A stretch of DNA of 58,956 nucleotides from an uncultured Bacteroidales bacterium (GCA_964451605.1 CAYVJA010000002.1:39969-98924); one strand, 5' to 3'; positions 1 to 58,956 are shown, counted from the first letter of the stretch. Notes: generated from the sequence alone by a model not told the origin. A program made the numbers and translations.

Positions 1-588
1 AATGTGGTGATCCGGCTCAGAATAGACCGTTGTGTAGCGGCTTTGCGGCAGTGGCCGCCTTTGCAGGCAAAGTCCGATGCCGAAATGAATGCCATTATGG
101 CACTTCCTGTTTTCCACGATTTCGAAACCGGTAGCCTCTCGGAAGAGGCTTTCCGGAATGCTATCCGCTCCCTGCTGGGGGAGTGGCCGGTGAGCGATGA
201 AGAGATTGATAAGGCATGGAATAGCATGTTGGGCGAACTTCCCGTCGAAAACGAGCGGGTGCTGCAACAACTGGCTGCCCGGTATCGGCTCTTTCTGTTC
301 AGTAACACCAATTCCATTCACATGCGCTATTATGAAGCAAGGCTCCTGGAGGAGTTTGGCTATCCGGTGTTGAGAGAACGGTTCGAAAGATGTTTTTTTT
401 CGCACGAACTGCAGTCGCGGAAACCATCGGTTGAGGCCTTTCACAAAGTGATTGGGCAGGCCGGGGTCGATCCTGCAGAAACGCTCTTTATCGACGATCT
501 GCCTGCCAATGTGGAGGCAGCTGTACAATCCGGGATGTTTGGCCTCCGGTGGCAGGCAGGCAGAAATTTGACCGATCTGTTGGTGTGA
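1..588 (+). CDS. HAD-superfamily hydrolase (subfamily IA-like), 5' end cut by window edge
   Basis: The reading frame is open to position 1. C-terminal HAD motifs are present (LFLFSNTN, SRKPS, FIDDLPANVEAA), but the N-terminal DxD motif is absent, so the start lies upstream. Confidence 0.8.
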   Translation, partial: NVVIRLRIDRCVAALRQWPPLQAKSDAEMNAIMALPVFHDFETGSLSEEAFRNAIRSLLGEWPVSDEEIDKAWNSMLGELPVENERVLQQLAARYRLFLFSNTNSIHMRYYEARLLEEFGYPVLRERFERCFFSHELQSRKPSVEAFHKVIGQAGVDPAETLFIDDLPANVEAAVQSGMFGLRWQAGRNLTDLLV

Positions 589-625
589 TGGGCAGGAATA
601 GACACTATCTGCGCACGATTTTCGT

Positions 626-633
626 TACCTTTG
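626..633 (+). promoter_or_regulatory. Bacteroidota-type -7 box TAccTTTG upstream of the ArsC-family gene
   Basis: Matches the TAnnTTTG consensus and ends 19 nt before the ATG at 652. The -33 TTTG is only partial. Confidence 0.4.
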
Positions 634-651
634 CGGGCAGAAAGAGTTACG

Positions 652-1026
652 ATGTTGCGTATTTACCATAATCCCCGATGCCAAAAGAGCCGTGCTGGAT
701 TGCAGTTTCTGCAGTCGGCCCGTTTTGTGCCTGAGATTGTGGAGTATATGAAACGAGGGCTCACTCCCGATGAGGTGGCCCGCCTCTCCATGAAGTTGAA
801 TTTGCCTCCCGAAAAAATGGTGCGTACGCAGGATCCTCTCTACCAAACGGAGTTAAAGGGGAAGTCGTTTCTGCCGCATGAGTGGTTCCGGCTGATAGCC
901 GAGAATCCTTCACTATTGCAACGTCCTGTTATAGAAACAGATACTGTGGCTGTTATTGCCGTTCCCCCTGAGATGGCTCTCCCTCTGCTTAATGGTTATA
1001 CCGAAAATCAGAATTCCAACCTTTAA
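652..1026 (+). CDS. ArsC/Spx-family (YffB-like) thioredoxin-fold protein
   Basis: The N-terminus MLRIYHNPRCQKSRAGL is typical of the ArsC family. The ATG at 652 is preferred over the TTG at 631 used by the ORF track. Confidence 0.8.
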   Translation: MLRIYHNPRCQKSRAGLQFLQSARFVPEIVEYMKRGLTPDEVARLSMKLNLPPEKMVRTQDPLYQTELKGKSFLPHEWFRLIAENPSLLQRPVIETDTVAVIAVPPEMALPLLNGYTENQNSNL

Positions 1027-1038
1027 AACCTCCCTTAT

Positions 1039-2667
1039 ATGCCAACGCCTCCCTTTACCTACCAGGAGCCTTTCCCCATGGGAAAAGATCAGACCGAATA
1101 TTATCTTCTCACCCCCAACCATGTTTCGGTTAGTAACTTCGAGGGTCGCGAAATCCTCAATATCCAGCCGGAGGCTTTAACCATGCTGGCCAATGCCGCC
1201 TTTAGGGATGTGTCGTTTCTGTTGCGTCCCGAACACCAGAAACAGGTGGCAGCCATTCTGGATGATCCCGAAGCGAGTGAAAACGACAAATATGTTGCCC
1301 TAACTTTTTTACGCAATGCCGAAGTGGCTGCCAAAGGGGTATTGCCCTTTTGCCAGGATACCGGAACGGCCATCATTATGGGCAAAAAGGGAGAGAATGT
1401 CTATACGGGGTGTGACGATGCCGAGGCATTGTCGAAAGGGGTGTACAAAACCTACACCGAAGAGAACCTTCGCTATTCGCAGAATGCGCCCCTCGATATG
1501 TACAAGGAGGTGAACACCGGCTGCAACCTGCCGGCTCAAATAGATCTCTATGCCGTACCCGGCAACGAGTATAAATTTCTCTGTATCTCGAAAGGGGGCG
1601 GATCGGCCAATAAAACCTATCTCTACCAGGAGACAAAGGCGTTACTGACTCCGGGCAAACTGGAGGCTTTCCTGCTCGAAAAGATGAAGTCGCTGGGTAC
1701 TGCAGCCTGCCCTCCCTACCACATCGCATTTGTGATCGGGGGCACTTCGGCCGAGATGAACCTTAAAACCGTGAAGCTGGCTTCGGCCAAATATTACGAC
1801 AATCTGCCCGTTACCGGAAATGAGTGGGGCCGTGCCTTCCGCGATGTGGAGCTTGAAAAGAGAATGTTAAAAGCAGCGCAGGAGATTGGGCTCGGTGCAC
1901 AGTTCGGCGGCAAATATTTTGCCCACGATATCCGCATTATCCGTCTTCCGCGTCATGGCGCCTCTTGCCCCGTAGGGCTCGGAGTCTCTTGTTCGGCCGA
2001 CCGCAACATCAAGGCCAAAATCAACAAAGAGGGTATCTGGATTGAGAAACTCGAAGAGAACCCCGGCAGGTATATTCCCGAATCGCTCCGCAACGAAGGA
2101 GAAGGCAATGCAGTGAAAATTGATCTGAACCGGCCCATGAAGGAGTTGTTGGCCGAACTCGACAAATATCCTGTATCTACCCGTCTCTCCCTCACCGGAA
2201 CCATCGTGGTAGGTCGCGATATTGCCCATGCCAAGCTCAAAGAGAAGATCGATCGCGGCGAAGGTCTGCCCCAGTACGTAAAGGATCATCCCATTTACTA
2301 TGCCGGTCCGGCCAAGACCCCTGCAGGTATGCCTTCAGGTTCGTTCGGACCCACCACCGCCGGCCGTATGGATTCGTACGTCAACGAATTTCAGGCCAAC
2401 GGGGGTAGTATGATAATGATAGCCAAGGGGAACCGAAGCAAACAGGTTACCGAGGCCTGTGCAAAGTTTGGTGGCTTCTATCTGGGCAGCATTGGAGGTC
2501 CGGCCGCTATCCTGGCTCAAAATAACATCAAGAAGGTGGAGTGTCTCGAATTCCCGGAGTTGGGTATGGAGGCCATCTGGAAAATCGAGGTGGTCGACTT
2601 CCCGGCTTTTATTCTGGTCGACAACAAAGGGAACGACTTCTTCGAACAGATTAAGGTTTGCCGTTAG
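1039..2667 (+). CDS. class I (Fe-S) fumarate hydratase, single-chain
   Basis: 542 aa with the CQDTGTAI motif in the N-terminal catalytic part and a fused C-terminal beta-type domain. This length and layout are typical of FumA/FumB-type enzymes. Confidence 0.9.
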
Positions 2668-3248
2668 CCGTTTTTTCCCAGCACGTCGCTTCCAAACTGC
2701 ATACAGTCGGATCTTTTCAGCATATCGTATTCGGGAAAAGTTGCCATTGATTTCGCAGTTTCCGGGTCGAGCAACCGTTTGGTAATCCTTCCGTTGAACA
2801 CCTTCGACGGAAGGGTACCCGCTTCGCACAGGGCTGCAAGATGATTATCGATCAAGAGTTTGGTTTGCGCCGGGCCGGTAGGTTGCTGCATATTGCCACA
2901 TACAGCAAAAAGTCCGCGAAGTTTGGGTTTAATCTCTGCCTTATGCGCTTTGATGAACGCCTGCAGTTCGGGGGTGGTGACATTGCTGCGGATAGATCCT
3001 CCGATAATCAGATGGTCGAACCCACTCAGATTGGGTGCTTCACGCACATCGAACACCTGCGCAATTCCACCCATACCCTCTGAAATCCATACAGCCGCAT
3101 CGCGCGCACTGCCGCACCAGGTGCCGTACACAACAGCCCATTTTTTTTGAGAGGGCATGGGATAATACTCCAATCCCTTCATCTTACCGCCGACAAAGAG
3201 CGAGCCTGCCGCCGCCAGCGAACACCGTAAAAAAGTTTTGCGTTCCAT
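2664..3248 (-). CDS. flavodoxin-like domain protein with N-terminal signal-like segment
   Basis: Flavodoxin-fold signature [16 protein letters not shown]...LIIGGSIR. The ATG at 3248 ([18 protein letters not shown]) is preferred over the TTG at 3272. Its stop overlaps the fumarase stop (convergent genes). Confidence 0.7.
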
Positions 3249-3328
3249 AGAGATTTGTAGTGAGTTAGACAAGTGGGGCTAAGATACAATCCCCCGAACA
3301 GAATCATCTGTTTTCGGGCGGAAAAATT

Positions 3329-3524
3329 GCGCGCAGCGCAATGCTCTAATGCTCTAATGCTCTAATGCTTTAATGCTCTAGTGCTCTAATGCTCTAGTGC
3401 TGCGCTTCGCACCTGATTGGATGTAACTACCTCTTCGACAAGATAAGTTTTGCGACCCATTTGCGCGAAGCGCAGCATTAAAGCACTCAAAGTGCGTTCG
3501 CACTTTGAAGCATTAGAGCATTAA
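3329..3524. repeat. Intergenic repeat copy A (octamer array + GC clamp + P module + inverted clamp/octamers)
   Basis: GCGCGCAGCGCA is followed by 7 tandem 8-mers (ATGCTCTA/GTGCTCTA, 3341-3396) and GTGCTGCGCTTCGCAC. Then come CCTGATTGGATGTAACTACCTCTTCGACA (3412-3440) and the inverted clamp GCGCGAAGCGCAGCA (3463-3477). The copy ends with the hairpin CAAAGTGCGttCGCACTTTG (3488-3507) and reverse octamers TTAGAGCAT. Confidence 0.9.
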
Positions 3525-3561
3525 ATTATTACCTTAGTATGTTTCAAACCCTCTCCTCACT

Positions 3562-6273
3562 ATGAGATCTTTTCTGTTTTTTGTGGCTTTGCTGCTATGT
3601 CCGGTTTTCCCGGTGCAGGGCGCTGAATTGCTTTCGGTTTATGAATTGCGGTGCGAAAACCGGATTAATCCGGTGGGTATTGATAAGACGACTCCCCGTT
3701 TCAGCTGGAAGTATAGCAGTTCGCAAAACGGTGCCGAGCAGAGTGCTTACCAGCTTATGGTGGCAACTGATTCGGCTTTGCTGGCAAAGGGTAAGCCCGA
3801 TCTCTGGGATTCAGGGAAGTGTAAATCGTCGGCTTCGCTGTGGGTTCCCTACGAAGGATTGCAGTTGGGTTCGGGGATGCCTCTCTATTGGAAGGTGAGG
3901 ATCTGGGATGGCCGCGGAAAGGTTTCGGCATGGAGCCCTGTTGCGCAATGCAGCGTCGGGTTACTTTCCGAGACGGATTGGGGTAGCGCTTCGTACATTG
4001 GTTTTCCTACTGAGGCGGGGTATCGTGAGGCGCCTCAGGTTAAGCAGTTGTTTCGGGTGGAGAAACCAGGCGGAAGGCTCTTTCTGTACGTGAACTCTTT
4101 AGGGTATCATGAGGCCTATATCAATGGCCGGAAGGTGGGAGAGGGGGTGCTGGCTCCCGCGGTTTCGCAGTTTACGAAACGTTCGTATGTGGTGGCGTAC
4201 GACATTACTCCGCTGGTAAAACCGGGCGACAACCAACTGATGTTGTGGCTGGGGAGTGGCTGGTATACCGAGAGCTTCCCCGGGGTGGTGCACAATGGCC
4301 CCTTGGTCAGGGCGCAGATAGAGCAGGTATCGGGTTCGCAACGTGAGCTGTTGGTGGCTACCGACGCTTCATGGAGAGGCCGTAAGAGTAGCTATACCCG
4401 GCAGGGCAATTGGCGCTACGAGGCATTGGGGGGTGAAACTCTTGATGGCCGGATGGCACAGACCGACCTGCTCCCTGAGGGGGCTCAAGGCAGAGAGTGG
4501 CTCCCTGTAACCGTGGTTTCGGTGCCCAGGCATGAGGCCTCTATGCAGCGGACAGAACAGAATCTGATTACCGAGACCCTTTCGCCGGTAAAGATTACGG
4601 CTGTCGGAAAAGACACCTTCCTGGTAGATATGGGCAAGTGTCTTACCGGATGGGCCGATATCCGATTCCCGAGGCTGCAGAAATCGCAGCAGGTGGTGCT
4701 GGAGTTTGGCGATATCCTCGGTAAAAATGGTCGATTGGATCATCACAAACAGATTGATCGCTATGTAGCCGCCGGAAGCGGAAGCGAACGGTTTGTCAAT
4801 AAGTTTAACTATCACGGATTTCGCTATATCCGGATTATCAATCTGAAGGAGGCTCCGTCGGCCGACTCCATCAAGGCCTTCCTGATCCGTACCGGGTTCG
4901 AAACTGCCTCATCCTTTGCCTGTTCTGATCCGGATTTGAATCGTATCCACGACATGGTATCCTATACGCTTCAGTGTCTCAGTATGGGAGGGGTTATGGT
5001 CGACTGTCCCACCATTGAACGGTTGGGCTATGGCGGCGACGGTAACGCCTCGACCGAAACGGCTCAGACCCTGTTTAACCTCAATCCGATGTACCACGAC
5101 TGGTTACAGGCGTGGGCCGATTGTCTCCGCGACGACGGAGGGATGCCGCATACCGCCCCCAATCCCTATCCGGCCGGCGGAGGTCCCTATTGGTGTGGCT
5201 TTATCATTACGGCCTCATGGCGAACCTACCTCCATTACGGTGATTCCGAGATTTTGGAGAAGTTTTACCCGGCCATGCAGAAGTGGTTGGGATATGCCGC
5301 TGCCTATTGGGGCGACGGGCTGTTGAAGGGCTGGCCCGAAACCGACTACCGTACCTGGTATCTGGGCGACTGGGCTACTCCGCGGGGTGTGAATCAAATG
5401 GATCCGGCTTCGGTGGGATTGGTGAACAACTGCTTTATGGCGGTCTGTTTCGACAATATGCAAAAAATTGCCGGGGTGCTGGGTAAAACAGACGATGCAG
5501 CGCGCTATGCCCAACAAAAGTCGGATATCCAAAAACAGATTCATCTCCGCTTTTTCGATGCCCCAAAAGGGAGTTACGGAACCGGTTCGCAGATCGATTT
5601 TGCCTATCCGCTGCTGTCGGGCGTGGTACCCGCAGAGTTACGCAACGAGGTAACTTCGCGCTTTAAAGAGGCTACCGAAACCACCTGGCGAGGCCATCTC
5701 ACCACCGGCCTGGTGGGGGTTCCTGTACTAACGGAGTGGGCGGTAAAGAACAGTGCGGCCGATTTTATGTACAACATGCTGAAAAAGCGCGACTATCCCG
5801 GTTACCTCTATATGATAGACAATGGAGCCACTACCACCTGGGAGCATTGGGACGGAGCCCGAAGCTGGATTCATAACTGCTACAACGGGATAGGTTCATG
5901 GTTTTATCAGGCCCCGGGAGGCATTCAACCCGTTGAAGAGGGGCCTGCCTTCCGGCAGATTCGGATCGAACCGCAAATACCGAAAGGGGTTACCTGGGCC
6001 AAAACCCGGAAGGAGACCCCTTACGGAACCCTTGTAGTAAACTGGACCCTGGAAAATGGGGAGATAGAACTCTCGCTTCAGATTCCCTTTGGGAGTTGTG
6101 CCGAAGTGATGTTGCCTGCTGGCGTGAATCAGTACACATTAAACGGCAAATCCAGGCGAGTTGGTAGCAATCGCGGAACGGAAAACGTGGAGGAAAATCT
6201 ACAGGGTGTTGCGTTGAAGGGAGGGAAGTACACACTGCGCGTCAGCGCATCAGAGCGCGAAGCGCAGCACTAG
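3562..6273 (+). CDS. alpha-L-rhamnosidase (GH78), secreted
   Basis: 903 aa with a signal peptide. The N-terminus (LRCENRINPVGIDKTTPRFSWK) is GH78-like, with a six-hairpin catalytic region. The last ~6-10 codons (…REAQH*) run into repeat copy B. Confidence 0.88.
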   Translation: MRSFLFFVALLLCPVFPVQGAELLSVYELRCENRINPVGIDKTTPRFSWKYSSSQNGAEQSAYQLMVATDSALLAKGKPDLWDSGKCKSSASLWVPYEGLQLGSGMPLYWKVRIWDGRGKVSAWSPVAQCSVGLLSETDWGSASYIGFPTEAGYREAPQVKQLFRVEKPGGRLFLYVNSLGYHEAYINGRKVGEGVLAPAVSQFTKRSYVVAYDITPLVKPGDNQLMLWLGSGWYTESFPGVVHNGPLVRAQIEQVSGSQRELLVATDASWRGRKSSYTRQGNWRYEALGGETLDGRMAQTDLLPEGAQGREWLPVTVVSVPRHEASMQRTEQNLITETLSPVKITAVGKDTFLVDMGKCLTGWADIRFPRLQKSQQVVLEFGDILGKNGRLDHHKQIDRYVAAGSGSERFVNKFNYHGFRYIRIINLKEAPSADSIKAFLIRTGFETASSFACSDPDLNRIHDMVSYTLQCLSMGGVMVDCPTIERLGYGGDGNASTETAQTLFNLNPMYHDWLQAWADCLRDDGGMPHTAPNPYPAGGGPYWCGFIITASWRTYLHYGDSEILEKFYPAMQKWLGYAAAYWGDGLLKGWPETDYRTWYLGDWATPRGVNQMDPASVGLVNNCFMAVCFDNMQKIAGVLGKTDDAARYAQQKSDIQKQIHLRFFDAPKGSYGTGSQIDFAYPLLSGVVPAELRNEVTSRFKEATETTWRGHLTTGLVGVPVLTEWAVKNSAADFMYNMLKKRDYPGYLYMIDNGATTTWEHWDGARSWIHNCYNGIGSWFYQAPGGIQPVEEGPAFRQIRIEPQIPKGVTWAKTRKETPYGTLVVNWTLENGEIELSLQIPFGSCAEVMLPAGVNQYTLNGKSRRVGSNRGTENVEENLQGVALKGGKYTLRVSASEREAQH

Positions 6274-6341
6274 AGCACTTGAAGCGCCATAGCGCTTCGA
6301 AGCATTAGAGCACTAATTAACCATTAACCATTCACCATTTG
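6244..6341. repeat. Intergenic repeat copy B
   Basis: Reads GCGCGAAGCGCAGCAC, TAGAGCAC, hairpin GAAGCGCcataGCGCTTC (6281-6298), TTAGAGCAC, then TAATTAACCATTAACCATTCACCATT. It is oriented with the minus-strand kinase gene and overlaps both convergent stop codons. Confidence 0.9.
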
Positions 6342-8633
6342 TTTTGAGTCTGCTTTGGTAAGTTGCTCCCTGATCCGTGCAACCAGCAGCTCGGACGAGA
6401 AGGGTTTGCTGATATAGTCGGAGAAGCCCAGTTGATGTACTCTTTGCTCCTCTTCGTTATGCGCATAGGCCGTAATGGCAATAATCGGCATATCGGGCCT
6501 TTCGGCGCGAATGATCTGAGTGGCTTCGAAACCATCCATCACCGGCATACGAATATCCATCAGAATCAGGTTTATCTCCGGGTGTTTTTGAGCCAGCTCA
6601 ACCGCTATTTTCCCGTTTTCGGCACGCAGAATGTTCAGACTCAGACGGCTGAGAAGCTCTTTTATCAGGAGGTAATTGAGATCTTCGTCTTCGGCTACAA
6701 GAATGGTAGTCGATTGAAAGAGGGAGAGTTCGCGAACCGGTGCTTTCAACTTTTGAATCTCAGAAACAGGAGGCATGCGGAAAGGAATCGATACCTTAAA
6801 GAGCGATCCCTCGCCGGGCGATGAGACCACCCTGATACTGCCTCCCATCAGTTCGACATACGCTTTCGAAATGGCCAGGCCAAGACCCGAACCTCCATAT
6901 TCGCGGTTGAGAGAGGCCTCTGCCTGCCTGAATTTCTGGAAGATGGCTTCCTGAGCGTCTATCGGGATCCCGATTCCGGAATCGAGAACAAAAAATTCGA
7001 CCATTTCGCCATCCAAATCATATCCAAATTTGATCGAACCACTTTTGGTAAACTTGAAGGCATTATGGAGCAGGTTATGCATTATCTGGTAGAGCTTTGC
7101 CTCATCGACCATGAGTTTTGCAGCTTCGTCAGGAAGTCCTTTATGCAATTCGAAAGTCAGATGTCTGTGCTGTGCCTGCTTTTCGAAGTTGTTATACAAC
7201 ACCTGCATACTGCTGTTTATATTCACCAACGATTGGTGCAGACTCAGTTCTTCGGCCTCGATGGTGGCCATGTTAATCATATCGGAGATGATGGAAAGAA
7301 GATCTTGTCCGCTTTCAATAATGGTGTCGGCAAAGCTTTTTATTTTGTCGGGAGTGAGGTCGGGATTGTCGAGAAGGCGGGCAAAACCCATAATGGCATT
7401 CATGGGGGTGCGTACTTCGTGCGAGAGATTGTGCAGAAAGGCCGATTTGAGCCGATCGCTCTCTTCGGCTTTCTCTTTGGCTGCAATAAAGCCGTCGAGG
7501 AGCCGTTTCCGATCGGTCACATCCTCCATGGTGAGAATGTAGTTGGTGAGTTTTCCACCCGTATCCATCAGCGGATTGATTGATACCAACTGCCAGAAAA
7601 TTTCTCCGTCTTTGGTCCGGTTTTCTATCTCGCCTCTCCAGGTAAGCCCGCTTCGCAATGCTTCCCACATGGCCCGGAAAGCCTCTTCGTTAACATGGCC
7701 CGGATTAAAAATCCGGGGTGGTTTCCCAATCAGCTCTTCGAGGGAATAATGGGTAAAGTCGGAGAAGGTTTTGTTCACAAATTCAACCCGACCTTCCGCA
7801 TCCGTAATCATAATCGAGGCGGGATTTTGTTCTACAGCACGCGATAATACGCGCCACTTCTTCTCGGCCTCCCGTTTTTCGGTAATGTCGGTGATAAATC
7901 CTTCCAGAAAGATCAGATCGTTGTTGTTTTGGCCAAAGATGCCGCGACCCCGCTCCCAGACCCAGCGAATCGTGCCGTCTTTCCGGACAATCCGATATTC
8001 CGATTCGAACGTCTCCTTAAATCGCAACACCTCTTCCCAGTGGGTGAAGAGATATTCGCGGTCGTCGGGATGAATGATATCATTGAAAGAGCGCTCTCTG
8101 TTCTGTACTATCTCTTGGGGCCGATACCCGGTAATCTCGCCAAACCCCTGACTGACATAGTGCATAGTCCAGCTCTGGTCGGCAGCGCATCGATAGACAA
8201 AACCGGGCAGGTTTTGGATCAGTCGGCTCAAGGTGGCTTCGCTTTTAAGGGGTAAAGAGGGTGTGTCGTTTGGAGCGGGCTCAACGTAGTTAACCTGCTG
8301 AGTCGGAATCGGCGATTCGGAGTCTAAAAGAAGTTCGCGGTGCAGTTTGTCGAGCAGGATTCCCACCAGTTGCGAAGCATTTCTTACCGGACCATACCAA
8401 TCCTGACTGAAATCGGCCTCCCGGCTGAAGTGAAGAAAGCCAAAGGCGTAGCCTTCTGCCGAAACCGGCAGATTGGGAAGAGGGGGTTGCTTTCCGGCAG
8501 GAATCCAGGAGAACCGGAGAGAGGGCAGGTAACTGTTTAGCCGGGTCACAAATTGCTGAACCAACTCATTAGGGTCGCGAATCAGCGAAAGAGAAACCGT
8601 AAGTTGCAGGATGCTGTTTGCCAGATGGGTCAT
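6324..8633 (-). CDS. hybrid sensor histidine kinase/response regulator with PAS domains
   Basis: PAS/PAC repeats, HisKA H-box (LSHEVRTPMN), HATPase_c (GSGLGLAISK) and a C-terminal receiver (ILVAEDEDLN…MDIRMPVMDG). Confidence 0.9.
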   Translation of the reverse strand: MTHLANSILQLTVSLSLIRDPNELVQQFVTRLNSYLPSLRFSWIPAGKQPPLPNLPVSAEGYAFGFLHFSREADFSQDWYGPVRNASQLVGILLDKLHRELLLDSESPIPTQQVNYVEPAPNDTPSLPLKSEATLSRLIQNLPGFVYRCAADQSWTMHYVSQGFGEITGYRPQEIVQNRERSFNDIIHPDDREYLFTHWEEVLRFKETFESEYRIVRKDGTIRWVWERGRGIFGQNNNDLIFLEGFITDITEKREAEKKWRVLSRAVEQNPASIMITDAEGRVEFVNKTFSDFTHYSLEELIGKPPRIFNPGHVNEEAFRAMWEALRSGLTWRGEIENRTKDGEIFWQLVSINPLMDTGGKLTNYILTMEDVTDRKRLLDGFIAAKEKAEESDRLKSAFLHNLSHEVRTPMNAIMGFARLLDNPDLTPDKIKSFADTIIESGQDLLSIISDMINMATIEAEELSLHQSLVNINSSMQVLYNNFEKQAQHRHLTFELHKGLPDEAAKLMVDEAKLYQIMHNLLHNAFKFTKSGSIKFGYDLDGEMVEFFVLDSGIGIPIDAQEAIFQKFRQAEASLNREYGGSGLGLAISKAYVELMGGSIRVVSSPGEGSLFKVSIPFRMPPVSEIQKLKAPVRELSLFQSTTILVAEDEDLNYLLIKELLSRLSLNILRAENGKIAVELAQKHPEINLILMDIRMPVMDGFEATQIIRAERPDMPIIAITAYAHNEEEQRVHQLGFSDYISKPFSSELLVARIREQLTKADSKQMVNG

Positions 8634-8738
8634 ATGCCTCTACGCTTCGCGGTGATTGCCATTTACGGGGTAGGCTGGTTTTAGGCAGCCTGAAAGTAAA
8701 GATAGCGTAATTTTTTGCGATATTGACAACCCGAAAGG

Positions 8739-10010
8739 CTATTGTTCGATGGGTTGGTAAGGAATTTTACACCAGAATCGGGATCCGACACCCAGTTGCG
8801 ATGAGGCGCCAATGGTTCCCTGCATCTTCTCTATGATGCTTTTGCAGATGGCAAGCCCTAGTCCGGTTCCGGTGAAGTCGGTATTGAGACGAACATAGGG
8901 ATTAAAAATGGTCTCCAGTTCGGCCTGAGGAATGCCGATTCCGGAGTCTTCTACATACAATTCGAGCATCGACCCATCCATTTGCCAGCCCATCCGAATC
9001 ACTCCCACAGAGGTGAATTTCAATGCGTTATTCAGGAAGTTCCCAATCATCTGCATGAGTCGGTTGGGATCTGTAAGAATATAACAGACGGGAAGAGCAG
9101 GGAGAAAATCTATCACAACGTGACGTCCTAATTTACTGTTTGCCGATTCGATGAGGGTGGTAAAACAGTCGTTGAGATTGGTAATGGTGTTGCGAAAAGA
9201 TATAGTGCCAGCCTCTATTTTCGAGAGATCGAGGATATCTGAGATAAGCTGTAACAAAAGCTCGTTATTTTTCTCGATGATGGAAAAATACTTTAGTCTT
9301 TCAGTTATTTCGTCGGTTTCGGCAAGTAGTTTCGAGAAGCCTACTATGGCATTAAGGGGGGTTCGGATGTCGTGGCTCATGTTGGCCAAAAAGGCCATTT
9401 TTCTGCGTGCCGATGATTCGGTTTCGAGAAGCTTTTTCTGTAAACTTCTGTTAACGCGGTTCTGAAGCTGGCAGGTAAACAACGGCATAGTGCCGCGGTA
9501 GTATTCTAAGAGTTCAACCTGCGATTTTCGGCCTGTATATCCATGCGACTCCATGCAGATCACACCCCATAGTTGCGTGGTATTCCACAGATAGAGCATG
9601 ACGGAGTGAGTGTTACCATCGGATTTCTTGTCGGGAAGGCTCTTTGAGAAGGGAAGCCGCGAATGAATAAGCAAGGAGTGGTTTATACCGCGTCCTCCTC
9701 CCTGTATACGGAGGCGGTGTAAGGGAACCGAAGGTAGTAAAGGGGGGAGCGGGGATTTCGAAAAGTCGCCGGTCTCGGCACACAACACCATCTCCTTTTC
9801 GTCCGAAGCGTAGCGGTAGAAGCTTACCCTTTCGGTCTGAAAAATTTCCCGAAGCAATCGAAGCAGCGACTCATCGATCATCTCCGGGCTGCACTCCTCC
9901 AGAAGTTGTTGCAGGCACTTCGAGAATGAAACGGTAATTTCGTCGGGTCCGGATATTCCCATATCGGCAGCCCTTATCTCCTCGTCGGCCTGTGGCCTTA
10001 ACGTGTTCAT
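8739..10010 (-). CDS. sensor histidine kinase (GAF-like N-terminus)
   Basis: H-box MSHDIRTPLN, G-boxes (GIGIP, GTGLGLAICK), and no receiver domain. Confidence 0.88.
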   Translation of the reverse strand: MNTLRPQADEEIRAADMGISGPDEITVSFSKCLQQLLEECSPEMIDESLLRLLREIFQTERVSFYRYASDEKEMVLCAETGDFSKSPLPPLLPSVPLHRLRIQGGGRGINHSLLIHSRLPFSKSLPDKKSDGNTHSVMLYLWNTTQLWGVICMESHGYTGRKSQVELLEYYRGTMPLFTCQLQNRVNRSLQKKLLETESSARRKMAFLANMSHDIRTPLNAIVGFSKLLAETDEITERLKYFSIIEKNNELLLQLISDILDLSKIEAGTISFRNTITNLNDCFTTLIESANSKLGRHVVIDFLPALPVCYILTDPNRLMQMIGNFLNNALKFTSVGVIRMGWQMDGSMLELYVEDSGIGIPQAELETIFNPYVRLNTDFTGTGLGLAICKSIIEKMQGTIGASSQLGVGSRFWCKIPYQPIEQ

Positions 10011-10111
10011 CTGTACATTCGAATACCTTTAGGTTCGAAAAAATTACGTCCGAAATCGCATCAAAACACAGATGTAATTTTCTTTTGAATTAATCTGGCA
10101 AATGCCAATAA

Positions 10112-10150
10112 AAAAGAGGGTTTTCCTGTAGGCAGGAAAACCCTCTTTTT
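10112..10150 (-). terminator. Rho-independent terminator downstream of the ferredoxin gene
   Basis: AAAAGAGGGTTTTCCTG-tagg-CAGGAAAACCCTCTTTT. The stem is perfect and flanked by A/T runs, so it could act in either direction. Confidence 0.8.
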
Positions 10151-10170
10151 GCATAGATGAGCACGGTTCC

Positions 10171-10341
10171 TTATTCCGGATGGATGGCTTCTACCGGACA
10201 AACGTCCGCACAAGCTCCGCAATCAGTACAGATTTCGGGGTCAATTGAGTACACATCGCCTTCGGAAATGGCTTCAACCGGACATTCTCCGATGCAGCTG
10301 CCACATGCCGTGCAATCGTTGGGATTAATTTTGTGAGGCAT
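10171..10341 (-). CDS. 2x[4Fe-4S] ferredoxin (56 aa; missing from the ORF track, which cuts off near 60 aa)
   Basis: Hand translation gives MPHKINPNDCTACGSCIGECPVEAISEGDVYSIDPEICTDCGACADVCPVEAIHPE*. It carries two CxxCxxCxxxCP motifs. The track ORF 10191-10373 is a different frame of the same strand. Confidence 0.85.
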   Translation of the reverse strand: MPHKINPNDCTACGSCIGECPVEAISEGDVYSIDPEICTDCGACADVCPVEAIHPE

Positions 10342-10413
10342 TGTTCTGTTTTTTTGGTGAATAAGTGACGCAAAGCTATTTTATTTTTCGCTGAATTACA
10401 AAAAGCGATGGAG

Positions 10414-12624
10414 TTATTCTTTGATCAATCTGATATGGTCTATCAGCACCCGATTATCGGATCCATTCATATTTTCGTTCTGCGATTCATATTCGATGCT
10501 TATTGTATGACTCCCTTTCGACAGACGCGCACGAAGCGGGTTGCTGTATGCCCAATCCGACCAGGCGTTTTCGCCCCGTTGAGGCATCACAAAGGCATCG
10601 AGTTGGGTGTTGTCGACATAGAGTTGCCGAATGGCACATTTGTCACCCCCATCAATGGGCCCGTTGCCATTCGCATAGCGGACATCTATAAGATAGACAT
10701 TCAATTTGTCGATGTTTACGGTATATTTCAGAACCCGGTTGCTCTTTGTGGTGAGATCCAGAAACCCGTTTCCCGTAAATCCTGTTGCGTTGAAAGAGGA
10801 GCGGGGTGCCGCAGATTCTGCCTCAACAATCTGGGTAGCCTGCGTGGGACTGAACAGGAAGGGAGCACCGCCGTACACCGAATAACCGTTCTTGTCGGAT
10901 GCTGCAAATATAAACTCGGCACTCAGGGCACTCTCTGTTAGGGTGAAGGCAGGCTCTGTGAGCTCTTTAACCACTGTTCCGTTCTGGAACACCTGGAATT
11001 TGGTAATGTCTTCGCGGGCAGAGAAGTTGAAAACGTTGTTCTCTTGTTTATACTGCAGATCGGGAGCCGCGGCAACGATGGGTTGAATGTTCAGCGTTGA
11101 TTCCTGTTTCTGACCATTCATCTCAATCTCGATGGTATGGGCACCTTCCATTTCGGCGGGAATGTAGAATTTCTCGGATGGAGCCCCGTCTATTTTAAAT
11201 GAACGGATACCGGTACCAAAGCCTGAAAGGGTAATGTCGAGAACGGCTTTCCTGTATTTCAGCCCCGAAAGTTTTTTTACTCCTCCCAGTTTTTCGGGAA
11301 CAATAGGGAAAAATGCCAGACCTTTGGCCTGAAAATCAAGGCCGAAATAGACCCTGAATACCACCGACAGATTGGCAGCAATACTCCAGAGGTGTCCGTC
11401 GGCTTTGGCTACCTGTGCTTCTGTTCCACCAGTTTGCGATGATACCGCCAGTCGGTTGGAAAGGAGCAGTGAGGCAGGCCGATAGATAGAGGAGATGGCA
11501 TAAAGGGCTGCCGTGGCGTTTTTGCTCTTGGCAGCGGCCCATGCCCAGTATCCGTTAACCATGGGGTAGATCGACCCGCTTACACCCGGCTCGTTGGGAG
11601 CTCCTGCCGGAAACGAGGCGGGAAGGCCAAAGGGGGTGCCGGGAGTTTGAGCAAGCAGACTGGCCGATTGTTGGTCGTTGGCAATATCGAAGAGAACCGA
11701 GAGAGCCTCTCCCAGCGATTCGGCACGGTTGGAGGGAATGTGAAAATTACGTCCGTACAGGAATTCATTGTAGTACCCTTTTTCAGGATTCCACAAATAT
11801 TTATTGATTCCGATGGAGACCTTTTTCGATTGGGCCATGAAACCTCCCGAGGGTTGTCCCAGCTCGGCAGCCATCTGTTCGGCCACCCGGAACACCTGAT
11901 AGTAGGTGGCATTGTTGGTAAGACTCATGGTGGTGAATACATCAACCGGTTCCATGTAGGAGGGGAGGTTCTTTCCCGGTGTTCCTCTGAAGTACGATCC
12001 GCCCGAGATCAAAGAGTACTGGCGGTTCAAGAGTACCTTGAGATCTTCGTTGAGTGCATTGACGGTAACCCCGTAAGCATCCATAAGAAAGTTTTTGTCG
12101 CCGGTAATTTTGTAGTAGTCCCACGCCGAGAGAATCCAGGAGACACGGTCGACCCATACTGGCCAGGAGCCGCCTAAGCCGGGCTCCTGTAAAATGCGAC
12201 CTGCCTTTACCTTGCTTGTAAGCGTGGCTTTCACGGCTTCCGGAGCCACAACTCCCAGGCCAAGAAATCCGGCATACCCGATATCACGGGTGGAGATATC
12301 TGACGCACCTTTCGACGAAACCAACCTCCCTTCGGGGGTAAGGTTACGTGACAACTCTTCTACAGAAAGGTTGTACATGGCCTCTGTGATAGGGATGTCG
12401 GAGGTAAAGCGCGGAAAGGCCGACAGGTCGGCCGACAGCTTCCAGCTTCCGGCCTGTTCGAAATCCGATTCAATCTCGGTTGCCGAAATTACAGTGGCCG
12501 CCGATTTTTCTTGTTCAACTTTGTCGGCGTAAAGTTTGTATGCATCGGTTTTAAAGAGCGAGGTATCGTTACATGCCGAAAGGATGAATAACGACGCCAG
12601 GAGAAGAAAAGCGATTCTGTTCAT
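10414..12624 (-). CDS. putative (alpha/alpha)6-barrel glycoside hydrolase lipoprotein with C-terminal CBM6/CBM35-like domain
   Basis: Lipoprotein signal (…LFILSAC). The central region resembles six-hairpin glycosidases (GDE_C/GH63-like). The C-terminal ~130 aa resemble CBM6/35 (…GFTGNGFLDL…YLIDVRYANG…WSDW…LSKGSHTISI…IDHIRL). The family assignment is not certain. Confidence 0.6.
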   Translation of the reverse strand: MNRIAFLLLASLFILSACNDTSLFKTDAYKLYADKVEQEKSAATVISATEIESDFEQAGSWKLSADLSAFPRFTSDIPITEAMYNLSVEELSRNLTPEGRLVSSKGASDISTRDIGYAGFLGLGVVAPEAVKATLTSKVKAGRILQEPGLGGSWPVWVDRVSWILSAWDYYKITGDKNFLMDAYGVTVNALNEDLKVLLNRQYSLISGGSYFRGTPGKNLPSYMEPVDVFTTMSLTNNATYYQVFRVAEQMAAELGQPSGGFMAQSKKVSIGINKYLWNPEKGYYNEFLYGRNFHIPSNRAESLGEALSVLFDIANDQQSASLLAQTPGTPFGLPASFPAGAPNEPGVSGSIYPMVNGYWAWAAAKSKNATAALYAISSIYRPASLLLSNRLAVSSQTGGTEAQVAKADGHLWSIAANLSVVFRVYFGLDFQAKGLAFFPIVPEKLGGVKKLSGLKYRKAVLDITLSGFGTGIRSFKIDGAPSEKFYIPAEMEGAHTIEIEMNGQKQESTLNIQPIVAAAPDLQYKQENNVFNFSAREDITKFQVFQNGTVVKELTEPAFTLTESALSAEFIFAASDKNGYSVYGGAPFLFSPTQATQIVEAESAAPRSSFNATGFTGNGFLDLTTKSNRVLKYTVNIDKLNVYLIDVRYANGNGPIDGGDKCAIRQLYVDNTQLDAFVMPQRGENAWSDWAYSNPLRARLSKGSHTISIEYESQNENMNGSDNRVLIDHIRLIKE

Positions 12625-12737
12625 ACTATGTAGGTTTAGACGAGTTAGTTTCGTTGCGAACTAAAGGTAAAGTTATACCCTTTTTTGGATAACTACACAG
12701 AAAAACTTATCTTTCATTCACAACAAGTCGCTTTCGC

Positions 12738-13289
12738 ATGAGCCCCTCCGATTTATTCAATTTTCTCTCGCAACGCCAAAGTGTGCGGAGTTTTCTGCCA
12801 CAACCTGTCGAACCCGAAAAGCTTACCCGATGTCTCGAAGCCGCCCGGCTTGCTCCCTCGGCATGTAACGCTCAGCCCTGGACTTTTGTCGTGGTGACAG
12901 AGCCCCTTTTGCGGGAACAGGTGGCCGAAGCAGCGTCAGGAGGAGTGCTCCCGCTGAACCATTTCACCCGGCAGGCTCCGGTATTAATTGTGGTGGTAAG
13001 AGAATCGCCCAACTTCACTTCGGGTGTGGGTCAGGCCGTGAAAAACAAGGAGTTCACCGTGATGGACGTGGGTATGGCCACACTGCAACTCTCGCTCCAG
13101 GCCACAGCCGAAGGGCTGGGGAGCTGCATCCTGGGCTGGTTCAACGAAAAGCGGGTTAAAGAGCTGCTGGCCATTCCCCTCCGAAAAAGAGCCGAATTAC
13201 TAGTGGCGCTCGGCTACCCGGCCTCGCCCGGCATTCGGCCCAAACTGCGCAAACCTCTGGCGGAGATAGTGAGGTATAACCGGTACTAA
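12738..13289 (+). CDS. nitroreductase family protein
   Basis: 183 aa with RQSVRSF…EAARLAPSACNAQPW, typical of the NADH oxidase/flavin nitroreductase fold. Confidence 0.88.
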   Translation: MSPSDLFNFLSQRQSVRSFLPQPVEPEKLTRCLEAARLAPSACNAQPWTFVVVTEPLLREQVAEAASGGVLPLNHFTRQAPVLIVVVRESPNFTSGVGQAVKNKEFTVMDVGMATLQLSLQATAEGLGSCILGWFNEKRVKELLAIPLRKRAELLVALGYPASPGIRPKLRKPLAEIVRYNRY

Positions 13290-13451
13290 TTAGTGCTCTG
13301 GTGCTCTAGTGCTCTAGTGCTGCGCTTCGCGCAAAAAAATATTGTTCGCGCTTGCGCGTATATCTCTTTTTAAAACTCTCGAAGCGCATAGCGCTTCGAT
13401 GCACTTGCGCGTAAGCGCGATGCACCAGAGCATTAAAGCATTAGAGCACTA
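13287..13451. repeat. Intergenic repeat copy C (about 165-bp imperfect palindrome)
   Basis: The left arm is TTAGTGCTCTG GTGCTCTA GTGCTCTA GTGCTGCGCTTCGCGC. The centre has the hairpin CGAAGCGCataGCGCTTCG (13380-13398). The right arm is …GCACCAGAGCAT TAAAGCAT TAGAGCAC TA. It spans the whole gap between the convergent stop codons. Confidence 0.9.
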
Positions 13452-14756
13452 TTTCTGCCGGAAGTAGAGTTGTATCGGCACTCCTGTGAAGTTGTAGATT
13501 TCGCGCATCCGGTTTTCGAGGTATCGTTTGTAGGGCTCTTTTACGTATTGGGGAAGGTTGCAGAAGAAGACAAACGAGGGCGACGGGGTGGGGAGTTGTG
13601 TGATGTATTTTACTTTGATGTATTTCCCTTTCCAGGCGGGAGGGGGGTAGTTTTCGATGACCGGCAGAAGATCCTGGTTGAGTTGTGAGGTGGAGATGCG
13701 GCGGTTGCGATTTTCGTACACTGCCATGGCCACTTCTAATACCTTATGAATACGTTGTTTGGTGAGTGCGGAGACAAAGAGAATATCTACGTCGGTAAAG
13801 GGCGCAAGTCGTTGCTTTATGACCTGTTCGAACTCTTTGGCTGTTTGTGTCTCTTTCTCAATCAGATCCCATTTGTTTACCAGAATCACTAACCCTTTTT
13901 TGTTCGACTGGATAACCCGCAGAATGCTCATATCCTGCGATTCAATTCCCCGGGTGGCATCCAGCATCAGAAGGCAGACGTCGGAATTTTCGATGGTTTT
14001 TATGGCACGGGTCACCGAATAGAATTCGACGTTGTCCATGTAGCTGGTTTTCTTCCGAAGCCCGGCGGTATCTACCAGATAGAAGTCGTGGTTGTATTTG
14101 TTGTAGCGGGTAAATATGGAATCGCGGGTGGTGCCTGCTATCGAGGTTACTATATTGCGTTCTTCTCCGATGAGTGCATTAAGCAGCGACGATTTTCCGG
14201 CATTGGGACGACCCACAATGGCAAAGCGGGGAAGGTTTTCGGTAGGCTCTTCGGGCCCGGTATCGGGCAGCAACTCCAAAATTTTGTCGAGGATATCGCC
14301 TGTTCCGCTTCCGTTGATGGCCGAGAGGGTCAGATAGTCGCCAAGCCCCATGGCATGGAAGACGGGTGCCTCGAAGTGGCGGTCGTTATTGTCGACCTTA
14401 TTCACCAACAGCAGAATGGGCTTTTTGCATCGGCGCAACATATCTGCCACCTCTTGGTCGAGAGGAGTAATGCCCTGGGTAACGTCGGTAACGAAGAGAA
14501 TTAGGTCGGCCTCCTCAACAGCCAGCATAACCTGTTTTCGGATCTCCCCTTCAAAGATGTCGTCCGACTGATGGATATATCCTCCGGTGTCGATCAGGGT
14601 AAATTCTCTGCCGTTCCACTCTACGTTTCCGTAGTGGCGGTCGCGGGTAACCCCTTCCGATTCATCAATAATTGCGTTTCTGGTGCCGGTAAGACGGTTA
14701 AAAAGGGTCGATTTTCCCACATTGGGTCTGCCTACCACGGCTACGATATTGCTCAT
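13449..14756 (-). CDS. der: ribosome biogenesis GTPase Der (EngA)
   Basis: Two tandem GTPase domains (GRPNVGKST… and GRPNAGKSS…) plus a KH-like C-terminus; 435 aa. Confidence 0.95.
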
Positions 14757-14781
14757 ATGCTGTTTTGTGCTTGTTCTGATC

Positions 14782-15666
14782 TTACGATTCTATGTATCCC
14801 AGTCTGCGAAGGTTGCGTTCGCTGTTTCGCCAACCGGATTCAACTTTGACGAAAACCTCCAGATAGACCTTCTTCCCGAAGAATTTTTCCATATCTAACC
14901 GGGCCTGCGTGTTGGTGCGCTTCAGAGCAGCTCCCTGTTTTCCTATCAGTATCCCCTTTTGGGAATCGCGCTCCACCAGAATCAGCGCCTGGATGCGAAT
15001 CAGATTCTCCTCTTCTTTGAAGGTCTCAACCACCACTTCGGTACAGTAAGGAATCTCTTCCTGGTAATAGAGGAAGATTTTCTCGCGAAGGATCTCCGAC
15101 ACAAAGAACCGTTCGGGTTTGTCGGTTAGCTCATCTTCAGGGAAATAGGCCGGTCCTTCGGGCAGCAGGGTAATCACTCTTTGCATCACTTCGTCAATCT
15201 GGAAGTGCTGTTTGGCCGAAACCGGATAGATTTCGGCACGGGGGAGCCTTTCCCGCCACTCCGAAACCAATTTTTCGAGCGAGGCGGTGTCGGAGAGGTC
15301 AACTTTGTTAATCAGTACCAGTACAGGAATCTCTATTTCCGACAATTTTTCGATGTATGAACTGTTCTTTTCGGCCGACTCAACTACATCGGTAACGTAC
15401 AGTAACACATCGGCATCGGTGATGGCACTCTTTACAAAACTCATCATCGATTCCTGCAGTTTGTAGGCCGGCTTGAGAATACCCGGTGTGTCGGAGAATA
15501 CGGCCTGGTACCCGGGGCCATTCACAATGCCGAGGATCCTGTGGCGGGTGGTTTGTGCTTTAGGGGTGACAATCGACATCCGTTCGCCGGTAAAGGCATT
15601 CATCAGGGTCGACTTTCCCACATTGGGATTCCCTATGATGTTCACAAAACCTGATTTGAAGTTCAT
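14782..15666 (-). CDS. era: GTPase Era
   Basis: G1 motif [17 protein letters not shown], and a C-terminal KH domain; 294 aa. Confidence 0.95.
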
Positions 15667-15725
15667 CTCTATTATTTTGGGGGCAAAGGTACTACAATAG
15701 AACCACCTGCAAAAGGGCGGCCGCG

Positions 15726-16967
15726 TTATTGGAAGCGGATCGATTTATCGGGACTGATGTGGGCAATAATCATGGAGGGAAGAAGCAGCATACTCCATAC
15801 AGCCAACAGCGTTCCCCCGTTTAACAGGAGGATATGAACCAGGTTGAATTCAACCGGCACCTCGGCCAAAAAGTATTGCGATTGGTCGAGTGTGAGGATA
15901 CCGGTACTATATTGAATAAACAGCAGCCCCAACCCGATCAGGTTGCCCCAGAAGAGCCCCTTTAGAATCACCGAGAAGGATTGCATGAGGAAGATGTTCC
16001 GGATAAAGGGATTTGATGCGCCCAGCGACTTGAGTATTCCAATGGTTCGGGTGCGCTCCAGAATCATGATGAGCAGTCCCGATATCATGTTAAATCCGGC
16101 CACCAGAACCATCAGGGTGAGAATAATCCAGACATTGGTGTCGATAATGCGGAGCCAGTCGAAAATTTGGGCATACCGGTCGGTTACACTGATTACCTGG
16201 AGTGTTGCATCGGTGTCGGAATAGTTGGTACCCACGGTATCGTACACCTTGGGATAGAACCGTTCAACCTGCCGGAAGTCGTGAAAGAAGATTTCGAATC
16301 CGCTGATGTAGTCGGAAGGCCATTGGTTCAACCGTTGGATATGGGCGATATCGATAAGGGCAAAAAATTTATCGAACTCTTCGAGTCCTGTTTCATAGAT
16401 TCCAGCCACGACAAATTTTCGGGCTCTGGGAGGATTCTGCATAAACCAGACCGACAGAGAGTCGCCGGGCTGTAAAGCCAGTTGTCGGGCTGTGTAAAGG
16501 GAAATCAGGATGTTGTTGCTCCTGAGGGTATCGGAGGGGGTCCAGGAGTTGCCCTCCGACAGGTTATTTTTGAAAAACGACCAGTCGAAGTCGGATCCAA
16601 TCCCTTTTAGTATCAGTCCACTGGTGGCAACATCGGTTTTGGCCAGCCCCGGTTTGGTGGCGAAGGTCTGGATATGGCGGATTTCGGGAATTTCTGCCAG
16701 CTCTCCGAGAAAAGATTGATTGCGCTTGATGGGCCGGGTTTCGTACGATAGGTTGGAGTCGTAGTTGACAATCTGTACGTGTGCTGCGAATCCGGTTACT
16801 TTATTGGCAATCTGGTGCCGGAATCCGGTTACTACCGATATAGCAATCAGCATCACGGCAAGACTCATTGCCACCCCAAAGGTGGTGATTCGCATCACAG
16901 AGCTCACCCTCTTTTTTTCGGGAGCTTCTGCGGCAAAACGCCGGGCAATGAATAGGGGAGTGTTCAA
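15726..16967 (-). CDS. FtsX/LolC/LolE-family ABC transporter permease
   Basis: 413 aa with the N-terminus MNTPLFIARRF, a MacB-like periplasmic domain and a C-terminal FtsX domain. The start codon appears to be TTG. Confidence 0.85.
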   Translation of the reverse strand: MNTPLFIARRFAAEAPEKKRVSSVMRITTFGVAMSLAVMLIAISVVTGFRHQIANKVTGFAAHVQIVNYDSNLSYETRPIKRNQSFLGELAEIPEIRHIQTFATKPGLAKTDVATSGLILKGIGSDFDWSFFKNNLSEGNSWTPSDTLRSNNILISLYTARQLALQPGDSLSVWFMQNPPRARKFVVAGIYETGLEEFDKFFALIDIAHIQRLNQWPSDYISGFEIFFHDFRQVERFYPKVYDTVGTNYSDTDATLQVISVTDRYAQIFDWLRIIDTNVWIILTLMVLVAGFNMISGLLIMILERTRTIGILKSLGASNPFIRNIFLMQSFSVILKGLFWGNLIGLGLLFIQYSTGILTLDQSQYFLAEVPVEFNLVHILLLNGGTLLAVWSMLLLPSMIIAHISPDKSIRFQ

Positions 16968-17010
16968 CGCGTGGTGTCTGAAGATGATGGCAAAAGTACA
17001 AAAGAATTGT

Positions 17011-17018
17011 TAATTTTG
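17011..17018 (+). promoter_or_regulatory. -7 box TAatTTTG upstream of the DUF1343 gene
   Basis: Exact TAnnTTTG match, 83 nt upstream of the ATG at 17101. Confidence 0.4.
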
Positions 17019-17100
17019 GCAGTTGAACCGCTTCTCCCTGAACGCTTGCCAATGGCTTGTCCTGCAAGGTTTGTTGCCCGGAGGAGGATAATTCTTTTCG

Positions 17101-18279
17101 ATGAGACATTCCCTTGCTATTATTGCTGCTTTGCTCTTTATTATGGTCACTTCGCCCCTCTTTGCTCAGGATGAGGTGGAGGTGGGCGCTGCCCAGGTGG
17201 TGAGCTATGCCCCGTTTCTGAAAAATAAGAGCCTTGGCATTGTAGCAAATCAGACTTCAATGGTGGGTAATACCCATTTGGTAGATACCCTTCTGCGTAT
17301 GGATGCCAAGATTGTGCGCATCTTTTGCCCCGAACACGGATTCCGGGGCGATGCAGATGCCGGCGAAACCGTATCCTCGTACGTCGACCCTCAGACCGAT
17401 ATCCCTGTGGTTTCGCTCTATGGAGACCGAAAGAAGCCCACCACGGCACAACTGCAGGGAATCGACGTCATGTTTTTCGATCTGCAGGATGTGGGTGCCC
17501 GTTTTTACACTTACATTTCTACGCTCCATTATGTAATGGAGGCGTGTGCGCAAAACGGAATACCTCTGGTTATTCTCGATCGTCCAAATCCCAACGGCCA
17601 CTACGTGGACGGTCCGGTTATGGAGGCGGCCTATAAGTCGTTTGTAGGGATGCATCCGGTTCCCGTTGTACACGGGATGACGATTGGGGAGTACGCCCAG
17701 ATGATAAATGGAGAAGGATGGCTGGCTAACGGCATCTCCTGTAGTTTAATGGTAATCCCCTGCCGAAACTATACCCATTCTGTCCGCTATTTTCTGCCGG
17801 TGCCACCATCGCCCAATCTGAAGTCGATGATGGCAATCTATTTATATCCTTCTATCTGCTTCTTTGAGGGAACCTCATTCAGTTTGGGTAGAGGGACCTC
17901 CGATCCGTTTACGATGTATGGCCACCCCGATTTTCCTGATACCTCCTTTTCGTTTGTGCCGCAAAGTATGCCGGGTGCAAAGCTTCCTCCCCTGATGGGA
18001 CGGAAATGTTTTGGTGTCGACTTGAGCACAACAAATCCCGACTCTTTTTTCGAGAAACCCGGTTTGCGTATCTCCTATTTGCTCGATGCCTATAATCGTA
18101 CCCCCGACAAAGCCCGGTTTTTTGTACCCTATTTCGAAAAGCTTGCCGGAACAGCACAGTTGCGGGCGCAAATCCGGAAAGGGATGTCGGAAGAGGAGAT
18201 CAGGGCCACCTGGGAACCCAAATTACGCGAATTCCGCGAGATCCGGTCCCGCTACCTGATATACCGCGATTTTAAATAA
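17101..18279 (+). CDS. namZ: DUF1343 family protein (exo-beta-N-acetylmuramidase NamZ-like), secreted
   Basis: Signal peptide. The NQTSMVG…HLVD…IFCPEHGFRGD… pattern is typical of DUF1343/NamZ. Confidence 0.8.
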   Translation: MRHSLAIIAALLFIMVTSPLFAQDEVEVGAAQVVSYAPFLKNKSLGIVANQTSMVGNTHLVDTLLRMDAKIVRIFCPEHGFRGDADAGETVSSYVDPQTDIPVVSLYGDRKKPTTAQLQGIDVMFFDLQDVGARFYTYISTLHYVMEACAQNGIPLVILDRPNPNGHYVDGPVMEAAYKSFVGMHPVPVVHGMTIGEYAQMINGEGWLANGISCSLMVIPCRNYTHSVRYFLPVPPSPNLKSMMAIYLYPSICFFEGTSFSLGRGTSDPFTMYGHPDFPDTSFSFVPQSMPGAKLPPLMGRKCFGVDLSTTNPDSFFEKPGLRISYLLDAYNRTPDKARFFVPYFEKLAGTAQLRAQIRKGMSEEEIRATWEPKLREFREIRSRYLIYRDFK

Positions 18280-18313
18280 TTGTCAGGGCAAGCCGCGAAG
18301 AGCCTTCCGGCAA

Positions 18314-19285
18314 TCAGGCAAACAGGAGCAAAATGTAGCCGGTTGCCATCATCATGACGGCCACAACGCCAAAGAAGAGGGCTATCATCCTCCAGGTAAG
18401 AACCGTTTTTAGCAGAGTGGCTTCGGGCAGGGAAAGACCAATCACCGACATCATAAAGGTCATAGCCACCCCGAGAGGTATTCCCTTTTGTACCATTACC
18501 TCTATAACCGGCACAATTCCTGCTGCCTGAGCAAAGAAAGGTATGCCTGTGAGTACGGCTGCCGGAACAGCCAGCAGATGGCCCGATTGTAAAAACCTTT
18601 CAAAGTAGCCGGCCGGCAAATAGCCGTGCATCAGGGCACCCAAACCGATTCCGGCTATAAGGAAGGGCAAAATCCGGTTGAGCAGTTGCCACGAGTCGAT
18701 GGCCGATGCCTTTAGGTGCAGGGAAAAAGGGAGATTTCTGTTTGTCGCCTCTTCCGCCGGCTCAGGACTGGAGAGCAATTGTCGTACATTTTCCTGAAGC
18801 CCATCTTCAGGCCTGAGCCGATTCATAATCATGCCTCCCAATGTGCCCAGAGCGATTCCCGAGAAGAGATAAATCAGGGTAACCTTCAGGCCAAAACTGC
18901 CCAGCATCATGGCAATGGCAATCTCGTTAATGAGTGGCGAAGTGATTAAGAAGGAGAATCCGATTCCTGCGGGAAGCCCGGCTTTGATGAGACCGATAAA
19001 AATGGGAATCGACGAACAGGAGCAGAAGGGGGTAATGGCTCCGAAAAGAGATGCAGCGAGGTAGGAGAGCCAGGCCACCCTCTTTTGCTGCAGCAGTGCA
19101 CGTAGTTTTGTGGCGGGGTAGTATCGTTGCAGTAATCCCATCAGCATTGAGATGAGCAACACCAACAGAATCACCTTTACCGTCTGGCTCAGGAAAAATT
19201 CGGAAGCGCGCGTCGACGACTCTTCTGCGTTCCATCCGCATACATCGCACATCAGCCAGCGAAATACGGTTGCCAAAAGTATCAT
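18314..19285 (-). CDS. multi-pass membrane permease (UPF0718/ArsP-like)
   Basis: Hydrophobic multi-TM protein with a CSCSS motif (…ITPFCSCSSIPIF…). The start is uncertain: ATG at 19285 or 19252, or the TTG at 19345 used by the track. Confidence 0.7.
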   Translation of the reverse strand: MILLATVFRWLMCDVCGWNAEESSTRASEFFLSQTVKVILLVLLISMLMGLLQRYYPATKLRALLQQKRVAWLSYLAASLFGAITPFCSCSSIPIFIGLIKAGLPAGIGFSFLITSPLINEIAIAMMLGSFGLKVTLIYLFSGIALGTLGGMIMNRLRPEDGLQENVRQLLSSPEPAEEATNRNLPFSLHLKASAIDSWQLLNRILPFLIAGIGLGALMHGYLPAGYFERFLQSGHLLAVPAAVLTGIPFFAQAAGIVPVIEVMVQKGIPLGVAMTFMMSVIGLSLPEATLLKTVLTWRMIALFFGVVAVMMMATGYILLLFA

Positions 19286-19466
19286 TGTTGCGGAAAGTTT
19301 CGTTCGCGACAAAGGTAACGGGAATTGTAATAGCAACAGTATCAACAGTTCGGTTTTCCTCTGGATTATTTCTTGTTCTCCTTTGTCAAAAAGTCCGTTT
19401 ATACTGGCGAATTGTGAAACTTTTTCTAATTTTGATTTCTGCCAAACACTACTATTTAACCTTTAT

Positions 19467-21752
19467 ATGATGCTCACGATTAACCCCGCTCTTTCGGAAA
19501 AAGTACAGCGGGTTGGAAACATCGGATGGTGGAAAGTATGCTTTGAATCGCAGACTATCAGTTGTTCTTCTTATCTGTGTGAGCGTTTTGGACTCTCTTC
19601 ACATACCTTTTCTTATCGGGAACTTTTATGGAGTTTGTGTAAAGCAGACCGTAGGCGTGTGGCCTCCGATTTTATGCTTTTGCAGGCGGGAAGTTTTGTG
19701 CAGAACGTCTATCGGGTTTCTATAGCAGACGAAACCATTTGGCTTCATGTCTATTATAGCCATCGTGAGGCGGTGTGTGAGGGCGGTCCCTCCTGTGCCG
19801 TGGGTTTTGTGAAGGATATCACTTTCGATGAGCGGCGCTTTTCGTTTCTCAAGGGCCTGTTGGATTATCCTGCCAATCGCGATAACCTTGCGGCATTCGA
19901 AGAGAAGCTTCCCTCCAGTTTCTTACGAGCCTGGTCGAAGTCGATAAGTAAATTTGAACGAAAATTTCATCCGGTGGCGCAAATCGCCGAGATGGGTTGG
20001 TTTTTCTGGTTCCCCGCCCGAAAAGAGGGCTTTGCCACCGAGATGTGGTACCGGAATCTGGGCGAGAAACCTTTTACTCCTCTACATCAGGTTATCGGCA
20101 AGTTTCAGAATGTGCACCCCGAAGACCGGATATCTCTGTGCCGATACCTTGACTGCGGTGCCGCACATGTGGGCGTGCAGACAATTGAAGTGCGAGTGCG
20201 GGATAACGGCGGTTGGCGTTGGATTCAGTCGACGATGATCTCGGGTGGGTTAGACGAGGGTTCGGGTTCGAACGAAGAAGTCACTGAAATATGGGGTATA
20301 AATCAGAATATTACCACTACACGCAAATTAAAACTGCGTAACCTGAAAATTGTGGAATCGGTTCCCGACTCCATGTATCGTCTTTCGCGCGGATTGGTCA
20401 TCGAGGAGTGGCTCTCGAATGAGTCTACCTGGCAGACAGTTCCTTATGCCCCTGCCGGAACTTCACTTTCAAATCTGTACGGAGAGAAAGTCTGTGAAAC
20501 CTTTGGTGTGGCTGTGGAGACCTGTTTGCGCGATGGGGTGAAGCAGTTTTTCAAGTTCAATGTGCCGGTAAATGGGGCAAAGGTCTATCTCGATTGCACC
20601 ATGGTGCCTTTCGATGGCACCAGTGTCCTCTGTTTTCTCCATAATGCCACTCAGGCAGTATTGGGCAAGAAGGCCATCGAAGATTTAAATGAGTTAAATA
20701 ACAGCTTGCTCAAGAATATTCCCGCCGTAGTTTACGTAAAAGATCCGGGCGATGATTTTCGTTATATCATTTGGAACCGTATGGCGCAGAATTCCGGAAT
20801 CTACAACCGTCGGGATGTGCTGGGTGCCTCCGACTTCGATCTGCTTCCCGAGGAGCAGGCGCGCCTGGCCCGAACGGACGATGAGCGGCTGCTCGAAACC
20901 GGTGTGGGCGAAGAGTCGACGCAGGTGTTCGAGGGTAGCGATGGCAGCCCTCGCTATATCAGTATTCGTCGAACTCTGGTTCACAGGAATCACAAGTTGC
21001 CCTTAATTCTCGGTATCGGTTGGGACATCACCGAAAAGGTGTTTGTCCAGGAGGAGTTGATGCGGGCAAAAAACAAGGCAGAGGAGTCGGATCGCTTAAA
21101 ATCGGCTTTTCTGGCCAATATCAGCCACGAAATCCGGACGCCGTTAAATGGAATAGTGGGTTTTGCCAATTTGCTGAACGACAGTGATCTCACACCAGAG
21201 GAGCGGGATGCCTATTCGCAGCTTCTTAATGAGAATAGCCAACGGTTACTGCAGCTGGTAAACGATGTCCTCGATATCTCTTTTATTGAATCGGGGAGTC
21301 TCTTTTTTCGGATTCAGCCCTGTAACCTCCATACCCTGTGCCTGGATCAACACCAGAGTATCTCTCTGCTTGTCGACAAGGATGTAGTTTGTAATGTATC
21401 ACTTCCTGACACCCCTTATACCATTGATACCGATTCGCACAGGTTGAATCAGATTCTTTTCAACCTGCTCGATAATGCCCGAAAATTCACCTCTTCGGGA
21501 ACCATTACCCTGGGTTACGGCCCGATTTCTCCAAACCGAATGGAGTTCTGGGTAGAAGATACCGGTATTGGCATTGGAGAGAGCCACCTTCGTAAACTGT
21601 TCGATCGCTTTTATAAGGTCGACGACCTGACACGCGGAACCGGGCTGGGACTCTCGCTTTGCAAACTCCTGGTCGAACGGCTGGGTGGCGCCGTCTCAGC
21701 AACCAGTACGCCCGGAGCGGGATCGAGATTTTCGTTCTGGCTACCTTGTTAG
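19467..21752 (+). CDS. multi-PAS sensor histidine kinase
   Basis: The ATG-ATG at 19467 is preferred, because the track's upstream extension overlaps the divergent permease. H-box ISHEIRTPLN and HATPase_c (GTGLGLSLCK). Its HisKA region is near-identical to that of kinase 6324-8633. The stop TAG lies inside repeat copy D. Confidence 0.85.
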   Translation: MMLTINPALSEKVQRVGNIGWWKVCFESQTISCSSYLCERFGLSSHTFSYRELLWSLCKADRRRVASDFMLLQAGSFVQNVYRVSIADETIWLHVYYSHREAVCEGGPSCAVGFVKDITFDERRFSFLKGLLDYPANRDNLAAFEEKLPSSFLRAWSKSISKFERKFHPVAQIAEMGWFFWFPARKEGFATEMWYRNLGEKPFTPLHQVIGKFQNVHPEDRISLCRYLDCGAAHVGVQTIEVRVRDNGGWRWIQSTMISGGLDEGSGSNEEVTEIWGINQNITTTRKLKLRNLKIVESVPDSMYRLSRGLVIEEWLSNESTWQTVPYAPAGTSLSNLYGEKVCETFGVAVETCLRDGVKQFFKFNVPVNGAKVYLDCTMVPFDGTSVLCFLHNATQAVLGKKAIEDLNELNNSLLKNIPAVVYVKDPGDDFRYIIWNRMAQNSGIYNRRDVLGASDFDLLPEEQARLARTDDERLLETGVGEESTQVFEGSDGSPRYISIRRTLVHRNHKLPLILGIGWDITEKVFVQEELMRAKNKAEESDRLKSAFLANISHEIRTPLNGIVGFANLLNDSDLTPEERDAYSQLLNENSQRLLQLVNDVLDISFIESGSLFFRIQPCNLHTLCLDQHQSISLLVDKDVVCNVSLPDTPYTIDTDSHRLNQILFNLLDNARKFTSSGTITLGYGPISPNRMEFWVEDTGIGIGESHLRKLFDRFYKVDDLTRGTGLGLSLCKLLVERLGGAVSATSTPGAGSRFSFWLPC

Positions 21753-21921
21753 TGCTCTAGTGCTCTTGTGCTCTAGTGCTGCGCTTCGCGCGCCATCGCA
21801 TTAACCATTGATTTCCGCCTAATTGGAGGTAACTGCCTCTTCGACAAACTTGTCATGTCGAAGAGGCAGTTACCTCCAATCAGGCACTGTTCTACTGCTT
21901 TACTGTTCCACTGCTACATTG
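21749..21921. repeat. Intergenic repeat copy D (octamers + clamp + P-module hairpin + S module)
   Basis: Reads TTAGTGCTCTA GTGCTCTT GTGCTCTA GTGCTGCGCTTCGCGCG, then CATTAACCATT, then the inverted P modules. The tandem S module CACTGTTCTACTGCT/TTACTGTTCCACTGCT occupies 21885-21921. Confidence 0.9.
21818..21884. repeat. 29-bp inverted repeat (28/29 complementary) with 9-nt spacer: two opposed P modules
   Basis: CCTAATTGGAGGTAACTGCCTCTTCGACA aacttgtca TGTCGAAGAGGCAGTTACCTCCAATCAGG. Confidence 0.9.
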
Positions 21922-22020
21922 AATTGCATTGTGGGTGCCGGTCGATGATTTTTGACAGGGAATCTGTAGATTTGTTGAAGGCAAATCATTCTCATCCAGT
22001 CTCTCACAACATCGCTCTCT

Positions 22021-23868
22021 ATGAAGACTTCTGCTGTTACGCCGTTTTTTTGTTGGTGCACGCTCTTTTTGTGTCTCTTTTTCCCGTTGAAGGCTGCCGA
22101 TCCTGATGTGAAGATTACGCAGGATGTCGAAACTTTCACTCTCGATAATGGGATTGTTTCGGCACGGGTGTCGAAGGTTACCGGCGATTTGGTTTCGTTT
22201 CGATATAAGAATGTCGAGATGTTTGCCACTTCGCTTTCGCCCGATTTTATCCCGGTGGCGCAGGGTGAAACCCCGGCAGATAATCCAAACTGGCGGAATC
22301 CCTCTATTACCGGACGTCAGCATGCGTACTGGTCGCACGATGCGATGGGTGTCAGGGGTTCGGCGCCTGCTATTCCTTCTGTTACAGTCGATCCAAAAAA
22401 CTTCGGAGGCGATGTGGGCGAGGTTTCGGTGAAGGCCATTTCGAATGGACGGAAGATGGGTACGGGTCCGGGGGCTTCGGCCGACGGACAGTTTGTGGCC
22501 GATATTGAGATCCGTTATGCCCTGGAAAGGGGCGAGTCCGGAATCTATACCTATTCGGTTTTTGTCCATAAACCGGAGTATCCCGTTACTGAGTTGGGCG
22601 AAGCCCGTTTCTGTGCCAAGCTGGCTCCTTTTTTCGACTGGATGAGTGTCGATCCCAAAAAGCATTTTTTGTCTATGGAGTAGATGAGCGGCGGGCCTAC
22701 CAAGGTAGAGTTCCTGGGTCACCGCGATACCAATGCGGAGGCGGCAGCTACGGTGCTCAACTATTGGCGGAGCAGCCACTACGGAGGGGCCGAGGTGAAT
22801 GTGGCTGCCGGCGAGGCGTGGGAGAAGGTAGTCGGGCCGATGTTTATCTATGCCAACAGTGGCCCCAATCCGGATGCCATCTTCGCCGATGCCCGTGCCC
22901 GTGCAACCCTCGAAGCCCAAAAGTGGCCCTATCCCTGGGTGAAGGGTGTCGACTATCCTCTGGCATCGGATCGGGCCACGGTTTCGGGCCGTATGGTACT
23001 TAAGGATCCCATTACCCCGAAAACTTTTGTGAATCTTACAGTAGGTCTTACAGCCCCTGCCTACGAGTCGCCCCGTCTGGTAGCGCCTCCGGTTCCGGTG
23101 ATTACCGACTGGCAGCGCGATGGAAAGTTTTATCAATTTTGGGTAAAAGGCAATCCCGACGGAACCTTTGCCTTACCGGCAGTGCGTCCTGGCCGGTATA
23201 CGCTGCATGCCTTTGCCGATGGTGTGTTGGGCGAGTTTATCAAGACGGATGTTGTGATAACAAAAGGGGGTGAATTCCGCCTGGGGAAACAGGAATGGAT
23301 CCCTTTGCGAAAGGGCCGTCAACTCTGGGATATCGGCATTGCCAATCGGAGTGCCTCCGAGTTTTTTATGGCCGAAAAACACGTTGATCCGGAGATTTCG
23401 CTTGCCTATGGTGCCCTTTTTCCTAATGATGTACAATATACCATTGGGAAGAGCAACTTCCGCACCGATTGGTTTTTCCAGCATGTGCCCCACAATGAAA
23501 ACCCTGAGGCGAAATCGGCTCCTTTTTACGGTGCCAACTCCCCGGGGCGTGCAACCCCTTACACTGTCAACTTCGAGTTGCCCTCCGTGCCTAAGGGTAC
23601 TGTCATTCTGCGGTTGGCCATTTGCGGCACCGGAACGCGTACGCTTGATGTTACGGTTAACGGGAAGCCAGCCGGTAAGCTCGACGGATTGGTGGCCGAC
23701 GGGGTGATTACCCGTCACGGTTTGCAGGGAATCTGGTACGAAAAGGAGATTGTTTTTGATGGTGCGCTTTTGCAGAAAGGAACCAATCAACTGGTGCTTA
23801 CGGTACCAGCCGGTCCGGTGAATAACGGGATAATGTACGACTATATCAGGCTGGAAATTAGTGATTAA
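22021..23868 (+). pseudogene. rhamnogalacturonan endolyase (PL4-like) interrupted by an in-frame TAG at 22681-22683
   Basis: ORFs 22021-22683 and 22684-23868 are contiguous and in the same frame (…LSME-TAG-ATG-SGGP…). Together they give ~614 aa with a signal peptide, an RhgB_N-like N-terminus and fn3/CBM-like C-terminal domains (…GIMYDYIRLE). Confidence 0.7.
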
Positions 23869-23963
23869 ATGCTCTAATGCTCTAATGCTCTAGTGCTCTA
23901 GTGCTGCGCTGCGCGCAAATGGTTAGTGGTCAATGGTGAATGGTAAATGATGAAGAGTGAAGG
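23866..23963. repeat. Intergenic repeat copy E
   Basis: The stop TAA is followed immediately by ATGCTCTA x3, GTGCTCTA and GTGCTGCGCTGCGCGC. Degenerate TGGTNAA repeats follow (AATGGTTAGTGGTCAATGGTGAATGGTAAATGATGAAGAGTGAAGG). Confidence 0.9.
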
Positions 23964-24024
23964 CGACGGGATGTGGGTGTTGAGGTGATGAATGTTTTGC
24001 ATTGAGGTTATCCCGGGAATTTCG

Positions 24025-24032
24025 TATATTTG
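24025..24032 (+). promoter_or_regulatory. -7 box TAtaTTTG upstream of the ICMT-family gene
   Basis: Exact TAnnTTTG match. It supports the ATG at 24094 as the start rather than 23992. Confidence 0.4.
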
Positions 24033-24093
24033 TTTAAGGAGGATTTCTGGTGTAATACCACTCTGTTTAACAATCACTTATACATTCTTATTT

Positions 24094-24846
24094 ATGTTGT
24101 TGAAGAATCGACTGGAAAAGCAGGGTATCTGGCTTTTTCGCTTTAGGGGGGTATTACCTCTGGTAGTGCTTGGCCTGGGTTTTTTTGAGTATCTGCAAAC
24201 AGAGTTGCATCCCGAACATTTTCCTCTGGAGGAGGCTCCTAATGAGGTATTTTATGAAATAGGCTGCCTAGCCATATCCTTTGTGGGTCTGTTTGTAAGG
24301 ATATTTACGGTTGGACACACGCCTGCCAGAACCTCCGGTCGAAATGTCAAGGAGCAGGTGGCCGACCGGTTAAATACTACGGGGATATATTCTATTGTCA
24401 GAAATCCCCTCTATCTGGGCAATTTTTTGATGTGGACGGGCGTAGCTCTGCTTACCATGAACTTGTGGTTTATTTTGGCCTTTGTCTTTTTCTATTGGCT
24501 CTATTATGAACGGATTATTTTTGCCGAAGAGCAGTTCCTGGCTGGAAAATTTGGATCGGATTATGAGAGCTGGGCCGAAAAAACGCCCTGTATTCTTCCC
24601 CGTTTCTCGCAGTATAAAGCTCCCGCATTGGCTTTTAGCTGGAAGAAAGTTGTGAAAAAGGAGAAGAATGGTCTGTTGGCGTTGTTGATTGTATTCAGCT
24701 TGTTCGATATTGTCGGAGAGTGGCTTGTGGGGGAACCCCCGAAATATATACCTCTCGCCATATTTACAGGAGTTGTTTTGGTGGCCTATTTGCTGCTAAA
24801 GTACTTGAAACGGCATACTTCACTCCTCGATGAGGCCGGACGATAG
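24094..24846 (+). CDS. isoprenylcysteine carboxyl methyltransferase (ICMT/PEMT) family membrane protein
   Basis: Multi-TM protein with the motif NTTGIYSIVRNPLYLGNFLMWTG. The start at 24094 (MLLKNRLEK…) is preferred. Confidence 0.75.
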   Translation: MLLKNRLEKQGIWLFRFRGVLPLVVLGLGFFEYLQTELHPEHFPLEEAPNEVFYEIGCLAISFVGLFVRIFTVGHTPARTSGRNVKEQVADRLNTTGIYSIVRNPLYLGNFLMWTGVALLTMNLWFILAFVFFYWLYYERIIFAEEQFLAGKFGSDYESWAEKTPCILPRFSQYKAPALAFSWKKVVKKEKNGLLALLIVFSLFDIVGEWLVGEPPKYIPLAIFTGVVLVAYLLLKYLKRHTSLLDEAGR

Positions 24847-24855
24847 CCGATCCGT

Positions 24856-25746
24856 TTAACATCCGGCTTCCATCTCGGCTTGTTCCACCTGAATGGTGAT
24901 GTGGTTTATTCCGAAGGTATGCGAAAGTTGCTCTTGCAGGTTTCGGATAAATGCATCGTCGTTTCCTTCGGGCATAACCAAATGGGCTGTCAGTGCCACG
25001 TGTGTGGTGCTCATGGCCCAAATGTGCAGGTCGTGTACGCTCACTACCCCTTTCTGAAGCAGGAGAAATAGGCGTACTTTTTCAATGTCGATGTGATTCG
25101 GAACGGCATCCAGCACCAGGTTCACCGAGTCGGAAAAGAGGCTCCAGGTGCTCCAAATGATTACTGTAATGATGAGTAAACTGGTTACGGGGTCTATCCA
25201 TACCAGGCTTGTCCGGTTAATGATATATCCCGATACAACCACTCCTGCCGATACGGCTGCATCGGCTGCCATATGCAAGAAGGCCCCTTTAATGTTCAAG
25301 TCGTGACGCTGCCCTTTCATAAACAGGATGGCTGTTGCGGTATTGACCACCACCCCGAAGGAGGCAACCATCATGACGATATTTCCGGATATCGGCTCCG
25401 GATTTTCGAACTTTTCTATGGCTTCGCGGGAAATGAGTGCGGCTGCTCCGAACAGAAGCAGGGCATTTACCAAAGAGGCCAGGATAGTGGTTTTTCGTAA
25501 TCCGTAGGTGTATTTTCCCTGGGGTTTCAGGGTTGCCAGCCAGGAGGCTGCCCAGGCAAATGCCAATCCCAGTACATCACCGGCATTATGACCTGCATCG
25601 GCCAACAGGGCAGATGAATTGGCAATAAGTCCGAAGATTACTTCGGCAACCACAAAGGCAATGTTTAATCCGATTGCCAGTGCAAAGATTTTTGCATAGC
25701 TCTCTTCTGCAGGTGGATGGTGTGTATGACCGTGCGTGTGTCCCAT
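24856..25746 (-). CDS. cation diffusion facilitator (CDF) family metal efflux transporter
   Basis: His-rich N-terminus (MGHTHGHTHHPP), six TM segments with HNAGD/HMAAD motifs, and a C-terminal cytoplasmic domain. CzcD/ZitB-like. Confidence 0.9.
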   Translation of the reverse strand: MGHTHGHTHHPPAEESYAKIFALAIGLNIAFVVAEVIFGLIANSSALLADAGHNAGDVLGLAFAWAASWLATLKPQGKYTYGLRKTTILASLVNALLLFGAAALISREAIEKFENPEPISGNIVMMVASFGVVVNTATAILFMKGQRHDLNIKGAFLHMAADAAVSAGVVVSGYIINRTSLVWIDPVTSLLIITVIIWSTWSLFSDSVNLVLDAVPNHIDIEKVRLFLLLQKGVVSVHDLHIWAMSTTHVALTAHLVMPEGNDDAFIRNLQEQLSHTFGINHITIQVEQAEMEAGC

Positions 25747-25924
25747 AGCTTACCCCTTAGAACGGTGTGTAAATGTAAAGAATGTAAGCGCTGAGATGGC
25801 AGAGCAATGAGTAATAAGTGACCTTGGGTTTGTAATTTAGTTATTGCTGGGAACTTTATACCTTATTATGGATACAAATCGGTGTTTTATTTCTAATAAT
25901 CCCTTTTTTTGTATAAAAAATGAA

Positions 25925-26318
25925 ATGGACTTTCTTTCGTTTAGAGAAAAGTTTATTGAGACCGGGTGTGTCAACACCCATCAGTTTGCGGTGGCATACC
26001 CTGATTATAACAGAAATAACCTTACGCGCTGGGTGAAGCAAGGTCTGTTAACAAAATTACGTAACGGATATTACTCATTTCCGGAGTTGCGAGGTCAATC
26101 GCACCATCTTGTTCGCTCATCCCGAAAAGGCACTTCTCGATTTACTCTATCTGTATCCGTTTTATAATACCAAAGAGGCGCTGAAGGAGTTGAGGCTCGA
26201 CGAAGAGTGGCTTTCCACCGAACTTGATGTAGTACGTCTGGATGATTATACTGCCCGTTTTTCCAACAAGACCCTCGCGAAGCGCGTACAATTAATGCGA
26301 ACAACCTACTCGTTATGA
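25925..26318 (+). pseudogene. AbiEi-family (type IV TA antitoxin-like) gene remnant, internally deleted and frameshifted
   Basis: The N-terminal wHTH part (MDFLSFREKF…LTRWVKQGLLTKLRNGYYSFPELRGQ) ends near 26098. The C-terminal part (FAHPEKALLDLLYLYP…) continues in another frame from 26112. From memory, intact family members are ~200 aa, so about 70 central residues look missing. No AbiEii gene follows. Confidence 0.6.
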
Positions 26319-26416
26319 TATGATTTTGAGCATCTGATGTTTACTTCCCGAAACGCTGAAAGGGTCTTGCGTTTCGGTGAATTCGTAAAAGAGTTATAGT
26401 ACGCGAGACAATCAGC

Positions 26417-26465
26417 AAAAAAAAACAGCTAACCTTCTGATTTGTCAGGGTTAGCTGTTTTTTTG
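26417..26465 (-). terminator. Rho-independent terminator after tRNA-Leu (A/T runs on both sides)
   Basis: AAAAAAAAACAGCTAACC-ttctgatttgtca-GGGTTAGCTGTTTTTTTG. Confidence 0.75.
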
Positions 26466-26549
26466 TACCCAGAGCCGGGATCGAACCGGCACAGGGGTGA
26501 ACCTACTGGTGTTTGAGACCAGCGCGTCTACCAATTCCGCCATCTGGGC
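26466..26549 (-). tRNA. tRNA-Leu (anticodon CAA), class II with long variable arm
   Basis: Hand fold: GCCCAGA TG GCGG…GACGC G CTGGT ctCAAac ACCAG, long variable arm, GCCGG ttcgatc CCGGC TCTGGGT A. No encoded CCA. Confidence 0.9.
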
Positions 26550-26687
26550 TTTTTGGAACGATCCATGGGGGCTCCGTCCGGGGTGCGAAATTAGAACAAT
26601 TTGTCAAGATGCAAAAGGATGGTTCTTCTTTTTTTGTTTTTGGGCTATCTTTACCACTCATTGTGTACGTAAAACCTTTATTGTTGC

Positions 26688-28199
26688 ATGGGTAATCTCT
26701 TGTTCAGGCCCGGTACTTTCTCTATCGGGCCCGTTTTTTCTTTCGCCGGCAGGCTTTCGCAGATTCCGGCTCTTTTTGTATTAGGAGTTGTTTCGCTTAT
26801 CTGGCCTCTTAATGAGGCTTCTGCTCAGACTGTTGCCTCTCCGGTATCGGTGCATGCGGTTACCGATCTCTCGCACGAGTTTACCTTCTATGCCGATAAT
26901 CGTTTCTATCAGCAATACCTCCCGCAGGGGAAGGGGGTTGTGCATTGGGCCTCTCTTACCCGCTGCGATCTGTCGAACGCCAATCTGTTGATTCTGCCCG
27001 GCTGTTTTCCGCAGCTGAGCTATACCGATAAGGAGATCCACTTTGTACGGGAATTTTTAATGGATGGCGGCGGTGTATTGGTACTGGGCGATGCCCGCAA
27101 TAGTTCGCAGAACTCGCTGTTAGAGGCCTTCGGTATCCGTTTTGAGCCGGAAGCTCTCTATCCGTTGTCGGCTGCAAGGGGAATAGCCCTTGATACCCTG
27201 AAAAGCGGTGCTCTTTCTTATCTGCACCTGAATAAAAAGCGGAGGTGGACAGTGCTTGTGAGTGATGCCCAACGGCGTCCGGTCATGGCGCAGACGAGTG
27301 TGGGAAAAGGGCAATTGCTGGTGGCATCGCGAAATCTGGCAGGCAGAAATCCCAATGCTTCCGATTCTATTCACGCCTCAATGTGGAAAGCGTTGTTGCC
27401 GCAGTTGGCTGCCGGAAAACGGATCAATCCGGGGGCTCCTCCGAAAGCAATGTCTATGGATCGGGTCGATCATGCTGAGACGCGCAATGGGTTAACCCTC
27501 CGTTATAATGACAATCTGAAACCCTTTGCCGATGAGGTGTTTTCGCTCACTCATCAGACACTTCCCTTTGTAGAGTTTCGCATGGGGGTGCCCCTTTCGG
27601 AGGGAATGGCTACAGACTTTTTGTTGTTACCTACCGATGGCGGCGGCTTTTCGAGCGGGAAGATGGTGGCTGTGGCTACCTGGTGGGACGGTTTTCCCGC
27701 CAATCGCCCCAGCATGATAGAGCTGATTGTGCATGAAGCGGTCCATTCGTGGGTGTTGCCGTTGCCTGAGGTGTGGAATGAACCCATTGCCACCTATATG
27801 GGAAATCTGGTGATGATGGATATGGGATATCAAGAAGAGGGTGAACGGCGCATAGCCCGCCAGATTGCCCGTGCTACACGTCTCGACCCCGAAATGAACC
27901 GGTACGGTCTCGACGGGAAAGCTATGGATGGTTCGGCTTCCCTCTCGGGTGCGGCTGCCAACGACATCCATTGGGGTAAAACATTCTGGATTCTGGAAAC
28001 GTTGAGAAAAGAGAAACCCGATTTGCTGGCTCGCTATTTCAGCGCAAAACGTGATATGACATCTAAAAACCGGATTACCCGAACCGATATGAACAATACG
28101 GTGTCGTTGCTAAGTCTCGCCATGGGGCGCGATCTCTTTGGCTGGTTCCGCGATCGGGGCATTGATGTGAGCCGAGAACGGGCTCAGGTGCGGTTTTAA
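26688..28199 (+). CDS. secreted hypothetical protein with HExxH motif (possible zinc metallopeptidase-like C-terminal half)
   Basis: Signal-like N-terminus ending …NEASAQ, and the motif IVHEAVHSWV…E. No confident family assignment is possible from sequence alone. Confidence 0.6.
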   Translation: MGNLLFRPGTFSIGPVFSFAGRLSQIPALFVLGVVSLIWPLNEASAQTVASPVSVHAVTDLSHEFTFYADNRFYQQYLPQGKGVVHWASLTRCDLSNANLLILPGCFPQLSYTDKEIHFVREFLMDGGGVLVLGDARNSSQNSLLEAFGIRFEPEALYPLSAARGIALDTLKSGALSYLHLNKKRRWTVLVSDAQRRPVMAQTSVGKGQLLVASRNLAGRNPNASDSIHASMWKALLPQLAAGKRINPGAPPKAMSMDRVDHAETRNGLTLRYNDNLKPFADEVFSLTHQTLPFVEFRMGVPLSEGMATDFLLLPTDGGGFSSGKMVAVATWWDGFPANRPSMIELIVHEAVHSWVLPLPEVWNEPIATYMGNLVMMDMGYQEEGERRIARQIARATRLDPEMNRYGLDGKAMDGSASLSGAAANDIHWGKTFWILETLRKEKPDLLARYFSAKRDMTSKNRITRTDMNNTVSLLSLAMGRDLFGWFRDRGIDVSRERAQVRF

Positions 28200-29656
28200 A
28201 GCAGGGGGGTAAAGATTCGGGCCAGCGACTCCTTGATGTGGTAATGCCGCGGACGAGTCTGCCATTGATTCAGGGTAAGCAGTTTGCTGTGTTTGAGATC
28301 CTGCAGAAACCTGTTTCGCAACTCTTTGGTTATCTCTTCGTTGTAAATCAGCGCGTTAATCTCGAAGTTCTGGTCAAAACTCCGGATGTCTATGTTGGCG
28401 GTTCCTACCGAGCTGAAGCTGTGGTCTATCATCATGATTTTAGAGTGGGTAAATCCTTTCTCGTAGAGATAGACTTTTACCCCCGAGGCCAGCAGTTCGG
28501 TCACATACGAGAGGGTGGCCCAGTAGGTCATGTGCGAGTCGGATTTTGCCGGGAGCAGAATGCGCACGTCTACCCCACTTAAGGCGCTGGCTTTGATGGC
28601 AGTGAGAATGCTCTCATTGGGGATGAAGTAGGGGGAGGTGAGGAATACCTCCGATTTTGCGGTGGCAATCGCAGTAAAATAGGCCTGCATAATAGAAGCC
28701 CACTCGGAGTCGGGACCACTGGCCACCACCTGTACCATGCACTCACTTGTGGTGTTGAGTTCGGGAAAATAGGGGGGGGTGGCCTCAACAATCTGTTTGC
28801 TTACAAAGTGCCAGTCGGCCATAAAGATCATCTGTAGCGAGTATACTGCCTGCCCTTCCAGCCGGAGATGGGTGTCGCGCCACCTGCCCAACTCCTCGCT
28901 GCCCATGATGTAACGGTCGGCAATATTAAGACCTCCCACAAATCCGATTTCTCCGTCGATAACAATAATTTTCCTGTGGTTCCGGTAGTTGATCTTATTG
29001 GCTAAAGGATAAAACCAGAGCTTAACCGGCATAAAGGGATAGACCTCAACACCCGCATCGGTTAGAGAGCGGATAAATTTTTTGTCAAGGCTCCAGCTCC
29101 CCACATCATCGTAGATCATGCGAACCTTCACCCCCTCTTGTGCCTTTCGGATCAGCAGTTCGCGGAACCTATTGCCCAATTTGTCGTTTTCAATGATATA
29201 GTACTCCAGATGGATATGGTGAGTAGCCGTTTCTATGGCATGGAGTATAGCTCGGAATGTAGCCTGACCGTCGTTTAAGATCTGTACCCGATTCTGGTCG
29301 GAGAGAATAGCTTTTTCGGTATTAAAGAGCAGTTTGGCAATGTTGACCTTGGCTCCGATCTTTCTTGCACCCGATGCATTTCTGGGCAGCCCGATCCCTT
29401 TTTCGGTGGCCATCTCCCTGATTCGAACCAGGTCGGAGAGCCCTTTCCTGGAAAAGATCTTCTCCTTACGGTAATTTTTCCCAATGGAAAAGTAGAGCAG
29501 GATACCCAATGCGGGCAAAAAGATAATCACCAAAATCCAGGAGATGGTTTTGGGTGGATCGCCCTTCTGCTGGATTACGGTTACAACGGTAAAGAGAACC
29601 GTAATCAGGTAGATAAGCCGGATCCAAAAGTCGTACGATAGCGCATCAATCGACAT
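28196..29656 (-). CDS. cls: cardiolipin synthase
   Basis: Two N-terminal TM helices and two PLD HKD motifs (HRKIIVIDG…, HSKIMMIDH…); 486 aa. Confidence 0.93.
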
Positions 29657-32291
29657 CTTTATTAGCCACTAGTCCGGCTAGCTGACCGGTAAGAGCCTCA
29701 ATTTTTTTCTCGGCATCCTCTTGCTTCTTTCTCTCATTTTCAATCACCGCCTGTGGGGCATTCTGCACAAAACGCTGATTGTTCAGTTTATTCATGACTG
29801 AGGCCAGAAATCCTTTCTGGTACTCCAGCTCTGCCTCGATTCGGGCTCTCTCGCCGGCAATGTCGATCTTTCCCGCCAGCGGGATGTAGAATTCGGTAGT
29901 GCCACAAATAAAGCTGAGGGCACCTTCGGGCTTTTCCGACACCTGTGTGGTTTCCGACAGATTGCACATTTTTGCCAAAACAGGGGCAAAGGGCAGAGGC
30001 CCGCCGGCCAACAGGGGCAGCTGCTCACGGACGGCAATCCCCTTCTCCTGACGTATGGTTCTCACAGAACCGATCACAGATTTGGCCAGTTCAAAGCGGT
30101 TTAAGAGTTCGGTATCGAAGGGTGCGGTTTCCGGCCAGTTCTGGATCATCAGACTCTCTCCTTCGGTGCGGTCTGCAAGCCATTGCCACAACTCTTCGGT
30201 GATAAAAGGCATAAAGGGGTGCAGCAGGCGGAGCAGGGCGTCGAAGTATTGAAGGGTGGCACGATAGGTAACCCCGTCGATAGGTTGCTGGTAGGCGGGT
30301 TTTACCATCTCCAGATACCACGACGAAAACTCGTCCCAGAAGAGCTTGTAGACATTCATCAGCGCCTCCGACAGACGGTACTTGTCGAATTGGTCGTTCA
30401 TTTCATCGAGGGTTTTGTGCAAAATGGCGTCGAACCACTCAATGGCAATTTTGGCCGATTCGGGCTGGGAAATGGTCTCATCAACGCTCCATCCTTTTAG
30501 CAGCCGGAAGGCATTCCAGATTTTGTTGTTGAAATTTCGGCCCTGTTCGCAGAGGGATTCGTCGAAAAGGATGTCGTTTCCGGCAGGAGCCGAGAGCAAC
30601 ATTCCCATGCGAACCCCATCGGCACCGAACTGCTCAATCAGAGCCAGAGGATCGGGCGAGTTGCCAAGCGATTTTGACATCTTCCTGCCCAGTTTGTCGC
30701 GAACAATCCCATGCAGGTAAACATTCCGGAAGGGAAGGGTTCCCATCCACTCATATCCTGCCATAATCATCCGGGCCACCCAGAAGAAGAGAATTTCCGG
30801 AGCTGTCACCAGATCGTGTGTCGGATAGTAATAGGACAGCTCGCGGTTGGGTTTGGCTTCCGGATTTCCGGCAAACGCCGGATCGAATACCGAAATGGGC
30901 CAGAGCCACGACGAGAACCAGGTGTCGAGACAATCTTCGTCCTGCCGCAAATCCTGAAGCGATAGTGCGGGATTGCCCGTTTTTTCGCGTGCCAGTTTCA
31001 ATGCTTCCTCTGCATTCATAGCCACTACATATCCGCCCTGGGGCAGATACCATGCGGGGATTCGATGGCCCCACCAAAGTTGACGGGAGATGCACCAGTC
31101 CTTGATGTTTTCCATCCAATGGCGGTAGGTGTTTTTGTACTTGGCCGGGTGGAGCATAATCTCATCGTTCATCACCGCTTTGAGAGCCGGTTCGGCCAAA
31201 TCGCCCATCTTCACAAACCATTGCATGGAGAGTTTGGGTTCAATAACGGCATCGGTACGTTCGGAGTAACCCACTTTGTTGACGTACTCTTCGCTCTTCT
31301 CCAGGAGGCCCGCTTTCTGCAAATCCTCCTCAATCAGGCGTCGTACCTCAAATCGATCTAAACCGGTATAGGGTGCCCCATTTTGATTCAGCGTGCCGTT
31401 GTTGTGGAAGATGTCGATCGATTCCAGTCCATACTTTTCGCCCAGCATATAGTCGTTTACATCGTGGGCGGGGGTGATTTTTAAGGCTCCCGTACCAAAC
31501 TCCCTGTCGACATATTCGTCCATAATGATGGGAACGGCACGGTTGATGATGGGTACAAGTACCTTTTTCCCCTTCAGGGAGCGGTACCGTTCGTCATCGG
31601 GATGGACGCAAACGGCGGTATCGCCGAGGATGGTTTCGGGCCGGGTAGTGGCCACCAGAACATATCCCTCTTCGCCCTCAATTTTGTATCGCAGGTAGTA
31701 GAGTTTGCTTTTTACCTCTTTGTGTATCACTTCTTCGTCCGAAAGCGCCGTTTGTGCAGCCGGATCCCAGTTTACCATCCGCACTCCGCGGTAGATTTTC
31801 CCTTTTCGGAAGAGATCCACAAAAACCCGGATTACACTTTCGGAGTAATCGGGATTCATAGTGAAGCTGGTACGCTCCCAGTCGCACGATGCACCCAGTT
31901 TTTTAAGCTGTTGCAGAATGATGCCCCCGTGTTTCTCGGTCCACTGCCAGGCATGCTCAAGAAAGGCTTCGCGCGAGAGATCGGACTTCGAAATGCCCTC
32001 TGCTGCCAGTTTGGCTACCACTTTTGCTTCTGTGGCAATGGACGCGTGGTCGGTTCCCGGTACCCAGCAAACATTCTTCCCCTGCATACGGGCTCTGCGA
32101 ACCAAAACATCCTGAATGGTATTGTTCAGCATATGACCCATATGTAATACGCCGGTGACATTGGGCGGGGGGATGACTACGCTGAACGGTTCGCGTGCAT
32201 CAGGCCTGGATTGAAAGAGGCCCTGTTTTTGCCAATAGTCGTACCACTTCTGCTCGGTTTTAGATGGCTCGTATTTAGAGGGTATTTCCAT
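29646..32291 (-). CDS. valS: valine--tRNA ligase
   Basis: 881 aa with a HIGH-type motif ([11 protein letters not shown]), KMSKS, and a C-terminal coiled coil. Confidence 0.96.
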
Positions 32292-32424
32292 GATTATAAA
32301 TAGCTTATAGGAAGGAAGGATCGATAGGATTGCGCAAAGTTACAAATTTTCGACAGATGCCGCCCCTTTTGCCGCCCGGAATGGTGTTTTCAACGCGCGA
32401 CACTCCCCTTTTCTAAAAAAGCGT

Positions 32425-32432
32425 TATCTTTG
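32425..32432 (+). promoter_or_regulatory. -7 box TAtcTTTG upstream of the DUF1573 gene
   Basis: Exact TAnnTTTG match, 67 nt upstream of the ATG at 32499. Confidence 0.4.
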
Positions 32433-32498
32433 TCGGCACCACTCTGTGTTACAGAGCGGGTTTTCTAACAGATTAGTTTCAATTAGTTCAGAACCGAT

Positions 32499-32984
32499 AT
32501 GAAAAGGATTGCGTTTATTTCCGTTTTACTGTTGTTGGCCTGCAGTCTGAGTTGGGCTCAGAAATCGACCAGGCAGGTAGGCCGTCTCAAAAAAACAGAG
32601 GGTGCTGCGGCGGCGAAAGCCTCCGAACAGAAGGCGGAGGCATCGAAGGGTGCCCGAATCCGTTTCGATAAGATGGTGCACGATTTCGGGAAAGTTGCCT
32701 ATGAAGGAGATGCTACAGCTACCTTTACCTTTACCAATCAGGGAACGCTTCCCCTTGTGATTATAAAATGCAGAGCTACATGCGGTTGTACCGAGCCTAA
32801 ATGGTCGTACGAACCCGTGAAGCCGGGCGAAAAAGGGCAGATTACCGTGAGTTACAATACCCAGATTACCGGCCCCTTTAACAAGCCGATCACGGTAATT
32901 ACCAACGCCGACACCTCATCTGTTGTACTGACCATTAAGGGCACGGTCGATAGTCCGCAGTTGCCCGCTTCACAGGCCCGATAG
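32499..32984 (+). CDS. DUF1573 domain-containing secreted protein
   Basis: Signal peptide and the typical FDKMVHDFGKV…FTFTNQGTLPLVI…CGCT…V motif. Confidence 0.85.
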   Translation: MKRIAFISVLLLLACSLSWAQKSTRQVGRLKKTEGAAAAKASEQKAEASKGARIRFDKMVHDFGKVAYEGDATATFTFTNQGTLPLVIIKCRATCGCTEPKWSYEPVKPGEKGQITVSYNTQITGPFNKPITVITNADTSSVVLTIKGTVDSPQLPASQAR

Positions 32985-33003
32985 CCCCTTATTCCGCTTA
33001 CAT

Positions 33004-34203
33004 ATGCCCTCAATATCTGTCCGCGGGGGAGAGATGCCAGCCTCACCCATCCGCAAACTTGTACCTCTTTCTGATCAGGCAAAGGCCCGTGGAGTGAAGG
33101 TATATCATCTGAATATTGGTCAGCCCGATTTGCCTACTCCCGATATCGCGCTCGATGCCGTCAGGAATATCGATCGTAAAGTACTGGAATACAGTCCGAG
33201 CGATGGATATCTCAGTTACCGTAAAAAATTGACCGGGTATTATGCCCGGTTTAATATCTCGGTTTCGCCCGAAGAGATTATTGTAACTACCGGTGGATCG
33301 GAAGCCGTGTTATTTGCTTTTTTGTCATGTCTCGATCCGGGCGATGAAATCATTGTGCCCGAACCGGCCTATGCAAACTATATGGCTTTTGCCATTTCGG
33401 CAGGAGCGGTGATTCGTTCGGTGCCCTCTTCAATTGAGGAGGGGTTTGCTTTGCCTCCCATCGAGAAGTTTGAGGCGTTGATCACTCCGCGTACCAAGGG
33501 AATCCTGATTTGCAATCCCAATAATCCCACCGGTTATCTCTACACCCGGAGCGAGATGAATCAGATTCGCGATCTGGTGAAAAAGTATAATCTCTATCTC
33601 TTTTCGGACGAGGTGTATCGGGAGTTTTGCTACACAGGTGCGCCCTATATTTCGGCCTGCCATCTGGAAGGTATCGAGGAAAATGTGGTCTTAATCGATT
33701 CCGTATCGAAACGATACAGTGAATGCGGTATTCGGATCGGGGCGCTGATTACCAAGAACAGGGCACTCAGAGCCACGGTGATGAAATTTTGCCAGGCTCG
33801 GTTAAGCCCGCCGTTGTTGGGCCAGTTGGCTGCCGAAGCATCGCTCGATGCCCCGGAGGATTATATGCTCGACATGTACAATGAGTATGTTGAGCGCCGT
33901 AAATATCTGATAGATAGGATCAATAAAATCCCCGGGTGTTACTCTCCCATTCCCATGGGGGCTTTTTACACAGTGGCTCGTCTTCCGGTTGATGACGCGG
34001 ATCGTTTCTGCGCCTGGTGTCTGGAGTCGTTCGAGTATAAAAAGCAGACCATCTTTATGGCACCCGCATCCGGATTTTATATTACGCCGGGTATGGGTCG
34101 TAATGAGGTGCGTCTGGCCTATGTCATAAAGAAGGCCGATCTGAAGAATGCCATGGATTGCCTCGAAGAGGCGCTGAAGTCCTATCCGGGCCGGACGGTC
34201 TAA
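33004..34203 (+). CDS. pyridoxal phosphate-dependent aminotransferase (class I, AspAT-like)
   Basis: 399 aa with ASPIRKL near the N-terminus, NPNNPTG, and SVSKRYS (PLP lysine). Confidence 0.9.
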   Translation: MPSISVRGGEMPASPIRKLVPLSDQAKARGVKVYHLNIGQPDLPTPDIALDAVRNIDRKVLEYSPSDGYLSYRKKLTGYYARFNISVSPEEIIVTTGGSEAVLFAFLSCLDPGDEIIVPEPAYANYMAFAISAGAVIRSVPSSIEEGFALPPIEKFEALITPRTKGILICNPNNPTGYLYTRSEMNQIRDLVKKYNLYLFSDEVYREFCYTGAPYISACHLEGIEENVVLIDSVSKRYSECGIRIGALITKNRALRATVMKFCQARLSPPLLGQLAAEASLDAPEDYMLDMYNEYVERRKYLIDRINKIPGCYSPIPMGAFYTVARLPVDDADRFCAWCLESFEYKKQTIFMAPASGFYITPGMGRNEVRLAYVIKKADLKNAMDCLEEALKSYPGRTV

Positions 34204-34212
34204 CCTGTGCCG

Positions 34213-35046
34213 CTAAAGCAGATAGCGCTGCTGTAACAGCTCGTCCATCTCTTGCTGAATCTCCATCGCCTTTTGACGGGCAGTCTGGTCGAAAGTATCG
34301 GTGCTGTCGGCGTGAATAATGGCTCTGGATGAGTTAATCAACAAACCACACTGGCTGTTAAGCCCTACCCGCGAAACCTCGCGCAGGCTTCCTCCCTGTG
34401 CTCCAACGCCCGGGACCAGCAAAAAGTGGTTAGGCACGATGCTCCGCACGGCTTCGAACATCTCGGGTTTGGTGGCGCCTACCACATACATCATATTATC
34501 TTCGGTACCCCAGTTTTTGGAGAAGTCGAGTACCCGTTCGAAGGTACGCAGACCGGAATATTTGTCTTCCATGAACTGGAAATCGGAGGCGCCGGAATTC
34601 GAGGTTAAGGCAAGCAGGATGGCCCATTTGCCTGGATATTGCAGAAAGGGGGTAACGGAATCTTCGCCCATATAGGGCGCGAGGGTGATGGCATCGAAGG
34701 GCATCTGCCGGAAAAAGGCGGCTGCATACTTCCCCGCGGTATTACCGATATCGCCTCTTTTGGCATCGGCAATCAGGAAAATACTGGGGTATTTTTCTTT
34801 AATGTACTCAACCGTCTTCTTTAGATTCACCCAACCGGTAACTCCATGTACCTCGTAGAAGGCAAGGTTCGGTTTAAAGGCAACCGCATAGGGTGCGGTT
34901 GCATCTACAATCCGTTTATTAAATTCGAAAAGGGCATCAGGGCTCTTTTTTAACGAATCGGGAATGCGGGCGTAGTCAGGATCGAGCCCTACGCAGAGGT
35001 AACTGCGCTTCATGCGGATCTGTGTAAAAAGGTCGAATGCGCTCAT
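34213..35046 (-). CDS. pyrF: orotidine-5'-phosphate decarboxylase (type 2)
   Basis: 277 aa with LCVGLDPD and [11 protein letters not shown] motifs. Confidence 0.93.
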
Positions 35047-35074
35047 ATCGATAGTGTGATTTGCCTATGAATGT

Positions 35075-36160
35075 TTAAATTTCAGACTCTTTCAGTCTTT
35101 CGGCATTTTCGGCCATCTGGAGCTTGTCAATCAGCTCTTGCAGGTTGCCGTCGATGATGCTTTGCAGGTTGTAGAGGGTGAGATTAATCCGGTGATCGGT
35201 GATGCGTCCCTGAGGCCAGTTGTAGGTGCGAATCTTGGCCGACCTGTCGCCCGTAGAGACCATGGTTTTCCGTTTCGAAGCAATCTCGTCGAGATACTTG
35301 GAGTATTCGAGGTTGTATATTCGGGTGCGAAGCTCGCCCATCGCCTTTTCCAGGTTCTTAATCTGCGACTTCTCATCCTGGCACTGAACCACGATGCCGG
35401 TGGGAATATGGGTGAGGCGAATGGCCGAGTAGGTGGTATTCACCGATTGTCCGCCGGGACCCGACGAACAGAAGGTGTCTTTTCGAATATCGCCCATATT
35501 GAGTTCAATGTCGAATTCTCCCGCTTCGGGTAGAACGGCAACGGTGGCAGCTGAGGTGTGAATCCGTCCTTGTGTTTCGGTTTTGGGTACTCGCTGGACA
35601 CGGTGTACACCCGATTCATATTTCAGGATACCGTACACCTTGTCGCCGGTTACATTAAAGACAATCTCTTTGTACCCCCCTGAGGTTCCCTCCGAAAGGT
35701 TGGTTATCTCAATTTTCCATCCCCGGGTTTCACAATATTTCTGGTACATGCGGAAGAGGTCGCCGGCAAAGATGCTCGCTTCGTCGCCACCGGTTCCTGC
35801 CCGGATTTCCATTACTGCATTTTTATCATCTTCGGGATCTGAGGGGAGAAGCAGAAGTTTAATCTCCTCTTCCATTGGCTCTACCTGTTCGGTAAGACTC
35901 TCCAGTTCGGCACGGGCCATGTCGCGCATCTCTTCGTCCTTTTCGTTGGCCAGCATCTCTTTGGCATCCTCAATGTTGCTGAGAATATTGCGGAACTTGT
36001 CGTAGGCTTCAATGAGTGGCTCTAGGTCACGGTACTCTTTGTTCAGTTTGATGAACCGTTTTATGTCGGAGGTCACGTCGGGGTCGGATATCTGCTGACG
36101 GGTCTCCTCGAAGCGAAGTTTGATGGTTTCCAGCTTTTCCAGAAGGGAGTGGTAGGGCAT
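35075..36160 (-). CDS. prfA: peptide chain release factor 1
   Basis: 361 aa starting at the ATG at 36160 ([11 protein letters not shown]…), with PxT-type and GGQ (SGPGGQSVN) motifs. The track's 123-codon upstream extension overlaps nadB and is rejected. Confidence 0.93.
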
Positions 36161-36222
36161 AATTGTAATGGCCTTTTGTGCGACGCGCAAAGGTAGTAAG
36201 TTTTTTGATTGGAATTTTGGTG

Positions 36223-36230
36223 TACTTTTG
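36223..36230 (+). promoter_or_regulatory. -7 box TActTTTG upstream of nadB
   Basis: Exact TAnnTTTG match, 27 nt before the ATG at 36257. A mirrored TAccTTTG on the minus strand (36188-36195) could serve prfA. Confidence 0.4.
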
Positions 36231-36256
36231 ACAGGCGTAACAGAACAGGCCATTTC

Positions 36257-37837
36257 ATGAGAAAACGAGTAGATTTTTTGGTCATTGGGAGCGGATTGGC
36301 AGGATTGAGTTTTGCCCTGAAAGTTGCCGATAAGGGGAAAGTGTGCGTGGTTACCAAATCGCGTCTTGACGAAACCAACACCTCTTTTGCACAAGGAGGT
36401 ATTGCTGCCGTGTCGCAGCTGGCCGATAGTTGGGAGAAGCATATTAGCGATACCCTGATTGCCGGCGACGGTGTGTGCGATGAGAAGGTGGTGCGCATGG
36501 TGGTTCAGGAGGCTCCGGGGCAGATCCAACAGTTAATTGAGTGGGGTACGCGGTTCGATCAGGACGAACATGGCGGCTACGACCTGGCCCGTGAGGGAGG
36601 TCATTCCGAACATCGTATCTACCATCACAAAGACAATACCGGATCGGAGATTCAGCGGGCGCTGAGCGAAAGAGCCCGAAGTCATCCCAACATTGAAATT
36701 CTGGAAAACCATTTTGCCGTCGATCTGATTACTCAACATCACCTCGGTGTGCTGGTTAAGCGGTACCACACCGATATCCAGTGTTTTGGCGCCTACGTGG
36801 CCCAGGCCTCAACCAATACCATTATGAGTATCGAAGCAAAGGTGACGGTACTGGCTTGCGGAGGGACCGGGAATATTTATGCCACTACCACCAATCCTCC
36901 TGTAGCCACGGGCGATGGCATTGCCATGGTATATCGGGCAAAGGGGTTGATTGACGATACCGAATTTGTGCAGTTTCACCCCACTTCGCTTTATAATCCC
37001 GGACAGCGGCCCTCTTTTCTGATTTCTGAGGCATTGCGGGGCTTTGGTGCAATCTTGCGTACCCCCGACGGGGAGGAACTCATGCTGAAATATGATTCGC
37101 GTGGTTCGCTTGCACCTCGTGATATTGTGGCGCGCGCCATAGACCACGAAATGAAGCAGCACGGCTATGATCATGTCTATCTGGATGCTACCCATCTCGA
37201 TCCCAAAGGGTTAGAAACCCATTTCCCCAATATTCTCCAGAAATGCCTTGAGCTGGGCATTGATATGCGAAAGCAGTATATTCCGGTTGTACCTGCAGCC
37301 CACTATTTTTGCGGAGGTATTCGTGTGGATATGCGCGGCAGAACCACTATTAACCGGCTCTATGCATTGGGCGAAACCTCCTGTACCGGACTCCACGGTG
37401 CCAATCGTCTGGCCTCTAACTCTTTGATTGAGGCCATTGTTTATGCCGACCGGGCTTCGAAAGATGCCTTGTCTTGTTTTCAGGAGCTTTCTATTCCCGA
37501 AGGGATTCCCGAGTGGAATGCCGAAGGGACTACCTGGCCTGAGGAGATGGTGCTGATTACCCAAAACTGTAAGGAGATGCAGCAGATCATGAGTAATTAT
37601 GTGGGTATTGTCAGGTCGAATCTGCGGTTGGAGCGGGCAAAAAATCGGCTGCGGGTAATTTTCGAGGAGACGGAGGCACTGTATGCCCGTTCTATCCTCT
37701 CCAGACCCCTGTGCGAATTGCGCAATATGATTACGGTTTCCTACCTGGTTATCAAGGCGGCTCAGGCGCGTCACGAAAGTGTCGGGCTCCATTATACCAT
37801 CGATTATCCCAAACGCAAACAGCGCCCTTCGTTATAA
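36257..37837 (+). CDS. nadB: L-aspartate oxidase
   Basis: FAD-binding N-terminus ([16 protein letters not shown]) in a succinate dehydrogenase/fumarate reductase flavoprotein-like fold. The start at 36257 is preferred. Confidence 0.93.
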
Positions 37838-37847
37838 TTGTCTGTTT

Positions 37848-39215
37848 ATGAGAGTTCATCTGATTGCCATTGGAGGCAGTGCCATGCATAATCTGGCCCT
37901 TGCACTACAGGAGAAGGGGTATGAGGTTTCCGGTTCGGACGATGAAGTTTTCGAGCCCTCTCGTTCGCGGCTGGCTGCCAGGGGATTGCTTCCTTCCGAA
38001 ATGGGTTGGAATCCATCACGTATCGGTCCGCATCTGGATGCAGTGATTCTGGGTATGCATGCACGGCAGGATAACCCTGAATTAATCAGGGCTATGGAAT
38101 TAGGTCTGAAAATTTACTCCTATCCCGAGTATCTCTACGCGCAAAATGCAAACCGAAAGAGGGTAGTTATCGGAGGAAGTCACGGGAAAACCACCATTAC
38201 TTCCATGATCATGCATGTCTTGCGTCACGCCGGAATTGATTTTAATTATCTGGTCGGGGCTCAACTGGAGGGGTTCGATACTATGGTTCGCCTTAGCGAC
38301 TCGGCATCGGTGGCTGTTTTTGAGGGCGATGAGTATCTGGCCTCGCCTATCGACCGCCGACCTAAGTTTCATCTGTATCACCCTCATATCGCTGTGGTGA
38401 GCGGTATCGCCTGGGATCATATCAATGTATTTCCCACCTTTTCGCTCTATGTTGAGCAATTCGAGAAATTTATGCAACTCATCGAATCGGGGGGTACGCT
38501 GATCTACTCGGCCGATGATGCAACCCTTTCGGATTGCGTCAACCGACTCTCTCTTTCTATCGAAACGGTGCCCTATCAGCCCTTCCCATCGGTCATTTTA
38601 CAGCATATAACCCATATTCTCCGCGATGGAGAGTCGGTTCCTCTGAAGATCTTCGGAGCCCATAATATGCAGAATCTTCGGGCGGCCTACGAGGTTTGCA
38701 TACGCCTGGGGGTTGATGATACGCTCTTTTTCGACGCTATGCGCTCGTTCCGGGGTGCAGCCCGAAGGTTGCAGACGCTTGCCGAAACCGAACAATCGAC
38801 TGTTTTTCTTGATTTTGCCCATTCTCCCTCCAAGTTGGGTGCCACATTGAAGGCCGTCACGGCGCAATATCCGGGAAGACAACTGGTGGCTTGTATGGAG
38901 TTACACACCTTCAGCAGTCTGAACAGCCATTTTCTTCAGGAGTACCGTCATACCATGCAAGGTGCCGATAAGGCATTTGTCTACTACAACCCTCATACCC
39001 TGGAACACAAAAAACTTCCCCCCATCTCGGCCGAAGCCGTTCGGGAGGCTTTTGGCGACCCTTTCCCCGAGGTGTATACCGACTCAAAGGCGCTTATCGC
39101 TCGTCTGGAGTCTATGCACTGGGACGAAACCAACGCACTCCTCATGACATCGGGCAACTTCGACGGAGTAGATATGCCCGAACTGGCTCTCCGACTCGTG
39201 CGCAAACAGCTGTAA
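37848..39215 (+). CDS. Mur ligase family protein (Mpl-like UDP-N-acetylmuramate:tripeptide ligase)
   Basis: Starts MRVHLIAIGGSAMHNLALAL…, with a GSHGKTT P-loop and Mur ligase middle and C-terminal domains. The start at 37848 is preferred. Confidence 0.8.
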   Translation: MRVHLIAIGGSAMHNLALALQEKGYEVSGSDDEVFEPSRSRLAARGLLPSEMGWNPSRIGPHLDAVILGMHARQDNPELIRAMELGLKIYSYPEYLYAQNANRKRVVIGGSHGKTTITSMIMHVLRHAGIDFNYLVGAQLEGFDTMVRLSDSASVAVFEGDEYLASPIDRRPKFHLYHPHIAVVSGIAWDHINVFPTFSLYVEQFEKFMQLIESGGTLIYSADDATLSDCVNRLSLSIETVPYQPFPSVILQHITHILRDGESVPLKIFGAHNMQNLRAAYEVCIRLGVDDTLFFDAMRSFRGAARRLQTLAETEQSTVFLDFAHSPSKLGATLKAVTAQYPGRQLVACMELHTFSSLNSHFLQEYRHTMQGADKAFVYYNPHTLEHKKLPPISAEAVREAFGDPFPEVYTDSKALIARLESMHWDETNALLMTSGNFDGVDMPELALRLVRKQL

Positions 39216-39290
39216 AATAGCACTATAAGACCATTCTGGCAAATTCCCCCAATTTTTTCAAAAAGGGTTTGGGAGTTTCAGAAATAGTCG

Positions 39291-39298
39291 TAGTTTTG
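39291..39298 (+). promoter_or_regulatory. -7 box TAgtTTTG with -33 TTTG (39268-39271, 19-nt spacer) driving tRNA-Glu(UUC)
   Basis: Both consensus elements are present at canonical spacing, about 34 nt upstream of the mature tRNA 5' end. Confidence 0.55.
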
Positions 39299-39331
39299 CA
39301 TCGCCTTTCAAAAAAGGTAATTCACAGAGAT

Positions 39332-39406
39332 GGTCGGTTCATCTAAGGGTTAGGATTCAAGATTTTCATTCTTGCCATAGGGGTTCGAATCCCCTACGGA
39401 CTACCA
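39332..39406 (+). tRNA. tRNA-Glu (anticodon UUC), CCA encoded
   Basis: Hand fold: GGTCGGT TC ATCT aagggtta GGAT T CAAGA ttTTCat TCTTG ccat AGGGG ttcgaat CCCCT ACGGACT A CCA. It has U11-A24, U13-G22 and a 4-nt variable loop. The acceptor has a G5-G68 mismatch and a G1-U72 wobble. Confidence 0.75.
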
Positions 39407-39409
39407 AAG

Positions 39410-39441
39410 AAAAAAACGCCGGGGAATCCCGGCGTTTTTTT
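39410..39441 (+). terminator. Rho-independent terminator after tRNA-Glu(UUC)
   Basis: CGCCGGG-gaat-CCCGGCG followed by T7. Confidence 0.8.
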
Positions 39442-39469
39442 CTTTTTGTATCCTTCTCCATCTCCCTAT

Positions 39470-39574
39470 CACCAGAGCATTGCGCACCAGCGCATCACCA
39501 GAGCACCAGAGCACTGTTTCACTGCTACACTATTACACCCGCGCGCAGCGCATCATTAGAGCATTAAAGCATTA
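39470..39574. repeat. Intergenic repeat copy F
   Basis: On the plus strand it reads CACCAGAGCAT TGCGCACCAGCGCATCAC CAGAGCAC CAGAGCAC, then TGTTTCACTGCTACACTATTACACCC, GCGCGCAGCGCATCA and TTAGAGCAT TAAAGCAT TA. It is oriented with the GH2 gene, whose stop (39572-39574) lies in the first octamer. Confidence 0.9.
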
Positions 39575-42500
39575 CCTCACCGGTTTCATCCAATACCCAT
39601 AGCTCTGGTTGGCATAGGGGATCTGATACCGTTTCAACGGCCACGAACCCCAGCTGTCGATGCCCTGAACTCCGGTTTGCTGCAAATCGATATGTATATA
39701 GATCTCTTCCCGGGGAGTCAACTCTCCGGAATGGTACTGTTTCTTGTCGGTCTCAGGATCGAGATCGTCTATTGCATAGGGAAGAGCAGAACAGTTTAGC
39801 AATTCGTTGTCATATTCAAACTGCAAACCCTCTCCTTTGGTGTTGGTGACCCGAAACCATCTGACATCCGATTTGTTCCCGCTCTCCTGGGGTCGGGCAT
39901 AGGGGAAATATTGATCCTGAATGTTCTGTGAGTAGAGTCCTACCGTCGATCCGCTTTTCCGGTCCCAATAGCTTTCACCGGGTCCCCGGCCATACCAGGT
40001 AATTTGGTTGAGCGCTTTATTCACTTGCAGGTCATTTCCTACCCGCATCAGGAGCCTGTGGTTGCCCTTTACCGCTTCGAACCGATTCTCCACCTTCACC
40101 GCGCCGTCGGAATAGAGAGTGAATTGCTGTGTTACGGTGGCATCGCCGTTTGCCAGTTGTTTGCTGAAGCGAACCACAATCTGCTTCGGATCCTGATCTT
40201 CGACAGTTGCCGACAGTAACACCCCTTCCGAATAGGCGTTGCGCCACATCCGCATATTCCGGTTGAATCCCGCCCCTATATCATTATCGGTAGGTGCCCG
40301 CCAGAAACCGGGTTGTGGCCCCTCCTGAATCAACTGCACCCCTTTCAGATGGTAAGCGGTGAGTAAGCCGCTTTTCAGGTTGAAGGTAATGGTGAAATCA
40401 CGCCCCGACACTTCCAGTTTATCGCCGGTCGTTTTGCTTTTCATAGGGCTTTTGGCAACGGCCGGCTGCGAGCGAACCGGCTTAGAGAGCGCAAATTGTT
40501 CGTAAGCCACTGCATACCCGGTTTCAAGAAACGGTTCGGCCTCTTTCAGACAGCAATGCAGATTCAGGAAATACTCCTTTTGCTCTTTTCGTTTGGTTTT
40601 GTAGGGAATCGCGAAGTTCTTTGTGGCCCCGGGTGCCATTGCGGCCAGATCTATACTCCCCTTTTCAACGGGAACTCCATCCTCCAGTATCTCCCACCTA
40701 AGTTGGATATTGTCGAGCGTTCGGAAGAAATAGCCATTGGTTACCGAGATCTCTCCGTTTTGGTTCTGCTGTAATTTGATGTGCTGATATACTTTTTTCA
40801 CCTCAACCGCCATGGGCGTAATACCCCGATAGGCCGTAACCACTCCCTTTACACAGAAATTGTTGTCGCTCAGATTTTCGTTGGTGGGCTCGTAGAGGGG
40901 AAAGTCCCCGCCGTAGGCCATAATGCGTTTCCCGTTTTTCAGGGTATCGATTGCCTGGTCAATCCATTCCCAGATAAAACCGCCCTGCAGGGCAGGATTG
41001 CTCTCAATAGCCTCCCAATATTCCTTGAAATTTCCCAGACTGTTTCCCATAATATGGGCATATTCGCTCATAATCATGGCTTTTTTCGGATCTCTCCGGC
41101 TGTAAGTAGGCAGCCATTCGGGCGAGGGATACTGAGGTACATAGAAATCGGTGTTGTAATCGTTTTCGGCCCGTTCGTATTGTACCGGACGGGTATCCTC
41201 CTTTTTCAGCCAATCGTAGGCTTCGTACATAACTGTACCGTTACCTGCCTCATTGCCTAACGACCAGGTTATCACAGAAGGATGATTTTTGTCTCTCTGG
41301 TACATGCGCTGAATTCGTTCAAGGTGGGGTACTCTCCACTTTTTGTTATTTGCCAGAGAAATGGCCAGGTCGTAGCCCAGGCCGTGCGACTCGATGTTGG
41401 CTTCGTCCACCACATAAAGTCCATACTCATCGCAGAGCTCCAGCCAGTAGGGGTCGGGAGGATAATGAGAGTGCCGCACCGCGTTAACATTGAGCTTCTT
41501 CATCATCTCCATATCTTTCCGCATATCTTCGCGGGTAATGGTATGCCCCTTGGTGGCGTTGTGTTCGTGCCGATTTACCCCCTTCAGAAATACCCGTTTC
41601 CCGTTAACCAACAGATTAGCGCCTTTAATCTCGACCGAGCGAAATCCCACCTTTACGGGAACCACCTGAAGCACTTTGCCCTCTTTGTCTTTTAGTGTCA
41701 GGAAAAGCATGTACAGGTTGGGCAGTTCGGCCGACCAGACATAGACAGCCGGGATTTCGGTTCGAAAAGCAACTTTTGTATGGTAGTTTCCCAGTACACT
41801 CAGGTTGCCCTCTGTTTTGCCTGTCCATACCTGTTTGCCCGAGGGATCACGCAATTCGGCTTCTGCCGAAAAAAGATCGGGTGCAGAGTGATTGGTCTTT
41901 GTGTCAATTTTGTAGTTGAGAACCTCCAGATCGGCCTGCAGCAAGCCCCTTGAATAGCTGTCGTCTAATGTGGCCGCCACCTTGAAATCGCCTATCGACA
42001 GTTTCGGAACAGAATAGAGGAAGACATCGCGTTCGATGCCCGAGATTCTCCACATATCCTGACACTCCAGATAACTGGCGTCGCTCCAGCGGTAAACCTG
42101 AAGTGCAACCAGATTCTCGCCCTCCACAATCCATGGGGTAATATCGAATTCTGCAGCCAGCTTACTATCCTCGCTATAGCCCACCTTGTGGCCGTTCACC
42201 CAGATAAAGAAAGCCGACTTCACCGCGCCCAGATGAATAAAAACCTGTCGGCCATTCCAACCTTCCGGAAGAGTAAATCTCTTCCGGTACGATCCTACCG
42301 GATTGTAATCGGCAGGAATATCGTAAGGCGGATTCAGCTGCGCATATCTTTTTGCATGTCCGGTAAACTCGTACGGCTGATTCACATAGATAGGCACACC
42401 ATATCCGTTCAGCTCCCAGTTGGCCGGTACCGCCAAAAGATTCCACCCGCTGTCATCGAAAGAGGGGAGATAGAAATCGGTTGGCCGTTTTTGCGGATTA

Positions 42501-42775
42501 GCCACCCAATGGAATTTCCAGGGCCCGTTTAGAGAGTGAAAATAGGCCGATTGCTCCCTCTTGCCCGCCTCCGCCAATGCGAGACTCTCATAGCCAAACG
42601 AATGCGCCTTCATCGGAGCCCGCCCCCAGGAAACCACCTCCGGATTCAACAACTCCTCCGGCAAAGCCAGTTCCCCCTGAACTGCCTGCGCCTGAGCGAG
42701 ATACTGCACCCCGCAAAGCATAAAAAATAATTCAAACACCAGAAAACAACCCAAGATCTTCTTCATATCATCCAC
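39572..42775 (-). CDS. beta-galactosidase (GH2), secreted
   Basis: 1067 aa with a signal peptide, GH2 sugar-binding, Ig-like and TIM-barrel domains (NAVRHSHYPPDPYWLELCDEYGLYVVDEANIESHG), and a C-terminal Bgal small-N domain. Confidence 0.92.
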   Translation of the reverse strand: MDDMKKILGCFLVFELFFMLCGVQYLAQAQAVQGELALPEELLNPEVVSWGRAPMKAHSFGYESLALAEAGKREQSAYFHSLNGPWKFHWVANPQKRPTDFYLPSFDDSGWNLLAVPANWELNGYGVPIYVNQPYEFTGHAKRYAQLNPPYDIPADYNPVGSYRKRFTLPEGWNGRQVFIHLGAVKSAFFIWVNGHKVGYSEDSKLAAEFDITPWIVEGENLVALQVYRWSDASYLECQDMWRISGIERDVFLYSVPKLSIGDFKVAATLDDSYSRGLLQADLEVLNYKIDTKTNHSAPDLFSAEAELRDPSGKQVWTGKTEGNLSVLGNYHTKVAFRTEIPAVYVWSAELPNLYMLFLTLKDKEGKVLQVVPVKVGFRSVEIKGANLLVNGKRVFLKGVNRHEHNATKGHTITREDMRKDMEMMKKLNVNAVRHSHYPPDPYWLELCDEYGLYVVDEANIESHGLGYDLAISLANNKKWRVPHLERIQRMYQRDKNHPSVITWSLGNEAGNGTVMYEAYDWLKKEDTRPVQYERAENDYNTDFYVPQYPSPEWLPTYSRRDPKKAMIMSEYAHIMGNSLGNFKEYWEAIESNPALQGGFIWEWIDQAIDTLKNGKRIMAYGGDFPLYEPTNENLSDNNFCVKGVVTAYRGITPMAVEVKKVYQHIKLQQNQNGEISVTNGYFFRTLDNIQLRWEILEDGVPVEKGSIDLAAMAPGATKNFAIPYKTKRKEQKEYFLNLHCCLKEAEPFLETGYAVAYEQFALSKPVRSQPAVAKSPMKSKTTGDKLEVSGRDFTITFNLKSGLLTAYHLKGVQLIQEGPQPGFWRAPTDNDIGAGFNRNMRMWRNAYSEGVLLSATVEDQDPKQIVVRFSKQLANGDATVTQQFTLYSDGAVKVENRFEAVKGNHRLLMRVGNDLQVNKALNQITWYGRGPGESYWDRKSGSTVGLYSQNIQDQYFPYARPQESGNKSDVRWFRVTNTKGEGLQFEYDNELLNCSALPYAIDDLDPETDKKQYHSGELTPREEIYIHIDLQQTGVQGIDSWGSWPLKRYQIPYANQSYGYWMKPVR

Positions 42776-42834
42776 GCAATTATCGGCGCATTCGCACCTT
42801 TCGGTTAATAAGAGAAAGATACGAAGATTCCCTC

Positions 42835-42959
42835 AATGGTTAACTCTCAATGGTGAATGGTTAATTAATGCTCTAATGCTTCAAAGTGCTAATGCACTAG
42901 AGCACTAGAGCACTAGAGCATTAGAGCACTAGAGCATTAGAGCATTGCGCGCAGCGCAT
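42835..42959. repeat. Intergenic repeat copy G (divergent promoter region GH2 / gltX)
   Basis: AATGGTTAACTCTCAATGGTGAATGGTTAATTA is followed by ATGCTCTA ATGCTTCAAAGTGCTAATGCAC. Six reverse octamers follow (TAGAGCAC/TAGAGCAT, 42898-42945), then TGCGCGCAGCGCATC. Confidence 0.9.
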
Positions 42960-42968
42960 CAAATTTTC

Positions 42969-42976
42969 TATCTTTG
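42969..42976 (+). promoter_or_regulatory. -7 box TAtcTTTG upstream of gltX, 9 nt after repeat copy G
   Basis: Exact TAnnTTTG match, 23 nt before the ATG at 42999. Confidence 0.4.
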
Positions 42977-42998
42977 CCCCCACAATAATCGTTTCACT

Positions 42999-44531
42999 AT
43001 GAGTAACCGTCGAGTTCGTGTCCGTTTTGCCCCGAGTCCTACAGGGCCTTTGCATATTGGAGGGGTTCGCACTGCCCTTTTTAATTACTTTTTCGCCAAG
43101 CAGCAGGGTGGCGATTTTCTCCTGCGTATAGAAGATACTGATTCGCAGCGATTTGTTCCCGGTGCAGAGGACTACATTATGGAGTCTTTGCGTTGGTGCG
43201 GCATTCGGGTCGATGAGGGAGTCGCCGAGGGTGGACCTCACGCTCCGTACCGTCAGAGCGAACGAAGAGCCATTTATCGGCAATATGCCGACCAGCTGGT
43301 GGCTTCGGGTCATGCCTACTATGCCTTTGATACTCCGGAGAAGCTGGATGCTCTTCGGAAAGAGGCCGAGGCATCGGGAGGGGCTTTTACCTACAACTGG
43401 CAGGTTCGTGACCGGATGGAAACCTCGCTTTCCCTTTCGCCTGAGGAGGTGCAGAACCGCATTGCGCAGGGCGATCCCTGGGTAATCCGTTTTAAAATGG
43501 CCGAGAACGAAGAGGTGGTGATGCACGATCTGATTCGGGGCGAAGTGGTGGTGAATAGCGGGACGCTCGATGACAAAGTTCTTTATAAAAGTGCCGATCT
43601 ATTGCCCACTTACCATCTTGCCAACGTTACCGACGATTACCTGATGGAGATTTCGCATGTAATCCGCGGAGAAGAGTGGCTGCCCTCGTTACCCCTTCAT
43701 GTTTTACTCTATCGTGCGTTTGGCTGGGAGGATAAAATGCCTCAGTTTGCCCATCTGCCTCTGCTGTTGAAGCCCGCCGGAAACGGAAAACTGAGTAAAC
43801 GCGACGGCGATAAGATGGGCTTCCCTGTCTTCCCTTTGCAGTGGCGTTCGGCCGAAGGGGAGGTTTCTATGGGCTATCGCGAGGAGGGTTATTTCCCCGA
43901 GGCATTTGTGAATCTTCTGGCTTTGTTGGGTTGGAATCCGGGTACTGAGCAGGAGATTTTCAGTATGGAGGAGTTGATTTCCCTCTTCTCGCTGGAGCGT
44001 GTCAATAAGTCGGGGGCCCGGTTCGATCCTGTAAAAGCCAAATGGTTCAACCATCAATACCTTCAGCAAAAGAGTAATGCCGAGGTGGCTCAATGCTATT
44101 TGAAGTTACTCCGCGAGAAAGGAATTTCCGATTCGCCCCTTCGGGTAGAACAGATTGTAGCGCTTATGAAGGAGAGGGTCAACTTTGTGCAGGAAATCTG
44201 GGAAAAGTCCTCCTTCTTTTACGAGGAGCCGGCTGTATACGATAGTGCCTCGGTCCAGAAGTTCTGGAAAGAGGAGACCCCTGCCATCATGCAGGAGGTG
44301 CTTCTCCTTCTGGCAAAACTCGATGCTTTTACCTGTCAGTCCATAGAAGAGGCGCTGGTTGCCTTTATTCAGGAGCGAGGGTATGGAATGGGTAAGGTGA
44401 TGAATGCCATTCGGCTCTCCCTTATCGGGGTTGCCAATGGTCCCGGCGTGGCAGAAATTGCCGAGATCTTAGGGAAGGAGTCTGCGTTGGCCCGTATCCG
44501 AAAGGCTGTTGCTGAGATTGCTGCCCGGTAG
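42999..44531 (+). CDS. gltX: glutamate--tRNA ligase
   Basis: Starts [22 protein letters not shown] (HIGH motif), with KLSKR (KMSKS-type); 510 aa. The start at 42999 is preferred over the track start inside the repeat. Confidence 0.95.
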
Positions 44532-44596
44532 CAGGAGAATCTTGCAGGATTTTTTATTTTCTACAGGCTTCGTTATAGCGATTGTCGGATTTTTTA

Positions 44597-44604
44597 TACT
44601 TTTG
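44597..44604 (+). promoter_or_regulatory. -7 box TActTTTG upstream of tRNA-Glu(CUC)
   Basis: Exact TAnnTTTG match, 30 nt before the tRNA 5' end. The -33 element is weak. Confidence 0.45.
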
Positions 44605-44633
44605 TAACCGAAATCCGGTTAGCGGTTCGTTGC

Positions 44634-44705
44634 GGCGCATTCTTCTAACGGTTAGGAAGTCAGATTCTCATTCTGAAAATAGCAGTTCGATTCTGCTATG
44701 CGCTA
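44634..44705 (+). tRNA. tRNA-Glu (anticodon CUC)
   Basis: Hand fold: GGCGCAT TC TTCT aacggtta GGAA G TCAGA ttCTCat TCTGA aaat AGCAG ttcgatt CTGCT ATGCGCT A. It has U11-A24, U13-G22 and a 4-nt variable loop. No CCA is encoded, and 1:72 is a G-U wobble. Confidence 0.8.
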
Positions 44706-44708
44706 CTA

Positions 44709-44737
44709 ACGCCTCCTTATTGGAGGCGTTTTTTTTC
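44709..44737 (+). terminator. Rho-independent terminator after tRNA-Glu(CUC)
   Basis: ACGCCTCC-ttatt-GGAGGCGT followed by T8. Confidence 0.8.
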
Positions 44738-44812
44738 TTTTTACTCGGTTTGCGATACTCCGAAGGGCCTGATGGTAAGTAAACCTGCAGTTTTATTAAC
44801 TTTGCAGCGCTA

Positions 44813-47272
44813 ATGAGATCAATGATGCCAAGGTTTCTGCTATTCATACTTCTTTTTTTCTCTCTCATACAGCCCGGATATGGTCAGAAACTGCAGCTTT
44901 ACGGTAAAGTAACTGAAAAAGCTGAAAAGGGGCCACTTCCCTATGCTACTGTTCGTCTTCGCGATACGCTTGTGGGTACAGTTACCACGGTCGATGGAAA
45001 TTATCGGCTGAATGCCGACATCTCCGAAGCTGTACTGGAAGTCTCGATGGTGGGGTTCGAAAAGCAGAGTATTGAGGTTAAAGGCACCGGCCAACCGCAA
45101 AAGCTGGATTTTGTCTTAACGGAAGAGCTTTTTTCGCTCGACGAGGTGGTGGTCCGGCCCGGCGAACGCGCCAATATGATTATGCGCAATCTGGTGGCCA
45201 ATAAGGCGGTCAATAACCATGCCCTCTTTCCCGACTGGGTTAGCCGGATCTATAGTAAGATTGAGATTGACCTGAAAAACGTGAAGCGACCCGAACGAGA
45301 GAAGGGAATCTGGAAACAGATAGACTTTGTGTTCGACTATATCGATACGCTCGATACCGATGGAAAGACCTTTTTGCCGGTATTCATAACCGAAACGGTT
45401 TCCGATCTCTATCATCTCCAAGATGGGAAGGTTCACGAAAAGATTGTGGCCAGTAAGGCTTCGGGCATGCAGACAGGTATGGTAACAGAGTTTACCGGTC
45501 AACTCTATACCAATCCCGATCCGTATAGTAATTACTTCGAGTTGTCGGACGTGACACTCATTTCCCCACTACACGACGCGGGTACAACCTTCTATCGTTA
45601 TTCGCTCAGAGACAGCTCAATGGTCGATGGGCTTAAGGTGTTCGAAATTGCTTTCTATCCCAGGCAGAAGATGGATCCCACTTTTAAGGGCAAGGTTTGG
45701 GTGGCTGATTCTACGTATGCAGTAACCCGCATTGAAATGCGTCTTTCTGAGTTGGCAAATGTCAACTTTTTGCGCGATCTGGTGTTCGAGCGAAACTATA
45801 CCCATCAGAATGACCTCTGGATTCCTGCCGATGAAGCGCTTTGGATCGATTTTAATCTCCAGAAGAAGAAAGAGGGGAAGCTGATAGGTCTGATTGGTCG
45901 AAAAAGTACCGTATACAAGGATTTTACCTTTGCGCCAACGCCCAAGGCCATTACAAAACAGCAGAAGAATATCTCGCTTTCCGCCACAGCCCATCAATAC
46001 GACGATTCGGCCTGGGATTCTATTCGTCCCATAGGGCTTCAGGAACGTGAGGCAGCTATCTATGGCATGGTCGACTCGCTGAAGAATATTCCGGTTGTAA
46101 AAACGGTTTTCGATTACATTGAGATGTTTTTCTTTGGGTATAAGGAGTTTAATAAGTTTGAAATAGGGCCGTATTACTATATGTTGAGCTCTAATCAAAT
46201 TGAGGGAACCCGTTTTCGGCTGGGTGGGCGTACAACCCCTTCATTTCATGAGAAGCTCCGTTTTAATGGATACATGGCTTATGGAATCAAGGATGAAGAT
46301 GTAAAATACAGCGGGGGGGTTGAGTATTTTTTCCGCAAGGATCGGCGGTTTTCTGTCGAGGCACAGTATGAACACGATTATCAGTTGTTGGGCCGAAGTG
46401 CCAATGCGTTGATGGAAGACAATATCCTGACCTCTGTTTTGAGTAAGGAGCCGATGTCGAAACTCAATATGATAGACCGATTTACGCTTCGTTCTGATAA
46501 GGAGTGGGGTGGGCCGCTTTCAAATTATTTAGTCTTCAAATACGAAGATATCCACAGTAGTCTATATGTTCCTTTCTTCGACAAACAGTACCAGAGAGTC
46601 CCTTCCATTTCGAATGCCGAATTGTCTTTCAATACACGTTTGGCTTTCGGTGAGCAGTGGGTTTTGGGCAATTATGAGAAGACCCGCTTCGGAAGCCGAT
46701 ATCCCATTATTCAGCTGGAAACAGCTTTTGGCCTTAAGGGAATTGCCGAGAGTAACTACTCTTATTTTACACTCAATTTGAATCTGACAGACCGACTCCA
46801 TTTTAATCCTTTAGGCTACACCTCCTATCGGATTCAGGCAGGCAGAATCTGGGGTGATATCCCATTTCCTCTGTTAAGAATTCATGAGGGTAATGAGACC
46901 TATGCATACGATAGTCAGGCGTTTAATCTGATGAACTACCAGGAACGGGTAAGTGACAAGTATCTGTTGCTGGTGGCCGAGCAGCATTTTCAGGGGTTTT
47001 TCTTTAACAGGATTCCCCTGTTACGTCGATTGAAATGGCGGGAGGTCATCGGGGGGCGTTGTCTCTTTTCTGATCTGGGTGATTCAGGGCACGATGAGTT
47101 GCTCTTTACTCCGGGGATGCAATCTTCGTCGGGGAGGCCCTATGCCGAGTTGAATGCGGGAATTGAAAACATCTTCAAACTGGTCAGGGTCGATGCAGTA
47201 TGGCGCCTTACCGACAATGAAGTTCCGCACGATCCTTTCTCGCTCTTCCTCTCTTTACAATTCTCTCTCTAG
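44813..47272 (+). CDS. DUF5686 / carboxypeptidase-regulatory-like domain outer-membrane protein
   Basis: Signal peptide, CarboxypepD_reg-like N-terminus (GKVTEKAEKGPLPYATVRLRDTLVGTVTTVDGNYRL), and a long beta-rich C-terminus. A TAacTTTG box at 44797-44804 implies a very short leader, so the start could be 44822/44825. Confidence 0.8.
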   Translation: MRSMMPRFLLFILLFFSLIQPGYGQKLQLYGKVTEKAEKGPLPYATVRLRDTLVGTVTTVDGNYRLNADISEAVLEVSMVGFEKQSIEVKGTGQPQKLDFVLTEELFSLDEVVVRPGERANMIMRNLVANKAVNNHALFPDWVSRIYSKIEIDLKNVKRPEREKGIWKQIDFVFDYIDTLDTDGKTFLPVFITETVSDLYHLQDGKVHEKIVASKASGMQTGMVTEFTGQLYTNPDPYSNYFELSDVTLISPLHDAGTTFYRYSLRDSSMVDGLKVFEIAFYPRQKMDPTFKGKVWVADSTYAVTRIEMRLSELANVNFLRDLVFERNYTHQNDLWIPADEALWIDFNLQKKKEGKLIGLIGRKSTVYKDFTFAPTPKAITKQQKNISLSATAHQYDDSAWDSIRPIGLQEREAAIYGMVDSLKNIPVVKTVFDYIEMFFFGYKEFNKFEIGPYYYMLSSNQIEGTRFRLGGRTTPSFHEKLRFNGYMAYGIKDEDVKYSGGVEYFFRKDRRFSVEAQYEHDYQLLGRSANALMEDNILTSVLSKEPMSKLNMIDRFTLRSDKEWGGPLSNYLVFKYEDIHSSLYVPFFDKQYQRVPSISNAELSFNTRLAFGEQWVLGNYEKTRFGSRYPIIQLETAFGLKGIAESNYSYFTLNLNLTDRLHFNPLGYTSYRIQAGRIWGDIPFPLLRIHEGNETYAYDSQAFNLMNYQERVSDKYLLLVAEQHFQGFFFNRIPLLRRLKWREVIGGRCLFSDLGDSGHDELLFTPGMQSSSGRPYAELNAGIENIFKLVRVDAVWRLTDNEVPHDPFSLFLSLQFSL

Positions 47273-47433
47273 TTTCCCGGAGTCTCGTTTTGCCAGGCAC
47301 ACTATGGGCAGATATTGCGCCAATAGTGGCTAGCGCTCAACAATTAAAGCAAAATTATGAGGCTGTTACGGGGCAATTGTGTAAATTTGCGCTCCCTCAG
47401 TAAGCGTAAACGATCAACTATAATATAAAGTAT

Positions 47434-49272
47434 ATGTCGGAAAAAAAACTCTTTACCGAATTTCCCCCTGTCCCGACCGAACAATGGGAAGAAACCATTA
47501 AGGCCGATCTTAAGGGCGCGGATTATGAGAAGAAGCTGGTTTGGAGAACCGGCGAAGGTTTCAACGTGAAACCCTATTACCGGGCTGAAGATTTGCAAAA
47601 TCTCTCCTACCTGAATGTTTTACCCGGCGAGTTTCCTTTTGTTCGCGGCAATAAGAAAGGGCAAAATCTCTGGGAAATTCGTCAGGAGGTGAAGGTCTCT
47701 TCAGCAAAGGAGGCCAATGCCACGGCACTTGATGCACTGGCCAAAGGTGTGGATGCTGTTGGGTTTACTATTTCGCCCAAATCGAAGGCAACGGAGATGG
47801 ACCTGGATCAACTTCTGAAGGGTATCGATCTCTCGAAGCAACCTCTCTATTTTGAAGCAGGGGTTAACTCGGCCGCTATTCTGGAATATCTGGCTGCCAA
47901 CGGTGCCGTTAAAGGGGGTGTCTTTTTTGATCCCTGTGGCCGTCTGGCTTGCAGCGGAACCTACTTCGGGCAGAAGAGCTTTCCCCGGCAGATGCTTGTC
48001 GAACTGATTTCCGCATCGGAATCGATGGCAGAATGCAGGGTGATCGGAGTGGACGGATCGCTCTTTCAGAATGCCGGAGCCACCCTGGTTCAGGAGTTGG
48101 CATTTTCGCTGGCTGCCGGTAACGAATACCTTACGCAGCTTACTGAAGCCGGGTTCGATGCTGCCAAAGTGGCTCAGAAGATGGCCTTCCGGTTTGCGAT
48201 CGGCCCGAATTACTTCATGGAGATGGCCAAGTTCAGAGCAGCCCGTTTGTTGTGGGCCCGGATTGTAGATGCCTGGAAACCCGGTTCCGGAAGTTCGGCG
48301 GCTATGTATATTCATGGGGTAACGGCCAGCTGGAATATGACGCAGTACGATGCGCACGTGAATATGTTGCGTACCACCACCGAGGCCATGTCGGCAGCGT
48401 TGGCAGGAGTCGATGCAATCTCAGTTCTGCCTTTCGATGCAGCTTTTAAAGTATCGGATCGTTTTTCGGAAAGGATTGCCCGGAATCAACAAATTGTGTT
48501 GAAGGAGGAGGCCTGGCTGGATAAGGTAGCCGATCCTGCCGCCGGTTCGTACTATATTGAAAACCTCACGCATTCGATGGTTGAGGCAGCATGGCCGCTT
48601 TTCTGCAAGATTGATGAGATGGGAGGATTTCTGGCTGCTCTTACTTCCGGGTTTATTCAGCAACAGGTCGGGGAGTCGGCTGCCGGTAAGCGGGATGCGC
48701 TGGCCAAACGTAAAGCGATTCTTCTGGGAACCAACCAATATGCAAATACCGGCGAAACCCTGCTTTCGAGATTGGAGATGCCTGCCATCGGAGTTTGCTG
48801 CACCTTTAGCGAAGAAGCGCTGGTTAAGCCGATTCAGCCCTTCCGTCTGGCCGAATCGTTCGAGGCACTCCGCCTGAAAACAGAACGTTCGGGGAAAAAG
48901 CCGAAAGTTTTCTTACTGACCATAGGAAATCTGGCAATGCGAAAAGCACGTGCCGGATTCTCGCTCAATTTCTTTGCTGTTGCCGGTTTCGAAATCATAG
49001 ATAATAATGGTTTCGAAACAATCAATGAGGGTGTTGAAGCGGCTGTTAAGGCGGGTGCCGATATCGTGGTGCTCTGTAGCAGCGACGACGAATATGCCAC
49101 CTATGCCCCTCAGGCCGTTGAGGCTCTTCGGGGGAAAGCGCTCTTTGTGCTTGCCGGATATCCGAAGGAGCAGGTAGAAACGCTGAAGGCTGCCGGCGTA
49201 GAGAACTTTATTTTTGCCGGACAGAATGTCCTGAGCGCTCTCGAATCATTCCAATCGAAGCTTGGGCTTTAA
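47434..49272 (+). CDS. mutA: methylmalonyl-CoA mutase small (beta) subunit
   Basis: 612 aa with a mutase barrel-like domain lacking the catalytic B12 DxHxxG motif. It sits directly upstream of the large subunit. Confidence 0.88.
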   Translation: MSEKKLFTEFPPVPTEQWEETIKADLKGADYEKKLVWRTGEGFNVKPYYRAEDLQNLSYLNVLPGEFPFVRGNKKGQNLWEIRQEVKVSSAKEANATALDALAKGVDAVGFTISPKSKATEMDLDQLLKGIDLSKQPLYFEAGVNSAAILEYLAANGAVKGGVFFDPCGRLACSGTYFGQKSFPRQMLVELISASESMAECRVIGVDGSLFQNAGATLVQELAFSLAAGNEYLTQLTEAGFDAAKVAQKMAFRFAIGPNYFMEMAKFRAARLLWARIVDAWKPGSGSSAAMYIHGVTASWNMTQYDAHVNMLRTTTEAMSAALAGVDAISVLPFDAAFKVSDRFSERIARNQQIVLKEEAWLDKVADPAAGSYYIENLTHSMVEAAWPLFCKIDEMGGFLAALTSGFIQQQVGESAAGKRDALAKRKAILLGTNQYANTGETLLSRLEMPAIGVCCTFSEEALVKPIQPFRLAESFEALRLKTERSGKKPKVFLLTIGNLAMRKARAGFSLNFFAVAGFEIIDNNGFETINEGVEAAVKAGADIVVLCSSDDEYATYAPQAVEALRGKALFVLAGYPKEQVETLKAAGVENFIFAGQNVLSALESFQSKLGL

Positions 49273-49314
49273 TTTCCGGCAGGCTTTAGAATATACCCTT
49301 TAAATTATATCCGA

Positions 49315-51468
49315 ATGAAACCCGATTTTAAAAATATAAACGTTACAATACCTTCCGATGTCGCACTTGAATCGAAGGTTTCTCACCAAGAGGCATCTTC
49401 GAACGGCTGGACAACCGCCGAACAGATTCCCCTTAAACCCGTCTACACAGAGGACGATTTAGCAGGCATGGAGCATCTGCACTATGCTGCCGGTGTTGCC
49501 CCCTTCCTCCGCGGACCTTACTCTACCATGTACGTGCAAAGACCCTGGACAGTTCGTCAATATGCCGGATTTTCTACTGCCGAGGAGTCGAATGCATTTT
49601 ATCGCCGTAATCTGGCTGCCGGCCAGAAGGGCCTTTCCGTGGCCTTCGACCTTGCCACTCACCGTGGCTACGATGCCGATCACGAACGGGTTGTTGGCGA
49701 TGTAGGCAAGGCCGGCGTATCTATCTGTTCGGTCGAAGACATGAAGATCTTGTTCAATCAGATTCCCCTGAACCAGATGTCGGTCTCTATGACAATGAAT
49801 GGAGCCGTACTGCCTGTAATGGCCTTCTATATTGTGGCAGCACTCGAACAGGGTGCCAAACTGGAGGAGCTGGCAGGAACCATTCAAAATGATATCCTTA
49901 AGGAGTTTATGGTGCGAAACACCTATATCTATCCTCCTGAAATGAGTATGCGTATTATTGGCGATATCTTCTCGTTTGCTTCCCAAAATATGCCCAAGTT
50001 CAACTCCATCTCTATCTCCGGGTATCATATGCAGGAGGCCGGTGCTACTGCCGATATCGAGATGGCTTATACATTGGCCGATGGGTTGGAGTATCTGCGT
50101 ACCGGTATCCGTTCGGGTTTGACGGTCGATCAGTTTGCTCCCCGTTTATCCTTCTTCTGGGCTATCGGGATGAACCATTTTATGGAGATTGCCAAGATGC
50201 GGGCTGCCCGGATGTTGTGGGCCAAGATTGTTAAACAGTTCAATCCGAAAAATCCCAAGTCGATGGCGCTTCGCACCCACTCGCAGACTTCGGGATGGAG
50301 CCTTACCGAGCAGGATCCATACAATAATGTGGCCCGAACCTGTATCGAAGCTATGGCATCGGCTCTCGGCCATACCCAATCGCTGCATACCAATGCACTC
50401 GATGAGGCCATTGCGCTTCCCACCGATTTTTCTGCCCGTATTGCCCGTAATACACAGATTTATCTGCAGGAAGAGACCGAGATTTGCCGTTCGGTCGATC
50501 CCTGGGCCGGCTCCTATTATGTAGAGTCGCTTACCAAGAGTTTGGCAGAAAAGGCCTGGACATTGATCGAAGAGGTCGAGAATCTTGGCGGTATGGCCAA
50601 AGCCATTGAAAGTGGCGTGCCGAAACTCCGTATCGAAGAGGCTGCAGCTCGTAAACAAGGCCGGATCGATTCAGGAAAAGACACCATTGTGGGTGTGAAC
50701 AAGTATCGGCTTGAGAAAGAGGATCCCCTCGAGATTCTTGAGGTTGACAATACTGCCGTTCGCAGACAACAGATTGAGCGTCTTACCCTTTTGAAGGCTA
50801 ACCGGAATCAGGCTGCCGTTGAGGCTTCGCTGGCTGCGATTGAGGCCTCGGCTGCCAATGGCAACGGGAATCTTTTGGCTCTTGCCGTTGAAGCAGCAAA
50901 AAACAGAGCTACTCTGGGCGAAATTTCTAACGCAATTGAAAAAGTATCAGGGAGGTATAAAGCAGTGATCCGCACTATTTCCGGGGTCTATTCGGCTGAG
51001 AGCCAGGATGATCCCACTTTTATTGAGGCAAGAAAACTGGTTGAAGAGTTTGCCCGTAAAACGGGTCGTCAGCCACGTATTATGATTGCAAAAATGGGTC
51101 AGGACGGACACGATCGGGGAGCCAAAGTGGTGGCTACCGGGTATGCCGATCTGGGCTTCGACGTCGATATGGGTCCGCTGTTCCAGACTCCTGCCGAGGC
51201 AGCTCGTCAGGCCGTAGAGAACGATGTTCACATTTTAGGCGTCTCTTCTCTGGCTGCCGGTCATAAGACGCTTGTTCCTCAGGTAATTGAAGAACTGAAA
51301 AAACTGGGTCGCGAAGATATCATGGTGATCGCCGGCGGAGTCATTCCCGCACAAGATTACCAAACACTCTACGACGCAGGTGTTGTGGCCGTGTTTGGGC
51401 CCGGTTCTAAAATTTCGGAATGTGGTAAGCAGTTAATCGAGATTCTGCTGAAGGCTTCAGAAGCGTAA
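49315..51468 (+). CDS. mutB: methylmalonyl-CoA mutase large (alpha) subunit, B12-dependent
   Basis: 717 aa with a conserved TIM-barrel region ([18 protein letters not shown]) and a C-terminal B12-binding domain ([11 protein letters not shown]). Confidence 0.95.
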
Positions 51469-51561
51469 TTTTCTGTTCCTGATACCCTTTGGTAAGGTTT
51501 TTGCTTGTTAGAAGATTTATACATTTTAGCTACCCCTTTTAATCCATAAAATTTCTGCAGA

Positions 51562-52008
51562 ATGAAAAAAGTTTTGTTTGTTTTAACGGTTCTTGCCATC
51601 GGCTTTGCCTCCTGTTCGCAAAAGAAATCTTTGCCTAAGTCGGCTTATGAGCCTGCTCCTGCAACTAGTGTTGCGGTTTCGCAGCCAGTTGTTCAGCCTG
51701 CTGTATCGACCGATGCGGCCGGTTCTGTTGTTTCGCGTACCGAAAGTGTCAAGGTGCAGGGTGGTGGTTTGCTGAAAAAATACAATATCATCGTGGGTAG
51801 TTTTCAAAGCCAGACCAATGCTCAGAATCTGAAAACCAAATTGACATCGCAGGGTTATCAGCCTTCCATCCTTTTTAATGAGGCAAAGATGATGTATAGG
51901 GTTAATATCAGCTCGTACGACCAGGAGGCAGAAGCCCGTCTGCAGATTCAGAAGGTTAAGAGTGCCTTCCCCGAGTTTTTCGATGCGTGGATTCTGATTG
52001 CTCAGTAA
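51562..52008 (+). CDS. SPOR domain-containing lipoprotein
   Basis: Lipobox (…GFASC), a low-complexity linker, and a C-terminal SPOR repeat (YNIIVGSFQSQTNAQNL…YRVNISSY…). Confidence 0.85.
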   Translation: MKKVLFVLTVLAIGFASCSQKKSLPKSAYEPAPATSVAVSQPVVQPAVSTDAAGSVVSRTESVKVQGGGLLKKYNIIVGSFQSQTNAQNLKTKLTSQGYQPSILFNEAKMMYRVNISSYDQEAEARLQIQKVKSAFPEFFDAWILIAQ

Positions 52009-52025
52009 TCTTGCCCCGTTTGCAT

Positions 52026-52068
52026 AAAAAGAGAGAGGCGATTCCGAAGGAATCGCCTCTCTCTTTTT
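52026..52068. terminator. Bidirectional Rho-independent terminator between SPOR and OmpA-family genes
   Basis: AAAAAGAGAGAGGCGATTCC-gaa-GGAATCGCCTCTCTCTTTTT. Confidence 0.85.
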
Positions 52069-52092
52069 ATTAGAGAACAGTTGGATTCGAAA

Positions 52093-52791
52093 CTAGTTGG
52101 CCGCCTTTTGAGCCTCCTGAATCATCTTCTCGTTGGCCTTAATCAGAATTTCTACGCGGCGATTTCTTGCCCGACCCTCTACGGTGTTATTGTCGGCAAC
52201 CGGTACATCGAATGCCTTCCCTTCCGTAACCATGCGCGAACCGGCAACGTTTTTCCCAACCAGAAAACTCTTTACTGCGTTGGCTCTATCCAGCGAAAGC
52301 CGTTCGTTCAGCGAACGTGATCCCGTATTATCGGTGTGTCCCTGAATAATCAAGTCGGTATCGGGATTGCTGTTCAGCGTTTTTGCAAAATCGGTTAATG
52401 CGTCGATCGATGTCTGGTTCAAGTCGCTCTTTCCGGTTGCGAATAATATACCAGCATCGAAAGTCACCTTAATGGCCTGCAGATTCTTTTCGTCGGTAAC
52501 AGTGGCAACAGAAGCACCTTCTATGCGTTCCAGTTCGGCCTTCTGTTTATCCATTTTCTTGCCTATAATTGAACCGGCAGCCGCACCGATAATGGCACCA
52601 ACACCGGCTCCGATAGCAGCACCTCTGCCTCCGCCGGCCAAAGCGCCGATTCCGGCACCCAGACCTGCACCACCCCCTGCACCTACCATCGTTCCTTTAG
52701 TGGCATTGTTCATATTGGCACAACCCGAGGCAAGAAGCGAAATGCCTAAAATTCCAATCGTTAAAACATTGAGTGATTTCTTCATAATCAT
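52093..52791 (-). CDS. OmpA-family lipoprotein with glycine-zipper region
   Basis: Lipobox (…LLASGC), a Gly-zipper (GAGGGAGLGAGIGALAGGG…), and a C-terminal OmpA_C domain (GHTDNTGS…NRRVE). The start may be 52785. Confidence 0.9.
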   Translation of the reverse strand: MIMKKSLNVLTIGILGISLLASGCANMNNATKGTMVGAGGGAGLGAGIGALAGGGRGAAIGAGVGAIIGAAAGSIIGKKMDKQKAELERIEGASVATVTDEKNLQAIKVTFDAGILFATGKSDLNQTSIDALTDFAKTLNSNPDTDLIIQGHTDNTGSRSLNERLSLDRANAVKSFLVGKNVAGSRMVTEGKAFDVPVADNNTVEGRARNRRVEILIKANEKMIQEAQKAAN

Positions 52792-52843
52792 TTTTTTAAA
52801 GTTATAGACTAAAAACTCCGGAGCTTTTGATTATGCAAATTTG

Positions 52844-52915
52844 TAGGCCCAACAGGACTCGAACCTGTATTTAGAGTTTAGGAAACGCTCGTTCTATCCC
52901 TTGAACTATAGGCCC
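52844..52915 (-). tRNA. tRNA-Arg (anticodon CCU)
   Basis: Hand fold: GGGCCTA TA GTTC aagggata GAAC G AGCGT ttCCTaa ACTCT aaat ACAGG ttcgagt CCTGT TGGGCCT A. It has one C29-U41 mismatch and a G1-U72 wobble. A TAtaTTTG box lies on the minus strand at 52953-52960. Confidence 0.8.
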
Positions 52916-53158
52916 TTCATTCACCCGGCCATTGCCGGCCGAAACGGTAGGGCAAATATAGCGATTGTTCTCGATACTGCCTATCGGGTAGCAAAATTTG
53001 CCTTTCACAGATCTTCTCCGAGTGCTGGAGAACAAGAATTGGGCCATTTCTTTATGACCCCGCATTTTTTCGTTATTTTCGCCCCCGGTCTAAACTATTC
53101 GGTTAGGCGGGTGTTGTATTTGCGTACAATTTGGAATAATTACTTAGAAAATAAAACA

Positions 53159-54679
53159 ATGAACAAACGAGTTCTTTTGATGATCCTCGATGGATGGGGG
53201 ATTGGAAAACATGACAAGTCCGATGTGATTGCCACAGTTGGTGCTCCCCATATTGAGAAATTGACACAGACATACCCCCACGCGCAACTTCTTACTTCCG
53301 GCGAAAATGTAGGTCTCCCTGATGGACAGATGGGTAATTCTGAGGTGGGCCATCTGAATATTGGGGCAGGAAGAGTGGTTTACCAGGATTTGGTAAAAAT
53401 TAATATAGCCTGCCGCGACAATACCATTTTGGAGGTGCCTGCCGTAAAGGAGGCCTTTTCGTACGCACGCAATCAGGGAAAGAGTGTCCATTTAATGGGA
53501 CTGGTCTCTGATGGTGGAGTGCACAGTTCTATGGATCACCTCTTTAAGTTGACGGATGTGGCAAAGTCGTTTGGCATAACCAATACTTTTGTTCACTGTT
53601 TTATGGATGGTCGCGATACGGATCCCAGGAGTGGCAAAGGATTTATTGCCCAACTGGAGTCGCATTTGGCAAAATCCACCGGAAAGATTGCCTCTGTGAT
53701 TGGCCGTTTTTATGCGATGGATCGTGACAAACGATGGGAAAGGGTGAAGACGGCGTACGACCTGCTGGTTTCGGGTGTCGGAAAACCGGTTACCGACGTG
53801 GTATCGGCTATGCAGGAGTCGTACGATGAGGGTGTGACCGATGAATTTATAAAACCGATTGTGCGTGTCAATGATTCGGGATCGGCCGTGGGCAGGTTGA
53901 CTCCCGGTGATGTGGTGATTTTCTTCAATTTCAGGAACGACAGGGCTCGTGAACTTACCTATGTGCTTACGCAGAAAGATATGCCCGAGCAGGGTATGAA
54001 GACCCTTCCTCTCCACTACTGCACCATGACTCCTTACGATGCCTCTTATGAGGGACTTCATATTCTGTTCGATAAAGACAATGTAAGTAATACGCTGGGC
54101 GAAACGGTCTCGGCCGCAGGTAAACAGCAACTTCGTATTGCCGAAACGGAGAAGTACGCCCACGTTACTTTCTTCTTTTCGGGTGGTCGGGAAGAGACAT
54201 TCGAAGGCGAGGAACGTCTTCTTATTCCCTCACCGAAAGTTCCTACCTACGATTTGAAGCCGGAAATGAGTGCCTTCGAAATCAAGGATGCACTGGTAGG
54301 GGAGTTGAATAAAAAGAAGTTCGATTTGGTGGTATTGAATTTTGCCAACGGCGATATGGTGGGTCACACCGGTGTCTATGAGGCCATCAGTAAGGCCGTG
54401 AAGGCCGTGGATATTTGTGTGGATGAGGTGGTGACTACTGCCTGTGCCAATGGATATACAGTTCTGATTACGGCCGATCACGGCAATGCCGATTTTGCCC
54501 TGAACGAGGATGGATCGCCCAACACGGCCCACTCGCTGAATCCGGTACCCTTTATTGTGGTTGATAACGACGTGAAACAGGTAAAGAATGGAATTCTGGC
54601 CGATATCGCACCTACTATTCTCTCTCTGATGGGCATTCCCGTTCCGGCGGCTATGACCGGAAATGTTTTGGTGGGCTAA
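53159..54679 (+). CDS. gpmI: 2,3-bisphosphoglycerate-independent phosphoglycerate mutase
   Basis: 506 aa starting [14 protein letters not shown]…, with [13 protein letters not shown] and ADHGNAD motifs. The track's upstream extension overlaps tRNA-Arg and is rejected. Confidence 0.95.
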
Positions 54680-54696
54680 TTCTCCGGGAGTTTGCC

Positions 54697-55263
54697 ATGA
54701 CTCTTCCCTCTCTCACATTGGCTCAGAAACCGGGTTCTCCCCATACAGTAGTTTTGCTTTTGGGAGGGAATCTTGGCAATCGCGAAACGTTGCTTAATGA
54801 AGCCCTCCGTTTGCTCGAATGTGAAGCAGGCCCCTGTACAGGGGCCTCTTTGTTCTATGAATCGGAGCCATGGGGTTTCTCCGAATCCGTGAATCCCTTT
54901 TTGAATCGGGTCATAGTTTTGCAGAGCTGTTTGTCGGCGCCAGAGGTTCTGGAGGTGGCTCTCTCTGTGGAGAGGCGTCTGGGCAGGAGAAGATCGGAAG
55001 AGGATGCGTTGTATGCTTCCCGCACGCTCGATGTGGATATACTCTTTTACGACGATTGTCTGATTTCTACTCCGTCGCTTACCATTCCCCACCCGCGTAT
55101 AGCATCGCGAAAGTTTGTGCTGGTCCCTCTGGCAGAATTGATGCCTCGTGAGCGCCATCCTGCCCATGGCGTAACCATCGAAGAGTTACTTTCGGCGTGT
55201 ACCGACACGCTGTGGGTTCGACGCTATCGGCAGAATCGGGACGAAGAGAGTGAAAAAAGCTAA
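54697..55263 (+). CDS. folK: 2-amino-4-hydroxy-6-hydroxymethyldihydropteridine diphosphokinase (HPPK)
   Basis: LLLGGNLGNRE…YESEPWGF…RTLDVDILFYD…IPHPRIASRKFVLVPLAEL. Confidence 0.9.
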   Translation: MTLPSLTLAQKPGSPHTVVLLLGGNLGNRETLLNEALRLLECEAGPCTGASLFYESEPWGFSESVNPFLNRVIVLQSCLSAPEVLEVALSVERRLGRRRSEEDALYASRTLDVDILFYDDCLISTPSLTIPHPRIASRKFVLVPLAELMPRERHPAHGVTIEELLSACTDTLWVRRYRQNRDEESEKS

Positions 55264-55679
55264 AATAGCAGGAATCCGGAGGGGATGTTTTTCAACTGTG
55301 CCCATGGGATTTCCGTAGAAAAGAGCACGGATTCAACGCTTTTCAGGCGTTGTATAACCTCCTCACAGAAGGGAGCCAGCGGATCGCCCCGCATAGCCAA
55401 CAGGTAATCAAGATTTTTCATACCCGGTCCGGAAAGTGATGTGCCGGTGCGCAGCGCCGTAAGCAGCACGGAGTGCCCCTCTTCGGTTATAGCACGATAG
55501 TGTGCCCAAAAGGGGGTAGGGGTAGAATCCCCGGCAGGGGGCCATTCGGAAAATCGCCATCCAAATTGCTGCTGCAGCAACCAAACCATTCGGGGATGGG
55601 GGGCAGGAGAGGAGATACCTGCTACCCTGACCTCCTCTTCGATAGGGATGGATAATCCAGTTCGGCTTCGGCGGCTCAT
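55260..55679 (-). CDS. conserved hypothetical protein, possibly a diverged IPExxxVDY-family member
   Basis: 139 aa. Its start overlaps the rnc stop (ATGA). The motif …GPGMKNLDYLLAMRG… resembles my recollection of the IPExxxVDY signature. This is not verified. Confidence 0.55.
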   Translation of the reverse strand: MSRRSRTGLSIPIEEEVRVAGISSPAPHPRMVWLLQQQFGWRFSEWPPAGDSTPTPFWAHYRAITEEGHSVLLTALRTGTSLSGPGMKNLDYLLAMRGDPLAPFCEEVIQRLKSVESVLFSTEIPWAQLKNIPSGFLLF

Positions 55680-56458
55680 GGAGAGAGGGTTAGGATTGAG
55701 AGGTTTTCCTCATTTTCGTAAAACATATCGGGAATCATTTTCCCGGTGGCAATGTACTCCAGCGCCTGTTCGGCAGCACTCTGTTCGGCCTCTTTTTTCG
55801 AGGAACCGTTACCTCTTCCCAAAACGAAATGGCCACGAACCTTCACAGTTGTGGTATAGATGGCAGATCGTTTGTTAGCGGCCTCATCCGTGCTTTCCCG
55901 GGTGTCGAACAGAAGGAAGATTTTCTGCTTCTGTCCCCACTCAATCAACCGACTTTTGAAGTCGGTGTCGTGGGTCATCAGATCGTTGAGGTTAACAAAA
56001 TTCTTTATGATAAATCGTACCACATATTTTCGGGTTTTTGCATACCCTTTATCGAGGTACATTGCACCAATCAATGCCTCCAGGGCATCTCCGTATATTC
56101 GCCTTTTTTGGGGATGAAGTGCCGTGTGGCATACAATGGCCCGATCAAGGCCCATCTTCTCGGCCACATCTTCCAGATTTGAGCGCTTAACAATTTTCGA
56201 CCGCATCTGGGTGAGAAAACCTTCGTTCCGCAGAGGGAACTTTTTAAAGAGATATTCCGCTACAATCGCATCGAGTACAGCATCGCCCAGATACTCGAGT
56301 CGTTCGTTGTTAATCATTACATGTTGCGCATGCGGAATCGATGCAGAGCGGTGCAGAAAGGCCTGTTCGTAAAGTCCCGGATTGTGGGTCTTGACTTTCA
56401 GCTCTTTGCGTAAAAAACAATAAAACTCCCTATTGTCCTTGACAATAAGGAGTTTCAT
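55676..56458 (-). CDS. rnc: ribonuclease III
   Basis: RNase III signature (NERLEYLGDAVLD) and a C-terminal dsRBD (…GSSKKEAEQSAAEQAL). The ATG at 56458 is preferred over the TTG at 56482. Confidence 0.93.
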   Translation of the reverse strand: MKLLIVKDNREFYCFLRKELKVKTHNPGLYEQAFLHRSASIPHAQHVMINNERLEYLGDAVLDAIVAEYLFKKFPLRNEGFLTQMRSKIVKRSNLEDVAEKMGLDRAIVCHTALHPQKRRIYGDALEALIGAMYLDKGYAKTRKYVVRFIIKNFVNLNDLMTHDTDFKSRLIEWGQKQKIFLLFDTRESTDEAANKRSAIYTTTVKVRGHFVLGRGNGSSKKEAEQSAAEQALEYIATGKMIPDMFYENEENLSILTLSP

Positions 56459-56484
56459 TGTATGTGCCAGTTTCCTGAACAAGG

Positions 56485-57735
56485 CTATTCCATTTTTTTG
56501 AAGACTATTGAGGAGTTATGGCCACCAAATCCGAAAGTATTGCTCAAAACGTAACGTAAGGTTTTGGGCTGAGCTTTCCAGAAGGTAAGATTCAACCTGC
56601 TGTCAATTTCGGGATCGTCCGTAAAATGGTTAATAGTTGGGGGAACCAGACTGTTTTCCAAGGCTTTAATGGAGGCGATTGCCTCAACGGCTCCGGTGGC
56701 ACCCAGCAGGTGGCCGGTCATAGACTTGGTGGCACTGATGTTCAGTTTGTAGGCATGCTCACCGAACAGACGTCCGATGGCTTTCAGTTCGGCAACATCG
56801 CCAAGCGGTGTGGAGGTTCCATGGACATTGATATAGTCCACCTCCTCAGGTTTCACATTACCATCGAGAAGAGCAAGCCGCATTGCGCTATAAGCTCCTT
56901 CGCCCTCGGGATGAGGTGCTGTCATGTGGCTGGCATCGGCAGTCATGCCTCCTCCAACTACTTCGGCGTAGATTCTTGCACCTCTTGCCACGGCATGCTC
57001 ATACTCTTCGAGAATCAAAGCACCTGCACCTTCGCCAATGACAAAACCATCGCGGTCTTTATCGAATGGACGAGAGGCCGAAGCGAAATTGTCGTTGTTG
57101 GTCGACAACGCCTGCATGGCATTAAATCCGCCAACGCCACTCTCGTTGATAGCTGCCTCAGATCCACCGGAGATAAAGAGATCAGCCTTACCCATCCGAA
57201 TGTAGTTGAACGCATCAATCAGCGCGTGGGTTGAGGAGGCACAGGCAGAAACGGTGGCATAATTGGGCCCTTTGAATCCGAAGCGGATGGAAAGATGACC
57301 TGCAGCAATGTCGGAGATCATTTTGGTGATGAAGAAAGGGCTGAATCTGGGCGTTCCATCGCTTTTGGCAAAGGAAGAAACCTCCTCATAGAAACTCATC
57401 AACCCCCCGATTCCTGATCCCCAGATTACGCCGGCGCGCTCCAAATTAATGGCGTTCAGATCTAAACCCGAATCTTTAATAGCCTGGTCGCCTGCAACGA
57501 TCGCGTATTGCGAGTAAAGATCGTATTTACGTGCCTCCTTTCTTTCGAAATAGGAGAGAGCGTCATAGTTCTTTACTTCACAGGCAAACCGCGTTTTAAA
57601 TTTCGAGGCATCGAAACGGGTAATCTCACAGGCGCCAGATACGCCGTTGGACAAGCCATTCCAAAACTCTTCTACGGTATTGCCGATTGGGGTGATGGCC
57701 CCAAGACCGGTAACAACAACCCGTTTTAACTGCAT
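56485..57735 (-). CDS. fabF: beta-ketoacyl-ACP synthase II
   Basis: 416 aa with the active-site Cys context (ATVSACASS), HGTSTP and GHLLGA motifs. Confidence 0.95.
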   Translation of the reverse strand: MQLKRVVVTGLGAITPIGNTVEEFWNGLSNGVSGACEITRFDASKFKTRFACEVKNYDALSYFERKEARKYDLYSQYAIVAGDQAIKDSGLDLNAINLERAGVIWGSGIGGLMSFYEEVSSFAKSDGTPRFSPFFITKMISDIAAGHLSIRFGFKGPNYATVSACASSTHALIDAFNYIRMGKADLFISGGSEAAINESGVGGFNAMQALSTNNDNFASASRPFDKDRDGFVIGEGAGALILEEYEHAVARGARIYAEVVGGGMTADASHMTAPHPEGEGAYSAMRLALLDGNVKPEEVDYINVHGTSTPLGDVAELKAIGRLFGEHAYKLNISATKSMTGHLLGATGAVEAIASIKALENSLVPPTINHFTDDPEIDSRLNLTFWKAQPKTLRYVLSNTFGFGGHNSSIVFKKME

Positions 57736-57756
57736 AATTTCAGAGTAACGGACAAA

Positions 57757-57996
57757 CTACTTGTTGATGTTTTCTTCGATGTACTTGATGGCAGCACCTA
57801 CAGTCGAGATGTTTTCAGCCTGGTCGTCGGGAATTCCAATGTTGAACTCTTTTTCAAACTCCATGATCAATTCAACGGTGTCAAGAGAATCGGCTCCCAA
57901 ATCATTGGTAAAACTTGCATCCGGGGTTACTTCGCTTTCGTCAACACCCAGTTTGTCTACGATAATCGCTTTAACTCTTGAGGTAATGTCAGACAT
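57757..57996 (-). CDS. acpP: acyl carrier protein
   Basis: 79 aa starting at the ATG at 57996 ([12 protein letters not shown]…), with the DLGADSLD phosphopantetheine-attachment motif. Confidence 0.95.
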
Positions 57997-58149
57997 ACTT
58001 TTAATTTTTAAATGAGTACAAAATGATTCCTTGTATTTTGGTGCTGCAAAGAAATGGATTAAATCCAAAATTATCAAACAATTTGGAATATTCTTGGAGG
58101 TTTTGTATTTTTTAGCATCCTTTGTAACCTTCGTTATTCACCCAATTCC

Positions 58150-58719
58150 ATGAATAAGCTAGCTCTTTTTGCGTCGGGGTCCGGTTCGAATGCCCAGCGA
58201 ATAGCCGAGTATTTTGCTGATCACTCCGATGTAGAGGTCTCCTGTATTTTATCAAACCGCACCGATGCCTACGTGTTGGAGAGAGCCCGAAAACTTGCGA
58301 TCCCTTCGTTCAGTTTTACGCGCGACGATCTCTACACCTCCGATAAGGTGCTCCGCATACTTGAAGATTACTCCGTAAATTTTATCGTATTGGCTGGATT
58401 TTTATGGAAAGTGCCTTCCATTCTGTTAGAGACCTATCCCAACCGAATCCTGAACATCCATCCCGCTTTATTGCCAAAATACGGAGGTAAAGGGATGTAT
58501 GGCGAACATGTTCACCGGGCGGTAGTTGCAAACCGCGAAACAGAAACCGGCATCACCATCCACAAGGTAAACGACCACTACGACGAAGGAGAGATCCTTT
58601 TTCAGGCGCGTTGCGAAGTCCTTCCCACCGATACCCCCGCGCAAGTAGCCGAAAAGGTCCATGCACTCGAATATCGCTGGTTTCCGGAAATCATAGAGCA
58701 GTATCTGGCAACGCTCTAA
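58150..58719 (+). CDS. purN: phosphoribosylglycinamide formyltransferase
   Basis: 189 aa with ALFASGSGSNAQ, NIHPALLPKYGG and a conserved Asp region. The stop TAA lies inside the first octamers of repeat copy H. Confidence 0.92.
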   Translation: MNKLALFASGSGSNAQRIAEYFADHSDVEVSCILSNRTDAYVLERARKLAIPSFSFTRDDLYTSDKVLRILEDYSVNFIVLAGFLWKVPSILLETYPNRILNIHPALLPKYGGKGMYGEHVHRAVVANRETETGITIHKVNDHYDEGEILFQARCEVLPTDTPAQVAEKVHALEYRWFPEIIEQYLATL

Positions 58720-58956
58720 TGCTCTAATGCTCTAGTGCTCTAGTGCTCTAATGCTCTAGTGCTCTAATGCTCTAGTGCTCTGGTGCTGCGCTTCGCGCGA
58801 ATTCCGCTTGATTCTGCCTGATTGGGGGTAACTGCCTCTTCGACATGACAAGTTTGTCGACCCATTCGCGCCCTCACTCGCTAAAAGAGGAGAACTCGCT
58901 ACGCTCAAACAGCTCCTCTTTTTAGCGCTCATTGAGAGCGATGGGTCCCCGCCCAA
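58711..58956. repeat. Intergenic repeat copy H (longest octamer array + clamp + P module + structured tail; runs off the window)
   Basis: Nine tandem 8-mers occupy 58711-58782, followed by GTGCTGCGCTTCGCGCG. The P module CCTGATTGGGGGTAACTGCCTCTTCGACA is at 58817-58845. The nested hairpins that follow include CTAAAAGAGGAG…CTCCTCTTTTTAG. Confidence 0.9.

Follow-up and report, generated by a model that had tools for sequence, protein, structure and literature searches.

The 58,956 nucleotides of DNA from an uncultured Bacteroidales bacterium that were analysed here, referred to below as the window, contain similar-looking blocks of intergenic sequence, which raises the question of whether these form a repeat family, whether such a family is already known, and how its copies came to lie against the ends of genes. 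An earlier note had claimed a modular intergenic family of eight copies, and all eight, with all the named modules, were recovered at their coordinates (Table 1). The modules they share are far more frequent than expected by chance and are confined to the eight sites; a motif search of the window found none of them outside the copies. The copies apparently represent an undescribed family of non-coding palindromic repeats abutting gene ends. Copy B starts at about 6236 instead of 6244, and copy H, the site of which was correctly placed, extends ~215 nt beyond the window end, the complete copy (L001:10561-10932) measuring ~370 bp.

Arrays of the 8-nt O unit are present at each of the eight sites in 2.4 to 9.4 copies (Tandem Repeats Finder), and the O-unit dimer RTGCTCTRRTGCTCT has 30 matches in the window with at most one mismatch, compared with 0.03 expected. 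The tandem arrays agree with the earlier description, although its total of about 45 units becomes ~53 when counted at ≤1 mismatch. The C module GTGCTGCGCTTCGCGC has seven matches with at most two mismatches (0.08 expected) and the C variant TGCGCGCAGCGCA has nine (1.2 expected), both in the window. The P module is present, as previously listed, at 3412, 21818, 21856 (minus strand) and 58817, with none expected, and W, S and both hairpin types occur in the copies and nowhere else in the window.

Table 1. Position, folding, modules and setting of the eight copies; z scores are relative to dinucleotide shuffles.
Copy	Position	z	Modules	Setting
A	3326..3526	-8.1	Mini-hairpin TTGCGC-GCA-GCGCAA; O array, 7.8 units (3340-3401); C hairpin (3397-3412); P (3412-3440); spacer; C' (3463-3478); O' units split by hairpin CAAAGTGCG-TT-CGCACTTTG (3488-3507)	Divergent pair, flavodoxin-like gene (minus) and rhamnosidase gene (plus)
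B	6236..6341	-4.6	TGCGC-GTCA-GCGCA; C'; O'; hairpin GAAGCGC-CATA-GCGCTTC; O'; W heptamers	Entire gap between convergent rhamnosidase and hybrid histidine kinase genes; contains both stop codons
C	13293..13449 (flanking TA at 13291-13292 and 13450-13451)	-10.9	O array (3.9 units); C; A/T-rich core with CGCGCTTGCGCG; hairpin GAAGCGC-ATA-GCGCTTC; GC hairpin; O' array	Convergent nitroreductase and der genes; last unit overlaps der stop TAG
D	21752..21921	-8.7	O array (3.9 units); C; W fragment; perfect 29-nt P / P' palindrome (21818-21884); S (8-nt CACTGTTC-like units)	Histidine kinase gene stop TAG is TA plus first base of first unit
E	23869..23963	+1.3 (not palindromic)	Left half only: O array (4.8 units); C variant GTGCTGCGCTGCGCGC; W heptamers	Directly 3' of PL4 lyase gene stop TAA
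F	39470..39574	-1.5	Right-half modules only: O'; TGCGC-ACCA-GCGCA; O' O'; S; CGCGC-GCA-GCGCA; O' array	tRNA-Glu terminator on one side, GH2 beta-galactosidase gene stop (minus strand) on the other; last unit contains this stop
G	42835..42959	-5.8	W; two O units; half hairpin CAAAGTGC; O' array (6.4 units); TGCGC-GCA-GCGCA	Divergent GH2 (minus) and gltX (plus) genes; end 40 nt upstream of gltX ATG (42999)
H	58711..58956 (truncated by window end)	-12.3 (complete copy)	In window: O array (9.4 units); C; P; core with its own hairpin. Remainder (L001): diverged P', degenerate C', O' units, hairpin CAAAGTGC-ATTT-GCACTTTG	purN stop TAA inside first, degenerate unit

The copies are 100 to 370 bp long, non-coding and arranged on a common plan, TA / (RTGCTCTR)n / GC mini-hairpin / variable core / mirror image / TA, in which the O-C arms constitute terminal inverted repeats; an ORF is called across copy H but matches nothing in Pfam. 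They are mosaics of modules, as reported before, but the order is more regular than the 'varying order and orientation' described, since the outer O arrays always face inwards, the GC mini-hairpins adjoin them and the variable core is central, indicating that module order is not free. As its core a copy may carry A/T-rich DNA, the P palindrome, or 7-8-nt tandem repeats of another kind, such as W and S. The description of most copies as large imperfect palindromes holds strongly for six of the eight (A, B, C, D, G and H), which fold at z -4.6 to -12.3 relative to dinucleotide shuffles; the two half-elements, E (z +1.3) and F (z -1.5), have no strong fold. Small perfect stems within the element regions belong mainly to two classes, TGCGC-N3-4-GCGCA and (TC)GAAGCGC-N3-5-GCGCTTC(GA), in which the stems are fixed and the loops free; loops differ in 16 of 19 cases of the GAAGCGC class, and the hairpin stems appear to be under constraint.

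The ends of the elements are associated with TA dinucleotides and with stop codons. TA directly precedes 22 of the 37 outermost units, and in 17 of these 22 the flank is unrelated A/T-rich DNA. In the register TARTGCTC, the TA flank is also the end of a repeat unit, which makes the flank ambiguous and a target-site duplication at TA no more than putative. At least ten flanking ORF stops begin 2-3 nt ahead of the first unit, and Der, the TAG stop of which coincides with the element end, is 435 aa long with or without the element.

The possibility that the copies are an assembly or chimera artefact, which the earlier note had named as the outcome that would undermine the finding, is effectively refuted. 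Assembly from short reads does break at the arrays, and in one MAG a copy is interrupted by an N-gap, but the same copies are present at the same sites in independent assemblies of the species (ENA assembly, NCBI MAGs, JGI contig and Logan). They are spanned by contigs as long as 135 kb as well as by the JGI contig, and have orthologues in other species. The short-read contigs from at least eight samples that end inside arrays are expected for a true multi-copy repeat.

The family was found in the window species and in the MAGs JBFWIG01, CAZINC01, CAYGID01 and CAYGIQ01, and CAZAZE01 carries diverged units. In sister species (~85% DNA identity), all five comparable sites, orthologous to A, B, C, D and H, are occupied. 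The orthologue of copy A (L100) has kept its arms with the core replaced, that of copy C (L104) carries extra hairpin-plus-O modules, and that of copy D (L046) is larger and has been rebuilt as a different mosaic. The orthologue of copy B (L100) is 100% identical over ~115 nt, compared with 85% in the flanks, and this perfect conservation between species could equally reflect a host function and not a selfish origin. In 31 kb from relatives at a greater distance (Der identity 80-81%, PurN 68%) the family is missing, also from the syntenic purN-TPR spacer. No filled-versus-empty site pair was found among close relatives, and empty sites were seen only in relatives too diverged for exact boundaries. 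Strains 99.2-99.6% identical differ by whole array units (D +1, E +1, H -2). The ENA strain has one O unit more in copy D and one unit more in copy E, in which everything from the mid-C hairpin to 24852 is missing, and the O array of copy H has 7 units in L001 against 9.4 in the window.

No named family had been recognised earlier, and searches of Rfam, the literature, a plasmid collection and IMG/VR were likewise without a match. At the gathering threshold Rfam detected only four tRNAs in the window and no copy, and permissive scans returned sub-threshold matches only, nearly all of them generic eukaryotic miRNA hairpins; a full-text literature search found no published papers with the unit strings, and the plasmid collection and IMG/VR contained nothing similar to the repeats. 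The arrays are not CRISPRs, which have repeats of 23-50 nt and unique spacers of similar length, as the units here are 8 nt long and lie head to tail with no spacers. The elements themselves are not transcription terminators, a role that had been suggested: in none of the copies does a T-run follow a hairpin, and all 73 terminator-like matches lie elsewhere, with ordinary terminators adjoining F (~39417-39441) and H (L001:10933-10985).

The REP/BIME repeats of Proteobacteria, which are associated with RAYT and include REPINs, resemble the present family in having short, GC-rich palindromes whose loops vary while the stems stay fixed, and in joining these palindromes to linker motifs as intergenic mosaic clusters in which unit number varies. 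Both lie mostly at gene ends, persist at orthologous sites and probably form hairpins in single-stranded DNA or RNA. REPs carry a conserved GTAG or CGTC tetranucleotide at one palindrome end (PMC3733652), and this tag is missing from the hairpin foot here: GTAG/CTAC is found only within P, S or core modules and CGTC once, in a loop, the hairpins being flanked instead by AGCACT, AGCATT or GTGC. Further differences are linkers made of tandem 8-nt and 7-nt microsatellites, a whole cluster that forms one large palindrome with defined, TA-bounded ends, and a host in the Bacteroidota with no RAYT gene seen in the window or in ~284 kb of element-bearing loci. Window genes are housekeeping and CAZyme genes only by Pfam, with no transposase, and in the ~284 kb a crude HUH-motif screen found nothing transposase-like and an all-against-all ORF comparison found no multi-copy protein.

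The Correia/NEMIS elements of Neisseria and the RUP elements of Streptococcus pneumoniae, which are TA-flanked bacterial MITEs, share with the family a length of 100-400 bp, the non-coding character, terminal inverted repeats with TA at both ends, density in intergenic DNA near genes and long-hairpin folding. They differ in that the termini here are octamer arrays of strain-variable number, each copy is a different mosaic and not near-identical to a master, no partner IS is known, and comparable sites are all conserved between species. Cyanobacterial STRRs, which are heptamer arrays, and NIMEs, the intergenic mosaic elements of Neisseria, are similar in having intergenic tandem 7-nt units (compare W and S) and repeat-block mosaics split by short inverted repeats, respectively, but phyla, unit sequences and architecture differ and there is no link to phage integration or heterocyst-forming cyanobacteria. 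BrickBuilt of Porphyromonas gingivalis (PMC4596501), from the same phylum, is a MITE with an internal tandem-repeat array (minisatellite), whereas the tandem arrays here are the inverted arms, and the two have no sequence similarity, judging from the full-text search that found no paper with the unit strings.

On balance, and with little more than even confidence, the family is best explained as a lineage-restricted, REP/BIME- or MITE-like non-autonomous mosaic palindromic repeat that entered at stop-codon TA and is now long-resident. It would have spread as non-autonomous mobile DNA, inserting at TA dinucleotides of A/T-rich gene ends. The first base of the element is R and the last is Y, so that whichever strand is read, TA followed by R restores TAA or TAG. 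Landing in a stop codon would thus do no harm in either orientation, and this silence may account for the copies that lie flush against stop codons. Copies then remain where they are over the long term, as the occupied sites of the sister species show. The whole units that arrays gain and lose between strains presumably arise by replication slippage, and the gain, loss and swapping of modules probably by recombination between short direct repeats. No pair of copies is near-identical from end to end, giving no sign of recent transposition. Exact stems alongside drifting loops point to a hairpin formed in single-stranded DNA or RNA, or else to a trans-acting protein that recognises the stems, be it a host factor or a transposase. 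A more speculative and unlikely proposal is that the copies are cis-partners of a dedicated trans-acting protein reading the stems TGCGC/GCGCA and TCGAAGCGC/GCGCTTCGA, forming a vertically inherited, REPIN-like 'genomic symbiont' system of the Bacteroidota with hypermutable octamer-microsatellite arms and stop-codon insertion that is silent on both strands; the protein could, for instance, be a domesticated factor that binds DNA or RNA, or a transposase acting on single strands in the manner of RAYT.

Instead of mobile DNA, the copies may be RNA-level cis-elements in 3' untranslated regions, conferring protection against 3'-exonucleases or providing sites for RNase III or RNA-binding proteins, a possible but unlikely role. 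As each copy is palindromic, both convergent mRNAs would carry (UARUGCUC)n and then stable hairpins after the stop, which fits the copies that begin flush with stop codons, the very stable folds, the fixed stems with varying loops and the perfect conservation of copy B. Copies occupy 4 of 11 convergent junctions in the window compared with 2 of 10 divergent and 2 of ~22 tandem junctions, an enrichment that would also agree but is not significant with eight copies. However, copies A and G are flanked by divergent genes and sit upstream of the likely promoters, where transcription is not required; no hairpin is followed by a U-tract; and the left and right arrays are unequal and strain-variable in unit number, so that arm pairing is not maintained.

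The spread of copies over convergent, divergent and tandem junctions would fit an action at the DNA level, as a platform that insulates transcription units through binding of nucleoid or topology proteins or through cruciforms, comparable to gyrase and IHF on BIMEs. Symmetric, inward-facing arrays and the conservation of stems and octamer sequence across species are consistent with this role, which is nonetheless rather improbable given that an 8-bp period does not hold successive sites on one helix face, that unit number drifts freely between strains, that there is no candidate binding protein, and that a core chromosomal function would not be expected to be limited to one small clade. The inverted O-C arms around a variable core of 50-250 bp also recall invertons, in which they would be recombinase sites flanking a switchable segment, and such elements are common in Bacteroidales and abundant in the phylum. 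This is very improbable here, as most copies lie at gene 3' ends and not upstream of regulated operons, cores are often themselves palindromic or simple repeats, the orientation is the same in both strains compared (two assemblies), half-elements E and F exist, and no recombinase gene is nearby.

REP-type repeats have been catalogued mainly in Proteobacteria, Bacteroidetes being named only as hosts of CGTC-tagged repeats (PMC3733652), and a literature search yielded one paper on a Bacteroidetes MITE (PMC4596501); the present family is a clean case from an uncultured Bacteroidales lineage in a phylum little charted for such repeats. It allows slow and fast evolution to be separated, with stems and positions kept across species, octamer number varying between strains and modules turning over. 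The repeats also break short-read assemblies of this lineage, leaving contigs bounded by copies, and create spurious ORF calls, and unit number is a potentially good strain-typing marker. If the geometry in which TA plus R makes a stop codon is true, it would provide a means by which compact genomes are colonised without gene damage.

The repeats form a real family and not an assembly artefact, an origin that is extremely improbable since the same copies occur in other assemblies and orthologous copies in sister species. The eight sites (copies A-H, the last of which runs past the end of the window) listed in the earlier note were all confirmed by direct reading of the sequence, and Tandem Repeats Finder returned an array with an 8-nt period, 2.4 to 9.4 units long, at every one. 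About 53 RTGCTCTR (O) units are present in the window at ≤1 mismatch. The two-unit O pattern matched 30 times against 0.03 expected, the GC clamp (C) seven times against 0.08 and its variant nine times against 1.2, and the P module matched four times against 0 expected, at exactly the positions previously reported. The W and S repeats and both hairpin types are confined to the copies, with none elsewhere in the 59 kb. The window has a G+C content of 50% and ordinary chromosomal genes, including fumarase, rhamnosidase, histidine kinases, der/era, PL4 lyase, valS, gltX, methylmalonyl-CoA mutase, fabF/acpP/rnc, purN and four tRNAs. ORFs 10414-12624 (736 aa) and 26688-28199 (503 aa) had no Pfam match, and an exact-protein look-up of ORF 33004-34203 returned no record, probably because its predicted start is wrong.

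The copies share a single grammar, in which an outer TA is followed by an inward-pointing RTGCTCTR array and, on the inward side of the array, by a GC mini-hairpin (TGCGC-N3-4-GCGCA). The C clamp and its variant listed in the earlier note are both present and are one and the same hairpin of this form. The core varies, consisting of the P palindrome, A/T-rich DNA or other 7-8-nt tandem repeats, and a mirror image closes the copy, its inverted O units (O') often being interrupted by a (TC)GAAGCGC-N3-5-GCGCTTC(GA) hairpin, of which CAAAGTGC...GCACTTTG is a variant. W heptamers can attach outside the C-type hairpin. The perfect small stems found across paralogous copies fall mainly into two sequence classes, and loops differ in 16 of 19 hairpins of the GAAGCGC class, the stems being fixed and the loops variable. 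Array ends are sharp, with TA preceding 22 of the 37 outermost units, 17 of which adjoin unrelated A/T-rich DNA. The large palindromes claimed for most copies were borne out for A, B, C, D, G and H; E, a left half, and F, which has right halves only, are not palindromic. Beyond the window end, H contains a diverged inverted copy of P, so that it is an element of the D type whose core is larger.

Folding z-scores of the copies, computed against dinucleotide shuffles, and positions of other tandem arrays at loci of related MAGs
Feature	Position	Fold z
Copy A		-8.1
Copy B		-4.6
Copy C		-10.9
Copy D		-8.7
Copy G		-5.8
Copy H, complete (~370 nt)		-12.3
Other tandem array	L024:4630-4720	
Other tandem array	L029:3880-3980	
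Other tandem array	L020:3940-4010	
Other tandem array	L095:7367-7400	
Other tandem array	L077:3590-3640	

These other arrays have 7-11-nt units (for example gatttgga(g/a)a, tagtgttt, ggcagtt and gaattatcaca) and lie in or beside elements; a clade-wide tendency to short tandem repeats may feed the variable cores.

The repeats are a dispersed family of non-coding palindromes with defined ends bounded by TA, and comparison with other genomes showed them to be restricted to a clade. In the same species, the 135-kb ENA contig ERZ15185028 NODE_183 (loci L001 and L109) shows 99.2-99.6% identity and has the same copies, and short-read contigs of at least eight other samples stop within the C, D and H arrays. 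The sister MAG JBFWIG01 (85% identical to the window at L100 and 82% at L046) has elements at the orthologues of sites A, B and D, and the sister MAG CAZINC01 (Der 96% and PurN 89% identical) at those of C and H. Two further carriers are the MAG CAYGID01 and the MAG CAYGIQ01, which is labelled Prolixibacteraceae; CAZAZE01 has diverged units. Scanning a genome collection with a loose two-unit pattern gave at least four carrier MAGs among many chance matches, and scanning JGI metagenomes with the C'-O' junction gave eight matches, two of them true family members (L119 and L121) and the remainder chance matches in high-GC coding DNA. No family member was found in IMG/VR or among plasmids (PLSDB), and no orthologous F or G sites among the GH2 homologues examined, the nearest of which is ~70% identical and not syntenic. 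No O units are present in 31 kb of more distant relatives, represented by ERZ27245256 and ERZ27245258 contigs (Der 80-81% and PurN 68% identical), and their syntenic purN-TPR spacer keeps the terminator alone. These relatives also lack the nitroreductase gene (12738-13289) beside copy C (L105:4870-4931; L106:3090-3171), the conserved 736-aa gene directly following der; joint arrival of the nitroreductase gene and the element, or loss of both in these relatives, may account for this.

The copies have resided for long at orthologous sites, with unit number shifting between strains and whole modules turning over between species. Strain differences in the arrays are of whole units (+1 in D, +1 in E and -2 in H), and the rest of copies A-D has 0-1 substitutions in ~520 nt, compared with 0.85% in the background. 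Interspecies comparison found ~115 nt of copy B to be 100% identical, with flanks at 85%, which ranks it with the best-conserved stretches of 8 kb; both arms of copy A are retained around a different core, copy C has gained or lost whole 'hairpin plus O unit' modules, and copy D has been rebuilt as a larger mosaic.

Further differences were observed around these sites. A contig from SRR29243436 ends at copy C (L112:8440-8476, compared with window 13293-13330) in ...CACTAGAGCACTTGAAG, which begins an extra hairpin module like that of locus L104; in the window, more O' units stand at this point. This is either within-species module polymorphism or a chimeric contig tip. The ENA strain lacks the segment 23915-24852, which contains the inner part of copy E with its W heptamers and a gene for a PEMT/ICMT-like methyltransferase (23992-24846). 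In that strain the truncated C hairpin of copy E (…GCTGCGCTGCG) abuts the stop of the cation-efflux gene, placing the left breakpoint inside the hairpin. The PL4 rhamnogalacturonan lyase gene (22021-23868), intact in the ENA strain (654 aa), is broken in the window, where an in-frame TAG at 22681-22683 stands in place of the TAT of the ENA strain and 117 nt are deleted in frame at ~22672.

By the gene map of this analysis, copies occupy four of 11 convergent, two of 10 divergent and two of ~22 tandem junctions, and they lie flush with coding sequence: the terminal unit makes, or directly follows, the stops of der, the histidine kinase at 21752, purN, PL4 lyase and GH2, and the rhamnosidase and hybrid kinase ORFs both terminate within copy B. 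Family-wide, there are at least 10 cases in which the stop of a flanking ORF (≥120 aa) starts 2-3 nt ahead of the first unit. TAA or TAG is present at each unit boundary and TAG on the complement, so that three or more units close all three frames in both directions. Near-matches to the Bacteroidetes -7 box TAnnTTTG at 3538-3545 (TATGTTTC) and 42969-42976 (TATCTTTG), just downstream of copies A and G and ~20 nt ahead of the rhamnosidase and gltX start codons, are putative promoters; the stretch after copy A is nearly identical in the sister species. The acpP-fabF-rnc cluster may have an internal terminator or attenuator in a perfect hairpin of 20 bp with TTTTTT after it (56418-56460, minus strand), which lies between fabF and rnc and overlaps the TTG predicted as the rnc start.

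Several readings were rejected. Rfam scans excluded an Rfam family, and the tandem 8-nt structure excluded a CRISPR array. The terminator role suggested in the earlier note finds no support, as none of the 73 terminator-like matches in the window lies inside a copy; ordinary intrinsic terminators adjoin F (~39417-39441) and H (L001:10933-10985). Integron gene-cassette attC sites were rejected because the flanked genes are housekeeping and of mixed orientation, and DNA uptake sequences because the octamer is found only in arrays, ~1 per 7 kb. The sole ORF matching an HUH regular expression (16804-17256, minus) has no Pfam match and overlaps real genes. On the idea of a restriction-site decoy, there is strong avoidance of CTAG outside the copies (observed/expected 0.18; 11 sites in 57.7 kb), and 17 of the 28 CTAG sites of the window lie inside them, within 1.3 kb of elements, but GCGC, ~10 times denser inside copies, is not avoided outside and TCGA is not avoided, and the idea is kept as an observation only.

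We lean slightly towards non-autonomous mobile DNA that would have spread into TA in A/T-rich gene ends. TA followed by the first base R of the unit would regenerate TAA or TAG on either strand, so that insertions into stop codons would be neutral and survive, which would explain both the flush junctions and the length of Der, 435 aa with and without the element. The short direct repeats would then drive slippage and unequal recombination, giving the mosaics, and the fixed stems would point to a trans-acting reader or to a hairpin that is needed. Against a mobile origin, conservation as strong as that of copy B could indicate a host function, TA also belongs to the repeat unit, and neither a precise empty site nor near-identical full-length copies were found; nor was a partner gene, the lack of any transposase, RAYT or multi-copy protein in the window and ~284 kb of carrier loci being a weak negative result, as these are not a complete genome.

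An RNA-level 3'-UTR element is rather unlikely, and a platform for binding or structure at the DNA level, comparable to BIMEs with gyrase or IHF, is unlikely; both could be combined with a mobile origin, through later co-option. That the copies are invertons is very improbable.

Repeats of this kind, namely REP/BIME elements, MITEs and intergenic mosaic elements, are already known, and this family itself appears to be undescribed in the literature. Its design is unusual in that the hairpins do not carry the GTAG/CGTC tags of REP elements (PMC3733652), the inverted arms are octamer microsatellites and the element ends reconstitute stop codons.
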